From NCBI GenBank assembly GCA_963666835.2, contig CAXXGO010000001.1, positions 544,001 through 608,000 of the forward strand: DNA of 64,000 nucleotides. The letters run 5' to 3'. The position numbers and the translations under genes are program-made. The notes beneath the pieces were generated by a model, which was not told where the DNA came from, ran no database searches, and was given only the letters and a program-made list of their open reading frames with translations. The number at the start of each line of letters is the position of its first letter. The first letter of the stretch is position 1. The DNA comes from Phycisphaerae bacterium (GTDB taxonomy: Bacteria > Planctomycetota > Phycisphaerae > UBA1845). Shown here piece after piece: positions 1-64,000 of the stretch.

Positions 1-818
1 GGCTGCGCAAGCGTTTGCTAGCGGCCGAGCCTTACGTAAATAAGCTGCACGAGATGGTCGAGGCACTTGCCGAAAATGTACGTGACCTCGACCACCCCCT
101 CCTTCGACAGGCCTCGGTTGAGGATTCCGCCGGTTGCGCCGCCTTTTTTGTGATTACCAGTACACGCGGACTGGCTGGAGCGTACAACAGCAACGTGCTT
201 CGGATGGCATCGGATTCTATCCGCGAGTGGGAATCCGGCGGCCACTCCGTCGAATTGTACGTCAAAGGCAAGAAAGGCGCTTCGTACTTCGCCTTCCGCA
301 AACGCCCGATGGCCCGACGATTTGACTCGCTCGGCGAAATGCCGACAAACGCGGACGTGGCTGAGGCCGCGACGTGGTTCATAGATCGCTTCAGCTCCGG
401 CAAAACCGACATGCTCAAGGTGGCCTACACGAAGTTTATGAGTACCGGCGACTGTCGGCCAGCATTGATTACTTTGTTGCCCACGAGAGCCAAGCGCGAA
501 ACAGCAGCTAACGCTAGCCAAGCGTCGACGTTGACTGGGCAGTTCAAAAGCGCCGTCGGGTATGAATTCTCACCTGATCCAAGCGATCTGCTGGGCGAGT
601 TGCTGCCACTCGCTGTACAAAGCGACCTGCGTCAGTGTCTTCTCAACGCAGCGACGAGCGAGAGCGCTGCACGGAGGGTCGCCATGACGCGTGCCACCGC
701 CAGCGCTGACAGATTGAGCAGATCGTTATCGCTGCGGTACAACCGCGCACGCCAAGACCACATTACAACCGAGTTGATGGACATCATTGGTGCAACCGAG
801 GCTTTCAGAAACCGCTGA
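1..818 (+). CDS. atpG: F1 ATP synthase gamma subunit, 5'-truncated by the window edge
   Basis: Motifs RGLAGAYNSN, SESAARRVAM and YNRARQDHITTELMDIIG. Confidence 0.9.
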   Translation, partial: LRKRLLAAEPYVNKLHEMVEALAENVRDLDHPLLRQASVEDSAGCAAFFVITSTRGLAGAYNSNVLRMASDSIREWESGGHSVELYVKGKKGASYFAFRKRPMARRFDSLGEMPTNADVAEAATWFIDRFSSGKTDMLKVAYTKFMSTGDCRPALITLLPTRAKRETAANASQASTLTGQFKSAVGYEFSPDPSDLLGELLPLAVQSDLRQCLLNAATSESAARRVAMTRATASADRLSRSLSLRYNRARQDHITTELMDIIGATEAFRNR

Positions 819-943
819 TTGGTGGGACGACAACACTTCGTTTGTCACGCCCGGGCGAGTCGCTTTTCGGCCCAAACGAGCCGTTTTGATGCGAGGAATC
901 AGCGCATATTTCAGGAATCGGGGAGACTATCGTAGCGCCGATG

Positions 944-952
944 TGGTATAAT
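944..952 (+). promoter_or_regulatory. Extended -10 promoter element (TGnTATAAT) upstream of leader copy 1
   Basis: TGGTATAAT; -10-like hexamers occur at the equivalent position before copies 2 and 3. Confidence 0.6.
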
Positions 953-959
953 GGTAGTA

Positions 960-1110
960 GTAAGCGGGGTTGCCGTACATCTTGCCGCGGCCCCGGTTGA
1001 GGTTTTCGGATGACTTGATGAAGGGCAACCCGGCGGCGCCGGGTGGCTCGTTGAAGAGTAAGCCGACGTGGTTGCGCACCTTCGGGTGCTTGGCCGCGTC
1101 GGCTTTTTTA
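960..1110 (+). ncRNA. Conserved structured leader with terminator, copy 1 of 5
   Basis: Core TCGGATGACTT..GGGCAACCCGGC-nnn-GCCGGG..GTTGAAGAGTAAGCCGAC followed by a terminator hairpin and T run (1060-1109). Confidence 0.8.
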
Positions 1111-1158
1111 TTGATTTTGCCTGACGTCAGGATCATTCGGTCCACAAGGACGAACCTG

Positions 1159-1242
1159 ATGCATGAAATCGATTCGGCCATGGCAAAGCAGATCGGTCGG
1201 GTGGCTGCGACTTTTGAGCGGCAGACGACCGGCCGGGTCCCG
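1159..1242 (+). pseudogene. N-terminal fragment of a DUF2294/MpsC-family gene (type B)
   Basis: MHEIDSAMAKQIGRVAATFERQTTGRVP aligns with MDKPNSTMARQIAQAASVFEQQRTGNTP at 46974; similarity stops after about 28 aa. Confidence 0.7.
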
Positions 1243-1363
1243 GACCTGCAACGCAGAAAAGCTGAACGGTACGCCGGTGTACAGGCCCAGAGCGCGACAC
1301 TTGAACGATCATCCGCTCCAGTTCTTCATCGGCGCAAAATGGCTGGGGTTTCTCGTCGACACC

Positions 1364-1380
1364 GGCCTCCGGGTTATGAG
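1364..1380 (-). repeat. 17-bp direct repeat resembling a tRNA-fMet anticodon arm (copy A)
   Basis: CTCATAACCCGGAGGCC on the minus strand, identical to 7775-7791. Confidence 0.55.
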
Positions 1381-1671
1381 AGTGACGATGGCGAAAATCG
1401 TAACCTACTGCCACACCCGGACTTATGCGTATGCTCTTGTATGTTCGAAGGTAGGCCAGCACAACACGAGTGCGCCTCAACATCTGGGTGATCTTACCGC
1501 GTGCCCGAGCATCGACACGTCGACGCGACGAATTGCCCGGGACCACACCTCGCCGGTGATACGGCGGGCCCCCGACATTTTGGGCCGCTGCCCGTGGACC
1601 CGCGAGATGTTGACCCACCAGGGAACATATAAATGATGTCGGCTTGACGTGTGACGAACTGGAAATGTCGA

Positions 1672-1922
1672 ATGAGCTGGTTCCATACCATCCTCAGGTT
1701 TCTCTTCCTGGTGCCTGGCTGGCATCAGGTGAGGTTATTGCTCAATCGCCTGACCAGCGGTCCACCACGAGGTCAAACGCGATCGGTGGTCGAGAAGTCA
1801 CACATTGGACAAAGTTGCCGATGCTGGGAGATAAGGCCCGCGAGCACGGCTTCGAATTGCCGAACCCGCTGGGTGTCGCGGGCAGCTTCTACCTGGAGCG
1901 GCAGGACTTCGAAATTGCGGAT
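1672..1922 (+). pseudogene. 5' part of a putative outer-membrane protein gene, interrupted by IS1595
   Basis: Removing the IS and one TSD joins ..DFEIAD to LKVGFGDG.. in frame; a further frameshift near 1715 is likely. Confidence 0.7.
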
Positions 1923-1931
1923 CCTGATTCT

Positions 1932-2374
1932 CTACCTCGCTCCGGTGGTTAACTCCTTTAATGTCAGTGGTTTGGCAGCTACGGCCGCGATAACAAGGCG
2001 ATCGAAGAGTTTTGCTTCCATCCAGCGACGGTTGGCCCGATAGGTGAACGCGGCCAGGTAACGGTCGAGGTGTTTGGGCGAAACGCTGTGATATGTGCCC
2101 ACAATCATCCGCTTCAGGTTGCCGATGAAGGTGTGAACCCAGGGGAAAATTTGAACCGCATTCTTCCCACCGCCCGTCACGATTGCCTCGTGCTCGTACC
2201 CGGCCTTGGCCACTGAAACGTAACTTCCCCATCCGTCCGTCCGGAGACATGAGCCCTTTGCTATGTGCTTCGTCGTGAAGCCCTTCAGGCTCCGAGCGTC
2301 GACGCTTTTCAGTCCCTGAATGGCGATTCGCTTAGGCCGGTCGTTCTCATCAAGCTCGACGGCCACTCCCACTG
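1932..2374 (-). pseudogene. IS1595 transposase, C-terminal half
   Basis: LRTDGWGSY, PWVHTFIGNLKR, GTYHSVSPKHLDRYL..YRANRR. Confidence 0.9.
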
Positions 2375-2386
2375 TGTTGCCGGCGG

Positions 2387-2851
2387 TCAGGAAGCGCGTG
2401 ATTCCGGCGGTTTAGGCGGGTTTGGGTGTGGCGTGGGTTGGTCCGGCAGGTCGAGGCCGAGGGATCGGCAGAGGTCGCCGATGGAGATGGCTTCGCCGCC
2501 GCGCTCACGTTTTTCGGATCGTGGCAGTGGCAGCAGTTGCCAGATGCCGTCGGGGTGGCCTTGTCGCCATGGCCGGTGGGCGACCAGCCGCCACTCGAGC
2601 ATTCGTGCCAGCGCCTGGTCGACATCGTGTCGACTGATACCGAGTTTGGCGGCCATGCGCTCCCGGCTGAAGAAGGACGCTCCGTGGCGATCCGAGGCCA
2701 GGGCCAGTAAGACCATCACGGAGGTCCCCTCGGGCCCGAGGCGGGCCAGCCAATCGTCGTGGAGCAGGCGGTCCTCCAGCCAGCCGAACCGGCCGGTGGG
2801 CTGACGGACAAGATCAGGTACGGGTGGGATGAGGTTCGGCTTCTTGCTCAT
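2387..2851 (-). CDS. IS21 accessory protein, putative helix-turn-helix
   Basis: FFSRERMAAKLGISRHDVDQALARM; lies inside the IS ends. Confidence 0.65.
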   Translation of the reverse strand: MSKKPNLIPPVPDLVRQPTGRFGWLEDRLLHDDWLARLGPEGTSVMVLLALASDRHGASFFSRERMAAKLGISRHDVDQALARMLEWRLVAHRPWRQGHPDGIWQLLPLPRSEKRERGGEAISIGDLCRSLGLDLPDQPTPHPNPPKPPESRAS

Positions 2852-2939
2852 GGACTATTGCACTCCGGCGGCACGCTCACACGGCCCCGTATGCGTGATG
2901 CGAGCGTCGCAAGCTTCATATTCCGTCGCACACTTCACG

Positions 2940-3764
2940 TCATCCCTGCTTCGGCGTACGCGTGGGTTGCGTCCTTCCCTTCTTGCTTTTGGTCGCTCGC
3001 TTGCGCGCTTTCTCGGCAGCGTGCTGCTTGGCCTCCTTGGCGCGATACGAGTCGCCCTCGATCTTGACGATCTCGGCGTGATGCAGCAGGCGGTCGACCA
3101 GCGCTGTCACCGAGCTGGCGTTGGGGAAGACCTCGTTCCACTCGGCAAACGGCTTGTTGGTGGTCAGGATGATCGGCCGCTGCTCATGACGACGGCTGAC
3201 GACCTCGAACAGCAGATCCGCCGCCCGGCGGTCATAAGAGAGATATCCGACCTCATCGATCAGCAGGACTATAGGATTGACGTAGCGCCGCAGCGTACGC
3301 GCCAACGCAGTGGACGTATCCTGCGCAGCCAAGTCGTTGAGCATCGCGCTGGCTGTCGCACACAAGACGGTGTGACCTCGTAACAACGCCTGGTGGACGA
3401 TGTTCTGAGCGATCGTCGACTTGCCCACGCCGTTGGGACCGGCCAGGATGATGTTGGTCGCCTCACCGACGAAGCCCAGTTGCATCAGTTCCTCGATCAG
3501 TGGCCGATCGATGGTCTTCGGCCAGGACCAGTCGAAGTCGGCGATCGGCTTGAACCGGCCGACCTTCGACGTACGGATGCGTCGCTCCAAGCTCCGCCGA
3601 CTACGTTCCGCCTCCTCGCACTCGATCAGCGTGAGCACCCAGGGCTGATCGCCCAGTTCCTGCCAGCGGGCCAGCAGGCCGTACAGCCCGAGGCGCCGGG
3701 CGCGGTCCATGAGTGGATCAGGTGACGGACTACTCGTCGCGGTTGCTTTGCTCGTCATGGTCAT
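2940..3764 (-). CDS. istB: IS21 helper ATPase IstB
   Basis: Walker A GPNGVGKS, Walker B LLIDEVGY, DRLLHH and GDSYR motifs. Confidence 0.95.
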   Translation of the reverse strand: MTMTSKATATSSPSPDPLMDRARRLGLYGLLARWQELGDQPWVLTLIECEEAERSRRSLERRIRTSKVGRFKPIADFDWSWPKTIDRPLIEELMQLGFVGEATNIILAGPNGVGKSTIAQNIVHQALLRGHTVLCATASAMLNDLAAQDTSTALARTLRRYVNPIVLLIDEVGYLSYDRRAADLLFEVVSRRHEQRPIILTTNKPFAEWNEVFPNASSVTALVDRLLHHAEIVKIEGDSYRAKEAKQHAAEKARKRATKSKKGRTQPTRTPKQG

Positions 3765-5310
3765 ATTCCTCCTGGCGGTCGTCGTTATCTGTGCCTTGAG
3801 CACGCTGTTCGAACGGTTCCCGCGCGTCGACGATGCCTTGGCTCAGTTCGTCATAGCTTTCCAGCGTATGCGGTTGGATGGTGAGATCGCGTACCCGGGG
3901 ATCATCCGGAAGTGCGACCGGCAGCGTAGGGCTTCGTCCTTCCGCGCGATGCTGTCGTTCCAAGATCTGCCGAACCGCGTGATGGTGCGGGATGTCCTTC
4001 TCTATCGCTTCGCGGATCGCCTGCTCCAGACGGGTGCCCCCGAACTCCTCGAGCAAGCGCAACAGGCGTGCGGTGGCCGTGCCGAGATTGGCGCCGCGCT
4101 GGGCCAGGCAGGTCAGCAGATCCCGGCTGGCCGGTGCGGATGCGGTGAGTCGGTCCATGCCGCGGTGCGATCGGGCTTGTTGCTTATGCCCGACGAGCCG
4201 TTCGATGTGCTCGGGATTTTCGATCTGCCGGTGGCGGTCGAAGCTGCGGTCATGTTCGGCTACGACGATGCCCCGGTGCATGATGCGCACCGTCTGGAGG
4301 CTCGCTACCACCACGACGGTCTGGCGTACCAGTTCGTGCGGTACCGAGTAGTCGTTGTGGTCGAAGCGGATGTACGGCGTCTTGCCCACGTTGAGTTCGC
4401 GCCGTTCGTCGGTGACAAACGGGGTGTGCGGCAGCGGCAGAAGCAGGGCTCGTTCCTTCTCGAAGGCTTCCGCAACCGTCAGGCGGTCATCCTCGACCCA
4501 GCGGCGATTGCAGGCCGGCCCATCACACCACGCTTGTGCCTGGTCGTTGAGATCATCCACATCCTTGAAGCGGCGGGCCAAGAAGAAGGCGCGGCGTATG
4601 TACTGAATAGCCCGCTCCACGCGACCTTTTTCGTTCCCTCGGGCCACCGCGACCGGCCGTGGGGCGAAGCGATAGTGTCGAGCGAAGTCGAGCAGGAGGG
4701 GATTGAAGCGGATGGCATCGCCTCGACGTTCGAGTACGGCGCTTTTCAGGTTGTCATACAGTGCGACGCGTGTCACCCCGCCCCAATCGGCAAACGCGGC
4801 CTCATGCCCGCGCAGGAAGTTCTCGGTTTGTTGCCCGAGGTAGAAGCGCAGGAAGATCCGGCGCGAGTAGGAGAGCACCATCACGAAGGCCGACAGATGG
4901 CGTTGTGCCCGGCCGACGGTCAGCTTGCCGAAGTGGCCCCAGTCGACCTGGGCCTGCTCGCCGGGCAGTGTTCTGACCCGAAGATACGCCTCGGCTGTCG
5001 CGCGGGGACGGTAGGTGGCGACCATGTGGCGGAAGTGATCCGGGCTGCCGCGGTACCCGCGCTCGTGGCACATCTCGTAGAGTCGACTGGCCGGGAGCTT
5101 GGGATACTGCTTCCACGTCGCGACAATCAGCGGGATAAAGGGATCCAGCTGGGTGGTGCGAGATCGTTTGGATGCCGCGGTGCCGTCTTGGGCGAGCACC
5201 CGCCGGACCGCGCTATGGTGGACACCCAGCTGGCCGGCGATGGTGCCGACCCGCCACTTCTCCGCGTGGTAGAGCCGCAGGATTTCCGCTTCGGTTTGGG
5301 GTGAAATCAT
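3730..5310 (-). CDS. istA: IS21 transposase IstA
   Basis: PGEQAQVDWG, YDNLKSAV, EKGRVER, YSVP motifs. Confidence 0.95.
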   Translation of the reverse strand: MISPQTEAEILRLYHAEKWRVGTIAGQLGVHHSAVRRVLAQDGTAASKRSRTTQLDPFIPLIVATWKQYPKLPASRLYEMCHERGYRGSPDHFRHMVATYRPRATAEAYLRVRTLPGEQAQVDWGHFGKLTVGRAQRHLSAFVMVLSYSRRIFLRFYLGQQTENFLRGHEAAFADWGGVTRVALYDNLKSAVLERRGDAIRFNPLLLDFARHYRFAPRPVAVARGNEKGRVERAIQYIRRAFFLARRFKDVDDLNDQAQAWCDGPACNRRWVEDDRLTVAEAFEKERALLLPLPHTPFVTDERRELNVGKTPYIRFDHNDYSVPHELVRQTVVVVASLQTVRIMHRGIVVAEHDRSFDRHRQIENPEHIERLVGHKQQARSHRGMDRLTASAPASRDLLTCLAQRGANLGTATARLLRLLEEFGGTRLEQAIREAIEKDIPHHHAVRQILERQHRAEGRSPTLPVALPDDPRVRDLTIQPHTLESYDELSQGIVDAREPFEQRAQGTDNDDRQEEYDHDEQSNRDE

Positions 5311-5322
5311 CGGGTTCGGCCC

Positions 5323-6096
5323 TCACCATCGACCAGCGGAGTGCTCCACGCGGCGGCGATACGCGCTGAGCGTCTCCCATCGGGCATACAACCCGCACGG
5401 CCGGCCGCAGAAATCGCAGCGCCGGACGGTCTGACCGGCCTGACCGGTCGACAGCGAGACCGGTATGCGGTGGGCGATGACAGGCGTACGGCTTGATGTC
5501 GCATCACAGGCCTCCTTCGGGGCACTTCTTAACGGAACCTCTTCTCGCAAGTGGCTGTGAGTTGTGGAAGGGTGATGCGTTACGGTTGTTACAATCCGCG
5601 CGGCCGATCGCATGCGCCATCGTTTCTGGCGAGCAGCGTTATTGCGGGCGCCGGGGGGCGTTTTCTGGTAGCGCCTGGCCGCTTCTCGGAGGCTTCGCCG
5701 CCGCAGGGCTTGGCGGCAATGGGGCGAGCAGTAGCGCTGGCCCCGGTCGCACCAGGAGCAGATCGCGACCTGCTGATGGCACCATACGCAGTTGAATAGC
5801 CGGTAGCTCTTGTCGACGGCCCAAACTCCCGCCAGAAATAACTGGACGCCAAGGCCGCTACCGCCGACACACCTGATGATTTGTGTGGTGTCGCTGCGGC
5901 TTTGGCCCGGGCGATAACCCGGAAGCCCAGACCGTCGCTCAACGGCCTGGGCTTCACGTTTTTCGGCAGGGATGTTGTCGTACCGAAGGAATCGGTCGGT
6001 GGTCACATCAGCATCGACCGCGCCGACACACCAAAGCCACCGGTGGAAACCAGATCCCCCAGATGGCACCTGCGGCCAGCCCCAATCAACGCTCAC
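5323..6096 (-). CDS. IS21 accessory Cys-rich protein (true start probably near 5830-5900)
   Basis: CxxC..CxxCDRGQRYC and a C-terminal CDFCG; directly upstream of istA. Confidence 0.55.
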   Translation of the reverse strand: MSVDWGWPQVPSGGSGFHRWLWCVGAVDADVTTDRFLRYDNIPAEKREAQAVERRSGLPGYRPGQSRSDTTQIIRCVGGSGLGVQLFLAGVWAVDKSYRLFNCVWCHQQVAICSWCDRGQRYCSPHCRQALRRRSLREAARRYQKTPPGARNNAARQKRWRMRSAARIVTTVTHHPSTTHSHLREEVPLRSAPKEACDATSSRTPVIAHRIPVSLSTGQAGQTVRRCDFCGRPCGLYARWETLSAYRRRVEHSAGRW

Positions 6097-6264
6097 GAGG
6101 GCGAAGGAAGAAGAAGAGAGTCAGATCCAGAGGAAAACCAGATCCACCAGGCATGCGCCGGGGGAAAGAACCATATCCAGCGCCTACGCGCAACGAAAAC
6201 CACAAACGCCGCGGCGAGCTACACCGCCGGAATCACGCGCTTTCAAACCGCCGCGGACACACTG

Positions 6265-6772
6265 GGACCTTCTTCTCCACCCCACGCCCCGGCCGACCCG
6301 GTTCCCGGCCGCCAACGTATGTCTCGTCGACCTCCACAAGTCCCTGCAGGACATAACGTTGGCATCGTTGACGCATGGCCTCGCGGAGCTTCTGCAGCAT
6401 CATCCAGGCAGTCTGGTAGCAGACCTGGATCTGCTTGGCCAACGCCGTGGCCGCGAGGCCTTTCTTCGAGTGAGCCTCTTGATACATAGCCCAGAACCAC
6501 TTCCAGAGCGGCACGCGGGCACCGTGAAACACCGTGCCGGCCGTCGGTGAGGTCTGATGGTGACACTCCCGGCACTCGACGAGCCCTCGGGTCGGGAGCC
6601 ACCATCCGCGGTTATGCCCACAGTCCGGGCAGACGAACCGTTCCAGCTTCGGTCCCCAGCGAGCTTTACGCAGATACGCGGCACAGGCCGCATCATCTCC
6701 GAAGCGACGCATAAACGACGCTACATCCAAGATCTTGGGCACGGGATGCTTCGGGCGAATCTCGTCAGACAT
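6265..6772 (-). pseudogene. IS1595 transposase, N-terminal half
   Basis: Zn ribbon CPDCG..CRECHHQTS and VEVDETYVGG. Confidence 0.9.
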
Positions 6773-6862
6773 GGCCGACCTCCTCCATGAACCATGAAAT
6801 CGTAAGCCCTAACAAATACCGTACTTAGCCGCCGGAGTCAAGTAGAGAATCAGGTTGCGGAT

Positions 6863-7525
6863 TTGAAAGTCGGGTTCGGCGACGGGCTCTTGAAGATCGA
6901 CAATCTGATTGTGGCCAGTGATGTCAAGACGAAACAAACCGTCTGGAACGTCCGGTCTGACGTCTGGTTACTGCCGTTCCTAAACGTGTACGGGATCCTC
7001 GGTTACATGGACGGCAGGGCTGAAATCGAGTTGGGTCCCCTGGGTGTGCCACTATATGACCTTGACCTGAGGTATGAAGGACCTACGTTCGGCGGCGGAT
7101 GCACCCTGGCCGGAGGTTTCAGACCATTTGAGGGCCGACATACCATACTTTTTGGCCAAGTGGACTTGAACCACACGAAGACCTTCCTCAACTTCAACAA
7201 ACTGGGCATAACCATGGATGCAGGGATCGACACCACAGTGTTCAGCATCCGACTCGGTCTGAGGGACAAAATGGCGACGGATTCATCGCGTGGAAACTCG
7301 CACCTTTCGCTGTGGGGCGGCGTTATGTGGCAGGATCTCCAGAGTGTCTTGCCCGGTCGCATCGACACCCTGGGTTTGGACTTCAAGGTGGAACCGGAGG
7401 CCCGCGACCCGTGGAACCTGATCATCGGGGGTCGCCTGGAGATTGCCAAGAACTTCGACCTGATGGTCGAGGCCGGGCTTTTGGGCCGTCGATCGCTGCT
7501 ACTGACGATGGCATTTCGATTCTGA
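6863..7525 (+). pseudogene. 3' part of the interrupted outer-membrane beta-barrel-like gene
   Basis: DVWLLPFLNVYG, amphipathic strands, C-terminal AFRF. Confidence 0.7.
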
Positions 7526-7774
7526 ACTATGCGATCCCTTTCAGCAGGCACTGACGTAGGACGGCTGAGGAGGGCCATGACTGATCGGCCTTCGAGAAAC
7601 CCTTTCAGCAGCGTGTGAAGCACATGGGCATCGAGGGAGTCGTCACAGCGGCGCGTCACATCCATGGCAGAATCCGTATTGCGAACGTCTGGTTGGCTCG
7701 ATTCGGCGAGAGTGCCTTTCACGTGTCATCGTTATTAACGAACGACATCTCACGCGAATTCTCCGGTCATACCT

Positions 7775-7794
7775 GGCCTCCGGGTTATGAGCCC
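7775..7794 (-). repeat. tRNA-fMet anticodon-arm-like fragment (copy B)
   Basis: GGGCTCATAACCCGGAGGCC on the minus strand; no T-arm or acceptor stem follows. Confidence 0.55.
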
Positions 7795-7869
7795 AATCAG
7801 GTCACGAGCCGTAAGTACCTGCAAACGCGTAAGTTACTGGAAACACAGTACCCTAGGGACACGACACGA

Positions 7870-8050
7870 GCTTGGGAACGCGCCCAAAATGCCAGAAGGC
7901 GTTCTCCAGGCATCGGATGTATGCCTCCGCCGTCTGCCGGTACACCACTTCGCTGTACGCCTTCCGCGAGTGGCTCAGGACGATGCGAAACAGGTGCGGG
8001 CGTTTGCGTTTGCCATCGGGCAGGATCACCGGGGCGCCGGTGCCGAAGCG
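7870..8050 (-). pseudogene. Fragment of a different IS21 transposase
   Basis: PHLFRIVLSHSRKAYSEVVYRQTAEAYIRCLENAFWHFGRVPK. Confidence 0.75.
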
Positions 8051-8291
8051 GCAGTTCCGACAGGATCGTTCGCGACGTTCGGCAACAAGCATCGAGATCG
8101 GCCAAGTACTCAGCCGTATGCACGCGGAGCAGTTGCTCACGTGTCGCCGGCGAGGGCACGTGCATGCGACTGTCGAAATCATCGACTTGGCAACGTATTC
8201 CCTCGACTACGAGGGCAAACTTCTGCGTGGGGAAGACGTGCACACCTATGTCCGAGTAATAATCCGGATGATGGACCAGTGGAATGCTCAT
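8050..8291 (-). pseudogene. Truncated histone-deacetylase-family gene (N-terminus only)
   Basis: HVFPTQKF..PATREQLLRVHTAEYL. Confidence 0.7.
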
Positions 8292-8472
8292 CTCAGCTTC
8301 TCGTGCACGGGTTCATCGTATTGCTCCTCGAACCCTCTGGCGCAAGCATCTTCGTCGATTGTCGGCAGGCCTTGGCGGGCACCGTCGCCTATTGCCTTAC
8401 GATCGAACTTCGCGGATTCGCCGGCCATGACCGGAACACGAGTTCAACAGTGCCACTCGGCGCGAGCGATGT

Positions 8473-8928
8473 TCAGGTTGCTTCGGCTGAGGCGTACTTC
8501 TCAAACACGACCAAGTTCTCCGCGGTACGTGAATCCCAGCGGGTCCCGACGATGTTGTAGCCTCGGTGTATCGCCAGTATCAGCATCGCACGATGGTTGT
8601 TATAGCACTCCAGGCGGATCATCTCGTAACCCCGATCGCAGACCCAGGCATACTCCGCATCCATAAGTTGCGTTGCGACACCCAACCGGCGGGCATCGGG
8701 CAGCACGCCGTACAGCCAGCTGTAGAACGTTGACGGCCTGAGCTCGTATCCGCACGAGAACCCCACTGGCCGCTTATCCAACTCTGCCACCATAACGAGT
8801 GAATTGTGATGCTGCAGACGCTGCTTGAAGAACTTGGCATCCACGTGTGGTTTGAAGACTTCATTGTACAGGTCGCTGATCAGCTCATACTCGGCGGGCC
8901 CGACTATCTCGATCTTTGCAGTTGCCAT
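8473..8928 (-). CDS. GNAT N-acetyltransferase
   Basis: GVLPDARRLGVATQLM acetyl-CoA binding motif. Confidence 0.85.
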   Translation of the reverse strand: MATAKIEIVGPAEYELISDLYNEVFKPHVDAKFFKQRLQHHNSLVMVAELDKRPVGFSCGYELRPSTFYSWLYGVLPDARRLGVATQLMDAEYAWVCDRGYEMIRLECYNNHRAMLILAIHRGYNIVGTRWDSRTAENLVVFEKYASAEAT

Positions 8929-9015
8929 GCGAAGGCTCTCCTCAGCTACGGTTAGGCTCGCTGATGCGATCTCGGTTGATCCTAATGTCTAACGCTCAGC
9001 GGTCACGCACTCCAT

Positions 9016-10326
9016 CTAAACCAGGAAGCTCTGGAACAAGACGGCAAAGCCGAGGAACGCCACAAACCCCACGACGTCCGTGACAGTCGTGAGAATAATG
9101 CTCGAACACTGGGCTGGGTCCCATCCAAGAGACTTCATGATGACCGGGATCGCGGCGCCGGAAAGCCCGGCGAAGAACAGATTGACCACCATTCCCAGGC
9201 CGATGACGAGCCCGAGTATCGCGTTGCCTTGCCAGAACCATGCGACCAATCCTGTCACAATCCCGGTGACCGTCCCGGTCGTAATTCCCAACAACCCTTC
9301 CTTCATCACGAGAGCCAGCACACGGTTGCGAGGTATCTCGCGCATCACGAGTCCGCGCATCACGATTGCCAGAGATTGTGCTCCGGCGTTGCCGCCTTGG
9401 CCGGCGACGACCGGCAAGAAGACTGCCAGAACCGTAATTCTGGCAATCGTGTCCTCGAACAGCGAGACTACGAAAGCGGCCAAGAACGCGGTCGCCAGAT
9501 TAACGTGAAGCCATGGCAGGCGCTTGCGCAGCGAGAAACGAATCGGTGAAAACGCTCGTTCGTCCGGGCTTCCACCGAACATGCGCTGAATGCTCTCGAC
9601 GACGTTCGCCTGAGCGCCCTGAATAAGCTGCTCCGCCTTCACGATACCGAGCATTCGTTTCTCGGCATCCACCACCGGCGCGGCGAAATATCGTCGCTTC
9701 GCAAGCTCTTGCGCGGCCTCAGCACTGTCGAGGAAGCAGTCCAGCGTGAAAACGTCGCGTTTGACCACCGATCCAAGCGGCGCGTCCTCCGCGGCCAGCA
9801 GGAGATCGCGCATGTTGATCACCCCGGTTAGACGCTCCTCGAGGTCGACCACGTAGGCGTACGATGCGGGGTATCGCTGCGATGCGAGCTTGCGTATTTT
9901 CTTCACGGCATCCCGTACCAGCTCACCCTCGTGGAGCGACAGATAGTCGGTGTGCATGATGCGGCCCACGCTTCCCTCGGGGTACACCAGCAAATCCCGG
10001 GCTTCATCCTTCAGCCTCTTGGGGGCGTGCGGCAGAAGCCGTTCAAGAGCATCCCGGGGGAGTCTCATTAGAAGGAATGCACCCCGCTTCGGCTCCATGG
10101 CGCGCACGACGGCCTTGAAACCCGCGGGATCCATGTCTTTGATGAGGGCGGCCGCGAAACTCAGCTGGAGGTGCGGCAGAATCAGGGCATTCATAGTATG
10201 CGGCAGCGCCTTGAATACCTCCACGGCTTCCTCCTCCGGCAAAGCCTCCAGCGTGCGAGCAGCGGTGGCTGCATCTGCGGTAACGTACTTCTCAACGAGC
10301 GGCGTCAGTGGGTTGACTGAGGCCAT
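9016..10326 (-). CDS. mgtE: MgtE Mg2+ transporter
   Basis: CBS pair, RLPWL, GGNAGAQS, DPA and TTVTDVVG motifs. Confidence 0.92.
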   Translation of the reverse strand: MASVNPLTPLVEKYVTADAATAARTLEALPEEEAVEVFKALPHTMNALILPHLQLSFAAALIKDMDPAGFKAVVRAMEPKRGAFLLMRLPRDALERLLPHAPKRLKDEARDLLVYPEGSVGRIMHTDYLSLHEGELVRDAVKKIRKLASQRYPASYAYVVDLEERLTGVINMRDLLLAAEDAPLGSVVKRDVFTLDCFLDSAEAAQELAKRRYFAAPVVDAEKRMLGIVKAEQLIQGAQANVVESIQRMFGGSPDERAFSPIRFSLRKRLPWLHVNLATAFLAAFVVSLFEDTIARITVLAVFLPVVAGQGGNAGAQSLAIVMRGLVMREIPRNRVLALVMKEGLLGITTGTVTGIVTGLVAWFWQGNAILGLVIGLGMVVNLFFAGLSGAAIPVIMKSLGWDPAQCSSIILTTVTDVVGFVAFLGFAVLFQSFLV

Positions 10327-10423
10327 TGGAACAACGCTCCGTAATCCTACTGTGCTCAAGATCGCGAGTGACTTGTCCCAGACGCGAACCAACCATCAGC
10401 TCTTGCCATATACGCTGAACTCA

Positions 10424-11461
10424 TCACCTGATCTCCTTGCGTCCCACAAGCCGTTGTCCCCGGCGTACTTTGCTGCCGCAGGCATCAAGCCATCTCGTGC
10501 GGACTTCCTGCTCGAGCTCGTCCGAATCCATCTCGGACATCGGTACCGATATCTTCCCGCCGGCGCGATGTAGATGCCCGCCAAAGTGCCCTAATCCACG
10601 CAGGACAGGATTCAGTAGGGTTAGCGAGGTGTGCTTATCGCCTTTTGATCTTGCCGAGAAGAGGAAGTCATCGCCAATCCTGGCCCCACAAAGGACGTAC
10701 TGGAGGCCATCGCACCGGATGAGAAGGTCAGCCATTTCTCCAACAATCTCCGGGGCTGTAATTCGAGGCAGGAAACACACCGCCGAGTCCGCGTAGACCA
10801 GAACGCTGTCCAGGCCGAGCAGCAATTCCTCGTAGTAATACCTAGGAAGCGGCGGATTTTCGATCTCGGAGAGGACGCCATACTCCACGAATCCGGAAAG
10901 CCACCGCAAGGCGGTATGATCCACTCGGGACAGTGCTTTACGGGCGCCGATCATCTCCGTACGAATGGCATACAGAAGGGCAGTAGCGACAGCAGGAGGA
11001 GGCTCGATCCGTTGTTCGCGCATGTATTCCGTCGCGATACTCGCCGAAGCCGTGACCTTGGGGCGCATGTCGCGGAACGGAAGTCGAAAGCCGTCGCTCT
11101 TTGATTCATGATGATCAATGACGGCAACGGGCGCTTTATCCCCGCCAAGCAAATGATTGACAGATGCGGGTGAACAGTCAACCAACACGGTTGCCGTGCG
11201 CACGCCCGGGTCAATCTCCTCGACAAGCTCGATGGGCGGCTGAAGTAACTTGAGGAGCTGGACGTTCTCGGCTCGGAGGACAGGTCCGCGCCCGAGCAGG
11301 CGTACAGGTTTATGCAGCCGGCTGCCCACGAGCAGAAGAAGGGCCCAGCCCGTGGCGATGGCATCCGGATCCGGGTTGTTGTGCATAATCACCATCGTGT
11401 CGTCGTATTCATCGAGGACGCTCAGCAGACGATCGGAACGTTTCCGTTTCTGGCTTGCCAT
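10424..11461 (-). CDS. DHH-family phosphoesterase
   Basis: HNNPDPDA, LVD, VIDHH, GGH motifs. Confidence 0.88.
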   Translation of the reverse strand: MASQKRKRSDRLLSVLDEYDDTMVIMHNNPDPDAIATGWALLLLVGSRLHKPVRLLGRGPVLRAENVQLLKLLQPPIELVEEIDPGVRTATVLVDCSPASVNHLLGGDKAPVAVIDHHESKSDGFRLPFRDMRPKVTASASIATEYMREQRIEPPPAVATALLYAIRTEMIGARKALSRVDHTALRWLSGFVEYGVLSEIENPPLPRYYYEELLLGLDSVLVYADSAVCFLPRITAPEIVGEMADLLIRCDGLQYVLCGARIGDDFLFSARSKGDKHTSLTLLNPVLRGLGHFGGHLHRAGGKISVPMSEMDSDELEQEVRTRWLDACGSKVRRGQRLVGRKEIR

Positions 11462-11544
11462 CACAATCACCTTGGTTCCCAAAGACCGATGCTATCCGCA
11501 CGTCGGCTACGCAAAACTAACCTGGACGAGCGCCCGAAGCATCG

Positions 11545-13020
11545 CTATTGCCCGTCCGGCGGTAAAACGCCTCCCTCGGCGCTTTCACTTATGATGTCCA
11601 ATTTCACATTTACCTCCGTAGGCTGATCGCCCTCTAGCCGCATGTGCTGCGGCACGACCAGCTTGGCTTTGAGCTCCGAGGCAGCAGTGAGTCGGCTGAG
11701 ATCGATCGTCTCCGTGTAGATCTTTGTTGTCGACGACTTGTACGAACGCCAGATGAGCACCTGCACCGTATCGGGTATCACCTTGATTTCCCGTTGCCTC
11801 AGCTCCTTTGGGAGGCGCCCCTCGGTTCGTAGTTCGACAACCACACGTGCTCGCACCCAGGTGTGGACCCCGAATTGGACGATCCGAGGTGCAGACCGAA
11901 ACAGCGCCAGATTCGAGGGGAGCTTGACATGCGACTCGTCGATGACGATCTGCTGTGGCCCCTCCTGGACGTTATTTAGGTCAAGGGACACCTTGAGTGT
12001 GCTGGGCGCCAGCAAGTTGAAGGCACGCTCAAAGCCGGCTAGTGTAATCCGGGCCTCCGTTGGGGCGGAATCGTCGATGTCCATCGTGTCCGGCAGGTTG
12101 CGGTATTCAACGGGTACGACAAACGTCTTCTGAACGGTTTCGGCATCGAAGCTGATGAGACACCAGGCGACGCAAGCCACAAGAACAGCTGCTAGCTTCA
12201 GTCCGAGATTCTGGATAGGTAACCGCTGCCGACCATCGGTCGCTTCACGAGGCCGCACACGCTGCAAAAAACGATCCAGGCGCTGCTTGAGTTCTACGGG
12301 CGAGTCGACTTTCCTGAGTTTTCCGGCCTCTGCGATGCTAACTTCCCCACGTTCTTCCGACACCACGACAACCATCGCGTCACAAAGTTCGGACAGGCCC
12401 ACCGCCGCGCTGTGTCGCGTTCCTCGGACGTTAATCTCCCTTATGTTCTCGGATAGCGGCAAGTGTGCTGCGAACTGAGATATACGATCCTGGTCGATGA
12501 TCACCGCGCCATCATGGCCCATGGAGTGCGGGTCGAAGATGCTGTCGAGCAGCGCCTTACTGATTTGTGCATCGACGGCAACGCTGCCTCGCACGTGTCG
12601 ATCGAGGGCTTCCGTGCCTCGAACGACGAGAAGAGCTCCAGTCTTCTTCTTCGCCAAATCGAACGCGATCTCAACAAGAACGTCTAGATTTTCATCCACT
12701 GTTTGAGTGCGGAATCGGTGGAGATTTCCCAGCAATGCAAGGCGCGCAAAGGACCTGCGCAGATCTTGCTGGAACACCACAATTGCGGCGATCGCGGCGA
12801 AGGCCAGGCCCGCCTGGAATATGGCGGTAGTCATGTAGAGATCAAACGCCCGCGCCAAAAGGTACACGATGGTGAGCACGCCGATGCCGACCAAAATCTG
12901 TCGGGATGCGGTCGACTTGAACCACATGAAGAAGGCGTAGATTAACAACGAAACCAGCGCGATGTCCGCCGCATCGGCGAGCCGGAATGTTCGCTGCAAT
13001 TGCTCAAGGATCGACATCAT
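11545..13020 (-). CDS. Membrane diadenylate cyclase (CdaA-like) fused to YbbR-like domains
   Basis: Three TM helices, VVFQQDLRR, HDGAV, GTRHSAA, VVVSEE, then a TM helix and a beta-rich C-terminal region. Confidence 0.88.
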   Translation of the reverse strand: MMSILEQLQRTFRLADAADIALVSLLIYAFFMWFKSTASRQILVGIGVLTIVYLLARAFDLYMTTAIFQAGLAFAAIAAIVVFQQDLRRSFARLALLGNLHRFRTQTVDENLDVLVEIAFDLAKKKTGALLVVRGTEALDRHVRGSVAVDAQISKALLDSIFDPHSMGHDGAVIIDQDRISQFAAHLPLSENIREINVRGTRHSAAVGLSELCDAMVVVVSEERGEVSIAEAGKLRKVDSPVELKQRLDRFLQRVRPREATDGRQRLPIQNLGLKLAAVLVACVAWCLISFDAETVQKTFVVPVEYRNLPDTMDIDDSAPTEARITLAGFERAFNLLAPSTLKVSLDLNNVQEGPQQIVIDESHVKLPSNLALFRSAPRIVQFGVHTWVRARVVVELRTEGRLPKELRQREIKVIPDTVQVLIWRSYKSSTTKIYTETIDLSRLTAASELKAKLVVPQHMRLEGDQPTEVNVKLDIISESAEGGVLPPDGQ

Positions 13021-13114
13021 GTTCTGACCTCATCTGCAACCGAACCTGGAATGCCTGGTGTCGGCGGGCAGCCCATCGGCGTCAAGCAGACTGTCGATAC
13101 AGCTCCGAGGTTCG

Positions 13115-14170
13115 TCACTGGTCCTTGCCCTGCTCTTTCGTTCGGTGAATCCGTCCGGCTGCGCCTCGACGCGCGAGTGCCTGCATGTCTTCTGCCAAAT
13201 CCGTTTCATCGACGATCTCTCTGCCGATGAGCGACTCGATTACATCCTCCAGGGTGACAATGCCGGCGAGGCCGCCGTACTCGTCGACTACGCCGAAAAT
13301 GTGTTGCCGCTGCTTTATGAACTCGTTGAGTAAGAGGTGTCCTGGTGCGCTTTCCGGAACGAAATGAAGCGGCTTGCACAGAGTCTCCGCCGCCGCGTCG
13401 AATTGATCTGCGGCAAGCTGCCCGACGACGTCGTCCTTGAGCACAAAGCCGATCCACTTCTCGGGATCATCGCTGTCAAAAACAGGGACACGCGTATGTT
13501 GCCAGGCGGGGGCAATATCTCTCAGCTCTCCGACGGTCGTCCGTGAAGAAGTACGGGTGACCACCGTGCGGGGTGTCATGATGTCTTTGGCGGTAACGTC
13601 GTTGAGTTGCAGGACATTGTTGATCAGTTCCGCCTCGGACGGCAGTATGCTGCCCTCCTCCGCACTTATTGCCGCGAAATGCCACACTTCCTCCTCCGAC
13701 GCGATCTGCGGTGCCTCGTTGGGTTGAAAGACGCGCGCTACGCGCTGACTCAGCCAAACGAGCGGAAACAGCCCCTTTATCACCGCGTCAAGGGGGTGGC
13801 TGAGCGCTCGTGCAATCGGTCGACTGAACGCGACGCCGGCCACCTTGGGAATAATCTCGGAAAGAAACAACACGGCGATCGTGAAACTCGCTGCGAACCA
13901 GATCACGGATGCGTCACCGAAGAGGTACCTCGCCTGCGCCCCTGCGACCGCCGCGCCCGCCGTATTCGCGACGGTGTTGAGTATGAGGATGGCCGTGATT
14001 GGCCGCTCCATGTTCTTCTTGAACTTCTCGAGCAGCGTGCCCGCGGCATGTCCGCCTTCGACGAGCTGGCGAACATACGGCATTCTGACCGCGTACAATG
14101 CGGCCTCGCTCAGCGAACACAGGGCGGAGACGACCAAGACAACAATGATTGAGGTGATGAGAATTGTCAC
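13115..14170 (-). CDS. CNNM/DUF21-CBS protein
   Basis: ILILNTVAN, SEIIPK, IMTPRT, VVDEYGG..TLEDVIE; GTG start with RBS. Confidence 0.9.
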   Translation of the reverse strand: MTILITSIIVVLVVSALCSLSEAALYAVRMPYVRQLVEGGHAAGTLLEKFKKNMERPITAILILNTVANTAGAAVAGAQARYLFGDASVIWFAASFTIAVLFLSEIIPKVAGVAFSRPIARALSHPLDAVIKGLFPLVWLSQRVARVFQPNEAPQIASEEEVWHFAAISAEEGSILPSEAELINNVLQLNDVTAKDIMTPRTVVTRTSSRTTVGELRDIAPAWQHTRVPVFDSDDPEKWIGFVLKDDVVGQLAADQFDAAAETLCKPLHFVPESAPGHLLLNEFIKQRQHIFGVVDEYGGLAGIVTLEDVIESLIGREIVDETDLAEDMQALARRGAAGRIHRTKEQGKDQ

Positions 14171-15052
14171 CGTCCTTCTCCTCCACGACTCCGGATCATT
14201 CCGTTGTTCTTCTTGCGGGTCGTAAGACCGCGAGTCAGCGTCCGATCTAACATCGTGCGATCGGTGAGGTAGACAGCCGGGGTTGGCAGATGGCGGGTCG
14301 TGGGGGCAACCGCCGCCACCAGACCGGCGATCGTGTTCGAGGCACCCGCGGGGGCCTGGGCCGCGACGAACACGCCCCAGGTTGGCGCGCCCATGATCTG
14401 GCGGCACGCCCGGTCGTACAGCAAGGATCGGGACCCGACCTCACCTCGACCTTCCAGAATCCGATCTTCGGGTTGCATGCCGCCCATCATCGCAAAGACA
14501 CCGTTCCGGCCGCCCAGAGCTGAACCTGGCTGACGCTCCGGGAGCCCTGGATTAGACCCGTGAGGGGGGCGGCTGGCAACGTGGGTCGTCCCGATTCGCG
14601 GCTCGTGGGGTCCCTCCGGCCGCTGCAGGTGACGGTCTCCGCGCTCTGATTGCCGATTACCTTATGAGGCAGCGTCGATTGCGTATTGGCGGGCTCTCAG
14701 GCTGATCGCGGGCTACGTCAGAGGCTCGAGATGCCGCGCGTGAGGAGGATCGTGCTCAAAGCATGGGCATCCCTGGATCCAGGAGCCCGCCCTGCCCCAG
14801 GCGTCGGGGCCTCTGTACAATCGGGTCAGGCTCAAGATCCAGGGCTTGAGATTCGGGACAGCCCCACTATGACTCGCACGGTTCGACGCGGCGGGGAGTC
14901 GGATGAGAAAGCCGTCAGCCAGCGGGGCCCGTAATCAGGCGCGATTGGGGGCAGCCGGCGTTGCTCGTTTTCGAGCATAGACGCACATTAGGGCGGCTGC
15001 GATCGGTTGGCCACGTGACCGCGTCGCAGGTTCAGTGCGTTGGGAGGCCCAT

Positions 15053-15705
15053 ATGTCGAAGTTCCGCGTTGCACACTTGTCGTTGTTCGTTGCCATCCAA
15101 CTGGCGATCTTGGCTGGGTTTGTGCTGGCCATTGTCGAGCGGCACTGGCTCGACGCATTCGCGGTGGCCTGCATCATGTTGTTGACTCTCTTGCCGGCTC
15201 TCCTCCAACGACGATTCCACGTCTTGATCCCGCCGGAGTTCGAGTTGCTGGTCATCATTTTTGTCTTCGCTTCGCTGTTCCTCGGTGAAGTCCGGGGCTA
15301 CTACCTGCGCTTCTGGTGGTGGGACTTGGTACTGCACGCCGGCTCTGCCCTGCTTCTCGGCATGCTCGGCTTCATGCTGGTGTATGTGCTGAACGAGGAG
15401 CGCCGAATCCAGCTTCACATGAGACCGGGGTTTGTGGCGTTCTTCTCATTCACGTTTTCCCTGGGGGTCGGCGCCCTTTGTGGGAGATCTTCGAGTTCGG
15501 AATGGATGGCATCTTCGGCCTGAACATGCAAAAGAGCGGTCTCGTCGACACGATGTGGGACCTGATTGTCGATGCTGCCGGCGCGCTAATCGTCGCGCTG
15601 CTGGGCTATGTCTGGATAAGGAGCGGCACGGAGTCCTTCGTATCGCGCTGGATCGCCAAATTTGTGCAAGCCAACCCTCAGTTCTTCGAGCGCCGTAAGC
15701 GATGA
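15053..15705 (+). pseudogene. Membrane protein, frameshifted near 15480
   Basis: WWWDLVLH in one frame continues as WEIFEF..DTMWDL in another. Confidence 0.7.
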
Positions 15706-15958
15706 GCCAAGCCCTTGGGTTGAGCCTCGTCTCGACCAGCTGGGTCCTCGCTTGCTTGAGCAGGTCCCGGTCCCTTTTCGGTCGGCAGCGACAGGACCAG
15801 TTGCTGTTCAGCCGCGGTCAGAACGCCCAGGACGGAAACCATGACGAGGTGGGGAATCAAGTATACCTGGATATTCTCGTGCTCTGGCACATAAACTTGT
15901 GTTCAAAACGCCTGATGCCCTCGCATACGGCGGCCTCGATCTCTCCCTGTGTTTTCAT
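15678..15958 (-). pseudogene. DUF2294/MpsC-family gene (type A), frameshifted and degraded
   Basis: MKTQGEIEAAVCEGIRRFE, then GVLTAAEQQLV in another frame; paralogue of 43212-43592. Confidence 0.8.
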
Positions 15959-16144
15959 TGTGACCCCGCACGTGTCCTGCCCAGCGGTTGACGCGTTGCC
16001 AGGCCGAGACGGCGACTCCGCCACACCCGAAACCCTCGCCTGTCGGCTCCTTGCACGACAGGACGTCGAACCATGGACGCAGAATCTACCTACCTTTCCA
16101 AGAATCTGGCTACCGCTGGCGAGGCGAGGACGTATAATATAGCA

Positions 16145-16296
16145 GTGAGCGGGGTCGCGGCGTACCATGCGGCGGGTCCGACCGCTGTTCTCGGATGACT
16201 TAATGAAGGGCAACCCGGCGCTGCCGGGTGGCCCGTTGAAGAGTAAGCCGACGTGGTTGAGCACTTACGGGTGCTTGGCCGCGTCGGCTTTTTTTT
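16145..16296 (+). ncRNA. Conserved structured leader with terminator, copy 2 (ahead of groEL)
   Basis: Same core; TATAAT at 16133-16138; terminator 16245-16296. Confidence 0.8.
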
Positions 16297-16360
16297 CGCC
16301 TGCGGTGGGGCGTGAGATGGCCGCCACCGCCGGAGACGAACGCACTGCGGAGAGAACTAC

Positions 16361-17980
16361 ATGCCGCCAAAGACGATTGCATATGCTGACCGAGGCCGAG
16401 AGGTGATCCGGCGCGGCGTGAGGCAACTTGCCCGCGCAGTGAAAGGAACCCTGGGCCCGCGCGGACGAAACGTCATGTTCAATAAGGGCTTCGGCCCACC
16501 GCTGATCACGCGCGACGGCGCGACCGTCGCCAAGCAGATCGATCTGCCCGACCCCATGGAGAACATCGGGGCCCAGATGATCAAGGAGGTGGCCAGGAAG
16601 ACAGCCAAAGACGCAGGCGACGGAACAACCACCGCCACGATCTACGCTGAAGCGATCTTCGAGGAAGGGCTGAAGAACATCACCGCCGGAGCAGAGGCCA
16701 TGGAAGTGCGGCGGGGTATCGAGCGCGCCGTCGCTGCGGTGGTAGAGGCTCTCAAGAACATGTCGGTGGATATTAAGAGCACCGACCAGATGGTGCGGGT
16801 CGCGACCTGTGCGGCCAACCACGATGAGAACGTCGGGCGTATCGTCGCCGAAGCCATGGAGTCAATCGGCCGCATAGGTGTTCCTACGATCGAGGAGGGT
16901 CAAAGTCTCGACATTACTGTCGAGCGTGTCGACGGCCTCCAATTCGATAAGGGTTTCCTATCGCCCTACTTCATCAACGAGGCCGCTAAGGGGCAGTGCT
17001 GCCTGGAGAAGCCGTACATCTTGGTCCACGAGAAGAAGATCTCCTCGGCAAAGGACTTCCTCCCCCTGTTGGAAGAAATAGCACAGAGTGGGAGGCCATT
17101 GTTGGTGATCGCGGAGGATGTCGACGGGGAGGCCCTCACAACGCTGGTCGTCAATCAGCTTCGAGGGACCTTGCAGTCTGCCGCAGTCAAGGCTCCCGGC
17201 TTCGGCGATCGGCGAGGGGCGATGATGGAGGACATCGCGATTATGACCGGTGCCCGGGCTTTGTTGGAAAGTCTGGGCACCAAGCTGGAGAACGTTTCCC
17301 TCGCGGACCTCGGGCAAGCCGAGAAGGTGATCATCGAGAAGGAGCAAACCACGATCATAGGCGGCTCCGGCTCGAAGGACAGCGTCGACGCGCGGATTGC
17401 TCAAACCAAGAAGGAGATGGACCTAACCACGTCCGACTATGACCGCGAGCAGCTCGAAAAGCGTTTGGCCAAGCTGACCGGAGGAATCGCGCGGATCAAG
17501 GTCGGCGGCGCCACCGAACTTGAGGTCAACCACCGTAAGGAGTTGATTGAGGACGCGCTTCAGGCCTGCCGCGCCGCGCTCGAGGAGGGTGTACTCCCGG
17601 GAGGAGGCGTCGCGGTGCTGCGCTGCCTTCCCGCGTTGGACAAGATGCGCAAGACGTTGATCGGAGATCAGAGAATCGGCTCCGATATCGTCAGCCGAGC
17701 CCTTCGAAGCCCGATCAAGCAAATCGCCAAGAATGCCGGGCAGGACGGTTCAATCGTCCTCAACAAGGTGCTCTCGTCTGATAGCGCAAGCTTCGGATAC
17801 AACGCGCTCACCGACAAGTACGGCGACCTCGTGGCGATGGGTGTGATCGTGCCGACCAAGGTGGAGCGGGTAGCGTTGCAGAATGCCTCCTCAGTTGCGG
17901 CGCTCCTGCTGACGACAGACGCCGTGATATGCGAGATCAAGAAGGGAGAGAGCCAAGATCCGTCGCGCAACTCCTCTTAG
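16361..17980 (+). CDS. groEL: Chaperonin GroEL
   Basis: TLGPRGRNV, GDGTTTAT, KAPGFGDRR. Confidence 0.97.
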   Translation: MPPKTIAYADRGREVIRRGVRQLARAVKGTLGPRGRNVMFNKGFGPPLITRDGATVAKQIDLPDPMENIGAQMIKEVARKTAKDAGDGTTTATIYAEAIFEEGLKNITAGAEAMEVRRGIERAVAAVVEALKNMSVDIKSTDQMVRVATCAANHDENVGRIVAEAMESIGRIGVPTIEEGQSLDITVERVDGLQFDKGFLSPYFINEAAKGQCCLEKPYILVHEKKISSAKDFLPLLEEIAQSGRPLLVIAEDVDGEALTTLVVNQLRGTLQSAAVKAPGFGDRRGAMMEDIAIMTGARALLESLGTKLENVSLADLGQAEKVIIEKEQTTIIGGSGSKDSVDARIAQTKKEMDLTTSDYDREQLEKRLAKLTGGIARIKVGGATELEVNHRKELIEDALQACRAALEEGVLPGGGVAVLRCLPALDKMRKTLIGDQRIGSDIVSRALRSPIKQIAKNAGQDGSIVLNKVLSSDSASFGYNALTDKYGDLVAMGVIVPTKVERVALQNASSVAALLLTTDAVICEIKKGESQDPSRNSS

Positions 17981-18009
17981 TCGAGACGGCACAACAGGAG
18001 GAATGGACG

Positions 18010-19188
18010 ATGTCAATGAAAATCGCATTGTTGTCCTGGGAATCGCTGCACTCTATTGCTGTCGGCGGGCTGGCACCGCACGTGTCGGAACTGGCGGCGG
18101 CCCTGCAGCGACGCGGACACGAAGTCCACGTATTCACGCGCATCGGGCCCAGGCAGCTTGGGTATGAGAACATCTTGGGTGTCCACTACCACCGATGCCC
18201 GTACCAGACACACGATGATTTCCTTACCGAGAACGAGCGGATGTGCAACAGCTTTGTCTGGCATCTGGCTGAGACCGAAGCCTTTCTGAACAGGCCGTTT
18301 GACGTCGTGCATGGACACGACTGGCTCAGTGTTCGAGCAGTGGCGCAGGCGAAGAACCGACACCATCGGCCGGTGGTTATGACCGTTCATGCCACAGAGT
18401 TCGGCCGGTGCGGAAACCGGCTGTTCGACGGCCCTTCCCGGCGAATCCGAGAGATCGAATGGGAGGGAATATACCTGGCGGACCGTGTGATCTGCGTCTC
18501 GGGCGTGTTGCGAAAGGAAATCCACCAGCTCTACAACGTACCGCTGGACAAGATGGATGTGGTTTACAACGGCGTCGACGTGGATCGCTTCGACAACCGG
18601 GTCAACGGCCAGGCCACTCGTCGCCGGTGTGAAGTGGGCGTCGACGATCCCACGATCCTTTTCGCCGGCCGTTTGACCTCACAGAAAGGCCCCGACCTGC
18701 TGCTGGATGCGCTGCCTAAGCTGCGCAAGCAACACCGGCGGGCCAGATTCCTGTTTGCCGGCGACGGAGACATGCGGGATGGACTTGAGCAGCGCGCCCG
18801 TAAACTCGGGGTTACTGCAGCCGTGCGGTTCCTTGGACATCAAACAGGCCGCGACCTTCTGGGCCTGTTCAAGACTGCGGATATGGTATGCGTTCCCAGT
18901 CGCAATGAACCCTTTGGCATTGTGATCCTCGAGGCCTGGAGCGCCCGCAAGCCGGTGGTGGCGACACGGAACGGCGGCCCGGCGGAATTCATCCGGAACG
19001 AAGACACCGGCGTGACCGTGGCCGCATATCATGCGTCAATCGGCGAAGGGGTCGATGTGGTCCTTTCGGATAGGACATACGGGCGCCGCCTCGGGCGCAA
19101 CGGTCGACGCGAGGCGGAGTCACGGTTCACTTGGGAAGTGATCGCAGGTCAGACCGAGGAGGTCTACCAGAGTGTTCTACAGCGCTAG
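18010..19188 (+). CDS. Glycosyltransferase family 4
   Basis: VGGL, HGHDW, EPFGIVILEAW. Confidence 0.92.
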   Translation: MSMKIALLSWESLHSIAVGGLAPHVSELAAALQRRGHEVHVFTRIGPRQLGYENILGVHYHRCPYQTHDDFLTENERMCNSFVWHLAETEAFLNRPFDVVHGHDWLSVRAVAQAKNRHHRPVVMTVHATEFGRCGNRLFDGPSRRIREIEWEGIYLADRVICVSGVLRKEIHQLYNVPLDKMDVVYNGVDVDRFDNRVNGQATRRRCEVGVDDPTILFAGRLTSQKGPDLLLDALPKLRKQHRRARFLFAGDGDMRDGLEQRARKLGVTAAVRFLGHQTGRDLLGLFKTADMVCVPSRNEPFGIVILEAWSARKPVVATRNGGPAEFIRNEDTGVTVAAYHASIGEGVDVVLSDRTYGRRLGRNGRREAESRFTWEVIAGQTEEVYQSVLQR

Positions 19189-19238
19189 ATCGGCTGATTA
19201 AGCGCTTCCAATGGAGTATTCGACAGGAGCAAAACGAC

Positions 19239-19430
19239 ATGACTGCACAAGCGAGGAAAACCACGCCGCGGAGCACCGAGAGGCGAACATCGAAGCCATC
19301 GTCAGTCTCCGAGATCTCGGATGAGCAGGTTCGAGTCCGGGCGTACGAGATCTATCTGGCCCGGGGTCCTCAATCAGGCGACCACACCTCCGACTGGCTT
19401 CAGGCTGAGCGTGAGCTGCGCCCCACGTGA
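19239..19430 (+). CDS. DUF2934-like small protein
   Basis: RVRAYEIY..DWLQAEREL; AGGAG RBS. Confidence 0.8.
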   Translation: MTAQARKTTPRSTERRTSKPSSVSEISDEQVRVRAYEIYLARGPQSGDHTSDWLQAERELRPT

Positions 19431-19521
19431 AACCTGCCGCCAGTGGGTGAGCGCTTGGGTTGCCGGATACTCTAACATGGTGCAAGGCTCACGAAAGGCC
19501 ATCAAAGCAGCATAAGAGGCA

Positions 19522-20505
19522 ATGCAGAGTATGTTAACTTGCTTCGCACGAATGCCGGATGGGTCGTTTGAGCACCACGACTCTCTCGACGCCGTTTGTA
19601 GACTTGCCACCGAGTGCGATTCCTCGTTATGGATCGACCTTGAGGCCCCCGACGGGGACCTTCTGCAGAGGGTTGGAGGTCTCTTCAATGTAACGCCTGA
19701 AGCACTGGAAGACTGTATCCACGGTGAGCAAATGCCGCGCATCGACGAATATGAGGATCACGTTCTTCTCATGCTGTACGGGTTCCCTGCGGGCATTGCA
19801 GAGGGACACTTTGAGCCCAAGAAGCTCGCCGTCTTCTGTGGATCGCGTTTCCTCCTGTCAGTGCACCAGGACCGCCTCCAGACAATCGAGGATGTCCGCA
19901 CGCGCTGCAACCGCCACCCGCAGCAGTGGTTCGGCCGGGGCGTCGATCTCCTACTGTACAGCGTTGTTGATGGTATGGCCGACAGATACGCCATGCTCGT
20001 TGAGGAGCTCGAAACGCGTCTCGATCAACTGGAGGACCGATCGTTCACGTCCGCTCTCGCTGACAACTTTCTCACCGAGCTTTCGCAGCTTCGCCGAGAT
20101 CTCCTGGAGGTGCGCCATATCGCTGCATCCCAGCGCGACGTTGTTGCTCCAATAGCCAAGGGTGAATGTGATTACGTCAACACTGACCTCGAAACACGTT
20201 TCTCGCACGTGCGCGACCACTTGACTCAAGTGGTCGAGCATATCGAGCTGCTGCGAGAGTTGCTCAATGGGGCGCGCGACAACTATCACGCTCTTATTGC
20301 GGATCGTCTGGCGGATACCGTCAAGACGCTTACCGTCTTCGCCTCGGTCATCCTGCCCGTGTCCTTGGTGGCAGGGATATATGGCATGAATCTGCCGAGC
20401 TGGCCACCGTCCGGTGAGGCGTGGAGTTTCTGGGTAGTGCTCGGTGCCATGGGCGGAATCGCCGCAGCGTTGTTGGCGTACTTCCGCTCGCGTCGGTGGA
20501 TCTGA
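19522..20505 (+). CDS. corA: CorA-family Mg2+ transporter
   Basis: WIDL and YGMN motifs with two C-terminal TM helices. Confidence 0.92.
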   Translation: MQSMLTCFARMPDGSFEHHDSLDAVCRLATECDSSLWIDLEAPDGDLLQRVGGLFNVTPEALEDCIHGEQMPRIDEYEDHVLLMLYGFPAGIAEGHFEPKKLAVFCGSRFLLSVHQDRLQTIEDVRTRCNRHPQQWFGRGVDLLLYSVVDGMADRYAMLVEELETRLDQLEDRSFTSALADNFLTELSQLRRDLLEVRHIAASQRDVVAPIAKGECDYVNTDLETRFSHVRDHLTQVVEHIELLRELLNGARDNYHALIADRLADTVKTLTVFASVILPVSLVAGIYGMNLPSWPPSGEAWSFWVVLGAMGGIAAALLAYFRSRRWI

Positions 20506-20548
20506 ATCAGAATAAAAGAGAAAGGCAAGATCGCCTCCCCCGGAAAGA

Positions 20549-21478
20549 GTGAATGCGATGGACAGTCTCAAGAACATTGTGGTTGGAGTCGATTTCTCGG
20601 CCGGATCGCGTGCCGCCCTCGCGCAAGCAGTACGCATGGCTCATTGGAACCAGGCGACACTTCACGTCGTTCACGTGATCGACGAGGACCTTGTTACGCG
20701 TGTGCAGGAGACAATGGATTCTCTGAAGATCCCTAGCCATCAACGACAGACGACAAATGACGTGTGCGAAGCCGCGCAGCGCAGTCTCGAGGATCTGGTG
20801 GCTGGGTCCGAGGCACAGGATATTTCTCTGAAACACGATGCGATACTGGGCAATCCCTTTCGAGAGATCCTGCGGCGAGTAAACGATGTAACGGCCGACG
20901 TGCTCTTGCTGGGGGCGAAGGGCCAGTCCGGCCCCGGTCCGGGCGCAGGCGTCCTCGCAGCTAAGTGCGTGCGCAAGGCGGCCAGTAAGGTCCTGCTGGT
21001 TCCGGAGGGCCTGCAGGAGCCCTTCAAGACTATCGTTGCGTGCGTCGACTTCTCGACCATGTCGCAGCTGGTTGTGGATCAAGCCGTCCGCTTGGCTCAG
21101 CAGGACCGCGCGGCGCTCCACATCCTTCACGTGTTCTCAAAGCCGTGGGAGGCGTGGCACTATCTTGAACTATCATCGTATGACTCAGACATACACGAGC
21201 GGGCCCTTCGGAATCGGCTGGAGGACGTTTTGAGGACCTCTGACGTCGAAACGGGCGAACTTAAGATCGACTTGCACGCGCTCGAGCACAGTCGAGATGC
21301 ATCAGGAATCATCCAGTTCGCCCGCCAACATCAAGCGGACTTGGTGGTTGTGGGCACCCACGGAAGAACCGGCTTGCGGGCCTTTCTGATGGGAACGGTG
21401 GCGGAGCGAATTGTCCGTGACGCCCCGTGCGGCGTCCTGGCCATAAAACCCGACGACTTCGAGTACAGCGTTGACTAA
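20549..21478 (+). CDS. Tandem universal stress protein
   Basis: Two VDFS-type domains; GTHGRTG..GTVAERIVR. Confidence 0.92.
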   Translation: MNAMDSLKNIVVGVDFSAGSRAALAQAVRMAHWNQATLHVVHVIDEDLVTRVQETMDSLKIPSHQRQTTNDVCEAAQRSLEDLVAGSEAQDISLKHDAILGNPFREILRRVNDVTADVLLLGAKGQSGPGPGAGVLAAKCVRKAASKVLLVPEGLQEPFKTIVACVDFSTMSQLVVDQAVRLAQQDRAALHILHVFSKPWEAWHYLELSSYDSDIHERALRNRLEDVLRTSDVETGELKIDLHALEHSRDASGIIQFARQHQADLVVVGTHGRTGLRAFLMGTVAERIVRDAPCGVLAIKPDDFEYSVD

Positions 21479-21675
21479 CGGGATCGCCATGCTGAGTTCG
21501 GCTGATCTATCGGCGACCGACCGACTGGCGAGAGTCTCCATGCTTGAGCAGAGGCGCATCCGTTCGCCTCTGCGGTGGTTCCGCGGGCAACGGGCGCGCG
21601 GTTCATGCCCCGCCGGAGGCACGGCCCGTTTGCCTGTTTACCCTGGCCAATACGATCGTAGAAAGCGTACGTGCC

Positions 21676-21990
21676 ATGAACCTTGAGATCGTTACGTCTA
21701 ATGGGCGAGTAAACGAGGATTTCCGCCAATACGTTGAGCAACGACTCCACAATGGGCTTCTACGGTTTGAGAATCGCATTGTTAAAACCACGGTTTCGTT
21801 CTTAGACCTGAGCGGCCCGTACGGGGCGGAGCAGCAGTGTCGCCTCGCGCTTAGCTTGGCGTCCGGCGGTGAAGTAGGCGTTGAGAGAAGAGCTGTAAGT
21901 GCAAGACTTGCCCTTGGCCGTGCTGTCGAAACGACTTGCCGCGAGCTACGGCGCCTGCTTGAGGCCAGGGGAAGCCGGAATGGCGCGTAG
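21676..21990 (+). CDS. HPF/RaiA-like ribosome-associated protein
   Basis: YVEQRL..RFENRI..VSFLDLSGPYG..QCRL. Confidence 0.7.
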   Translation: MNLEIVTSNGRVNEDFRQYVEQRLHNGLLRFENRIVKTTVSFLDLSGPYGAEQQCRLALSLASGGEVGVERRAVSARLALGRAVETTCRELRRLLEARGSRNGA

Positions 21991-22265
21991 CATGAGCTCG
22001 CCGAGCGGGAGATTGATTGGTGCCCAACAAAACGGCGGATGCGCAATGAGCGATCATGGGGCTATCACGCGGCAGGGCATGGACTGACGATGAGGCCATT
22101 AGGTTCACGAGCGATGGCCAGCTTGAGGCTCGATAGCAGAAGCACTGATTCGGCCTCGCGGCTGAGGTCGTGCAGAGTGACGATAGCCACCGCCCATCAG
22201 GAGATGGGCGTGTAGCTCGCATTCAACGCACTCAGTGCGTGCTTGTACGACATTAGGGTGGTGAA

Positions 22266-22727
22266 ATGGAAAAGAAACGATCTGGGGCGTCACATTTGCT
22301 AAGCGTCGGCGACAAGGCGCCTGCTTTCTCCCTCAGGGATCAGAACGGTAATCTGGTCACCCTGGAGGAGTTCAAAGCGAAGAGGAATGTCGTTCTTGTC
22401 TTCTATCCCGGCGACAACACGCCGGGATGCACCAAGCAGCTTTGCGCGATCCGTGATCAGTTCGAGCTTTTTGACGAGAACGACACGGTCGTTTTCGGAA
22501 TCAATCCACAAGACCCTGCGTCGCACAAGGAGTTCATCAGCAAACGCAGCCTCCCGTTTCCTCTGCTCGTGGACGGTGACAAGAAGGTCATTGCGGCCTA
22601 CGGCTGCAGGGGACTGCTGATGACGAAGAGGACTGTCTACGGCATCAATATGGAAGGTACTATTGTCTTTTCCCGCCGTGGAACGCCTGCTAACGAAGAG
22701 ATACTCAGTGCGCTCAAGGAGAGATGA
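22266..22727 (+). CDS. bcp: Peroxiredoxin (BCP type)
   Basis: FYPGDNTPGCTKQLC. Confidence 0.9.
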   Translation: MEKKRSGASHLLSVGDKAPAFSLRDQNGNLVTLEEFKAKRNVVLVFYPGDNTPGCTKQLCAIRDQFELFDENDTVVFGINPQDPASHKEFISKRSLPFPLLVDGDKKVIAAYGCRGLLMTKRTVYGINMEGTIVFSRRGTPANEEILSALKER

Positions 22728-22818
22728 GCTAGTGCGACAGTGTGCTCCTCGTGAGCGAGACAGGTGGATCTCTCCGGATGAGCCGCAGTCTGCGGATTTG
22801 CGTCGAAGCATGGGGTGA

Positions 22819-24312
<1,494 letters not shown>

Positions 24313-24412
24313 TTTGTGGTGTGGGAGTGCGGTGGACACACCATAAAGTCCAGCGCCTTGTTGGGGCGCCGGATTGAAGAAACAACTGCCGCACAAGTAA
24401 AGGAGATTGAAG

Positions 24413-24601
24413 ATGCCTAACAGAGATGGCACAGGACCAGCAGGCAAAGGGGCAAAAAGCGGAAAGCAAGAGGGCGAATGCTCAGGAGCAAAGCCAAAAT
24501 GTAAACCAAAGGATGGGACAGGCGAAGAGACAGGCGAAGGGAAAGGCCAAGGGAAAGGACAAGGGAAAGGACAAGGGAAAGGACGGGGGCGGAAACGGTA
24601 G
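24413..24601 (+). CDS. Small Gly/Lys-rich DUF5320-like protein
   Basis: MPNRDGTGPAGKG; tandem 12-bp CAAGGGAAAGGA repeats encode GQGK. Confidence 0.65.
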   Translation: MPNRDGTGPAGKGAKSGKQEGECSGAKPKCKPKDGTGEETGEGKGQGKGQGKGQGKGRGRKR

Positions 24602-24669
24602 AACACAGCCCTCAACATGATCGCCATGGGCGGGGGATTCTTCCTCCGCCCATGCCGCCGCCGACACTC

Positions 24670-25059
24670 ATGAATCTTAAGATTCTATTGCCGTTCCGGA
24701 TCTTTGCCGAGAAGACCGGTGTTACCCGCATCGTTGCGGAGACCCGCGAGGGCTCGTTCGGGCTTCTGCCACATCGGCTCGACTGCGTGGCCGCGCTTGC
24801 GCCCGGCATTCTGATCTACGAAAACGCAGCCGAAGGCGAGGTTTACATCGCCGTGGATGAAGGGGTGTTGATCAAGACCGGCCCGGACGTGTTCGTCTCC
24901 GTGCGGAACGCCATAGCCGGAACGGATCTCCACCAACTGCGTGGGGCGGTGGAGCGGGAGTTTCTAAACCAGGACGAACGTGAACAGGGCGTGCGCTCGG
25001 TCCTGGCGAAAATGGAGAGCGGTTTCATCCGCCGTATGGTGAATCTTCACAATGGCTGA
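24670..25059 (+). CDS. atpC: N-ATPase epsilon subunit
   Basis: GSFGLLPHRLDCVAAL; position in the operon. Confidence 0.92.
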   Translation: MNLKILLPFRIFAEKTGVTRIVAETREGSFGLLPHRLDCVAALAPGILIYENAAEGEVYIAVDEGVLIKTGPDVFVSVRNAIAGTDLHQLRGAVEREFLNQDEREQGVRSVLAKMESGFIRRMVNLHNG

Positions 25060-25390
25060 CGAATCCCAGAATAGGCCCTTGAAGCCAAAGCCGCCGCTCA
25101 GTCAGGAGGTCGGTTCGAAGGCGGCGCGCAAGCTTCGCGCCCGGCGGCATGTCACACGCACGGTCTGGTTCGGCCTGGGCATGATGGGGCTGATCGGCTG
25201 GTCGGTCGCGATCCCGACGGTGCTCGGCGCGGCGCTTGGTCTGTGGCTGGACAGTCGCCATCAAGGAAGTCATTCCTGGACGCTGATGCTGCTGGTCATC
25301 GGCCTGATCATCGGCTGTTTGAATGCCTGGCATTGGGTGGCCAAGGAAGACAAGGCCATGCGGGAGGAACAGGAGGACGGCGATGAATGA
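25052..25390 (+). CDS. atpQ: AtpQ (AtpZ/AtpI-family) N-ATPase protein
   Basis: GMMGLIGWSVAIPT..WLD. Confidence 0.88.
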   Translation: MADESQNRPLKPKPPLSQEVGSKAARKLRARRHVTRTVWFGLGMMGLIGWSVAIPTVLGAALGLWLDSRHQGSHSWTLMLLVIGLIIGCLNAWHWVAKEDKAMREEQEDGDE

Positions 25391-25697
25391 GACTGTGATT
25401 CTGGTGCTCGCGGGGAGCGCGGGTGTCTTGCTCGGCGTGTTTTTCTTCGGCGGTCTTTGGTGGACAGTGCGAAGGGGCCTTTCGTCGAAACGGCCGGCGT
25501 CTTTGTTTCTCGGCAGCCTCCTGCTGCGAACGAGCATCATTCTGGGCGGATTCTACGTTGTCTCCGGCGGTCATTGGGACCGGCTGCTGGCGTGTCTCCT
25601 CGGATTCGTCATCGCCCGTTTCCTCGTGACGCGGCTCACTGGCCCGCCGGTCGAACACCACAACTCCCGAGCGAAAGAGGCCGGTCATGCACCTTAG
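25383..25697 (+). CDS. atpR: AtpR N-ATPase subunit
   Basis: FFGGLWWTVRR, SLLLR. Confidence 0.85.
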   Translation: MNETVILVLAGSAGVLLGVFFFGGLWWTVRRGLSSKRPASLFLGSLLLRTSIILGGFYVVSGGHWDRLLACLLGFVIARFLVTRLTGPPVEHHNSRAKEAGHAP

Positions 25698-26382
25698 TCC
25701 CGACGAGATCATCTTCTGGCAACACGGTTACTTCAAGCTCAACGCCACGATCCTATTCACTTGGGGGCTGATGCTCGTGCTGGCCGTCGGTTCTAAACTC
25801 ATCACGCGCAGACTTTCCATCGGCCTGCAACGTTCCCGCTGGCAGAACCTTCTGGAAATCGTCGTCACCGGCATCGAGCAACAGATTGAAGAGATAGGTC
25901 TGAGTCGGCCGCGGAAGTACCTCGGCTTTCTGGGCACGCTCTTTTTGTTTCTCGCCGCAGCCAGCCTCTGCACCGTCATTCCCGGGTACGAGCCGCCGAC
26001 CGGCTCTCTCTCGACCACGGCGGCACTCGCGCTGTGCGTGTTTGTGGCCGTGCCGTTCTTCGGTATCGAGGAGCAAGGGCTGGGCAACTACCTCAAGTCC
26101 TATGTGAAACCGACGTTCATCATGCTGCCTTTTAACATCGTCAGCGAACTTTCCCGCACGCTGGCCCTGGCCGTCCGTTTGTTCGGCAACATGATGAGCG
26201 GGGCAATGATCATCGGTATCCTGCTCACTATTACGCCCTTCATCTTCCCGATCATCATGACGGCCCTCGGTCTGCTCACCGGCATGGTGCAGGCCTACAT
26301 CTTCAGCATCCTGGCAGCGGTTTACATCGCAGCCGCCACGCGCGTCCGCAACCCTGAACCCCAAGGAGAGCCCGACCATTGA
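25687..26382 (+). CDS. atpB: F0 subunit a
   Basis: LAVRLFGN, QAYIF. Confidence 0.95.
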   Translation: MHLSPDEIIFWQHGYFKLNATILFTWGLMLVLAVGSKLITRRLSIGLQRSRWQNLLEIVVTGIEQQIEEIGLSRPRKYLGFLGTLFLFLAAASLCTVIPGYEPPTGSLSTTAALALCVFVAVPFFGIEEQGLGNYLKSYVKPTFIMLPFNIVSELSRTLALAVRLFGNMMSGAMIIGILLTITPFIFPIIMTALGLLTGMVQAYIFSILAAVYIAAATRVRNPEPQGEPDH

Positions 26383-26416
26383 AACAACAAAGCAAACAGC
26401 TAAAGGAGATAGTACT

Positions 26417-26698
26417 ATGGATGACGTGACAATCATCGGTGCGGCATCGATTGTTATCGCCGGCATCACCACCGGTTTCGGTACCATGGGGCCGGCACTG
26501 GGCGAAGGGCGCGCGGTCTCGAGTGCGCTGAGTTCACTGGCTCAGCAGCCTGATGCCTCCGCTACCATTACCCGGACCTTGTTCGTAGGGCTGGCGATGA
26601 TCGAGTCCACGGCCATCTACTGTTTCGTGGTCTCGATGATTCTGATCTTCGCCAACCCGTTCTGGAACCACGTCATCGCCCAGGCCGGGGGTAAGTAA
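26417..26698 (+). CDS. atpE: F0 subunit c with Na+-type motif
   Basis: LGEGRA..QQP..IESTAIY. Confidence 0.95.
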   Translation: MDDVTIIGAASIVIAGITTGFGTMGPALGEGRAVSSALSSLAQQPDASATITRTLFVGLAMIESTAIYCFVVSMILIFANPFWNHVIAQAGGK

Positions 26699-26701
26699 GC
26701 C

Positions 26702-27526
26702 ATGCTCATCGACTGGTTCACAGTCAGTGCCCAGTTGGTCAACTTCCTGATCCTGGTGTGGCTGCTGAAGCGCCTTCTCTACAAGCCCATCCTCCACGCC
26801 ATCGATGAGCGGGAGAGGCGTATCGCCCAGGAACTCGCGGACGCCGACACGAAGAGAACCGAAGCCGAAAAGGAGCGCGAAAGGTTCCAGAAGAAGAACG
26901 ACGAGTTCGACAAGCAGCGCGAGGAGCTCCTGAGCAAAGCGAAGGGCGAGGCAAGATCCGAAAGTCATCGCCTCCTCGAGGAATCGCGGCTGGCGGCGAA
27001 CGCCCTGCGTGCCAAAAAAGAGGACGCGTTGAAACGCGAACAGCAGAGCCTCAACGACGAAATCACCCGCCGGACCCGGGAGGAAGTTTTTGCCATCGCG
27101 CGAAAGACGCTGACGGATCTCGCCGGAACAAGTCTGGAAGAACGCATGAGCGAGGTGTTCACGCGCCGCTTGCGAGGGCTGAACGATGAGGCGAAGGAAG
27201 GCCTCGCCCGAGCCCTGCAAACATCGACCGACCCGGTGCTCGTGCGCAGCGCCTTCGAGCTGCCGGCGGAGCAACGAGTCGCGATACAACGTGCACTCAG
27301 CGAAACCTTCTCGGCGGAAATGCAAGTCCGTTTCGAGGCTGCGCCAGGCGTGATCAGCGGCATCGAACTCACCGCGAACGGGCGAAAGGTGGCGTGGAGC
27401 ATCACGGAGTATCTCGCATCACTGGAAAAGAGCATCGGCGAGCTGCTGAAGGAGAAGGACAAGCCCAAAGCCGAGCCTAAACCAAAGTCCGGGGCTGGAC
27501 CTGTTGCTCGCGAGGAGGCCAAATGA
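26702..27526 (+). CDS. atpF: F0 subunit b (long, b-delta-like)
   Basis: [18 protein letters not shown], coiled coil, GIEL tail. Confidence 0.92.
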
Positions 27527-29157
27527 GCGCGCCGCCCGATTCTTTGCAGAGTGTCTTCGACCGCGCGTTCGCGGGCCTAAGCCAGGGGCGCGAAACCTTC
27601 ACGCCGCAACTGACGTCCCGGGAGGTGGGCACGGTCACCAGCGTCGCCACCGGCATTGCCAAGGTGTCGGGCCTCCCCGGCGTGGGCTTTGATGAACTGG
27701 TGAGGTTTCCCGGCGATGTGCTCGGCATTGCGTTCAACGTAGACACGAACGAAATCGGCGTCGTTCTGCTCGGCGAATACTGGCATCTCCATGCGGGAGA
27801 TGAAGTTCAGCGTACGGGCCGGGTCATGGACGTGGCCGTGGGCGATGGACTGCTGGGCCGCGTCATCGACCCGCTCGGTCGGCCACTCGATGGCGCGGGC
27901 CCGGTCGCCGCCAGCGAGCGCCTGCCCGTCGAACGCCCCGCCGCGCCCATCATGGACCGTGCGCCCGTCACCGTGCCGCTCCAGACCGGGATCAAAGTCA
28001 TTGACGCGCTCATTCCCATCGGACGCGGCCAGCGTGAGCTGATTCTCGGTGACCGCCAGACGGGCAAAACTGCCATTGCGATCGACACCATCCTTAACCA
28101 GCGTGGCAAGGATGTTCAGTGTGTGTATTGCGCCATTGGCCAGCGGGCGTCCGCCATCGCGAAGGCCGTGGCCACCTTCCGGGAAAAGGATGCGATGGAT
28201 TACACCGTGGTCGTTGTCACCGAGGGCAACGACCCGCCGGGCCTTGCCTACATCGCCCCTTATGCCGCGACCAGCATCGCGGAGTCTTTCATGGAAGCGG
28301 GCAGAGATGTGCTGATCGTTTATGATGACCTCACCCATCACGCCCGTGCCTACCGCGAACTCTCTCTCTTGTTGCGCCGTCCGCCCGGTCGCGAAGCGTT
28401 TCCCGGCGACATCTTCTATATTCACTCGCGGCTGCTCGAACGTGCGACGCACTTGCGCAAGGAACTCGGTGGCGGCTCCCTCACCGCGCTGCCCATCATC
28501 CAAACCGAAGCGCAGGACATTTCCGCCTACATACCGACGAACTTGATTTCCATCACCGATGGGCAGATCTACCTCTCGCCGTCGCTGTTCGAATTGGGCG
28601 TGCTGCCCGCGGTCGATGTCGGGAAATCCGTTTCGCGCGTTGGCGGCAAGGCGCAGCGGGCGGCCTACCGCGCGGTGGCCGGAGACCTCAAGCTGGCCTA
28701 CGCGCAGTTTGAGGAGCTCGAAACCTTTTCCCGGTTCGGCGCACGCCTGGATGAAGACACTCGCAAGATCATTGAGCACGGAAGGCGAATTCGCGCCTGC
28801 CTCAAACAGCCGGAATTCGCTCCGGTGTCGGTGCCCGGGCAAATCGCCGTGCTGCTGACGTTGACCGCAGAACTCTTCGACGCCGTGCCGCTTGACCAGA
28901 TGACGGACGCCGAGCACGCCGTGCGCGAGGTAGCGGCGACTATCCCGGCGAAGGTGCGCGAACGATTGGATACCGCCGAAGAATTGAGCGATGAGGATCG
29001 TGAGACGATTATCCAAATCGCCCGCAAATCGCTCGCAGAGTTCCGGCCCAAGGAGGGATCGAAAAACGAGCCTGAACATATGGCCAAGGAGCAACCGAAA
29101 TCCGAATCCAAGGCTAAACCAAAGACGGAGCCCGCGCATGAATCTGGGTCTGAATGA
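27523..29157 (+). CDS. atpA: N-ATPase alpha subunit
   Basis: [18 protein letters not shown]. Confidence 0.97.
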
Positions 29158-29424
29158 ACCACGAAACAGGAGGCAAAAGGTGACACGAAACGTCACTACT
29201 CCACTCTGCTCTGCCGATCGAGCTCGACGGCCGAATTGCGGGTCAGTTGGACGGCTTGATGGGGTGGATTGAAGCTGCTGATCTGAAAAACCCACAGGTC
29301 GACGATTGCTCGACGATCTGGGCGGGCGGACCCTGGTCATTCCAGCCGAGCAGATGCCGGTGCGGGCGGGACTGACCACTGTTTATCGCTATTGAACCAA
29401 TCGCATTTACAAAAGGAAAACACC

Positions 29425-29802
29425 ATGCAGATCCAAATAAACACCGGTCACAACATCGAAGTTCACGAGACGCTCGCCGCTGAGATCAGTGGCGTAGTGG
29501 AAGGTGCCCTGGGTCGATTCGCCGATCACATCACACGAGTGGAGGTCCACCTGAGCGACGAAAACAGTGACAAAAAGTGCGGCCATGACGCCATGCGTTG
29601 CATGATGGAAGCCCGTCTCGAAGGCCGCCAGCCCATCGCGGTCACGCACCAGGCCGCGACCTTGGACCAAGCCGTCGACGACGCTGCAGGTAAGTTGACC
29701 AGATTGATTGAACACTCCCTCGGGCGGCTGCGCGAGCAGCAGAGTCACCGGACAGACCCTGACCCATCCCCACCTGAACCGGAACTCGAGGAGGAGCCAT
29801 GA
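29425..29802 (+). CDS. HPF/RaiA-family protein inside the ATPase operon
   Basis: MQIQINT..ITRVEVHLSDEN..RCMMEARL. Confidence 0.85.
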   Translation: MQIQINTGHNIEVHETLAAEISGVVEGALGRFADHITRVEVHLSDENSDKKCGHDAMRCMMEARLEGRQPIAVTHQAATLDQAVDDAAGKLTRLIEHSLGRLREQQSHRTDPDPSPPEPELEEEP

Positions 29803-30692
29803 GCGACACCACAGCAGGTCTGCGCCGAAAGATCAGTAGCGCCGGAGATCTCCAATCCGTCGTCCGCACCATGAAGGCCCTGGCCGCTTCGAGTATCGGC
29901 CAATACGAGCAATCGGTGCGTGCGTTGGGTGACTACTATCGCAACGTGGAGCTGGGGTTGGGTGTCTGCTTCCGGGGCACCGGTTCAGAGGCGTTGATGA
30001 CTGGAGGGGCAAGTCAAACCGATGCAACTGCGATTGGTGCGGTCGTGTTTGGCTCCGACCAGGGATTGGTGGGCCAGTTTAATGATGTCGTGGCCGATCA
30101 TGCGGTCAAGACACTGGCGGCTCTGGCAGCTAAACCCGAGGTCTGGGCCGTCGGTGAGCGCGTTCATGCGCGCCTGGCGGACGCGGGCCTCCCGATGATA
30201 GGGCTCTTCACCGTTCCGAATTCCGTCAAGGCCATCACTCCGCTCGTCGGGCAGATTCTCGTGGACAGCGAGACGCGCCACAGCCAGGGTGAAGTCACCG
30301 AACTGCACCTCTTCTACAACCGCCCCACGTCCGGGGCGGTGTATGCGCCCGTCAGTCAGCGACTGCTGCCGTTGGACGACACCTGGCGACGCAAGCTGGC
30401 CGAACTTCCCTGGCCGACGGCGAACTTGCCCGAGGTCATGGGTGGCGGCACCGCGACCTTGCGGGCGCTTATCCGCGAATATCTTTTCGTCTCGCTCTTC
30501 CGGGCGTGCGCCGAATCCCTGGCGAGCGAGAACGCGAGCCGCCTGGCGGCAATGCAACGCGCCGAGAAAAACATCGACGAATTGGTGGAGGACCTCAACG
30601 GGACATTCCATCGTTTGCGGCAGAGTGGCATCGACGAAGAGCTGTTCGACGTCATCTCCGGTTTCGAAGCGCTGAGCGAAGAGGAGAAGTGA
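29799..30692 (+). CDS. atpG: N-ATPase gamma subunit
   Basis: VVRTMKALAA, GSDQGLVGQFN, SENASRLAAMQ. Confidence 0.95.
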   Translation: MSDTTAGLRRKISSAGDLQSVVRTMKALAASSIGQYEQSVRALGDYYRNVELGLGVCFRGTGSEALMTGGASQTDATAIGAVVFGSDQGLVGQFNDVVADHAVKTLAALAAKPEVWAVGERVHARLADAGLPMIGLFTVPNSVKAITPLVGQILVDSETRHSQGEVTELHLFYNRPTSGAVYAPVSQRLLPLDDTWRRKLAELPWPTANLPEVMGGGTATLRALIREYLFVSLFRACAESLASENASRLAAMQRAEKNIDELVEDLNGTFHRLRQSGIDEELFDVISGFEALSEEEK

Positions 30693-30741
30693 TGCGCGTT
30701 GGCATGGCTGCGGCCCTGAACCCATGGTATAGGACAGCACG

Positions 30742-31782
30742 ATGACACCGCCAGTGCGAGATTATTATGAAGTGCTCGGTGTCTCGCGGACGACGGACGC
30801 CAAGGGGATCAAGCGCGCGTATCGAAAGCTGGCCCACAAGTGGCATCCGGACCGCAATAAGGCTCCGGAGGCAAGCGAGCGTTTCAAGGAGGTCACGCAG
30901 GCATACCGGGTCCTGTCGGATCTCAAAAAGCGGGCGCAGTACGACAAGTACGGACATGACTGGGAGCATGCCGAGGCGTACGAAGCGGCCGGCTTTGATC
31001 CGCGGGCTGGCAGTCAGGACGAACGTACTTATCGCGTTTACTATGCTCACGATGATCCGAATGAGGTAGGTGCCTTCGCTGATGTCCGCGAGCTCTTTGA
31101 GCAGGCCTTCAGGCAGCGCGCCCGAACGAGCTCTGTCGAGCTGAGAAACGTTACCGGCAAGCTCAGAGTTTCCCTCGGAGAGGCATTCAATGGCTGTCGC
31201 AGGGGCTTGCGGCTGGAGGTGCCAGAGCCCTGCCAAACCTGCCACGGGGCGGGCCATCTCAAGGGACGCCCATGTGAAGGGTGCGGTGGTGCGGGAGCCC
31301 AGAAGCGTGCACGGGAGATTGACGTGCGAGTGCCTCCCGGGGTCCGCGATGGCTCGGTCATTCGGCTGGCCGGTCAGGGAGTCGCGGGGCAGCGGGGGGA
31401 ACCTCCCGGAGATCTCTTGATCACGATACAAGTCGAGCCACACCCAGTGTTCCGCATCGCCGGTGATAACGTTGAACTCGACCTGCCGGTCACCCCGTGG
31501 GAATTGACTCTAGGCGCCGACGTCGACGTACCAGTTCTGACCGGGTCCGTAAGCCTGAGAATCCCTCCCGGTACGGCAAACGAGAGAACGCTGCGTTTAC
31601 GGAGGCAAGGCTGGCCCAAGCGAGATGGAACGCGAGGCGACTTGCTCGTGCGCCTCGTGGCCAGTGTTCCGCAAGCAGAGACGGATGAGCAGCGTGCCGC
31701 TTACCAGCGGCTAGCGGAATTGTTCCCGGCAGACGTACGAGCGAAATGGCGGCGGCGCGCCAAGACTCAAAGCCGAGAGTGA
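30742..31782 (+). CDS. DnaJ-family co-chaperone
   Basis: J domain with HPD, partial CxxCxGxG repeats, DnaJ C-terminal domain. Confidence 0.92.
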
Positions 31783-31878
31783 TCGGTGATCGCGCGGTTT
31801 TGACTGCCGCTGCCATGGGCGTGGCCCCGACGCTTGCGTGAAGCGGGCATTACGGTCTTGTAAGAGAAAGGAAACTGC

Positions 31879-31995
31879 ATGGAACTGGGCATGATCGGAT
31901 TAGGGCGGATGCCGGAACGGGGCAGGCTCGCCGCAGCCAACTCAGTTTCGCTTGAGGAGCCACCGGGCAGGAGCGTGGTCAATGGCAGCAAATGA
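31879..31995 (+). pseudogene. Remnant of a 6-phosphogluconate dehydrogenase-like N-terminus
   Basis: RBS plus MELGMIGLGRM, then divergence and an early stop. Confidence 0.55.
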
Positions 31996-33353
31996 CGGGA
32001 TCGGCAATGGGCGATGACGATTCGACAACAAAGCCCGCAGCCATGGGCATTGTTGTCGGCGGCAGGCCGGCACCCGGCATCAACGGCGTAATCGGTGCAG
32101 CTACGATCGAAGCAGTTAACAACGGGCTCTGCGTGCTAGGCATATACGACGGATTCCGTCATCTGGCCAGTGAGTTGTCTGCCACAGAGCAACACGTCCG
32201 GGCCCTCACAATCAAGGACGTTGGCCGGATTCACTTCGACGGCGGTTCGATTCTGCGGACCTCGCGCACCAGTCTACTGGACCAGCCGAAACTCGCGGCA
32301 TCTCCGGTTGTCGAACCTGATGCTGAGGCAACAACACGCATCTGCCAGCGGCTTCAGTCGCTCGGCGTGACGCGCCTGTTGACCATCGGCGGTGATGACA
32401 CCGCCCTGAATGCGCGCCTAGTCGCGACCCAGGCTGCCGGAGGAGTTCGGGTCGTCCATGTTCCATGTACGATTGACAATGATCTACCCTTGCCCGGTGG
32501 TGCCCCTACGGTTGGGTTTGCAACCGCACGGCACTTCGGGGCAGCGATCGTGGCCAACCTGATGGAGGATTCGCGCACCACCAGCCGGTGGTATATCATC
32601 GTGACCATGGGGCGAAACACGGGCCATCTGGCCTTGGGCATCGGAAAGGCGGCCGGCGCAACGCTTACCGTCGTTCCCGAGGAATTCCCACGGCAAACCA
32701 CGATCTCCGAGATCGCGGATATTCTGGAGGGCGCCATGCTTAAGCGTCGAGCGTCAGGCCGACGTGACGGCGTGGCCATACTTGCCGAAGGTTTCGCGTC
32801 GATCCTGCGGGATCCCGACGAGTTGTCGAGAGCCCTGGGATCTCCAGTACCTCTCGACGCCGCCGGTCATCCTCGCCTTTCCGAGGTACCACTGGCCCGT
32901 ATTCTCCAACTGGAGCTGGAGCGCCGTTTTGCGACTAGGAGCGAACGTATGACGCTTGTCGCGCACACCCTGGGGTACGAGCTGCGCTGCGCCGCTCCCA
33001 CGACGTCGGACATGGGATATGCCCGCGACTTGGGACACGGCGGTGTCCGGCTCCTTGTTGACTCGACACAGGAGCTTCCGACCGGGGTCATGGTCACGCT
33101 GCGCGAAGGCAATCTCAATCCGGTGTCCTTCGAAGACATGATTGACCCCACGACAAACCGAACGAAGATCCGGTCTGTGGACATCAACAGCTACTCGTAC
33201 GACGTTGCCCGGGCGTATATGATCCGCCTGGAACCGGAGGATTTTGAATCGCCGGTCTCGCTCGCGGCGTTGGCATCCGAAGCCCGAATGACACCTCATC
33301 AGTTCCGACAACGGTATGGAACGGTAGTGAAAGAACAACGGGGAATTCAATGA
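31992..33353 (+). CDS. pfp: Phosphofructokinase (PPi-type)
   Basis: PAPGIN, GGDDT, TIDNDL, MGR, GYELR. Confidence 0.88.
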   Translation: MTGSAMGDDDSTTKPAAMGIVVGGRPAPGINGVIGAATIEAVNNGLCVLGIYDGFRHLASELSATEQHVRALTIKDVGRIHFDGGSILRTSRTSLLDQPKLAASPVVEPDAEATTRICQRLQSLGVTRLLTIGGDDTALNARLVATQAAGGVRVVHVPCTIDNDLPLPGGAPTVGFATARHFGAAIVANLMEDSRTTSRWYIIVTMGRNTGHLALGIGKAAGATLTVVPEEFPRQTTISEIADILEGAMLKRRASGRRDGVAILAEGFASILRDPDELSRALGSPVPLDAAGHPRLSEVPLARILQLELERRFATRSERMTLVAHTLGYELRCAAPTTSDMGYARDLGHGGVRLLVDSTQELPTGVMVTLREGNLNPVSFEDMIDPTTNRTKIRSVDINSYSYDVARAYMIRLEPEDFESPVSLAALASEARMTPHQFRQRYGTVVKEQRGIQ

Positions 33354-34165
33354 ACGGCAAGCCCAAGACGCAGAACATGGCATTGTTCTGCGATTTCGAG
33401 AATATCGCCCTGGGAGTGCGGGACGCCCAGCTTGAGGCATTCGACGTCAAGAAGGTGCTGGAGCGTCTGTTGCTCAAGGGAAACATCGTTGTCAAGAAAG
33501 CCTACTGCGACTGGGATCGGTACAAGGAGTTCAAGGCGGCGATGCACGAGGCGGCATTTGAGTTGATCGAGATCCCCCATCTGCGCCAGTCGGGCAAGAA
33601 CTCGGCGGATGTCCGCATGGTCGTAGACGCCTTGGACCTCTGCTACACCAAGTCACACGTCGACACCTTCGTAATCATCAGCGGCGATTCGGATTTTTCG
33701 CCGCTGGCGAGCAAGCTGCGGGAGAACAACAAGATGGTCATCGGCGTCGGGGTCAAATCCTCCACCTCCGACCTGTTGATGTCAAACTGCGACGAGTTCA
33801 TCCTTTACGATGATCTGGTACGAGAGGCGAAGAAGCCGCGCAGGACAAAACCCAGGACCCCGATCGAAAAGTCAGCACCCAAGGCGGCGCCCGCAAGCGA
33901 CGAAAGCAGGAAGCAGAAGGCGCTCGATCTGGTTCTGGAGACAGTTGAAGACCTGTTTAAGGAACGTGGCGAAGAGGAGAAAGTATGGGGCTCGATGGTC
34001 AAGCAGACGCTCAAGCGGCGGAACCCGGGATTTAGCGAGTCCTGGCATGGCTTCAAGAACTTCGGCCAATTGCTTGAAGAGGCCCAGGCGCGCAAGCTGC
34101 TGGAGCTGGAGCACGACGACAAATCCGGCGGGTATATCGTTAGAGGCTTTACGCATGAAGATTAG
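33350..34165 (+). CDS. NYN-domain protein with C-terminal OST-HTH
   Basis: DFEN, GKNSAD, SGDSDF; PGFSESWHGFKNF. Confidence 0.9.
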   Translation: MNGKPKTQNMALFCDFENIALGVRDAQLEAFDVKKVLERLLLKGNIVVKKAYCDWDRYKEFKAAMHEAAFELIEIPHLRQSGKNSADVRMVVDALDLCYTKSHVDTFVIISGDSDFSPLASKLRENNKMVIGVGVKSSTSDLLMSNCDEFILYDDLVREAKKPRRTKPRTPIEKSAPKAAPASDESRKQKALDLVLETVEDLFKERGEEEKVWGSMVKQTLKRRNPGFSESWHGFKNFGQLLEEAQARKLLELEHDDKSGGYIVRGFTHED

Positions 34166-34536
34166 GGCACTCGTTCTGGTTGGGCGTTCCCACGGACTTA
34201 TCTGCCCTGGAACTGGCGAATACACGCGAAGGCCAAGGTGATTCCAGACAACACTTCAGGATAACAACATGATCTTCAAAGGCAGATGTATTAGTCGCGG
34301 AGTCGCGCGAGGCCCTGCCATCCTGTCGGATTCGGCACCAGTCCTGGCGGCGGCGCTCCGAATGCGCCCCGGCGGCCTTCGAGTTCGAGCGTCTAAACGC
34401 CGCTATCGGCCGGGCCTGCGTGCAGCTTGATCGGACCAAGCGGCAGCTCGCGTGGCGCCCGGCGGGGGGCATCAACAGCTGCATCGAATGGGGTGAGTAA
34501 CGACTGGTAAGCAGGCCTTCACATGGAACCGTCATT

Positions 34537-35199
34537 ATGGATGAAGAGCAGGTCGTGCGGGCTGAGAGGTCGCTCATGAAGCCTGCGCGAGCACGTCCAG
34601 AATGGCGTCATCTGGTGCGGTGGCTCATAAAGCTCCGCGGAGCCCCGCGGGCCATCGCCTTGGGTGCCGCGATTGGCGTATTCGTCGCCTTCACGCCCAG
34701 TATCGGGTTTCAGACAGTAATCGCCCTGATCTTGGCCACGCTTCTGAATGCCAACCGACCGGCAGCCATGGCTCTGGTTTGGATCACGAATCCGCTGACC
34801 ATCCCCCCGTGCTTCCTCCTAACTTACTGCGTGGGATCCCTGGTCTGGCCCGGGCCATCACCTGCGACGGTGTCGCGAGAGATTCGGAACGCCATAGCGA
34901 TCGCCGGTCGACACGATTTCTGGGAGATGCACGGTCAGTTCAACGCGTTTGTCGGGATCGGCCGCGATGTCCTGATCCCATTGTTAATTGGCGGCATAGT
35001 CGTGGGGATCATCCTTGGCAGCGTCATGTACGTCCTCACCCTTGGGGCGGTTAAGACGTACCGTCAGCACAGAGCGGCACGCCGCGGGCGACGCGCGTTA
35101 GCGGGCAACAGCGCAGAACCAAGCCAAAAGCCGATGAGGCACGGTGCGTGTTTGCCGGCCGTTAATGACCGGCAGCCGCAAAGGAGGAAAGACCGTTGA
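34537..35199 (+). CDS. DUF2062 membrane protein
   Basis: AIALGAAIGVF..WITNPLT. Confidence 0.85.
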   Translation: MDEEQVVRAERSLMKPARARPEWRHLVRWLIKLRGAPRAIALGAAIGVFVAFTPSIGFQTVIALILATLLNANRPAAMALVWITNPLTIPPCFLLTYCVGSLVWPGPSPATVSREIRNAIAIAGRHDFWEMHGQFNAFVGIGRDVLIPLLIGGIVVGIILGSVMYVLTLGAVKTYRQHRAARRGRRALAGNSAEPSQKPMRHGACLPAVNDRQPQRRKDR

Positions 35200-36458
35200 C
35201 CATTTGGCTGTGGATCGGTTTTGTCGCGTTGGTGCTGGCGCTACTGGCCCTGGACCTGGGCGTGTTTCACCGCAAGACCCATGCGCTGACCGTCTCCGAG
35301 GCAGCGGTGTGGACAACGATGTGGGTGATCCTCGCGATGTTGTTCACCGCCAGCGTGTATTGGATGTACGAGCACCACTTCCTCGGAATCGGTCTGGCGA
35401 TCGGCCATGAGCTCACTGGCGGGCAAGCCGCCCTTCAGTTCTTCACCGGCTATGTGATCGAAAAGTCACTCAGTCTCGACAACATCTTCGTCATCGCCCT
35501 GATCTTCGCCTACTTTCGGATTCCGGCTATGTTCCAGCACCGCGTGCTCTTTTGGGGCATTCTCGGGGCGCTGGTCATGCGCGGCGCCATGATCGCCGCT
35601 GGCACCGTCCTTATTCACCGTTTTGCATGGGTTACCTACCTCTTCGGTGCTTTGCTGATCGCGACGGCGATCAAGCTGCTCGTGGTCCGGCATGACAACC
35701 TCAAGCCCGATCGAAATCCACTCGTCAGATTGGCACGGAGAATCTACCCAGTCAGCACTGAGCTGGACGGACAGAAGTTCTTCACGCAAATCGACGGGCG
35801 GCGTGCGGTCACACCATTGCTGTTAGTACTGCTGGTCGTAGAAAGCACCGACGTTCTGTTTGCGATGGACTCGATCCCCGCCATCTTCGCCGTGACTCGG
35901 GATCCGTTCATCGTGTTCACCTCAAACGTATTTGCGATCTTAGGCTTGCGCTCGCTTTACTTTGTGCTCGCCGGCGTAATGGACAAGTTTCGCTACCTCA
36001 AGATCAGTCTCGTATTCCTTCTGGCCTTCGTCGGGGTGAAGATGCTCCTCGCCCACCGTTTTCCGATACCCACGCTCGTTTCCCTGGGGATTATCAGTGG
36101 GATCCTGTCCGTGGGGGTCTTGGCTTCCATCCTGGCGGGGCACCGGGACAACGCCGCCCTTGTCTCACCGATTGCTGATGAGCTCGAAGACCTGGCTGAA
36201 TACTCATGGAAGCAGACTCGCCGTATCGTGATTGTTCTTATTGGCGCCACCATACTGATCGTCGGGATTGCGATGATCGTTCTTCCCGGTCCGGCAATTT
36301 TGGTTATCCCTGCCGGGCTCGCGATACTTGGAACCGAGTTCTTGTGGGCCCGGCAGCTGCTCGGAAAGATGAGGAAGACAGGGACTACGTTTTGGCAAAC
36401 GCTGCGGGATGCGATCCGTGGCAGCCAGATGGGAAACGGAGCTGGTGATCAAAGCTAG
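35196..36458 (+). CDS. TerC-family protein with a C-terminal PGPGW-like domain
   Basis: EKSLSLDN, DSIPA, SNVFAILGLR; tail LPGPAILVIPAGLAILGTEF. Confidence 0.9.
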   Translation: MTIWLWIGFVALVLALLALDLGVFHRKTHALTVSEAAVWTTMWVILAMLFTASVYWMYEHHFLGIGLAIGHELTGGQAALQFFTGYVIEKSLSLDNIFVIALIFAYFRIPAMFQHRVLFWGILGALVMRGAMIAAGTVLIHRFAWVTYLFGALLIATAIKLLVVRHDNLKPDRNPLVRLARRIYPVSTELDGQKFFTQIDGRRAVTPLLLVLLVVESTDVLFAMDSIPAIFAVTRDPFIVFTSNVFAILGLRSLYFVLAGVMDKFRYLKISLVFLLAFVGVKMLLAHRFPIPTLVSLGIISGILSVGVLASILAGHRDNAALVSPIADELEDLAEYSWKQTRRIVIVLIGATILIVGIAMIVLPGPAILVIPAGLAILGTEFLWARQLLGKMRKTGTTFWQTLRDAIRGSQMGNGAGDQS

Positions 36459-36505
36459 GCAGATGAACCGCTTTGCTGATCCGCACTGAGTAGGAGTTCC
36501 GCATT

Positions 36506-37624
36506 ATGAAATGGTCTTGGAAGGCGGGTGCGATCTCGGGAGTCGCCATCCATATTCATTGGACGTTCGTGCTTCTGATCGGCTGGATTCTTGCTGCCCA
36601 TCTGACGCGTGGTGAGACGATCGCTGACGCTATGGTGGGGCTCGGCTTCATCTTGGCGATCTTCGGTTGTGTTGTGCTGCATGAACTTGGCCATGCCCTC
36701 GCAGCTAGACGCTATGGAATCGCGACGCGGGATATTACGCTGCTGCCAATCGGCGGTGTCGCCCGGCTTGAGCGGATGCCAGAGAATCCTATCGAGGAGC
36801 TGGTTGTCGCGGTAGCCGGTCCTGCCGTCAACATGGTGATTGCCGCTGCCCTCCTTGTAGGCGTCGCGGTGTCCGTGGGAATCGGCTCGATGGGGCAAGT
36901 CGACCCAGCGGGAGGGCACTTCTTGGTCCAGTTGACGTACGTGAACATCGCACTGGTCGTGTTCAATCTCATTCCGGCGTTTCCCATGGATGGAGGTCGC
37001 GTCTTGCGGGCGCTCCTCGCGACACGCATCGAGTACGTGCGCGCGACGCAGATCGCGGCCACAATAGGGCAAGGTCTGGCCATCGTCTTCGGCGTCTTAG
37101 GCTTCTTCTTCAATCCGTTCTTACTGTTCATTGCGCTCTTTGTATATCTCGGGGCGCAGGCCGAAGCTCATCACACCGAATTGCGTTCGCTCACACGCGG
37201 TGTGCCGGTGCGCGAGGCGATGGTCACGCGGTTTCGGTCGCTGGCAGAGGCTGACAGCCTCTCGAAGGTGGTCGAGGAGTTGCTCTCCGGCGACCAGCAG
37301 GATTTTCCAGTCAAGAGCGGCTCCCGTGTAGTAGGAATCCTCCCCCGGGACGCGTTGATCAAGGCCCTCGCGTCAACCGGGCCAACCGGCAGCGTGGCCG
37401 ACGTGATGCGGCGAGACTTCCAAACGGTGAGCGATACCGAGATGCTCGATCAGGTATTCGAACCGATGCGCGCGGCAGGCCTGAGAGCCGTCCCCGTTAA
37501 TCGACAGGGTGAGCTGGTCGGAATGCTGACGCTTGAGAACCTCGGGGAATGGATGATGGTGAACTGCGCGCTTCGGAAATGTCGGCCACGAAGCGCCATC
37601 GAGAATATCTTCGGCAAGATCTGA
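36506..37624 (+). CDS. Site-2 protease (M50) with CBS pair
   Basis: HELGH, FNLIPAFPMDGGR. Confidence 0.93.
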   Translation: MKWSWKAGAISGVAIHIHWTFVLLIGWILAAHLTRGETIADAMVGLGFILAIFGCVVLHELGHALAARRYGIATRDITLLPIGGVARLERMPENPIEELVVAVAGPAVNMVIAAALLVGVAVSVGIGSMGQVDPAGGHFLVQLTYVNIALVVFNLIPAFPMDGGRVLRALLATRIEYVRATQIAATIGQGLAIVFGVLGFFFNPFLLFIALFVYLGAQAEAHHTELRSLTRGVPVREAMVTRFRSLAEADSLSKVVEELLSGDQQDFPVKSGSRVVGILPRDALIKALASTGPTGSVADVMRRDFQTVSDTEMLDQVFEPMRAAGLRAVPVNRQGELVGMLTLENLGEWMMVNCALRKCRPRSAIENIFGKI

Positions 37625-37728
37625 ACTCCGTCGCACGCGACTGGCATCTCGCCGCCGCGTGCCTTAGTGTCACGCCTGGCGTCCCGATGCGTGGCTGAGT
37701 CGCGTTACTCGCATTTGGAGTTGCTCCG

Positions 37729-38850
37729 ATGGCACGCAGAAAACACACGTTTCTATCGACAAAGGTGGTCCGCGGCATACTCACAGGGTTGGTCTTCCTG
37801 GTTGTGGTCGTGCTGCTGATGGTCTGGCTGGCCGGTGGGTTCCACCGCAAGATCGACCGATCTTCGTCTCAATCCCACGCCGCATCCAGTCCTACAATTG
37901 AACTGCCTACCGATGCGGCGACGGCGCAAGTCCGGTTGATGCAGGTGCCCCGGGTCGAGCAAGCGGTGGGGACTGTCCGGGCCGTGCATGAAAGCGCTGT
38001 CGCAGCGAAGCTGCTTGCGAAGATCATGGAAGTCAACATTACGGCAGGGCAGGCGGTCAGCAAGGGGGACGTTCTGGTGCGCTTGGACGACGAGGATTTG
38101 GCCGCTCGGGTTGAGCAGGCGCAATCGAGCGCCAGTGGAGCCCGCTTCGCCCGTGATCAGGCCAAGATCGAGTACGACCGCATCAAACAGCTGATAGAGC
38201 AGGCAGCTGCCTCGAAGATTGAATGGGACCGGGTGCAGAGTGCGCTCAAAACCGCTGAAGCCGAGCTACAACGTGCCGAGCAGGCGGTCAATGAATCCAA
38301 AACCGTATTGGGCTACGCAACGATTCGGGCTCCCATTGACGGTGTGGTTATCGATAAACGCGTTGAGGTTGGCGACACCGCGACACCCGGTCAGATCTTG
38401 CTGACGCTTTACGATCCGACGCGCATGCAGCTGGTTGCGAGCGTCCGCGAGTCACTCACGCGAAGGCTGCAGGTTGGGCAGACGATCGGCGTGAGCATCG
38501 AGACGATCGGACATACCTGCGAGGGGCGTGTGAGCGAGATCGTTCCTGAGGCCGAAGCGGCGAGCAGGACGTTTCTCGTGAAGGTGACCGGTCCATGTCC
38601 ACCGGGCGTTTACACGGGTATGTTTGGCCGATTGCTGATTCCTCTCGACGACGAGTTCGTTCTCGTCATCCCACGGTCAGCCGTGGAGCAGGTCGGGCAG
38701 CTGGAGCTTGTAAAGGTCGTTGAAGACGACCGGCTGCGGCGGCGTGCGGTCAAGCTTGGCCGATCCTTTGGTGACGACGTCGAGGTTCTTTCAGGCCTGC
38801 GCGAAGGCGAGCGGGTCACCGTCCAGCAAACTCAGGAGGAGCCCAAGTGA
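37729..38850 (+). CDS. RND periplasmic adaptor
   Basis: IRAPIDG, lipoyl/hairpin pattern, VLSGL. Confidence 0.9.
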   Translation: MARRKHTFLSTKVVRGILTGLVFLVVVVLLMVWLAGGFHRKIDRSSSQSHAASSPTIELPTDAATAQVRLMQVPRVEQAVGTVRAVHESAVAAKLLAKIMEVNITAGQAVSKGDVLVRLDDEDLAARVEQAQSSASGARFARDQAKIEYDRIKQLIEQAAASKIEWDRVQSALKTAEAELQRAEQAVNESKTVLGYATIRAPIDGVVIDKRVEVGDTATPGQILLTLYDPTRMQLVASVRESLTRRLQVGQTIGVSIETIGHTCEGRVSEIVPEAEAASRTFLVKVTGPCPPGVYTGMFGRLLIPLDDEFVLVIPRSAVEQVGQLELVKVVEDDRLRRRAVKLGRSFGDDVEVLSGLREGERVTVQQTQEEPK

Positions 38851-41800
38851 TGACGTCAGGTGCAACTCCACCCGCTGTCGACTCCAAGCACGGCTTCACC
38901 AATGCCATTGTACGGGCTTTCTTGGAGTCGAATCTGTCGCTAGTCCTGATTCTGCTGGCCGCAGCGCTTGGGATGACCGCGCTCGCAGTCACACCGCGCG
39001 AGGAAGACCCACAAATCGTGGTGCCCATGGCCGACGTGTACGTGGACTTTCCCGGGCACTCGGCCGAGGAAGTCGAACAACTCGTGACCACCCCGCTGGA
39101 GAAGCTGCTCTACGAAATCGACGGCGTTGAGTACGTCTACTCGATGTCCCGCGAAGGATCGGCCATCATCACGGTTCGCTACTTCGTGGGGGAAGACCGC
39201 GAACGCAGTCTGGTGAAGCTCTACAAACGCATTGACGAGCATCTCGACATCGTACCGCCCGGAGTGGCCGGCTGGGTGATTAAGCCGGTCGAGATCGACG
39301 ATGTCCCCATCATCACGCTAACGCTCTCCAGTGCCACATCGGACGGGCACGTCTTGCGTCGTGTTGCCGAGGAACTGGTGCAGCGGCTCTCCACCGTCGA
39401 GAACCTCTCGCGGGCGTACGTCGTGGGTGGCCAGCCGCGCGTCGTCCATGTCTATCTTGATCCCCGCCGCATGGAGGGTTATCGAATCTCTCCGCTCGAC
39501 GTCAAACAGGCGATCGAGTCTGCCAATGTGACAGCCATTGTAGGGAGCTTCGCCCGCGAAGACAGGTCGCAACGTGTCGAGGTCGGGACGGCGTTCGCCC
39601 ATCCTGATGAGCTTCGCGATCTGGTGGTCGGCGTATCCGGTGATCGACCCGTCTTCCTGAAGGATGTCGCCCGCGTTGTTGACGGGGCGTGGGAGGTGAC
39701 GGACTACGTTCGTCATGGCTGGGGGCCGGCACGGGGTTTCGAGCATCGCAAGTCATTCACCGGCACACTCGCGGACGGCGACGGCGCTGCCGATGGCCCC
39801 GATGCTGCAAGTGTGCCAGCGGTCACGATCGCGCTCGCCAAGAAGAAGGGCACGAATGCCGTCAAGGTCGCTGAAGAGATTCTCTTGAAAGCGGAGTTGC
39901 TCAAGCGTGAGGTCGTTCCGGATGACGTCGACATGGTCATCACGCGCAACTACGGTCTAACCGCCGACGAAAAAGTGAACGAACTGGTCGAAGCCTTAGG
40001 CGTGGCTATCTTCATCGTGATCGCCTTGCTGACGCTGGGGCTGGGATGGCGCGAGTCGCTGATCGTTGTCCTGGCAATCCCGGTCGTGTTCGGCTTGACC
40101 CTGACGGTCAACCTGCTCTTCGGCTTCACCATCAACCGTGTGACGCTCTTTGCGCTAATCCTCTCCCTCGGCCTGCTCGTGGACGACCCGATCGTGGATG
40201 TCGAGAACATCTCGCGACACTTTGGGCTCCACCGTCGAGCCTCACGGGACATTGTTCTCGAGGCTGTTGCCGAGATCCGCCCCCCGCTGATCACCGCCAC
40301 GTTGGCCGTCATTGTCTCGTTTCTACCAATGTTCTTTATCACGGGCATGATGGGGCCGTACATGCGCCCGATGGCCCTAAACGTCCCGATAGCGATGCTC
40401 ATGTCGATGGTGGTGGCCTTCACCATCACTCCTTGGCTTTCGTTCCACCTGCTCAAGAGGAAGTACTCATCTGGCGATCCGGTGCCTGACCAAGTCGCCG
40501 ATGTGCATGATACCAGCAAAGTGAAGAAGTCGATGCTCTATCGGTTCTTCTATCCACTGATGGCCCCGCTTCTCCATTCGCGCATGAAGGCTTGGGTATT
40601 TTTGGTGATCATGGGTAGCCTCACCCTGCTGGCGGCCGGGCTGGCTGTGACCCGGCACGTTCCCTTGAAAACGCTGCCGTTCGACAACAAGAACGAATTG
40701 CTGTTCGTGCTCGATCTTGACGAGGGGACAACGCTGGAACGTACGGACGCGTGCGTTCGCGAGGTTGAGGAGTACCTGTATGGCGTGGTGGAGGTGACCG
40801 ATTTTACTTCCTTTGTCGGTCTCTCCTCTCCGATGGACTTCAATGGCATGGTGCGGCACTACTACCTGCGCCGCGGAGACAACGTTGCCGAGATTCGAGT
40901 CAACCTGGTGGGTAAGAAGAGCCGCAGCCAGCAGAGCCACGCCATCGGACTGCGTATCCGCGACGACCTGACGCAGATCGCCCGGAGGCATGATGCAAGC
41001 CTGAAGATCGTTGAGATCCCACCCGGCCCGCCGGTCATTGCGACTGTTGTGGGCGAAATCTACGGCCGGCCGTATCACTCCTACGATGCCCTTATTGAAG
41101 CCGCCAAGGTATTGCGGGCCCGGCTCGAGGCCGAGCCTGGTATTGTGGATGTCGACGACTCCGTCGAGGCCGATGAGACTAAGGTGGTCTTCCGCACCGA
41201 CAAGGAGAAGGCGGCGCTGAACGGTGTCACGGTGGCCGAGATCGTCGAGACGCTCGAAATCTGCCTGGACGGCGTGTCTGGCGGCACCGTGCATGTGCGT
41301 TCCGAGCGCCATCCGCTCCTCATCGAGTTGCGGCTGCAAAGGGCCATCCGTTCCAGTGTCGCCGATCTTGCCGAAGTGCGTGTCAAGGGGCGAAATGGGA
41401 ACGTGGTGCCACTGGCAGAACTCGGACGATGGGAGAACTCACGCTTAGACAAAACCATCTACCACAAGAACCTGCGTCGGGTGGCGTATGTGTTTGCCGA
41501 GACCGCCGGGCGCGCTGCAGCTGATACCGTCGTCGACATTCAAGCCGACCGTGTGGTTGAGACGCTCAGCATGCCGATTGGCGCATCGGTGCTGGGCAAC
41601 GGATGGATCAGTACGGCAAGCCCGAGGCCGACGGCTGGACGTACTTTCTTCAACAACGGCAGCGGAGTCCCGTGGTACGTTCCCGAGGGGATTGAAGTCG
41701 ACTTTGCCGGTGAGGGTGAGTGGAAGATCACGCTGGACGTCTTTCGCGATCTGGGTCTGGCGTTTGCGGCGGCCTTGGCGGGCATTTACATTCTTCTTGT

Positions 41801-42308
41801 CGGACAGACACGTTCATTCGTGGTCCCGGTGGTGGTCATGCTCGCCATTCCGTTAAACATACTGGGCATCATGCCGGGCTTTTGGCTGCTCAATGTTATT
41901 GCCGGCGACACGGTCGGCTCCTACGCTGATCCGATCTTCTTCACCGCCACCGGCATGATTGGCATGATTGCCTTGGCCGGGATTGTGACCCGGGACTCGA
42001 TCATCCTTGTGGATTTCATCCATCTTTCTCTTAAACGGGGACGATCACTCTTTGATGCTATCATGGAAAGCCGCGTCGTGCGACTGCGCCCCATCCTGCT
42101 GACCGTGGCGACGGCCATGCTGTCCGCGGTGCCGATTACGATCGACCCGATCTTCTCGGGCCTGGCATGGTCGCTGATCTTCGGCCTTTTCGCTTCCACC
42201 GTGTTTACGCTTTTTGTTATCCCAATCGCCTACTGGCTGATTTATGCTAATCGCCCGGGGCACGGGGAACAGCACCCCCGGCCCGTGACACAGCAAAACC
42301 CTGCATGA
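38847..42308 (+). CDS. RND efflux permease
   Basis: PREEDPQI, GLLVDD, RLRPILLT. Confidence 0.95.
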   Translation: MMTSGATPPAVDSKHGFTNAIVRAFLESNLSLVLILLAAALGMTALAVTPREEDPQIVVPMADVYVDFPGHSAEEVEQLVTTPLEKLLYEIDGVEYVYSMSREGSAIITVRYFVGEDRERSLVKLYKRIDEHLDIVPPGVAGWVIKPVEIDDVPIITLTLSSATSDGHVLRRVAEELVQRLSTVENLSRAYVVGGQPRVVHVYLDPRRMEGYRISPLDVKQAIESANVTAIVGSFAREDRSQRVEVGTAFAHPDELRDLVVGVSGDRPVFLKDVARVVDGAWEVTDYVRHGWGPARGFEHRKSFTGTLADGDGAADGPDAASVPAVTIALAKKKGTNAVKVAEEILLKAELLKREVVPDDVDMVITRNYGLTADEKVNELVEALGVAIFIVIALLTLGLGWRESLIVVLAIPVVFGLTLTVNLLFGFTINRVTLFALILSLGLLVDDPIVDVENISRHFGLHRRASRDIVLEAVAEIRPPLITATLAVIVSFLPMFFITGMMGPYMRPMALNVPIAMLMSMVVAFTITPWLSFHLLKRKYSSGDPVPDQVADVHDTSKVKKSMLYRFFYPLMAPLLHSRMKAWVFLVIMGSLTLLAAGLAVTRHVPLKTLPFDNKNELLFVLDLDEGTTLERTDACVREVEEYLYGVVEVTDFTSFVGLSSPMDFNGMVRHYYLRRGDNVAEIRVNLVGKKSRSQQSHAIGLRIRDDLTQIARRHDASLKIVEIPPGPPVIATVVGEIYGRPYHSYDALIEAAKVLRARLEAEPGIVDVDDSVEADETKVVFRTDKEKAALNGVTVAEIVETLEICLDGVSGGTVHVRSERHPLLIELRLQRAIRSSVADLAEVRVKGRNGNVVPLAELGRWENSRLDKTIYHKNLRRVAYVFAETAGRAAADTVVDIQADRVVETLSMPIGASVLGNGWISTASPRPTAGRTFFNNGSGVPWYVPEGIEVDFAGEGEWKITLDVFRDLGLAFAAALAGIYILLVGQTRSFVVPVVVMLAIPLNILGIMPGFWLLNVIAGDTVGSYADPIFFTATGMIGMIALAGIVTRDSIILVDFIHLSLKRGRSLFDAIMESRVVRLRPILLTVATAMLSAVPITIDPIFSGLAWSLIFGLFASTVFTLFVIPIAYWLIYANRPGHGEQHPRPVTQQNPA

Positions 42309-42316
42309 TGCCGGGA

Positions 42317-42910
42317 CTATCCTCCCCTCATCTCGCTCATTCCCGCGGTTACGGCGAACCGCATCGCCTGCTCGATGGACATGTCGATTGGTTGGACAGC
42401 CGAGCGCGGGACCATTGTCGTGAACCCGCCGATCTGGTAGCTCATCGGCAGATAGACCGCCACGTTACCATCGCCACCGATCCCGGCCGGCAGGTCGCCG
42501 AAATCCTCTCGCGTGATAAACCCGATGAAACGTAGCGGGGTGTTCCCGACGGAAACCACGACGGCCTTGCGAATCGTTTTCTTGTCGGAGCCTGAGAAGA
42601 AGCCCATCAGGTCGCGCACGGACCCATACAGCGCCTTCACCAGGGGAATTCGCTCCACGAACCTCTCGCCCCATCGAAACACCTTTCGAAAGAGCCACGC
42701 CTTCATCAAAACGCCAATCACGAAGACCAAAGCCAGCCCGGCCACGACGCCCATCCCCGGCCAGTACAGGCTGCTCGGGACAAGCATCTTCAGTCCTCGT
42801 CCCAGGAAAGACTCTGCCGCGCTGCCCAGCCAGTACAGCACATAGAGCGTCACCGTGACCGGCAGAACGGCGGCCAGCCCTGTGAGAAACATCCTTATAA
42901 CCAGCTTCAT
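42317..42910 (-). CDS. DUF502 membrane protein
   Basis: RIPLVKALY, VYLPMSYQIGG. Confidence 0.85.
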   Translation of the reverse strand: MKLVIRMFLTGLAAVLPVTVTLYVLYWLGSAAESFLGRGLKMLVPSSLYWPGMGVVAGLALVFVIGVLMKAWLFRKVFRWGERFVERIPLVKALYGSVRDLMGFFSGSDKKTIRKAVVVSVGNTPLRFIGFITREDFGDLPAGIGGDGNVAVYLPMSYQIGGFTTMVPRSAVQPIDMSIEQAMRFAVTAGMSEMRGG

Positions 42911-43211
42911 GTTCACGTTCCTTTCGAAAGCCGCCCGGGCGTTGATTCATCAGAAGAGTCCTCCATGCTCGCGAAAAGCGCCCACGTGGCCCGTGTCCAG
43001 CACAACATCACCCTTCTCCGAAGGCACGGCAGCCTAGCACGGATCTTCGCGCTCACAAGGTTTTCGCCGAGGCTCTGGCGGCCTCGCCGGCACCAATGAT
43101 GTCCCAGAACTCGCCGGGAACGTGGCGCTGAGAGAGGATCCCCGGAAGCGAGCTCCATTCGTCCTGTCCACGGGCGTGCTACGATGCGCTGTAGGCTGCT
43201 TGAGGGGGGGC

Positions 43212-43592
43212 CTAGACTTTCTTTTTCTCGCGGAAGAGTGGCGACTCGGCCAAGGTGAAGACCACGATCTCTTCTCCGGTGGTGGTGCTGATGTCGTGGT
43301 GCAGGCTCACGACCTTGATGCCGGTGACCTCCTGGACCGTCGATTCCAGGACCGGCCGGGCCGTTTCGATGAGTTGGATCCTCACTTGCTTGAGCAAGTC
43401 CCGGCCCTTCTCGGTTGGTTGCGACTGGACGAGATGCTGCTCGGCCGCGGTCAGAACGCCCTGAAGACGGACCACGAGGAGGTCGCTAATCAAGTGGGAC
43501 TGGATATTCTTCGGCCCGCGGCCCATGAACTCCTGTTCAAAACGCCTGATGCCCTCGGAAACGGCAGCCTCGATTTCTCCCTGTGTTTTCAT
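43212..43592 (-). CDS. DUF2294/MpsC-family protein (type A)
   Basis: GRGPK, GVLTAAE, VTGIKVVSLHHDIST..GEEIVVFTL. Confidence 0.88.
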   Translation of the reverse strand: MKTQGEIEAAVSEGIRRFEQEFMGRGPKNIQSHLISDLLVVRLQGVLTAAEQHLVQSQPTEKGRDLLKQVRIQLIETARPVLESTVQEVTGIKVVSLHHDISTTTGEEIVVFTLAESPLFREKKKV

Positions 43593-43779
43593 CGTGACCT
43601 CCAACCTGTCCCACGTACCGGTCAAAGTCTGGCAGAGGCGAAACGTTTACTCGGCCAAAAGCGAAACCGTCTGGCGTCGGAAACCTGCGTAGTAGCAGGG
43701 AATCGCCGACCGGGTAATAATTCTGCTTTGTTTCTCAGAAACTGCAAGCATCGGCGCGCCGATGGAGTATACTATAGTA

Positions 43780-43931
43780 GTGAGCGGGGTTGCCGTACGC
43801 CTAACGGCGGCTCCGGTCGAGGTTTTCGGATGACTTAATAAAGGGCAACCCGGCGCTGCCGGGGCGTCCGTTGCAGAGTAAGCCGACGTGGTTGCGCACC
43901 TTCGGGTGTTTGGCCACGTCGGCTTTTTTTT
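43780..43931 (+). ncRNA. Conserved structured leader with terminator, copy 3
   Basis: Same core; TATACT at 43768-43773; terminator 43880-43931. Confidence 0.8.
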
Positions 43932-43944
43932 GAGGAGTTCAACC

Positions 43945-44211
43945 ATGGTTATCGGAGTAATCGGCTGGATCGTGTTGGGGCTCATCGCCGGCTACATTGC
44001 CAGCACGCTGGTAAACAAGCGTGGCAAAGGACTCGCCTTTGATATTCTGCTCGGCATGGTCGGCGCGGTGATTGGCGGCTGGATCTTCAACGCGGCCGGG
44101 GCTACCGGCGTGACGGGCTTCAATGCCTGGAGCCTTCTGGTGGCCGTGGTCGGAGCGGTGGTAGTGCTGGTAGTCTGGCACGCCATCCGACGCTCGGCCC
44201 GGCGCGCATGA
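43945..44211 (+). CDS. GlsB/YeaQ/YmgE stress membrane protein
   Basis: WIVLGLIAGYIA..GMVGAVIGG. Confidence 0.9.
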   Translation: MVIGVIGWIVLGLIAGYIASTLVNKRGKGLAFDILLGMVGAVIGGWIFNAAGATGVTGFNAWSLLVAVVGAVVVLVVWHAIRRSARRA

Positions 44212-44280
44212 ACTTCACGATATCGACGTGAAAGGACCGCCTCATGTAGCGGCGTGAGTCCTCTCTCGTCGAGGCAGCGG

Positions 44281-44441
44281 TAGAAGATGTACGGAGCCAA
44301 CGGTGACGTTTCGTTCGGCTCCAATCATGGTTTGAGTCGGATGACTAGATGAAGGGCAACCCGGCCTGGCCGGGGGGCTCGTTGAAGAGTAAGCCGACGT
44401 GGTCGCGCACCTTCGGGTGTCTGGCCGCGTCGGCTTTTTTT
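44281..44441 (+). ncRNA. Conserved structured leader with terminator, copy 4 (ahead of the Hsp20 pair)
   Basis: GGAGCC/GGCTCC 5' hairpin, core, terminator 44391-44441. Confidence 0.8.
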
Positions 44442-44499
44442 GTTCTTGGCGGCCGCGGTGGTGCGGACGAACGATCCTTTCGCAGAAAGGTGCAGAGAC

Positions 44500-44949
44500 A
44501 TGTTAAGAACCCGATGGCATCCTTTGGGCGTGGTGTGGCCGGAGATGAACCGTCTGCCGGCGGAAATGGAGCATAGGTTAGGCCGTTTTGTGATGAACGA
44601 CCCGAGGCGGCTTGCCCACAGCGCCTATCCGCCGCTCAACCTCTGGGAGGACGACAACAACCTGTACGTCGAAGCGGAACTTCCCGAGCTTGAGGTGACC
44701 GACCTGGAGATCTTTGTCAAAGGCGACAACGAGCTGTCGATCAAAGGCGAGCGCAAGCAACCCGAACTGGGAGAGGGCAAGTGGCATCGTCGGGAGCGAG
44801 GCCATGGTGAGTTCTCGCGGGTGGGCGTGTTGCCTCACTACGTGGACAGCGACAAGGTCACGGCCAAATTCAGGCACGGTGTGTTGACCATCACGTTGCC
44901 GAAGCGAAAGGAGGCCCAGGCGCGGCGAATCGAGGCCAAAGCCACCTAA
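44500..44949 (+). CDS. Hsp20 small heat shock protein
   Basis: YPPLNLWED, GVLTITLPK. Confidence 0.92.
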   Translation: MLRTRWHPLGVVWPEMNRLPAEMEHRLGRFVMNDPRRLAHSAYPPLNLWEDDNNLYVEAELPELEVTDLEIFVKGDNELSIKGERKQPELGEGKWHRRERGHGEFSRVGVLPHYVDSDKVTAKFRHGVLTITLPKRKEAQARRIEAKAT

Positions 44950-45108
44950 TTCCGACACCGGCCGCGTCTCGCCCGCCTTCCACGTCGGCAGGTTGGGTCG
45001 AAAGTGGCCATGTCACGGGAGGTGGGCCTCGACACGAAATCGGCGGTCAATGCGAGCGCGAAACAACGTTTTGGAACGTATTTTCTTGACAAAGTGGAGG
45101 TGCAAACC

Positions 45109-45504
45109 ATGACACCAACCTTAACGACGGAAGAAACCCACAGCGACGTTGCCCCCGTGGAACGTACACTCGGTGGGATTACTTTCAGTCCCCGGTTCGA
45201 CATCTGGGAGAACGACGACGAGACGATTCTGTACGGCGATCTACCCGGTGTCATGCCGAGGGATTTGGATGTTAGCTTCGAAAAGCCCGTGCTGACGATT
45301 CACGGCAAAGTCAGTCCGCGCCACGATGACATCAAGTTCCTGCACGGCGAATACGGAATCGGCGATTTTCACCGTACGTTCACCATCGGCGAAGCGATCG
45401 ACACGGAGAGGATCTCCGCCGAATTCAAGAACGGTGTCCTGACCGTGCATTTGCCGAAGGACGAGAAGGTGAAACCGCGTGAGATCGAGGTCAAATGCCG
45501 CTGA
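45109..45504 (+). CDS. Hsp20 small heat shock protein
   Basis: PRFDIWE, NGVLTVHLPK. Confidence 0.92.
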   Translation: MTPTLTTEETHSDVAPVERTLGGITFSPRFDIWENDDETILYGDLPGVMPRDLDVSFEKPVLTIHGKVSPRHDDIKFLHGEYGIGDFHRTFTIGEAIDTERISAEFKNGVLTVHLPKDEKVKPREIEVKCR

Positions 45505-45753
45505 TGCAAAGACCTCTGAGGAATCGTATCTGGTTCGAAATCGGAGCCGCTGGCGCCGAAGGCAAAGGACGCTGCGCTGAGCCCTCCTCGTGTCACCACA
45601 ATGAAAGGTCTTCCAGTTGCTCCATTCTGATCATCCTGCTGCCTACGGGACGCACGTGATCACCAGCGCAGCGAGATCGTCTGCGCTCAAGAAGGAGGTC
45701 TGGTTATGACTCGATTCGCTTGGATGACTGATTGATCTAAAAGGAGAATCTTC

Positions 45754-46740
45754 ATGGATCCTATCGTGTATGCAGTGATCTTCGCCGTTGTCGTTCCTTT
45801 AGTGGTCTTTTTCTCGGGCATCAGGCTTGTTCGTCCAACACACAAGGGACTCGTCGAGAGGCTCGGCAGGTACCGGCGCTTCGCGAATCCGGGTTTCAAC
45901 TGGATCATCCCTGTCATTGACAGAATGATCAAGGTCAACACGACGGAGCAGATGGTTGATGCCCAGCCGCAAGAGATCATCACCAACGACAATCTCAACG
46001 CCAGGGTGGATGCCCAAGTCTACTTCAAAGTGAAGGACGACGAGGAAAGCGTCAAGAGTTCCCAGTACCACGTCAACAACTACCAGAGTCAGATTGTCAG
46101 CCTGGCTCGGACGACACTCCGCAATATCATCGGCACGTTAACCCTGAAATCCGCCAACAGCGAACGAGACAACATCAACGGTGCGCTTCTGACTACGTTG
46201 AGCAAGGAAACCATGAGCTGGGGAATGGCGATTGTCAGGACCGAACTGAAGGAAATCGACCCTCCCAAGGATGTCCAGGAGACGATGAACAAGGTTGTCA
46301 AAGCGGAGAACGAGAAGGTAGCCGCCTTGGATTTCGCCAACGCGGTCGAGAGACAGGCGGATGGGGAAAAGAGGGCGGAGATCAAGAAGGCCGAAGGCAT
46401 CAGGCAGGCCAAGATTCTTGCGGCGGAGGGCGAGGCTCAGGCAATAAAGCTCGTGAATGAGGCGGCGAACACATACTTCATTGGAAACGCACAGCTTCTG
46501 AGGAAGCTGGAGGCCCTCGAGAGCTCATTGAGCCACAATGCCAAGATCGTCATTCCGTCAGGCTGTGAACTGGTCAATGTCATCGGAGAGATGGCCGGCG
46601 TTTTGCCGCTGGCGGGCGGAAACGGACGACGCCGAAGCGAAGACGGAAAACACGGGTCCGCGGAGTTGGCGCGGGCGGCCCAGCGGGTGGTCAAGCCTTC
46701 TGTTATGAGGGAGGAGGTCCGCTCGCAGCCTGCGCTGTAG
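45754..46740 (+). CDS. SPFH/band-7 protein
   Basis: VERLGRY, TTLRNIIG, AEGEAQAI. Confidence 0.92.
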   Translation: MDPIVYAVIFAVVVPLVVFFSGIRLVRPTHKGLVERLGRYRRFANPGFNWIIPVIDRMIKVNTTEQMVDAQPQEIITNDNLNARVDAQVYFKVKDDEESVKSSQYHVNNYQSQIVSLARTTLRNIIGTLTLKSANSERDNINGALLTTLSKETMSWGMAIVRTELKEIDPPKDVQETMNKVVKAENEKVAALDFANAVERQADGEKRAEIKKAEGIRQAKILAAEGEAQAIKLVNEAANTYFIGNAQLLRKLEALESSLSHNAKIVIPSGCELVNVIGEMAGVLPLAGGNGRRRSEDGKHGSAELARAAQRVVKPSVMREEVRSQPAL

Positions 46741-46766
46741 ATGCTGGTCGGCATTCATGCGGTCAG

Positions 46767-46925
46767 TAGAGGATGTACGGAGCCACCGGTGACGTTTGAT
46801 TCGGCTCCGATCACAGTTTGAGTCGGATGACTAGACGAATGGCAACCCGGCCGTGCCGGGGGGCTCGTTGAAGAGTAAGCCGGCGTGGTCAGACACCTTA
46901 TGGTGTCCCACCGCGCCGGCTTTTT
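46767..46925 (+). ncRNA. Conserved structured leader with terminator, copy 5 (ahead of DUF2294 type B)
   Basis: Core plus a terminator with compensatory substitutions (46877-46925). Confidence 0.8.
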
Positions 46926-46973
46926 CTCGCTTGCAGTGGTAGTGGACGGCCGTAGCGGCCAGGGAGGAACGCC

Positions 46974-47393
46974 ATGGACAAACCCAATTCAACAATGGCG
47001 CGCCAGATTGCCCAGGCGGCCAGTGTTTTCGAGCAGCAGAGGACGGGCAACACACCCAAGTCCGTGACCGTGGTGCTGAGCGACACCACGCTGGTGATCA
47101 CGCTGCACGGGGCCTTGTCGGAGGCCGAGAAGGCCCTGGCGAGAAGTCCCGAGGGTGCCGCTCAGATACAAGACTTTCACCGACAGCTGTTCGCCAACGC
47201 CTCCGAGTCGTTGCGACAGGAGATCAAGAGGATTACTGGCGTGGAGGTGCGTGAGGCTACCGCGGAAGTCGAGCCGGCTACCGGCACCGTGGTAGGCGTG
47301 TTCACAAGCGGCACGACGGTACAGGTATACCAGCTCGCGCATGGCGTACCCACGGACACCTGGAACGGGAGTGAACGAGGCGACCAATCATGA
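46974..47393 (+). CDS. DUF2294/MpsC-family protein (type B)
   Basis: GNTPKSVTV, GALSEAEKAL, ITGVEV. Confidence 0.82.
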   Translation: MDKPNSTMARQIAQAASVFEQQRTGNTPKSVTVVLSDTTLVITLHGALSEAEKALARSPEGAAQIQDFHRQLFANASESLRQEIKRITGVEVREATAEVEPATGTVVGVFTSGTTVQVYQLAHGVPTDTWNGSERGDQS

Positions 47394-47628
47394 GATCGGG
47401 GGTTCTACCACGTTCCTTTTGTCGAGGAAGAACCGTAAATCCGTGGTTGCCGGATGTTCCAACTGCGTCGGGCGCCTTCTGCGGATCATGGTGCTCGTGT
47501 TTTATGACGGGACCGCAAGTCCGGGCTTTGAAGCCGGTGACGGTTTCCCTGTCCATCGTTGGGAGGTGTGCGAACGGATTCGCGCCGGTGTCGGGCTGGA
47601 AGCAGGTTGACTGACAAGGAGAACACCG

Positions 47629-48072
47629 ATGGGTAAGACGAACGTCGAACGACGAAACCACGCGTGGTTTGCCCTGGCAGACGCAGAGCATTGTCGGCTC
47701 TTGTGCTGCCGCTTGACTGAACAAGGCACGCCACACGTTGACGAGTATGAAGCGATCGAGAACAAGTTTCCAGAACGTGAACACCTGCGGCCGCAGACCG
47801 GGGACGGCATGACCCATGATGTCGAGGAGAAGGAGCGACGTTTCACGGGGAAGATCGTGGAAAGGTTGCAGGAGAACGCCAAGAAGCACGAGATCGATTG
47901 CCTGGTCATCTTCGCGCCCGCTCGCATGCTCGGCGAACTCCGGAAGGCTTCCTCCCGACTGCTACCGGGACACCTTAAGGAACTCGAGGGCAATCTGATG
48001 CGGCTGCGCGTCGGTCAATTGGCGGAACATCCGATGATCCGCGAACTGGTGCAGGCCACGCATGAGGCATGA
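47629..48072 (+). CDS. Host-attachment (baeRF-like) protein
   Basis: WFALAD..RLL; LVIFAPARMLGELR. Confidence 0.7.
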   Translation: MGKTNVERRNHAWFALADAEHCRLLCCRLTEQGTPHVDEYEAIENKFPEREHLRPQTGDGMTHDVEEKERRFTGKIVERLQENAKKHEIDCLVIFAPARMLGELRKASSRLLPGHLKELEGNLMRLRVGQLAEHPMIRELVQATHEA

Positions 48073-48149
48073 TTAACCGGCATTTGGGGCCGTAGTCGGC
48101 TTTTCTTATGAATATTTGGATCTTATATCAAACAAAAGGAGCGACACAA

Positions 48150-49649
48150 ATGAAGTCCATCGGCTTTCTTGCGGCGATTCTGGCAGTCGCCTGTACAGGA
48201 CTGAGTCCAAGCACAGCTCGGGCATTACAGCCGCCGCCGCCGCGGCCTGAGGGCGAGGACGGCGTGCTGGTGCTCACGCGTGGGCCGGTGCATGAGGCAT
48301 TTGCCGAGACGGTCACTTTTGACCCCGAGCCGGGCATCGTTGTGACCATGGCCCCCCCGAATCCAATCGACGAAGTGCCGCCGGATCAGAGGCCGGAAGG
48401 CGCCGACGTCACCTGGATTCCCGGCTACACCGCCTGGGACGACGAGCGAAATGACTACCTTTGGGTCAGCGGCGTGTGGCGCGCCCCCCCGCCCGGTCGT
48501 CAATGGATGTCCGGGTATTGGGGGAGGACGCAACAAGGCTTTCAGTGGACTTCCGGGTACTGGGCCGATGCGGAGATGAATGAGGTTGAATATCTGCCCG
48601 AGCCGCCGGAGACCGTGGAAGTCGGGCCCGGCATGCCCGCCTTTTCGTCGGACCAGAGTTGGATCCCAGGCTCCTGGATTTGGCACCAGGGGCGCTACGC
48701 CTGGCGTCCGGGTTACTGGGTAACTGTGCAGTCGGATTGGGATTGGATTCCTGCCCATTACACGTGGACGCCCCGCGGCTACGTCTTTGTCGATGGCTAC
48801 TGGGATTACGACGTCGGACGGCGCGGCGTATTGTTCGCCCCGATTTATTTCGACGCAGGTGTCTACAGGCGCAGCGGTTACTATTACTCGCCTTCAACCG
48901 TGATCAGCCTGGACGTATTCTCCGACCATCTTTTCGTGCGTCCGCGATACAACCACTATTACTTCGGTGATTACTATGATGCCAGCTACCAAGGCGCGGG
49001 GTTCTACTCTCGGCTTGCGTTCCAGTCGAGCCGTCGCGGCTACGATCCGATTTACGTCCATCAGCGCTGGAGGCATCGGCAAGACCCCGCCTGGGAGGTC
49101 CGCCTCGACACGGATTTCCGCCACCGCCGCGAGCACATCGAGGCGCGACCGCCGCGCACTTTTCGCGCCCAGATAGCCCTAAACACCGGCGGAGGCACGA
49201 GGGAGGGCGGCCTCGTGATCGCCGCCACCTTCGATAACTTCGTGCGAAGCAAAGACAGTTCGGTGCGATTCCGCGCGGTGGACGGTGCGGAAAGACAGAC
49301 TTTCGTTCAGCGTGGGAGGGAAGTCCGGAAATTCCGCGAGGAACGGCAAAAGCTGGAAACCCATGCGGCGGATCGGTCGGCCAATGACCGTAACCGTCAA
49401 TTCGCACCGGCCAGAGCGATCATTCCCAGGTCCCCGATTATGGCGAGGCGCCCCAATGAATTCGCCAAGGACCGAAGGCCCCCGACGAGGCACAAGGCGC
49501 CGGAGCCGGATCCGAGAGTCGAGGCCAAGCCGAGAAAGGCCCGTGGCCCGGCCGAATCGTCGAAGGCGAGGTCGCAGGAAGAACGCGAGTCTCCTGCGAA
49601 GCAGCGAAAGGCGAAGACTGACAAACGCAAGGGCAAAGACAAACCTTAG
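48150..49649 (+). CDS. Secreted YXWGXW-repeat protein
   Basis: Signal peptide, RGPVHEAFA, repeated W-x-x-G-Y-W. Confidence 0.8.
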   Translation: MKSIGFLAAILAVACTGLSPSTARALQPPPPRPEGEDGVLVLTRGPVHEAFAETVTFDPEPGIVVTMAPPNPIDEVPPDQRPEGADVTWIPGYTAWDDERNDYLWVSGVWRAPPPGRQWMSGYWGRTQQGFQWTSGYWADAEMNEVEYLPEPPETVEVGPGMPAFSSDQSWIPGSWIWHQGRYAWRPGYWVTVQSDWDWIPAHYTWTPRGYVFVDGYWDYDVGRRGVLFAPIYFDAGVYRRSGYYYSPSTVISLDVFSDHLFVRPRYNHYYFGDYYDASYQGAGFYSRLAFQSSRRGYDPIYVHQRWRHRQDPAWEVRLDTDFRHRREHIEARPPRTFRAQIALNTGGGTREGGLVIAATFDNFVRSKDSSVRFRAVDGAERQTFVQRGREVRKFREERQKLETHAADRSANDRNRQFAPARAIIPRSPIMARRPNEFAKDRRPPTRHKAPEPDPRVEAKPRKARGPAESSKARSQEERESPAKQRKAKTDKRKGKDKP

Positions 49650-49691
49650 ACGGTTGAAGTGGACAACGTGTCACAAAAATGGGAGTGTGCG

Positions 49692-49958
49692 ATGAAGACA
49701 TTGATTAAGGTGCTGGTCGTGCTGGCGATCTGCGTAGCCGGGCTGGGGTTTTACAGAGGCTGGTTCTCCCTGTCGGGCAGCGGACGCGACGCCGATAGCA
49801 ATAAGGTCGAAGTCAGTTTGACGGTCGACCCCGACAAAATGAAGGAGGATGCCGAGAAGGTGGAGGAAAAGACTGCAGAGCTGACCGACGAGGCCGCGGC
49901 GCAAGCCAAAGAGCTCGGTGGTCAGGCAACAGGCAATGCGAACTCGGATGATAAATAG
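49692..49958 (+). CDS. Small membrane-anchored hypothetical protein
   Basis: N-terminal TM helix, GFYRGWF, charged tail. Confidence 0.7.
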   Translation: MKTLIKVLVVLAICVAGLGFYRGWFSLSGSGRDADSNKVEVSLTVDPDKMKEDAEKVEEKTAELTDEAAAQAKELGGQATGNANSDDK

Positions 49959-50203
49959 GGGACGCGAAGAGAAGTTAGCCCTGAAACGACACACGATGCT
50001 ACTCCCTGCGTTCGGCGCTTTTCTGAGAGGAAACTGAGATGCTTTCCACAGTTTTGATCGTTATCTTGATTTTCACGGTCTTGGGTGCGCTACCCAGGTG
50101 GTCTCACAGCAAAAACTGGGGTTATTACTCAAGCGGCGGACTTGGATTGGTTTTGGCCGTGGTGGTCATCCTGGTGCTCCTGGGACAGATCTGATCATTA
50201 ACG

Positions 50204-51751
50204 ATGGGCAAATCGCTAAAACTTACAGTGATCGGCGTGGTGTGCGCGGTCGTTGTCGTTGGGGGAGCGGCGTGGTTGTACGTTCATCTCGGCAAACGCG
50301 GGACGTCGCGCCTGGAGCAGTGGATCGGCCAACAGATTGTCGGCGTCGTGCAGGGGCATCTCAACTGCACTGCAGGGTTCGAGACGTTGGACTATCAAGC
50401 GCCTAAGACGGTTGAGGTCACAGGTTTGTCGCTCTCGCGCGACGGGAACGAAATTGTCGGCGCGTCGCGCATGCTGATCGAGCTCGGCGAAAGGCCGCGA
50501 TTATCCGAGCCGATTCAGATTCAACTGATCGAGGTGGACGATCCGCACATGATGTTCAAAGCCGCCCCTGGCGGCGGGTTCGTCGGATGGAACAATCTGG
50601 TTCGTTCGGAGGTTGTTGAGAATCCCGACAGTGTCGAAGCCGGCAAACGACTGAGCGACGTGCTCGTGCTGCGGCACGTCGAGGTCAAGAACGGGCGGTT
50701 GGTCTACGAGCCGACGGACGGCAACGCAGCGATGAAGATGACCGGGCTTGGCTTCACCATGGACACCGTTCCAGAGGCGGACGATCCCGGCTGGTATGCG
50801 CTGAACTGTGCGTTCGGGCGCGAAGGTCTGAGCGAGTTCAATGCGGAGGCGCGATTGAATCTTGACACGGCTGTTATCGAGATCAAGCGAATCAAAGGGG
50901 CGCTGACACTGGACAAGGAGAAGTATTCAATCATGCCGCCGCCGGTGCAGGAGCTGCTTCGCAAGCACGAGGTGCGCGGGTCACTGACGCTCAGCGTGTC
51001 GGGACGGGCGCCGCTGAAAGATCTCTTCGGCGCGGAATTGTCGGTGCGCGCCGTGTTGGACGACGCTTACGCCGCGGTCGGCGAATACCAGTTGCCGGTT
51101 GACCGCATCGAGGTGTCGGCGGAAACCGCTGACCGGAAATTGGACGCGACGCTTGCGGCGGAGCTGCTCGACGGTGACATCGACGGTCGGGCGGAGATCG
51201 AATTGGCTGGAGCCATGCCGGTCAACGCTTCCTGGCAAGTCAAATCCATCGAGATCCGCGAGATGCTACGCGAAGCGGTGCAGGAAGGAGTGCCGCAATA
51301 CGCGGGCAAGGTGTTCATCAGCGGCAGCGCAAAGGCGCGGTCGAAAGACATGCCCGCGTCACTGAGCGGGTCGGGCAACTTCAGCATCACACAGGGCAAT
51401 CTGACTTTCCTGCCCGGATTCACGGATCTTGTCCGTAAGGTCGCGCTGAACGCCTCGTTCGCCCAGCCGTCATTCGCCCATAAGGCCGGGGGGGACTACG
51501 TGATTCAGCCGCATGCGATACGGATCGAGCAGATGGAGATCGAGACGGATTGGATGGCCGCGCGCGTGCGCGGGGAAATCGGTTTTGACGGGCAGATTGA
51601 TCTAGACGTCAACGCCGGGCCTTTGGAAAAGCTACAGGCCGTGCTGGGACGCGTGGGCGAATTCTTCGGACAAATCACGGATACGCTGGTGACGTATCGA
51701 GTACACGGGCCGATGATGAAGCCGATGATAACGGTCAGACCGTTTGGGTAG
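50204..51751 (+). CDS. AsmA-like protein
   Basis: N-terminal anchor, beta-rich body, C-terminal YRVHGPMMKP. Confidence 0.6.
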   Translation: MGKSLKLTVIGVVCAVVVVGGAAWLYVHLGKRGTSRLEQWIGQQIVGVVQGHLNCTAGFETLDYQAPKTVEVTGLSLSRDGNEIVGASRMLIELGERPRLSEPIQIQLIEVDDPHMMFKAAPGGGFVGWNNLVRSEVVENPDSVEAGKRLSDVLVLRHVEVKNGRLVYEPTDGNAAMKMTGLGFTMDTVPEADDPGWYALNCAFGREGLSEFNAEARLNLDTAVIEIKRIKGALTLDKEKYSIMPPPVQELLRKHEVRGSLTLSVSGRAPLKDLFGAELSVRAVLDDAYAAVGEYQLPVDRIEVSAETADRKLDATLAAELLDGDIDGRAEIELAGAMPVNASWQVKSIEIREMLREAVQEGVPQYAGKVFISGSAKARSKDMPASLSGSGNFSITQGNLTFLPGFTDLVRKVALNASFAQPSFAHKAGGDYVIQPHAIRIEQMEIETDWMAARVRGEIGFDGQIDLDVNAGPLEKLQAVLGRVGEFFGQITDTLVTYRVHGPMMKPMITVRPFG

Positions 51752-51883
51752 CGGGGCTGGCTGGGGCGAGGGGCTCCTTCAGTCCATTCTGTTGAGGTGT
51801 GCGCGGCGGAGGCGGATGGGCGCGCGCGAGGATGCTCACGCCTGGACAGGTTTGTCTGCAATGCGGAAGGAAAGGATCGCAAA

Positions 51884-52057
51884 ATGCCAAAAGATACGAA
51901 GAAAATGGCGGCGGCTCGCAGCCGTTTGCGGATGGGTGGCAGGAAGGCAAAGGCGGCGGCGAAAGTGAAAGCGGTTCGCCGCGCGGCTCGCGAAGACGTG
52001 TCGGAACGCCAAATCAAACGACGAAAGGAGCGCCAGCACAGCAAAACCGAGCAATAG
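51884..52057 (+). CDS. Small basic hypothetical protein
   Basis: AAGGA RBS and a Lys/Arg-rich ORF. Confidence 0.4.
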   Translation: MPKDTKKMAAARSRLRMGGRKAKAAAKVKAVRRAAREDVSERQIKRRKERQHSKTEQ

Positions 52058-52207
52058 GACGCGTGCGGATGAGCATGGACCATCCGGGCGGTGTCCGGGA
52101 CCGGCACCTAGTTCTCGCACGAAGCGCCGAGAAAACCTTGAAGCCGCGCGAACATCTGCGGTTCACCTGATTTCGCGCACTCGGAGCGCAGTCTGGAGGC
52201 TTTCACA

Positions 52208-54112
52208 ATGCCTGACAAATGGCGTGATCTTTGCAGTACCAAGCTCGTGACCGCCGCCGAGGCGCTCAAGGCCATCCGGCCCGGCAACCGCGTGTTCGTC
52301 GGCTCGGCGTGCGGCGAGCCACAGGAACTCGTCCGGGCCATGACCGAATTCGGCGACCGCCTGGAAGACACCGAAGTCATCCATGTGCTCACCCTCGGCG
52401 TCGCGCCCTATGCGGAGCCGAAGTACGCTCCGAACTTCCGGCCTAACGCGTTCTTCGTCGGCAGCAGCGTGCGCGAAGCCGTCAACGAGGCGCGGGCCGA
52501 CTACACACCGGTTTTCCTCTCGCAGTTGCCGGGGCTATTCCGTTCCCAACGCATCGCGATCGACGTGGCCCTGGTTATGGTCAGTCCGCCGGACGACTAC
52601 GGCAACTGCAGCCTGGGCGTTTCGGTCGATATCACGAAGGCGGCGGTCGAGTCTGCGAAGCGGGTCGTCGCGCAAGTGAACCGGCACATGCCGCGCGCGC
52701 ACGGTGATTGCTTCCTCAATGTTCGGCAGATGCACTACCTGGTCGAGCACGACGAGCCGCTGCTCGAGTGGCCTGAGGTCGGCGAGCCGGATGAGGTCAC
52801 CCGGCAGATCGCGACCCATCTGGCCCGACTGGTGCCCGACCGGGCGACGCTGCAACTTGGCATCGGGCGGATTCCCGACGCGGTTCTATCCCTATTGACC
52901 GAGAAGCACGACCTGGGAATCCACACGGAGATGTTCTCTGACGGCGTGCTCAAGCTGGCCCGGCAGGGAGTCATCACCGGCAAGTACAAGACGCTCAATC
53001 CGGGCAAGATCGTCGGCAGCTTCGCGGCCGGCAGCCGCGAGTTGTTCGAATACATGAACGACAACCCGCAGATCGAGATGCACCCGTCGGAGTACACTAA
53101 CCATCCGGGCGTGATCAGCGGGCAGGAGAACATGGTCGCCATCAATGCGGCCCTGGAGGTGGACCTGACCGGGCAAGTGGTCGCCGACTCGCTCGGGCAA
53201 TTGCTGTACAGCGGCATCGGCGGGCACGCGGACTTCATTCGCGCCGCGGCGCTGGCCAAGAACGGCAAGCCGATCATCGCTATGCCCAGCACCGCCGACA
53301 CGCCGGCGGGGGTCAAGTCGCGCATCGTCGCGACGCTTCAGGAAGGTGCCGGCGTGATCACGACGCGCGGCGACACGCACTACATCGTCACCGAGTACGG
53401 AGTGGCGTTCCTCCACGGCAAGACGATGCGCGAGCGAGCCATGTCGCTCCTGAGCGTGGCGCACCCGGACTTCCGAGCGGAACTGCTGCACGCGGCCAAG
53501 CAGCGACGGATCGTGTACTCGAACCAGATCATGCCGCCCTCTCAAACCCCTTATCCCGCTCAATACGAGGAGACGCTCACCCTGGACAGCGGCGAGAAGA
53601 TCTTCGTCCGGCCGATACGTTCGGACGACGAACCGCGCATGCGCGAGATGTTCTATGACTTCAGCGAGAACACGAAGTACTTGCGTTATCACGCGGCGAC
53701 GAAGTCCATGCCGCACAACAAGCTGCAGGTCTTCTGCACGGTCGACTACGACAACGACATGGCGCTGATTGGCCTGCACGGCCCGCCGGGAGGCGAGGAG
53801 GTCGTGGGCGTCGCGCGCTATATGACCGACGCCGAGAAGCGGTCGGCCGAGGTAGCGTTTACGGTTAGCGACGCTTGGCAGCGCAAGGGGCTCGGAACGT
53901 ATTTCTTGGGACGCCTCGTCTACATCGCCCGCCTGCAGGGCATCCAGACCTTCCACGCCTACGTGCTGGTCCAGAACAGCGGGATGCTCAAGATCTTTCA
54001 TGGCTCCGGGCTCGTTGTAGAGACGACAACGGAGGATGGCGTTGTGTGCGTGACGATGAAGCTGCCGGAAGAAAGGCCGGGAGATCCGAACCGTGTCGGG
54101 CTCGACGGATGA
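52208..54112 (+). CDS. Acetyl-CoA hydrolase/transferase fused to a GNAT domain
   Basis: LQLGIG, HTEM, SGIGG, VTEYG; C-terminal WQRKGLG. Confidence 0.92.
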   Translation: MPDKWRDLCSTKLVTAAEALKAIRPGNRVFVGSACGEPQELVRAMTEFGDRLEDTEVIHVLTLGVAPYAEPKYAPNFRPNAFFVGSSVREAVNEARADYTPVFLSQLPGLFRSQRIAIDVALVMVSPPDDYGNCSLGVSVDITKAAVESAKRVVAQVNRHMPRAHGDCFLNVRQMHYLVEHDEPLLEWPEVGEPDEVTRQIATHLARLVPDRATLQLGIGRIPDAVLSLLTEKHDLGIHTEMFSDGVLKLARQGVITGKYKTLNPGKIVGSFAAGSRELFEYMNDNPQIEMHPSEYTNHPGVISGQENMVAINAALEVDLTGQVVADSLGQLLYSGIGGHADFIRAAALAKNGKPIIAMPSTADTPAGVKSRIVATLQEGAGVITTRGDTHYIVTEYGVAFLHGKTMRERAMSLLSVAHPDFRAELLHAAKQRRIVYSNQIMPPSQTPYPAQYEETLTLDSGEKIFVRPIRSDDEPRMREMFYDFSENTKYLRYHAATKSMPHNKLQVFCTVDYDNDMALIGLHGPPGGEEVVGVARYMTDAEKRSAEVAFTVSDAWQRKGLGTYFLGRLVYIARLQGIQTFHAYVLVQNSGMLKIFHGSGLVVETTTEDGVVCVTMKLPEERPGDPNRVGLDG

Positions 54113-54164
54113 AGGGTCAGAGGAATCGAAAGTGGCGTTCAGTTGGGCCTCCACGGACTATATC

Positions 54165-54295
54165 CGCCGCCGCCCTGTTCGTGGGGGTCGCGGTGTCCGT
54201 GGGAATCGGCTCGATGGCGCAAGTAGACCCAACGGGAGGGTACTTCCTGGTCCAGTTGAGGTACGTGAACATCGCACTGGTCGTGTTCAATCTCA
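54165..54295 (+). repeat. Orphan ~130-bp near-duplicate of M50 protease gene segment 36841-36971
   Basis: Shared GTCGCGGTGTCCGTGGGAATCGGCTCGATGG..GTACGTGAACATCGCACTGGTCGTGTTCAATCTC. Confidence 0.85.
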
Positions 54296-54722
54296 GTACG
54301 GCCGCTGGTACTGCCGTATTAGCCGCCCGCTGGAGCATCCTGGCAAGAGACGAGCAACACAAGCCTATGACGCGGCAATCAGCTATCCGCAGGGGATGCG
54401 GCATCACAAAGCTGCGAGGCTACTGTGGCTGCTGAGAGCTGGACTCTCGCGGAGACTGCGCGAAGAGATTGCCGCGGAGATCATCGCCATGTCGCAGGCA
54501 GTGTCGGGTCCGTGAAATGAGCCCTCGGGCGGACGACATGAGCATTGTGACAAGGACTACAACAAAGTGGGCAGAGGTCTCCGGCGAACGCGCGTTCTTC
54601 GTTGCGATCGTCTGCTGCGTCACTAGAATGACGAGGGAGGAGTTGTTGATGGAAATCTCGTGTTGGATATCGGCACACGTCTAAACCGGGACGTGCGCAC
54701 TAAGATGTAAGCGAGGCGCGCC

Positions 54723-56357
54723 ATGGAAATGTCGAACCTAGTGTGCGACTACGGATTGGAACAGATCGGTCTGACGAAGCTTGGAAACATTTACTGGAAC
54801 CGGTCGACACCAGCACTCTACGAAAGCACGATCCGTCAGGGCGAGGCGCAGATCTCGCACCTCGGACCTTTGCTCGTGCGCATGGGGCAGCATACCGGAC
54901 GGGCGGCACGGGACAAGTACGTTGTGGATGAGCCGAGCACTTCTGGCAACATCTGGTGGGGCAAGATCAACATCAGATACCAAGACGAGCGTTTTGCGGG
55001 ATTGCAGCGCCGCATGTGCGCCTACCTTCGCGGCAAGAAGGTGTTTGTCCAGGATTGCTACGCTGGCGCCGACGAGCGTTACAGGATCGCGGTTCGCGTC
55101 ATCACCGAGTTCGCCTGGCACAGTTTGTTCGCACGGAACATGTTCATCCAGCAGCCGCGCGAGCGGGAGGCGATCCGGTCCTTCAAGCCCGAGTTCACTA
55201 TCCTGCACTGTCCGGACTTCCACGCTGATCCCGACGACGACGGAACGCGCAGCGGTACCTTCGTCGCCCTGGACTTCGCACGGAAGCTGATTCTGATTGG
55301 CGGCACGGCCTACGCCGGCGAGATCAAGAAGTCGATCTTTACGGTCTTGAACTACCTACTGCCCGGTCGCGGCATACTCTCGATGCATTGCTCGGCAAAC
55401 GTCAGTAAGAGCGATCCGGATGACGTGGCCATTTTCTTTGGCCTTTCGGGAACGGGCAAGACGACTTTATCAACCGATCCCAATCGCCTTCTGATCGGCG
55501 ATGATGAGCACGGTTGGTCGGACGACGGGGTCTTCAATTTCGAGGGCGGTTGCTATGCCAAAGTGGTCAGGCTTTCCAAGGAATCGGAGCCGGAGATCTA
55601 CGAGTGTACACGGCGGTTTGGCACCATCCTGGAGAACGTGGCCATGGACCCCGCGACGCGTTACATCGATCTGGACGATGTGGCCATTACCGAGAACACG
55701 CGGGCGGCATACCCGCTCAAGCACTTGAGTGACATCGTGCCCTCGGGAAGGGCAGGCCACCCGCGCAACGTGGTGATGCTAACGGCCGACGCCTTCGGTG
55801 TGTTGCCGCCGATCGCCCGACTGACGCCGGAGCAGGCGATGTATCATTTCATCAGTGGTTACACGGCAAAACTGGCCGGTACCGAGGCAGGCGTGACAGA
55901 ACCCAGTGCCGTGTTCAGCGCTTGTTTCGGCGCCCCATTCTTGGCGAGACATCCTTCAGTTTACGCCGCGCTGCTCGCCGCGAAGCTGGTTAAGCACAAG
56001 GCCGATTGTTGGCTGGTCAACACGGGATGGACAGGCGGGCCTTACGGCGTCGGTTCGCGCATGAAGATCGAGGTCACGCGGGCCGTGCTAAACGCTGCGT
56101 TGGCCGGGACATTGGCCGACGCCGAGACGGAGGAGGATCCTCACTTCGGGTTCCAGGTCCCGCGTGAGGCGCCCGGCGTGCCGACTGACATACTCAATCC
56201 ACGCAAGACTTGGCGCGATCCGAGAGCATATGACGAGCAAGCGAAGAAACTCGCCGGTATGTTCAGGAAGAACTTCGAGCAGTCTGCTGGTGGTACGGCG
56301 GATGAGGTCGTTGCTGCGGGACCAAGAACCGACAGGGAGCGCACCGAGGTGCGCTAA
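54723..56357 (+). CDS. pckA: PEP carboxykinase (ATP)
   Basis: GLSGTGKTTLS, LIGDDEHGW, NFEGGCYAK. Confidence 0.97.
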   Translation: MEMSNLVCDYGLEQIGLTKLGNIYWNRSTPALYESTIRQGEAQISHLGPLLVRMGQHTGRAARDKYVVDEPSTSGNIWWGKINIRYQDERFAGLQRRMCAYLRGKKVFVQDCYAGADERYRIAVRVITEFAWHSLFARNMFIQQPREREAIRSFKPEFTILHCPDFHADPDDDGTRSGTFVALDFARKLILIGGTAYAGEIKKSIFTVLNYLLPGRGILSMHCSANVSKSDPDDVAIFFGLSGTGKTTLSTDPNRLLIGDDEHGWSDDGVFNFEGGCYAKVVRLSKESEPEIYECTRRFGTILENVAMDPATRYIDLDDVAITENTRAAYPLKHLSDIVPSGRAGHPRNVVMLTADAFGVLPPIARLTPEQAMYHFISGYTAKLAGTEAGVTEPSAVFSACFGAPFLARHPSVYAALLAAKLVKHKADCWLVNTGWTGGPYGVGSRMKIEVTRAVLNAALAGTLADAETEEDPHFGFQVPREAPGVPTDILNPRKTWRDPRAYDEQAKKLAGMFRKNFEQSAGGTADEVVAAGPRTDRERTEVR

Positions 56358-56492
56358 TAATGGAAAGTGTAGCGTTTGAGCGGCGAACGGTCACCCGTTC
56401 GACAGGCTGATTGGCTACCATGCTGCCGCTGGAAGTAGCGCCGGGTGATCGCCGGCAGAGCGTATGTTCAATTTGTGCTGTGGAGTTGCGCG

Positions 56493-58229
56493 ATGGAGCC
56501 AAAGCCAACCGTGGCCTATTTTTCGATGGAGATCGGCCTGGATCCGGCCGTGCCGACGTACAGCGGTGGCCTCGGCGTGCTTGCAGGGGACTCCCTGCGT
56601 GCGGCCGCCGATCTCAAGTTGCCCATGGTCGCGGTGACACTGGTTCACCGGCGAGGCTACTTCTATCAACGCCTCGACGCTCAGGGGAACCAGACCGAGG
56701 AACCCGTGGATTGGCCGCTCGACGACTATCTGAAGCCGCTTGAGCTTCGAACGACGGTGACGCTCGAAGGGCGTCAGGTGCAGATCGCCGCCTGGCAGTT
56801 CGATGTCGTGGGGGTAGGTGGTTTCACCGTTCCGGTGGTCCTCCTTGACACCGATGTGCCCGAGAATGCCGAGGATGACCGGTCGATCACGCATCATCTT
56901 TACGGAGGAGACTCGCGCTATCGACTGCGGCAGGAGGCTGTCCTGGGAATCGGCGGCGTACGCATGCTCCGGGCGTTGGGCCTTCGCGAGCTCGAACGGT
57001 ACCACATGAATGAAGGCCACGCAGCCCTGTTGGTGCTGGAACTGCTTAAGGAGGAGTCCAGCGTTCGGCAGGTTGGCCCGGCCGAGCAGCCTGTCGTGGA
57101 TGCGGTCCGGCGCCTGTGCGTCTTCACCACACACACGCCGGTCGAGGCCGGGCACGACAAGTTCCCGATCGATCTCGCTCGCGATGTTCTGGAGCCGGAA
57201 CTCATCCAGATACTAACGTCCACCGAGGGGCAGGACGCGCTTTGCTGTGACAAACTCTTGAACATGACCTTCTTGGGGTTCGCCCTCAGCCACTACATCA
57301 ATGGAGTGGCCAAACGACACGGCGAGGTCTCCCGGCAGATGTTCGGGCAATATCCGATCGATGCGATCACCAACGGCATCCACTCAGCGACCTGGACGGT
57401 ACCGCCGGTTGCGGAGATGTTCGATAAGTACATCCCGGGTTGGCGTGAGGACACCGCCAGTCTCCGATACGCGATGTCAATAGATCGCGACGTGCTGTGG
57501 AATGCACACTCTGCGGCCAAACGTCGCTTGATTGAAGAGGTGAATCGAGATACGAACGCGGGGTTCGATCAGGATGTCTTCACCATCGGCTTCGCACGAC
57601 GGGCGACAGCCTACAAACGCCCCGATCTGATTCTGACGGACATGGATCGTCTCAAACGCGTTGCGCGGGACGTCGGCGCCTTGCAGTTGGTGTACGCGGG
57701 CAAAGCTCACCCGAACGACGGTCAGGGCAAGGAGACCATTCGAGCCATTGTCGGCGCCTGCCGCGCGCTCCACCCAGAGATTCGCGCTACGTACCTTCCC
57801 AATTATGACATGGAGAGGTGCCAACTGATGGTGGCCGGCGTGGACCTCTGGTTGAACACGCCGCAGCCGCCGTTGGAGGCTTCCGGTACGAGTGGTATGA
57901 AAGCCGCCGTCAACGCTGTGCCGTCGCTCAGCGTTCTTGATGGATGGTGGCTGGAGGGCTGCATCGAAGGAGTAACCGGTTGGGCCATCGGCGATGACCC
58001 CGTGACACGCGATCCAGACGCACGCCCATCAGTTCCACCGTCAGACGAGGCTCGCCGGCGCGATGCCGACTTGCTCTATCGCAAGCTGGAGGAAGTCATC
58101 TTGCCGTTGTTCTACAGCAATCGGACTGGGTACGTCGACGTGATGCGTCTTGCGATTGCCATCAACGGCTCGTTCTTCAACACGCGGCGCATGATGCAGA
58201 ACTACGTGGCCAAAGCGTACTTTGAGTAG
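56493..58229 (+). CDS. glgP: Alpha-glucan phosphorylase
   Basis: YSGGLGVLAGD, NEGH, EASGTSGMK. Confidence 0.95.
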   Translation: MEPKPTVAYFSMEIGLDPAVPTYSGGLGVLAGDSLRAAADLKLPMVAVTLVHRRGYFYQRLDAQGNQTEEPVDWPLDDYLKPLELRTTVTLEGRQVQIAAWQFDVVGVGGFTVPVVLLDTDVPENAEDDRSITHHLYGGDSRYRLRQEAVLGIGGVRMLRALGLRELERYHMNEGHAALLVLELLKEESSVRQVGPAEQPVVDAVRRLCVFTTHTPVEAGHDKFPIDLARDVLEPELIQILTSTEGQDALCCDKLLNMTFLGFALSHYINGVAKRHGEVSRQMFGQYPIDAITNGIHSATWTVPPVAEMFDKYIPGWREDTASLRYAMSIDRDVLWNAHSAAKRRLIEEVNRDTNAGFDQDVFTIGFARRATAYKRPDLILTDMDRLKRVARDVGALQLVYAGKAHPNDGQGKETIRAIVGACRALHPEIRATYLPNYDMERCQLMVAGVDLWLNTPQPPLEASGTSGMKAAVNAVPSLSVLDGWWLEGCIEGVTGWAIGDDPVTRDPDARPSVPPSDEARRRDADLLYRKLEEVILPLFYSNRTGYVDVMRLAIAINGSFFNTRRMMQNYVAKAYFE

Positions 58230-58346
58230 GTCCAATCCCGAGTATGGCGTTGACGGCACTCGGCGGCTTGGCACCTGGTGACGCCGTGCGGAACAGTCCG
58301 CGAAACCTGATCTTGCCTTCCCCTGTCCAACGCTACTGCGGTTGAA

Positions 58347-59478
58347 TCACTCCTCCTTCTTCTTCGGCGGCCTACGGCTGAGCCACGTGGCGGTGATCAG
58401 GCCCAAGGCAAAGCCCACCAAGAGCGTGACAAAGAGCAGCACGGCCCGGGGCATCGTGATCGTGACAAGAAGCAACTTCGTTTCCACGGCCTGTGTATTC
58501 TGCAAGGCGACTATGACAGCTAGGATTGCGACTACGATCGCAATGACGATGCGTATTCGTGGCAGGAGCAGCCGACAAGGCTGCGGATCTTATGGGGTGA
58601 GAGTCCCCTCGCCGTCAGTTTCCCGGTTCGGACGGCTAGCTTATTCGATGCACGTGTCTGGTAACAGCACGTGTTCTGCTCGAACGAAAACGCCACGGCT
58701 GCCCTGCAGGCTCAGAACTGCAGCGGTGGGAGCGATCGGGGTGGCAAGCAAACTTGGAGGCCTGAACATTAGTGAATGGCTGCAGCTGCGAAAGTACGCC
58801 CGCTCGGGAAATCGCTGGAGCGGATTATTGCGGGAAAGCCGACCCGATTGCCATGCGGGGAAGGCCGACGTCATCGAGGGAAGAAACGGGAATGTGCACC
58901 TCGACGACCCGCCGCGGTAGGGGCCCAGGCATCCAAGGAAAGATCTGCAGAGATAACGTCGGGAAGGGCCATCTCCCAGCAGGGACTGGCGACAACCTGC
59001 GAAGACTCGCCGACCAAGGCAACGACCGTAGGCGGCGAGAGGGATTTGGTCCGGCGCATGGGCCCGTATGAGCGATGAAGGCGGGGTAATGCCCGCTGAC
59101 GTAGCCCGCGAGGCTGCGACGTGACGGGTAACGCCCGAAGCGTGCAAAGGGACCCTGGATACTAGGCGGTCCTGGGGCGCTCCCGGACATTGAGCCGGGA
59201 TCGAGCGTACCCTTAAAGAGTGGACGAGCGTCGCATGCAAACCACAGCCAAGAGGGGCGTATACGAGCCAGCGTTTGAGTTTCCTTGGTTGTGGGCAGGC
59301 AGTGGCGGGACAAGCCAAGGTCAGAACCGGACTCGGGAAATCCGACCGTCCGGGATCGTAGGGGGGCCTCGGGAAACGTGGCTCATGGTGGAACTGTGAA
59401 CCCACTCCGCAACCGAAAGGGCGGATCTGGAAACCCTCCACCTAAAAGCGCGCGCGCCCGAGTTCTATCCCGACCCAT
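58347..59478 (-). pseudogene. Small LapA/DUF1049-like membrane gene split by an antisense group II intron
   Basis: Removing 58559-59474 restores ATG GGA ATA CGC.. (MGIRIVIAIVV..LQNTQAV..) behind a GGAGG RBS. Confidence 0.75.
58559..59474 (+). mobile_element. ORF-less group II intron (916 nt)
   Basis: 5' GTGGC; domain V AACCGGACTCGGGAAATCCGACCGTCCGGGATCGTAGGGGGG; 3' end CTATCCCGAC; no RT ORF. Confidence 0.85.
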
Positions 59479-59613
59479 GTCCGATCCTCCAAATGAGATT
59501 ACTCGTTCGGTCAGCCGCCGGCTACACACTTCCAGCACCCGCCGGCTTCGAAATAAGCATCCCAACTACTCCGCCTGCTCTGAATCAGGCTCTGTCGGCG
59601 GCGACCCACGCTG

Positions 59614-59834
59614 TTGGAGGCGAGGGTCTTGATCGAGCGTTGGCGTGAGCACTACAACCGGGTGCGTCCGCACAGTTCATTGGGATACCGTCCGCCGGCT
59701 CCGGAGGCGTACTCGTTTCCGGTGCAAACGGCGGGCTGCGCTACGCTGCGCAGGGCTTCGCTCCGCCCGCCGCTTGCGGTTCACGAAGCCCTCGGACTAA
59801 CATAACAAGTGGTGTCACCCATGGGGGCGGGTCA
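59614..59834 (+). mobile_element. IS3-family 3' remnant
   Basis: WREHYNRVRPHSSLGYRPP and an end GGGGGCGGGTCA. Confidence 0.8.
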
Positions 59835-60203
59835 TACTCAGGGTTAAGGTCGCAGTCGGAATCGCTGACGGCTCCGACACGGATCTGGCCGAATGAATCC
59901 TTCATAGAGTCGCGGGAGCGACGGAACACGTCCTTCCTGACCCGGAACCCAAGGTCCTGTTTCTGGCTTTTGGCGAAAGCTCGCTGACTTTTGAACTGCG
60001 GGTTTTTGTTCCGAGCATCGACTACTACTTGAAAGTCAAACACGACCTGCTTAAGGCAATCGATCGCAAGTTCCGCGAGGAGCGCATCGAGATTGCATTC
60101 CCGCAACGTGACATTCATGTGCGCTCGATCCGTCAGGCGCTTCCGATCACCGGAGATAGCGCCACACTGATAGCGACCGAAGAACCGGCCGAGAAGCACT
60201 GAT
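59835..60203 (+). pseudogene. MscS mechanosensitive channel C-terminal fragment
   Basis: DPEPKVLFLAFGESSLTFELRVF..IEIAFPQRDIHV; 5' part missing and an internal stop present. Confidence 0.8.
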
Positions 60204-60259
60204 GGATTCGTCCCGCGAAAAGCCGGCAGCGGAGAATCGGAGCCGGGGTTGGCCGGCTT

Positions 60260-60592
60260 TCAACGCTGTAGGCAGCGGCGAACCCCGGTATGCCGCGCAA
60301 GCTTCAATGCGTCATCTTCGTCGGTCTTGCGATTGACGTTCTTCCACTTCCAGGGATCCTGAGTCGGGTCGGCCACCTGGATTGTGATGTCCATCTCGCT
60401 CACCAAGTCGTACACCCACCCCGCCAGTGGGCAGATCTCGATGACGACCAGGTCAGGGCGAAGTCGTTCAAGCAGATCTCGCAAGTTCGCCCGTCTCGTG
60501 GCAACCTCGCCAAAGGCTGCCTTGCCAGTGTTCGTGTGGAACTCGCAGAAGATGGACTTGCTCTTGGCCAGGTCGAGTGCGAGAATCGTCAT
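60260..60592 (-). pseudogene. Truncated IS110-family recombinase
   Basis: ILALDLAK, VVIE, RKTDEDDALKLAR (DEDD domain only). Confidence 0.85.
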
Positions 60593-61026
60593 TGCTGGGT
60601 CTCCCTTTTTGATGCTGTTAACATCTGTGGGCCGCCACCACGGCGGGCCCGTCAGTGGCCTGGGATTATCCATCCCGCCAAGGCCACAGGGAGGCCCGGC
60701 TTGCATAGTTTCTCCGGGTACCGACCCCGGAGGTAGTCCGGGTGCGTGCCAACCATAGCTGCCAGCGCGTTTGGAACCTGCCCACCGGTCCATGGGAGAC
60801 CTCCTTCGGATCGGGGAAGTTGACCTCGGTCCCGCGAGACAGTGTCAACGATGTCCAGCCTGGTCGACTGGCAATCATCCACTTGATGGCCGCCATAAGG
60901 TCCTCCGTGACAGACGCTTGCGCAAACGAATGCGCATCTCAACACGTGGCAGTTACCACTATACGGTGCGAGAGATTGCAGCACCGTGCACAGGATGATG
61001 GTCGTACCGCCTTGCGAGGGGCACAT

Positions 61027-61338
61027 TCAACTCCGATGGCCATAGATCTTGTTGACTTCGCGCGCAGCTCGCTCGATCTCGCGCAGGCGCGCAAGCGAGT
61101 AAGGTGGTGTACTCACGTTTCCTGGATGGCTGAGCCCTTCTGCGAAGCGCTGCAGCGCCTCTGTCGACGTATACGTCGTGCCGCCAACCTTAAGACTCTC
61201 GAGCTTGACACCACGTACGCCATGGTTGATCCAGCGGTACACCGAAGTGACGTGTACGCTCTTACCGCTTGGGCGCGGGGGCAGCTTCTGCGGAACCTGG
61301 CCAATCGGTATCAGCGTCTCCTCGCTCATGTCGATCAT
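61027..61338 (-). CDS. DUF1580 excisionase-like HTH protein
   Basis: VYRWINHGVRGVKLES..GGTTYTSTEALQRF. Confidence 0.8.
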   Translation of the reverse strand: MIDMSEETLIPIGQVPQKLPPRPSGKSVHVTSVYRWINHGVRGVKLESLKVGGTTYTSTEALQRFAEGLSHPGNVSTPPYSLARLREIERAAREVNKIYGHRS

Positions 61339-61716
61339 GAAATCCACTCCGTTTCTTCTTGCGCCGGTGCACGGTGAAAGACCGTGCACCAGGCCGGTAG
61401 GTCGTCCGATCCGACGTGGCTCGCCATCATACCTCGGAGCGGAGAACCGCGTCCTGCCAACATGCGACGGCCAGTTGAAGAGGCAGTCAAGTAGCGGAGC
61501 ACGCGTTCCGAGTACGCCTCCAAACACCTCATGTAACCCGCGAACGTCGACGCGCTCGGAATGCGATGAGTACGGGTACTTTTACGGGTACTCCGCCTGA
61601 ATTCCTTGTCCTTCTGTGTCCTCTGGTGTACCTTGGTGTCACTATGTGTCCCGCATCGAATGGCGATGCGGTCAAGATGTGGTGTTAAGGACGTTTAAGA
61701 GGGCTTCTAGGAAGAA

Positions 61717-61735
61717 TCGATTCCCCCCGCCTCCA
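61717..61735 (+). other. att core resembling a tmRNA (ssrA) 3' end
   Basis: TCGATTCCCCCCGCCTCCA (T-loop plus acceptor strand) 87 bp upstream of the integrase. Confidence 0.7.
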
Positions 61736-61822
61736 TTGAATTTCTGAGCTAGAATCCTTGATTTGTAAAGAATTCCGTATAAAATTATACGCGTTCTTGG
61801 CCCTGAAATCGAGGATTCTGAC

Positions 61823-63127
61823 ATGGCGAAACGAGGCAGAAAACCCAAGCATTACGTCACCTCGGACGGCGAAACCATCGTTGGTCTGACCAAGCGAGCC
61901 GACGGTCGTTTCGGGCCGGTTGGTGTGGCTGGCGTTGCGTTCGGCAGTGACGAAGCCACGGCCATCGCTCGGTTCCGCAAGTGGGAAGCTGAGCGGGATG
62001 GCACCGCTTGGGAGAAGCACGTCGGGGACGATCTCAAGGTCGATTCGATCTGGTACGGGATGCGGTTCACTGGTCCCGGCAAGTCAACTACTGCCGCCGG
62101 ACGACGCTTGGAGAAGATGGCCCTCGCCTATGTCGCCGAGTATAGGAAGTTCATCCGCAACCTTATCCTCACCAATCCCCACCAGGCGGCCATCGAACTC
62201 GACATCGAGGAGCTGAAGTGGTTCGACGAGTTCAGATCGCCTGGCCTATCGGTACGCCTTGAAGACATCGGTGAGGCCTACCGCAGCAAGCGCAAGAAGA
62301 TCAGCGATACCTGGCGGAGGAAAGTCAAGCGGTTCTGGAGCGAGTTTGTCGACGCAGTTGGCGTGGAGACCGTGGCCGAGATTTCGGCAGACGACATCAG
62401 CCGCTACCACAATATCGTGTGGGACGACTACGAGAAGAACGACAGGTCACCCACCTACGTCGCCCACCGCTTCCAGTGCATCAAGACGATGTTGAACCAT
62501 GCGATGAAACAGGGCAAGGACCACAAGCATATTCGTCGCGTCATCGATCTGTGTGCCATGTTTACGACTCCCGACAAGACCGGGACCGATCCTCACCCGA
62601 TATCGCGTGAACATTTCGACGCCCTGTTGGCGGTTTCGGACGCCAAGTGGACGGCCATGTTTCTGCTTGCTTTGAACGCTGCGTTCTATCCGTCGGAGGT
62701 TGCTGCGGTGAAGAAGTCGCATGTTGATCTTGATGCCGCAACGCTTGTCATGGATCGGAGCAAGACAGGCGTTCCCCGGATCGCGGTTCTCTGGAACCGC
62801 ACGGTCGAGGCGATCAGGGAATACTTGGACGGAAGCCGAAACGAGTCGGAGTACTTGTTCGTCTCAGCGACGGGTGCTCCATACAACGCCAACCACGCCA
62901 GCCGGAATTTCAGGCGTCGGCGAACCGAGGCCGAACTTCCGGATGAGGTGAAGTTCGACAACATCCGCGATGGAGCCTATACCGCCGCTGTGGAAGGAGG
63001 GGCCGATGTGAACCAAGCCAAAATGTTGGCTGGCCACCGTGTTGGAATCAGCGATCACTATCTCAAGCGGAATCCCAGTATGGTGGCCGACGCCTGCCGG
63101 GCTATCGAGGAGCGGTATTTCGGGTGA
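61823..63127 (+). CDS. Tyrosine recombinase/integrase
   Basis: RSKTG, FDNIRDGA, LAGH..DHY catalytic region. Confidence 0.88.
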   Translation: MAKRGRKPKHYVTSDGETIVGLTKRADGRFGPVGVAGVAFGSDEATAIARFRKWEAERDGTAWEKHVGDDLKVDSIWYGMRFTGPGKSTTAAGRRLEKMALAYVAEYRKFIRNLILTNPHQAAIELDIEELKWFDEFRSPGLSVRLEDIGEAYRSKRKKISDTWRRKVKRFWSEFVDAVGVETVAEISADDISRYHNIVWDDYEKNDRSPTYVAHRFQCIKTMLNHAMKQGKDHKHIRRVIDLCAMFTTPDKTGTDPHPISREHFDALLAVSDAKWTAMFLLALNAAFYPSEVAAVKKSHVDLDAATLVMDRSKTGVPRIAVLWNRTVEAIREYLDGSRNESEYLFVSATGAPYNANHASRNFRRRRTEAELPDEVKFDNIRDGAYTAAVEGGADVNQAKMLAGHRVGISDHYLKRNPSMVADACRAIEERYFG

Positions 63128-63195
63128 TAGGCTCGCCATCCGGGCTTACGGGTAATCGTAGCACTCCAGAATCCGTCATCACATCGACATTATCC

Positions 63196-64000
63196 TCACG
63201 CGAAGAGTTCTTCCCCAGGCTCGTCGGACTTGCGGGTTTTACGCCGATCTGCCAGATCTTTCAGGTCAAGGTGGTTCTTCTCTTCGGTCGTTGCGTCGCA
63301 CCCACTCAACGCCTTGAATGCCTCTGCGTTTACTTTCCTCATCACTCGATGGAGTTTATCGAGTATTGTGGGGTCTACAGTTCGAGGATCGGAGCGATGA
63401 TATGCGACATTGCATCGAATCAGCCGCTGAAGCAGATTCAGTGTGTCATCGCGTGACAGAGCAGTAGAAGACTCCGGAATCCAATGGTCCGCTTCAAGGC
63501 GACCTTTCTTCTTCTTCTTCCTCTTGATCTTCGCCCCCGCTTTCCTCGCGGTCTTTCTCCTTTCGGCCTCTCTCCTTGCGGCCTCTTTCTTTGCGGCCGC
63601 CTTCTTCCTCGACTCCAATTTGAGTTCTCGCACTGTCTTGGGCCGTGGACTCCTCAGCATGTATTCGATTTGACGCACGTCGCCAGCGTCTACAAAGCCG
63701 ACCTCCCGTTCGCACCCGCTTGCATCCATCACCGTTGCTATCTGCAGGACCTTCGCCCCTTCGCGGTTTTCGAGGCGAGCGATGGCCTTGCGAACCGTAT
63801 CGGCGTGCACACCGAGTTCCTTGGCGATCTCGGGGACCATGAGCGTTCCCTTCGGCCGATCCGCGTATCTCCTGTAGTCGGTCCGGAAGTAGATCAACTG
63901 CTTAATCTGTTCACCCGTGAACTTCCGGCCCCCGCCGGTTAGCACAGGTTCGATGCCAGCCTTCGCAGCGGTGCGACGCACCGTATCGGTCGAGCATTGC
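63196..64000 (-). CDS. Hypothetical HTH protein, start beyond the window
   Basis: VPEIAKELGVHADTVRKAI. Confidence 0.55.
   Translation of the reverse strand, partial: QCSTDTVRRTAAKAGIEPVLTGGGRKFTGEQIKQLIYFRTDYRRYADRPKGTLMVPEIAKELGVHADTVRKAIARLENREGAKVLQIATVMDASGCEREVGFVDAGDVRQIEYMLRSPRPKTVRELKLESRKKAAAKKEAARREAERRKTARKAGAKIKRKKKKKGRLEADHWIPESSTALSRDDTLNLLQRLIRCNVAYHRSDPRTVDPTILDKLHRVMRKVNAEAFKALSGCDATTEEKNHLDLKDLADRRKTRKSDEPGEELFA

Follow-up and report, generated by a model that had tools for sequence, protein, structure and literature searches.

The repeats analysed here, five of which lie in a window of 64,000 nt from a Phycisphaerae bacterium (contig CAXXGO010000001.1; coordinates below are those of the window), constitute a real, structured RNA family that fits no catalogued family and that many Planctomycetota carry before stress-protection genes. 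This leader probably governs transcription of those genes, and we are highly confident that it is a cis-acting attenuator. Our best explanation is more specific, namely that a cis-acting leader with a conditional intrinsic terminator gates a general-stress regulon of the Planctomycetota, and we give that full reading an even chance of being correct.

All five window copies are on the + strand where a sequence-only reading had placed them, as re-reading of the letters confirmed, and each is intergenic with a same-strand gene 3' of it. Copy 1 (961..1109; alignment, consensus fold, MFE, and 121.6 bits with covariance model R1, built from the nine genomic copies) comprises a P1 hairpin (961-999), the core UCGGAUGACUU (1006-1016), a P2 stem (1013-1059), a terminator (1060-1105) and a T-run (1104-1109). 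The others, supported by alignment, MFE and R1, are copy 2 (16141..16296, 124.1 bits; P1 16141-16189, terminator 16245-16290, T-run 16289-16296), whose terminator of 20 bp was picked up by a terminator scan; copy 3 (43781..43931, 117.2 bits; P1 43781-43819, terminator 43880-43925, T-run 43924-43931); copy 4 (type 2, lacking TATAAT; 44293..44441, 117.6 bits; P1 44293-44322, terminator 44391-44436, T-run 44435-44441); and copy 5 (type 2; 46778..46925, 112.1 bits; P1 46778-46809, terminator 46877-46922, T-run 46921-46925). The core TCGGATGACT begins at 1006, 16191, 43826, 44337 and 46823, respectively. BLAST found nine copies in the 6.02-Mb genome (82-100% identity); the length from core to T-run is the same in all copies, and across this stretch the nine-copy alignment has 91% per-column identity, with 75 of 106 columns invariant. 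R1 scores the nine at 112-124 bits, a signal far beyond chance, and the next-ranked matches overlap those sites on the antisense strand (at most 40 bits), apart from one unrelated match at 22.9 bits. The copies are partly non-independent, because the segment 44337-48073, with copies 4 and 5, is duplicated at 99.1% identity at C1:525200-528936.

Every copy opens with a variable 5' hairpin, continues through the invariant UCGGAUGACU and a covarying stem, and closes with an intrinsic terminator. Much of this architecture had been read from the letters already, and the details hold in the alignment and consensus fold: the 5' hairpin varies in sequence while its pairing is kept, the 3-nt loop differs among copies, copy 3 has GTTGCAGAGT, copy 2 has a TACG-type loop, copy 5 has the compensatory changes GCCGGCG/CGCCGGC and ACACC/GGTGT, and a long intrinsic terminator ends each window copy. 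When 66 strong matches were aligned, 92.7% of cells paired, against about 40% with the partners slid, and double changes occurred in 23 of 35 pairs; none of 500 shuffles reached the observed values. In an independent set of named records, among the matches listed, 91.4% of cells pair, and double changes affect 4/4 P2a pairs, 6/6 P2b pairs and 13/21 terminator pairs. That the element is a structured RNA, as first proposed, is borne out by helices that covary well above controls in both sets. The terminator is integral to it: a terminator-free model, R2, returned the same nine sites in this genome and nothing more, and elsewhere in the phylum each of eight strong R2 matches is directly followed by a hairpin and T-run.

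Of 61 genomes from the same order, 22 gave R1 matches to the motif; a single genome had as many as 17, counting antisense matches at those sites. A pattern scan gave at least 130 stretches in records labelled across the Planctomycetota, and 71 of 73 loci in named records, among the matches listed, were confirmed by covariance model; one record (L117) has two complete units in tandem, 15 nt apart. The earlier reading did not recognise a known family and proposed a check against Rfam; that check has now been run, and Rfam 15 contains no match to the leader. Strong conservation of a multi-copy sequence would also fit a DNA-level or selfish element, whether an operator, an ECF-type promoter (GGCAAC ... 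CGTT) or a MITE-like intergenic repeat, and GGCAAC-N19-CGTT is indeed similar to the ECF consensus GGAAC-N16-17-CGTT. However, the 'spacer' is the covarying stem, and ECF-like spacing is not fixed because the loop of that stem varies from 2-3 to 8 nt. Pairing is preserved by compensatory changes, conservation spans classes of a phylum rather than one genome, and the window contains no CIRCE repeat or similar operator at up to 3 mismatches. Random orientation had been named in advance as the mark of a MITE-like repeat, whereas orientation to the downstream gene is constant, and Pfam supports 99 of the 143 ORFs that lie downstream on the same strand. The covariation largely refutes a DNA-level or selfish origin, to which we attach almost no credence.

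Transcription would start a few bases 5' of P1. A TATAAT -10-like box was read upstream of copy 1 (947..952, +), copy 2 likewise has TATAAT and copy 3 has TATACT at 43768-43773; a simple sigma-70 scan calls none of the three as a promoter because they lack a TTGACA-like -35. In about half of the upstream regions, a promoter of the form CTTGCT-N17-TAnAAT precedes the core by 81-95 nt. A perfect palindrome, ATCGGCGCGCCGAT, can be read just 5' of the copy 3 -10 box (43750..43763); the same palindrome lies at C1:525 kb, and imperfect versions accompany copies 1 and 2.

Spacing from T-run to ATG is 49, 64, 13, 58 and 48 nt for copies 1 to 5. The ORF after copy 1 (1159..1491, +) is DUF2294-like at its N-terminus only (hhalign probability 94.8%, residues 1-29); it has no Pfam match, and tblastn gave no further similarity. 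Copy 2 precedes groEL (Cpn60; 16361..17980, +; PF00118, E 6.3e-79) and copy 3 a Transgly_assoc (YmgE/GlsB-like) gene (43945..44211, +; PF04226, E 4e-13). Copy 4 is followed over 44500..46740 (+; PF00011 twice, PF01145) by two hsp20 genes (44500-44949 and 45004-45504) and an SPFH/Band 7 gene (45754-46740), and copy 5 over 46974..48072 (+; PF10057 at 78.5 bits, PF10116, PF18856) by an A-type DUF2294/MpsC gene (46974-47393) and a Host_attach/baeRF family 12 gene (47629-48072). Divergent from the copy 3 promoter is a B-type DUF2294/MpsC gene (43212..43625, -; PF10057, 123.8 bits) with no motif of its own upstream, a layout repeated at two other genomic copies and in relatives.

In copy 3, GAGGAG directly follows the T-run and the ATG only 13 nt after it leaves no space for a separate promoter, so read-through must occur. 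This argues against a role in trans, whereby terminated leaders would be multi-copy sRNAs of ~170 nt from strong promoters, titrating CsrA like CsrB/Rsm, with UCGGAUG exposed between two hairpins and read-through secondary. Such a role, which is compatible with cis attenuation, would account for the promoter-like box and strong terminator of each unit, for the UCGGAUG left unpaired in the terminator-state MFE and for nine copies in this genome, and CsrA is present in 61/61 genomes, motif-bearing or not. However, no promoter of its own accompanies copy 4, copy 5 or the second L117 unit, orphan copies are not conspicuous (4/147 elements are without an ORF of at least 50 aa, some at contig ends), and each unit has one invariant GGA where known sponges, as described in PMC7652899, carry many. 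We therefore consider action in trans improbable.

Across the phylum, the commonest families among the 143 downstream ORFs are MpsC (DUF2294; 31), CsrA (7), KaiC (5), CsbD (4), OmpA (4) and PRC (3). YflT, BON, ferritin, Host_attach, hsp20, Transgly_assoc, DUF1571, DUF5670, FA desaturase and Ice_binding occur twice each, and groEL, DUF892, DUF883_C, SpoIIE and an ECF sigma factor once each. The regulon originally suggested (groEL, Hsp20, YmgE and DUF2294) describes the genes that follow copies here; the phylum-wide set is instead one of general stress.

In the attenuation mechanism that we infer, P1 would be followed by a long irregular hairpin of three parts. Its invariant base would pair 5'-UCGGAUGACUU with GAGUAAGCCGA-3', A.G and G.A mismatches included, and above this would come a purine-rich internal loop and then the covarying stems GGGC/GCYC and CCCGGC/GCCGGG. 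AAGCCGA would serve both as the last seven bases of the hairpin and as the first seven of a 21-bp terminator, with the U-run next. As long as the base helix (UCGGAUGACUU:GAGUAAGCCGA) is kept, the upper hairpin would not abut the U-run and read-through would result (ON); its displacement would allow the full terminator to form (OFF). An antiterminator of TCGG..CTT with AAGCCGA had been proposed from the outset, and its geometry is sound: UCGG:CCGA is present in the nascent-transcript MFE of 4/5 window copies, 9/11 positions and 87% of cells of the helix pair, and bases -1 and -2 can lengthen it onto C62 and G63 (83/139 and 96/139). Covariation, by contrast, is uninformative and cannot confirm the antiterminator because its pairs are nearly invariant; pair 6:61 has only 3 double changes versus 16 non-pairs. 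The terminator state is computed to be more stable by 7-15 kcal/mol, so read-through needs a kinetic window or a factor by which the UCGGAUG segment is kept in place or set free. Metatranscriptome contigs do no more than place genes of relatives in RNA libraries, with two of them bridging terminators; contigs hide transcript ends and could derive from DNA.

An RNA thermosensor, in which heat would tip the terminator towards the antiterminator and induce groEL and hsp20, draws on the presence of groEL and two hsp20 genes after the motif in this genome. ROSE and FourU thermometers and the CIRCE/HrcA operator are likewise located between promoter and heat-shock genes, as the leader is before groEL and hsp20. 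Unlike ROSE and FourU, however, the leader does not sequester the Shine-Dalgarno sequence, which lies outside the structure, and it matches no ROSE, FourU or other thermometer in Rfam. The terminator is computed to be favoured throughout 20-45 C by a gap that barely shifts with temperature (from 9.9 to 8.3, 10.5 to 8.1, 7.3 to 7.8, 12.7 to 9.0 and 18.3 to 13.1 kcal/mol for the five copies), and none of the 143 downstream ORFs that come from other genomes is a heat-shock gene (groEL or hsp20). A thermosensor therefore seems to us very improbable.

The motif is closely linked to DUF2294. Each of the six PF10057 genes in this genome is next to a motif copy (three downstream, three divergent), and of 22 PF10057 rows from five further genomes, 20 are within 700 nt of a motif match; of the 61 genomes, 21 have motif and DUF2294, one the motif only, four DUF2294 only and 35 neither. 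A leader-led operon in which the A-type DUF2294 gene is followed by a CsrA paralog that retains the MLVLSRK and VHREE motifs occurs in 10 of the 22 genomes with the motif, while the only csrA of this genome is the housekeeping copy, distant from every leader. Given how closely the motif is tied to DUF2294 and to the CsrA paralog, an effector protein is no less probable than a small ligand. Our best guess is that a CsrA-family protein could bind the invariant GGAUG, with acidic DUF2294 proteins as partners or sensors; the computed pI of two DUF2294 proteins (5.3 and 6.1) would be more in keeping with a protein partner than with RNA binding. GGAUG is common to the invariant core and to the CsrA SELEX consensus RUACARGGAUGU given in PMC7652899, but the leader has a single invariant GGA and lacks the ACA of that consensus, which counts against a CsrA trigger. 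So do the lack of GGA enrichment 5' of the core (95/143 regions versus 94/143 in the control), the restriction of this genome to a distant housekeeping csrA, and the occurrence of CsrA in all 61 genomes regardless of the motif. Also on the contrary side are the four genomes with DUF2294 only, where no motif was detected beside those genes with speed filters off; nor did DUF2294 receive a fold assignment. Overall, we place a protein trigger at slightly less than an even chance.

A small ligand is only a little less likely as the trigger, at odds clearly below even, and we give the same odds to an ON-type small-molecule or ion riboswitch, in which the irregular hairpin would be an aptamer for a stress signal (alarmone, second messenger or ion) composed of the base helix with its A.G and G.A mismatches, the internal loop and an AA bulge. 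The ligand would keep the base helix and block the terminator, and DUF2294 would be merely the commonest target. The conserved unpaired nucleotides between covarying stems, an aptamer 3' strand that is also the terminator 5' arm, the tandem units in L117 and the lack of a universally linked RNA-binding protein (a CsrA paralog is adjacent in only 10/22 motif-bearing genomes) are consistent with a riboswitch. So are the many copies before unrelated genes (nine here, up to 16-17 matches per genome including antisense), and high copy number is typical of signalling-molecule riboswitches such as c-di-GMP-I. On the other hand, the stems show a degree of sequence conservation that is unusual for an aptamer (60/65 rows have C-G at pairs 26:42 and 27:41, for instance), the co-inherited divergent DUF2294 gene, not itself leader-controlled, resembles one half of a regulator-target pair, the gene set has no transporter or biosynthetic theme and hence offers no ligand candidate, and Rfam has no similar aptamer.

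A cis-acting attenuator of this kind has partial precedents. In the adenine pbuE/ydhL ON switch the basal helix contributes its 3' strand as the 5' arm of the terminator, and read-through follows when the helix is kept; the leader's base-helix 3' strand would similarly double as terminator 5' arm, with a same-strand gene next, but it is a single irregular hairpin rather than a three-way junction, it falls outside the purine and all other Rfam families, and its stems are far more sequence-conserved. In the RAT elements of BglG/LicT/SacY, termination is the default and a factor stabilises the antiterminator, which would apply to the leader too. The leader shares with them a conserved imperfect hairpin, internal mismatches and a few-base overlap with the terminator 5' arm, but its sequence is unrelated, its hairpin is twice as long, its regulon consists of stress genes rather than genes for sugar use, and a search of this genome (92% complete) gave no CAT_RBD (PF03123) protein. 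Just as fliW adjoins csrA in the case of the FliW-CsrA partner switch, the csrA paralog of the leader-led operon adjoins a small acidic protein, DUF2294. The CsrA mechanisms described in PMC7652899 involve translation, mRNA decay and Rho-dependent termination, not an intrinsic terminator; the leader differs from the CsrA leaders described there in having an intrinsic terminator and one invariant GGA without the SELEX ACA, and it resembles CsrA/RsmA leaders and systems in its invariant GGAUG, a putative CsrA site, and in its targets, which are stationary-phase and stress genes.

All five leader copies announced by the sequence-only reading lie on the forward strand of the window where that reading placed them, with cores TCGGATGACT starting at 1006, 16191, 43826, 44337 and 46823 and no indels among them from core to T-run. 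A covariance model of core plus terminator (R1) recovered nine copies in the whole 6.02-Mb genome, the four outside the window being at positions 521884 (+), 525200 (+), 527686 (+) and 146595 (-) of the same contig, C1. All nine score 112-124 bits, the other R1 matches in the genome being antisense echoes at the same sites (at most 40 bits) and one match of 22.9 bits, and 75 of the 106 columns in their alignment are invariant. The copies are not all independent, because window positions 44337-48073, with copies 4 and 5, are a 99.1% identical duplicate of C1:525200-528936. This 3.7-kb duplication holds leader, hsp20, hsp20, SPFH, leader, an A-type DUF2294 gene (A-type genes of this family, also called MpsC or PF10057, lie downstream of a leader; B-type genes are divergent and are not preceded by one) and baeRF12. 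In the flanking B-type gene and promoter region (43219-43930) identity to the counterpart drops to 84.6%, and the paralogous cluster is without the ymgE-like gene and one leader.

Folding of the copies with RNAalifold gave a four-part anatomy: a 5' hairpin, P1, of two sequence types (GCGGGGUUGCCG.../...CGGCGGCUCCG in copies 1-3, GGAGCC.../...GGCUCC in copies 4-5); an unpaired core, UCGGAUG; a second hairpin, P2; and a terminator that abuts P2 directly. From its base (ACUU/GAGU) P2 passes through a 6x6 internal loop (nnURAA/GUUnnn) into an upper part made of P2a (GGGC/GCYC), an AA bulge and P2b (CCCGGC/GCCGGG) with a small variable loop. The terminator has a stem of 20-21 bp and 5-8 T in 9/9 genomic copies, and is by this makeup, a G+C-rich hairpin with the U-run directly after it, intrinsic (Rho-independent). 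From the T-run to the ATG there are 49, 64, 13, 58 and 48 nt in copies 1-5, respectively; because the GAGGAG ribosome-binding site of copy 3 begins right behind the T-run, its ymgE-like gene could be transcribed only by way of terminator read-through. P1-type hairpins are found in nearly all members of the wider family (139 of 143 upstream segments have an uninterrupted run of at least 5 pairs); the 143 segments have a mean z of -1.15 relative to shuffles, and the hairpin sequence is free. At one locus from a relative (L117) two complete leader units stand in tandem 15 nt apart (1080-1186 and 1201-1307), the second without a P1 hairpin or a promoter of its own. A leader peptide at ATGACT was rejected, as several members have C or A in place of the T in ATG, and an apparent loop covariation among the nine copies (G15/A49 to A/C) was gone in 66 members (A:A 12, A:C 5, G:C 3).

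The element extends well beyond this genome. R1 matches occur in 22 of 61 genomes of the same order (13/36 of the same family, 8/24 in ten other families, and the source genome itself), with up to 17 matches in one genome, a count that includes antisense matches of the same sites. In a first alignment of 66 fetched R1 matches, the share of paired cells is 92.7% and falls to 34-51% once the 3' partners are shifted by 1-3 columns; both-sided changes occur in 23 of 35 pairs, and no column shuffle out of 500 attained the observed values. A degenerate pattern scan of a species-representative genome collection returned at least 130 stretches, 80 of them listed; among the matches listed are Pirellulales, Pirellulaceae, Thermoguttaceae, Planctomycetaceae, Gemmataceae, Isosphaeraceae, Tepidisphaeraceae, Phycisphaerae/Phycisphaerales and Candidatus Kuenenia, with one row labelled Halieaceae. 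After 7 overlapping duplicates had been left out of the 80, the covariance model matched 71 of the remaining 73 loci at E <=1e-8; the Halieaceae locus and one contig-end locus gave no match at this threshold. A second alignment of 83 rows, including three weak antisense rows, has 91.4% of cells paired (31-45% when slid) and both-sided changes in 4/4 pairs of P2a, 6/6 of P2b and 13/21 of the terminator. The P2 base (ACU/AGU) and the terminator base (AAGCCGAC/GUCGGCUU) are almost invariant, so covariation is silent there.

A second model, R2, covering the 61-nt hairpin up to AAGCCGA without the terminator, found the same nine sites in the source genome and no variant lacking the terminator. Applied to an even sample of the phylum, it matched 7 of 151 genomes (source genome included), a figure that does not estimate prevalence, since scoring was confined to 36 candidates per genome under stricter filters. 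All 8 strong R2 matches in this sample are followed directly by a hairpin and T-run; 2 weak matches lie in GC-rich sequence without a terminator and were taken as false. The terminator therefore belongs to the element as an integral part. Judged by its alignments, the leader has one general feature of a riboswitch, a conserved structured domain, supported by covariation, upstream of a putatively regulated gene.

A DNA-level or selfish element fits these observations worse. Were the copies a MITE-like repeat, position and orientation relative to genes would be random, and instead 9/9 genomic copies are followed by a same-strand gene within 250 nt. Likewise, 99 of 143 elements have a Pfam-supported ORF within 250 nt on the same strand, the strand that was scored. 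Nor is the motif well explained as an ECF-sigma promoter: the distance from a -35 AAC to a -10 CGT is not fixed but follows the length of the P2b loop (2-3 to 8 nt), and the sequence between these boxes covaries as a helix. We conclude that the finding is real: a leader RNA spread across the phylum, of which an intrinsic terminator is an integral part, placed before general-stress genes.

For the genes downstream, we took the longest same-strand ORF starting -8 to +250 nt from the end of each of 147 elements; an ORF of at least 50 aa follows 143, and 99 of these 143 have a Pfam family at E <=0.001, counts that are slightly redundant since for a few loci two retrieval routes led to the same contig. 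MpsC/DUF2294 leads with 31 ORFs, followed by CsrA (7), KaiC (5), CsbD (4), OmpA (4, three with collagen repeats) and PRC barrel (3). Two ORFs each belong to YflT, BON, ferritin/Dps-like, Host_attach/baeRF12, hsp20, Transgly_assoc, DUF5670, DUF1571, fatty-acid desaturase and Ice_binding, and one each to groEL, DUF892, DUF883_C, DUF3309, a SpoIIE-type phosphatase, an ECF sigma factor, a histidine kinase and a sigma-54 activator; the rest of the Pfam-supported ORFs form a tail of enzymes. Such gene content is typical of general-stress and stationary-phase regulons (sigma-B, sigma-S, EcfG). The nine copies of the source genome precede a DUF2294-like remnant, groEL, a YmgE-like gene, hsp20-hsp20-SPFH (twice), A-type DUF2294 plus baeRF12 (twice), another A-type DUF2294 gene and a SpoIIE-family phosphatase. 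The groEL and Hsp20 genes of the original suggestion do follow leaders here; the heat-shock flavour is local, because both hsp20 matches and the groEL match come from this genome. The remnant, ORF 1159-1491 after copy 1, is DUF2294-like in its first 29 residues only, the rest being arginine-rich and without a match, and may be a decayed gene or a frame problem.

Genes of Host_attach/baeRF family 12 recur in leader-led operons (window 47629-48072, and L061:781-1404, L082:644-1123 and L068:728-1267 among the loci fetched from relatives); this recurrence of release-factor-like genes hints at a translation-linked stress function. Leader-led KaiC-KaiB-PAS operons stand beside B-type DUF2294 genes in two relatives (L062:4747-8154 in genome G008 and L065:2627-5885 in G004), where a KaiBC-type signalling module looks to be wired to the same leader. 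The element marks a candidate general-stress regulon of DUF2294, CsbD, YflT, BON, Dps/ferritin, DUF892, KaiBC, hsp20, groEL and baeRF-like genes, and ties to it two orphan players, DUF2294/MpsC and a CsrA paralog.

The association with DUF2294 is close. All 6 PF10057 genes of the source genome adjoin a motif copy, three A-type genes (78 bits) downstream and three B-type genes (116-124 bits) divergent, among the latter the minus-strand gene at 43212-43625 that faces copy 3. Five other genomes together have 22 PF10057 rows, 20 of them no more than 700 nt from a motif match; the exceptions are a gene split from the motif by a transposase ORF and a gene on a contig without a match. One relative, G060, has a DDE transposase ORF (L060:8029-9561) inside an 18-kb island with seven leader copies, where it parts a truncated B-type DUF2294 gene from the next leader. 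Over the 61 genomes, 21 have both motif and DUF2294, 1 the motif only, 4 DUF2294 only and 35 neither, kin among them not being independent; in three of the four genomes with DUF2294 alone, the motif stayed absent beside these genes with the filters off, as it did beside one stray B-type gene. Both are patchy within one family (13/36 and 14/36), which argues that motif and DUF2294 were gained and lost together.

CsrA-family proteins (PF02599) are encoded in 61/61 genomes, the housekeeping copy scoring 86-93 bits. A second, divergent CsrA (34-60 bits) directly follows the A-type DUF2294 gene within a leader-led operon in 10 of the 22 motif-bearing genomes (11 rows). It keeps the N-terminal MLVLSRK and a VHREE stretch, the site of the RNA-binding arginine in CsrA, and has a short insertion. 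No such paralog was found in the source genome, whose single csrA is 1 Mb away. The element is thus co-inherited with DUF2294 and often with the CsrA paralog.

A trigger from this protein module, with CsrA/DUF2294 as the candidate, has in our judgement a little less than an even chance of being right. The invariant core shares GGAUG, the centre of the CsrA SELEX consensus RUACARGGAUGU, and differs from that consensus in having no ACA (PMC7652899). Each leader has one invariant GGA, where a CsrA-controlled leader would be expected to have two or more, typically in the loops of short hairpins. The 60 nt upstream are not enriched in GGA (95/143 regions vs 94/143 in the control), and a short AGUY/GACU hairpin that places the GGA in its loop is possible in only about half of the members. 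Two DUF2294 proteins are acidic (pI 5.3 and 6.1), a weak hint that DUF2294 may bind protein rather than RNA; CsrA has a known protein partner in FliW (PMC7652899). The AF2 model of DUF2294 (pLDDT 78.5) found no closer fold than a Foldseek match to the PDB at E 0.075 and a wide VIA-align match at Z 5.1, and a PDB sequence search gave no match below E 0.3, leaving DUF2294 without a fold assignment. A small ligand as the trigger, which would make the leader a candidate riboswitch, is in our judgement somewhat less probable than the protein module.

At the upstream end, a TATAAT or TATACT box stands some 10 nt ahead of P1 in copies 1-3, and copies 4-5 are without one. The word CTTGC is present in 69 of 143 upstream regions, 34 times at 81-95 nt before the core, with TAnAAT some 17 nt later and often GAATYCA ahead; from these words the unit resembles a leader placed behind a strong sigma-70-like promoter. 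The source genome and its family differ, having GAATC-N-GGCAAC ... GTATAMT. An extended form, GAATYCA-CTTGCT-TTCC...N17...TAnAAT, is kept across families beyond the -35 hexamer in about half of the 143 (e.g. L141, L063, L068) and may point to a dedicated sigma factor or to the site of an activator. Between the GAATC/GGCAAC-like box and the TATACT of copy 3 lies a perfect 14-bp palindrome, ATCGGCGCGCCGAT (43750-43763), which also stands upstream of the C1:525200 copy and has degenerate versions at copies 1 and 2. This palindrome is a candidate operator, perhaps serving the divergent B-type DUF2294 gene. Simple scans for promoters and terminators were uninformative: one terminator was called in full, and partial stems at other sites. 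Metatranscriptome contigs (runs X1, X4, X6 and X8) cover relatives' genes and show neither transcript ends nor levels. Two X4 contigs bridge terminators, at 43858-44156 and 44380-44604. Another joins 44240 to 45751, skipping 1510 nt (leader 4 and both hsp20 genes), and seems to come from a related organism with the ymgE-like gene directly before the SPFH gene.

How the leader might switch can be read from competing helices. The original proposal of an antiterminator that takes up the left arm of the terminator is borne out as a possible pairing, whereas covariation is silent on it, the pairs hardly varying. The invariant 5' segment UCGGAUGACUU can pair with GAGUAAGCCGA (U-A, C-G, G-C, G-C, A.G, U-A, G.A, A-U, C-G, U-A, U.G), which lengthens the P2 base and takes AAGCCGA, the first seven bases of the terminator 5' arm. 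Among 65 members, 87% of cells pair in this helix, and pair 6:61 has 3 double changes vs 16 non-pairs; the two bases before the core could extend it onto C62 and G63 in 83/139 and 96/139 members, respectively. An anti-antiterminator in which the P1 3' arm (UCCGA) pairs with UCGGA was dismissed as a general property because GCTCC/UCCGA is found in only a quarter of members, often abutting the core. In transcripts that reach the terminator loop, UCGG:CCGA is part of the minimum-free-energy structure in 4/5 copies, and at 37 C the terminator state lies below the forced antiterminator by 9.0, 8.9, 7.3, 9.8 and 15.0 kcal/mol (copies 1-5). The antiterminator would thus form first and the terminator would win at equilibrium, so that some factor would have to set the lifetime of the base helix: a conditional terminator, ON for as long as the invariant base helix holds. 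We regard such attenuation in cis as very probable. Sponge RNAs acting in trans, which could coexist with attenuation, fit worse.

A thermosensor also fits worse. The Shine-Dalgarno sequence lies outside the structure and is not masked; the gap between terminator and antiterminator shifts by 0.5 to 5.2 kcal/mol over 20-45 C and never inverts, which makes temperature alone an unlikely decider under this folding model; and no Rfam thermometer was matched in the window, copy 1 or 43700-47000. Conditional attenuation by a base helix of variable lifetime remains our preferred reading.

The leader was not recognised at first sight as a known family, and comparison with known systems agrees. Rfam 15 has no match in the 64-kb window at gathering thresholds, DUF1646/Na+, nhaA-I/Li+, c-di-GMP-I and ydaO/c-di-AMP being among the families tested. 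Relaxed searches returned 4 chance-level matches for copy 1 (E up to 10; 12-19 bits vs thresholds of 44-160) and one miRNA match for 43700-47000 (E up to 1; 24.5 bits vs 76), and 8 loci with distant members matched tRNA alone. In the literature searched, including a term search of two Breaker-lab genome surveys, we found no description of the motif; that term search gave no mention of Planctomycetes in either survey, and the Streptococcus YjbJ motif is unrelated. The literature searched likewise held no description of how Planctomycetota stress genes are controlled, and DUF2294 in an unrelated context only. Unlike for RAT/BglG-type antitermination, no CAT_RBD antiterminator protein was found for the system (PF03123; 0 matches in the source genome, which is 92.3% complete, with a control search positive in 4 of 14 named genomes). 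We offer as a tentative proposal that the phylum has its general stress regulon defined by one RNA element in place of an alternative sigma factor, either as a riboswitch for a new stress signal or through the first CsrA-family protein, with DUF2294 proteins as partner-switching sensors, to act directly on an intrinsic terminator. At 60 nt of hairpin plus terminator the element is small enough for direct in-vitro work; set beside known systems, it would represent a new class of multi-copy riboswitch should a ligand prove to be the trigger, and a new mode of CsrA action should that role fall to CsrA/DUF2294.
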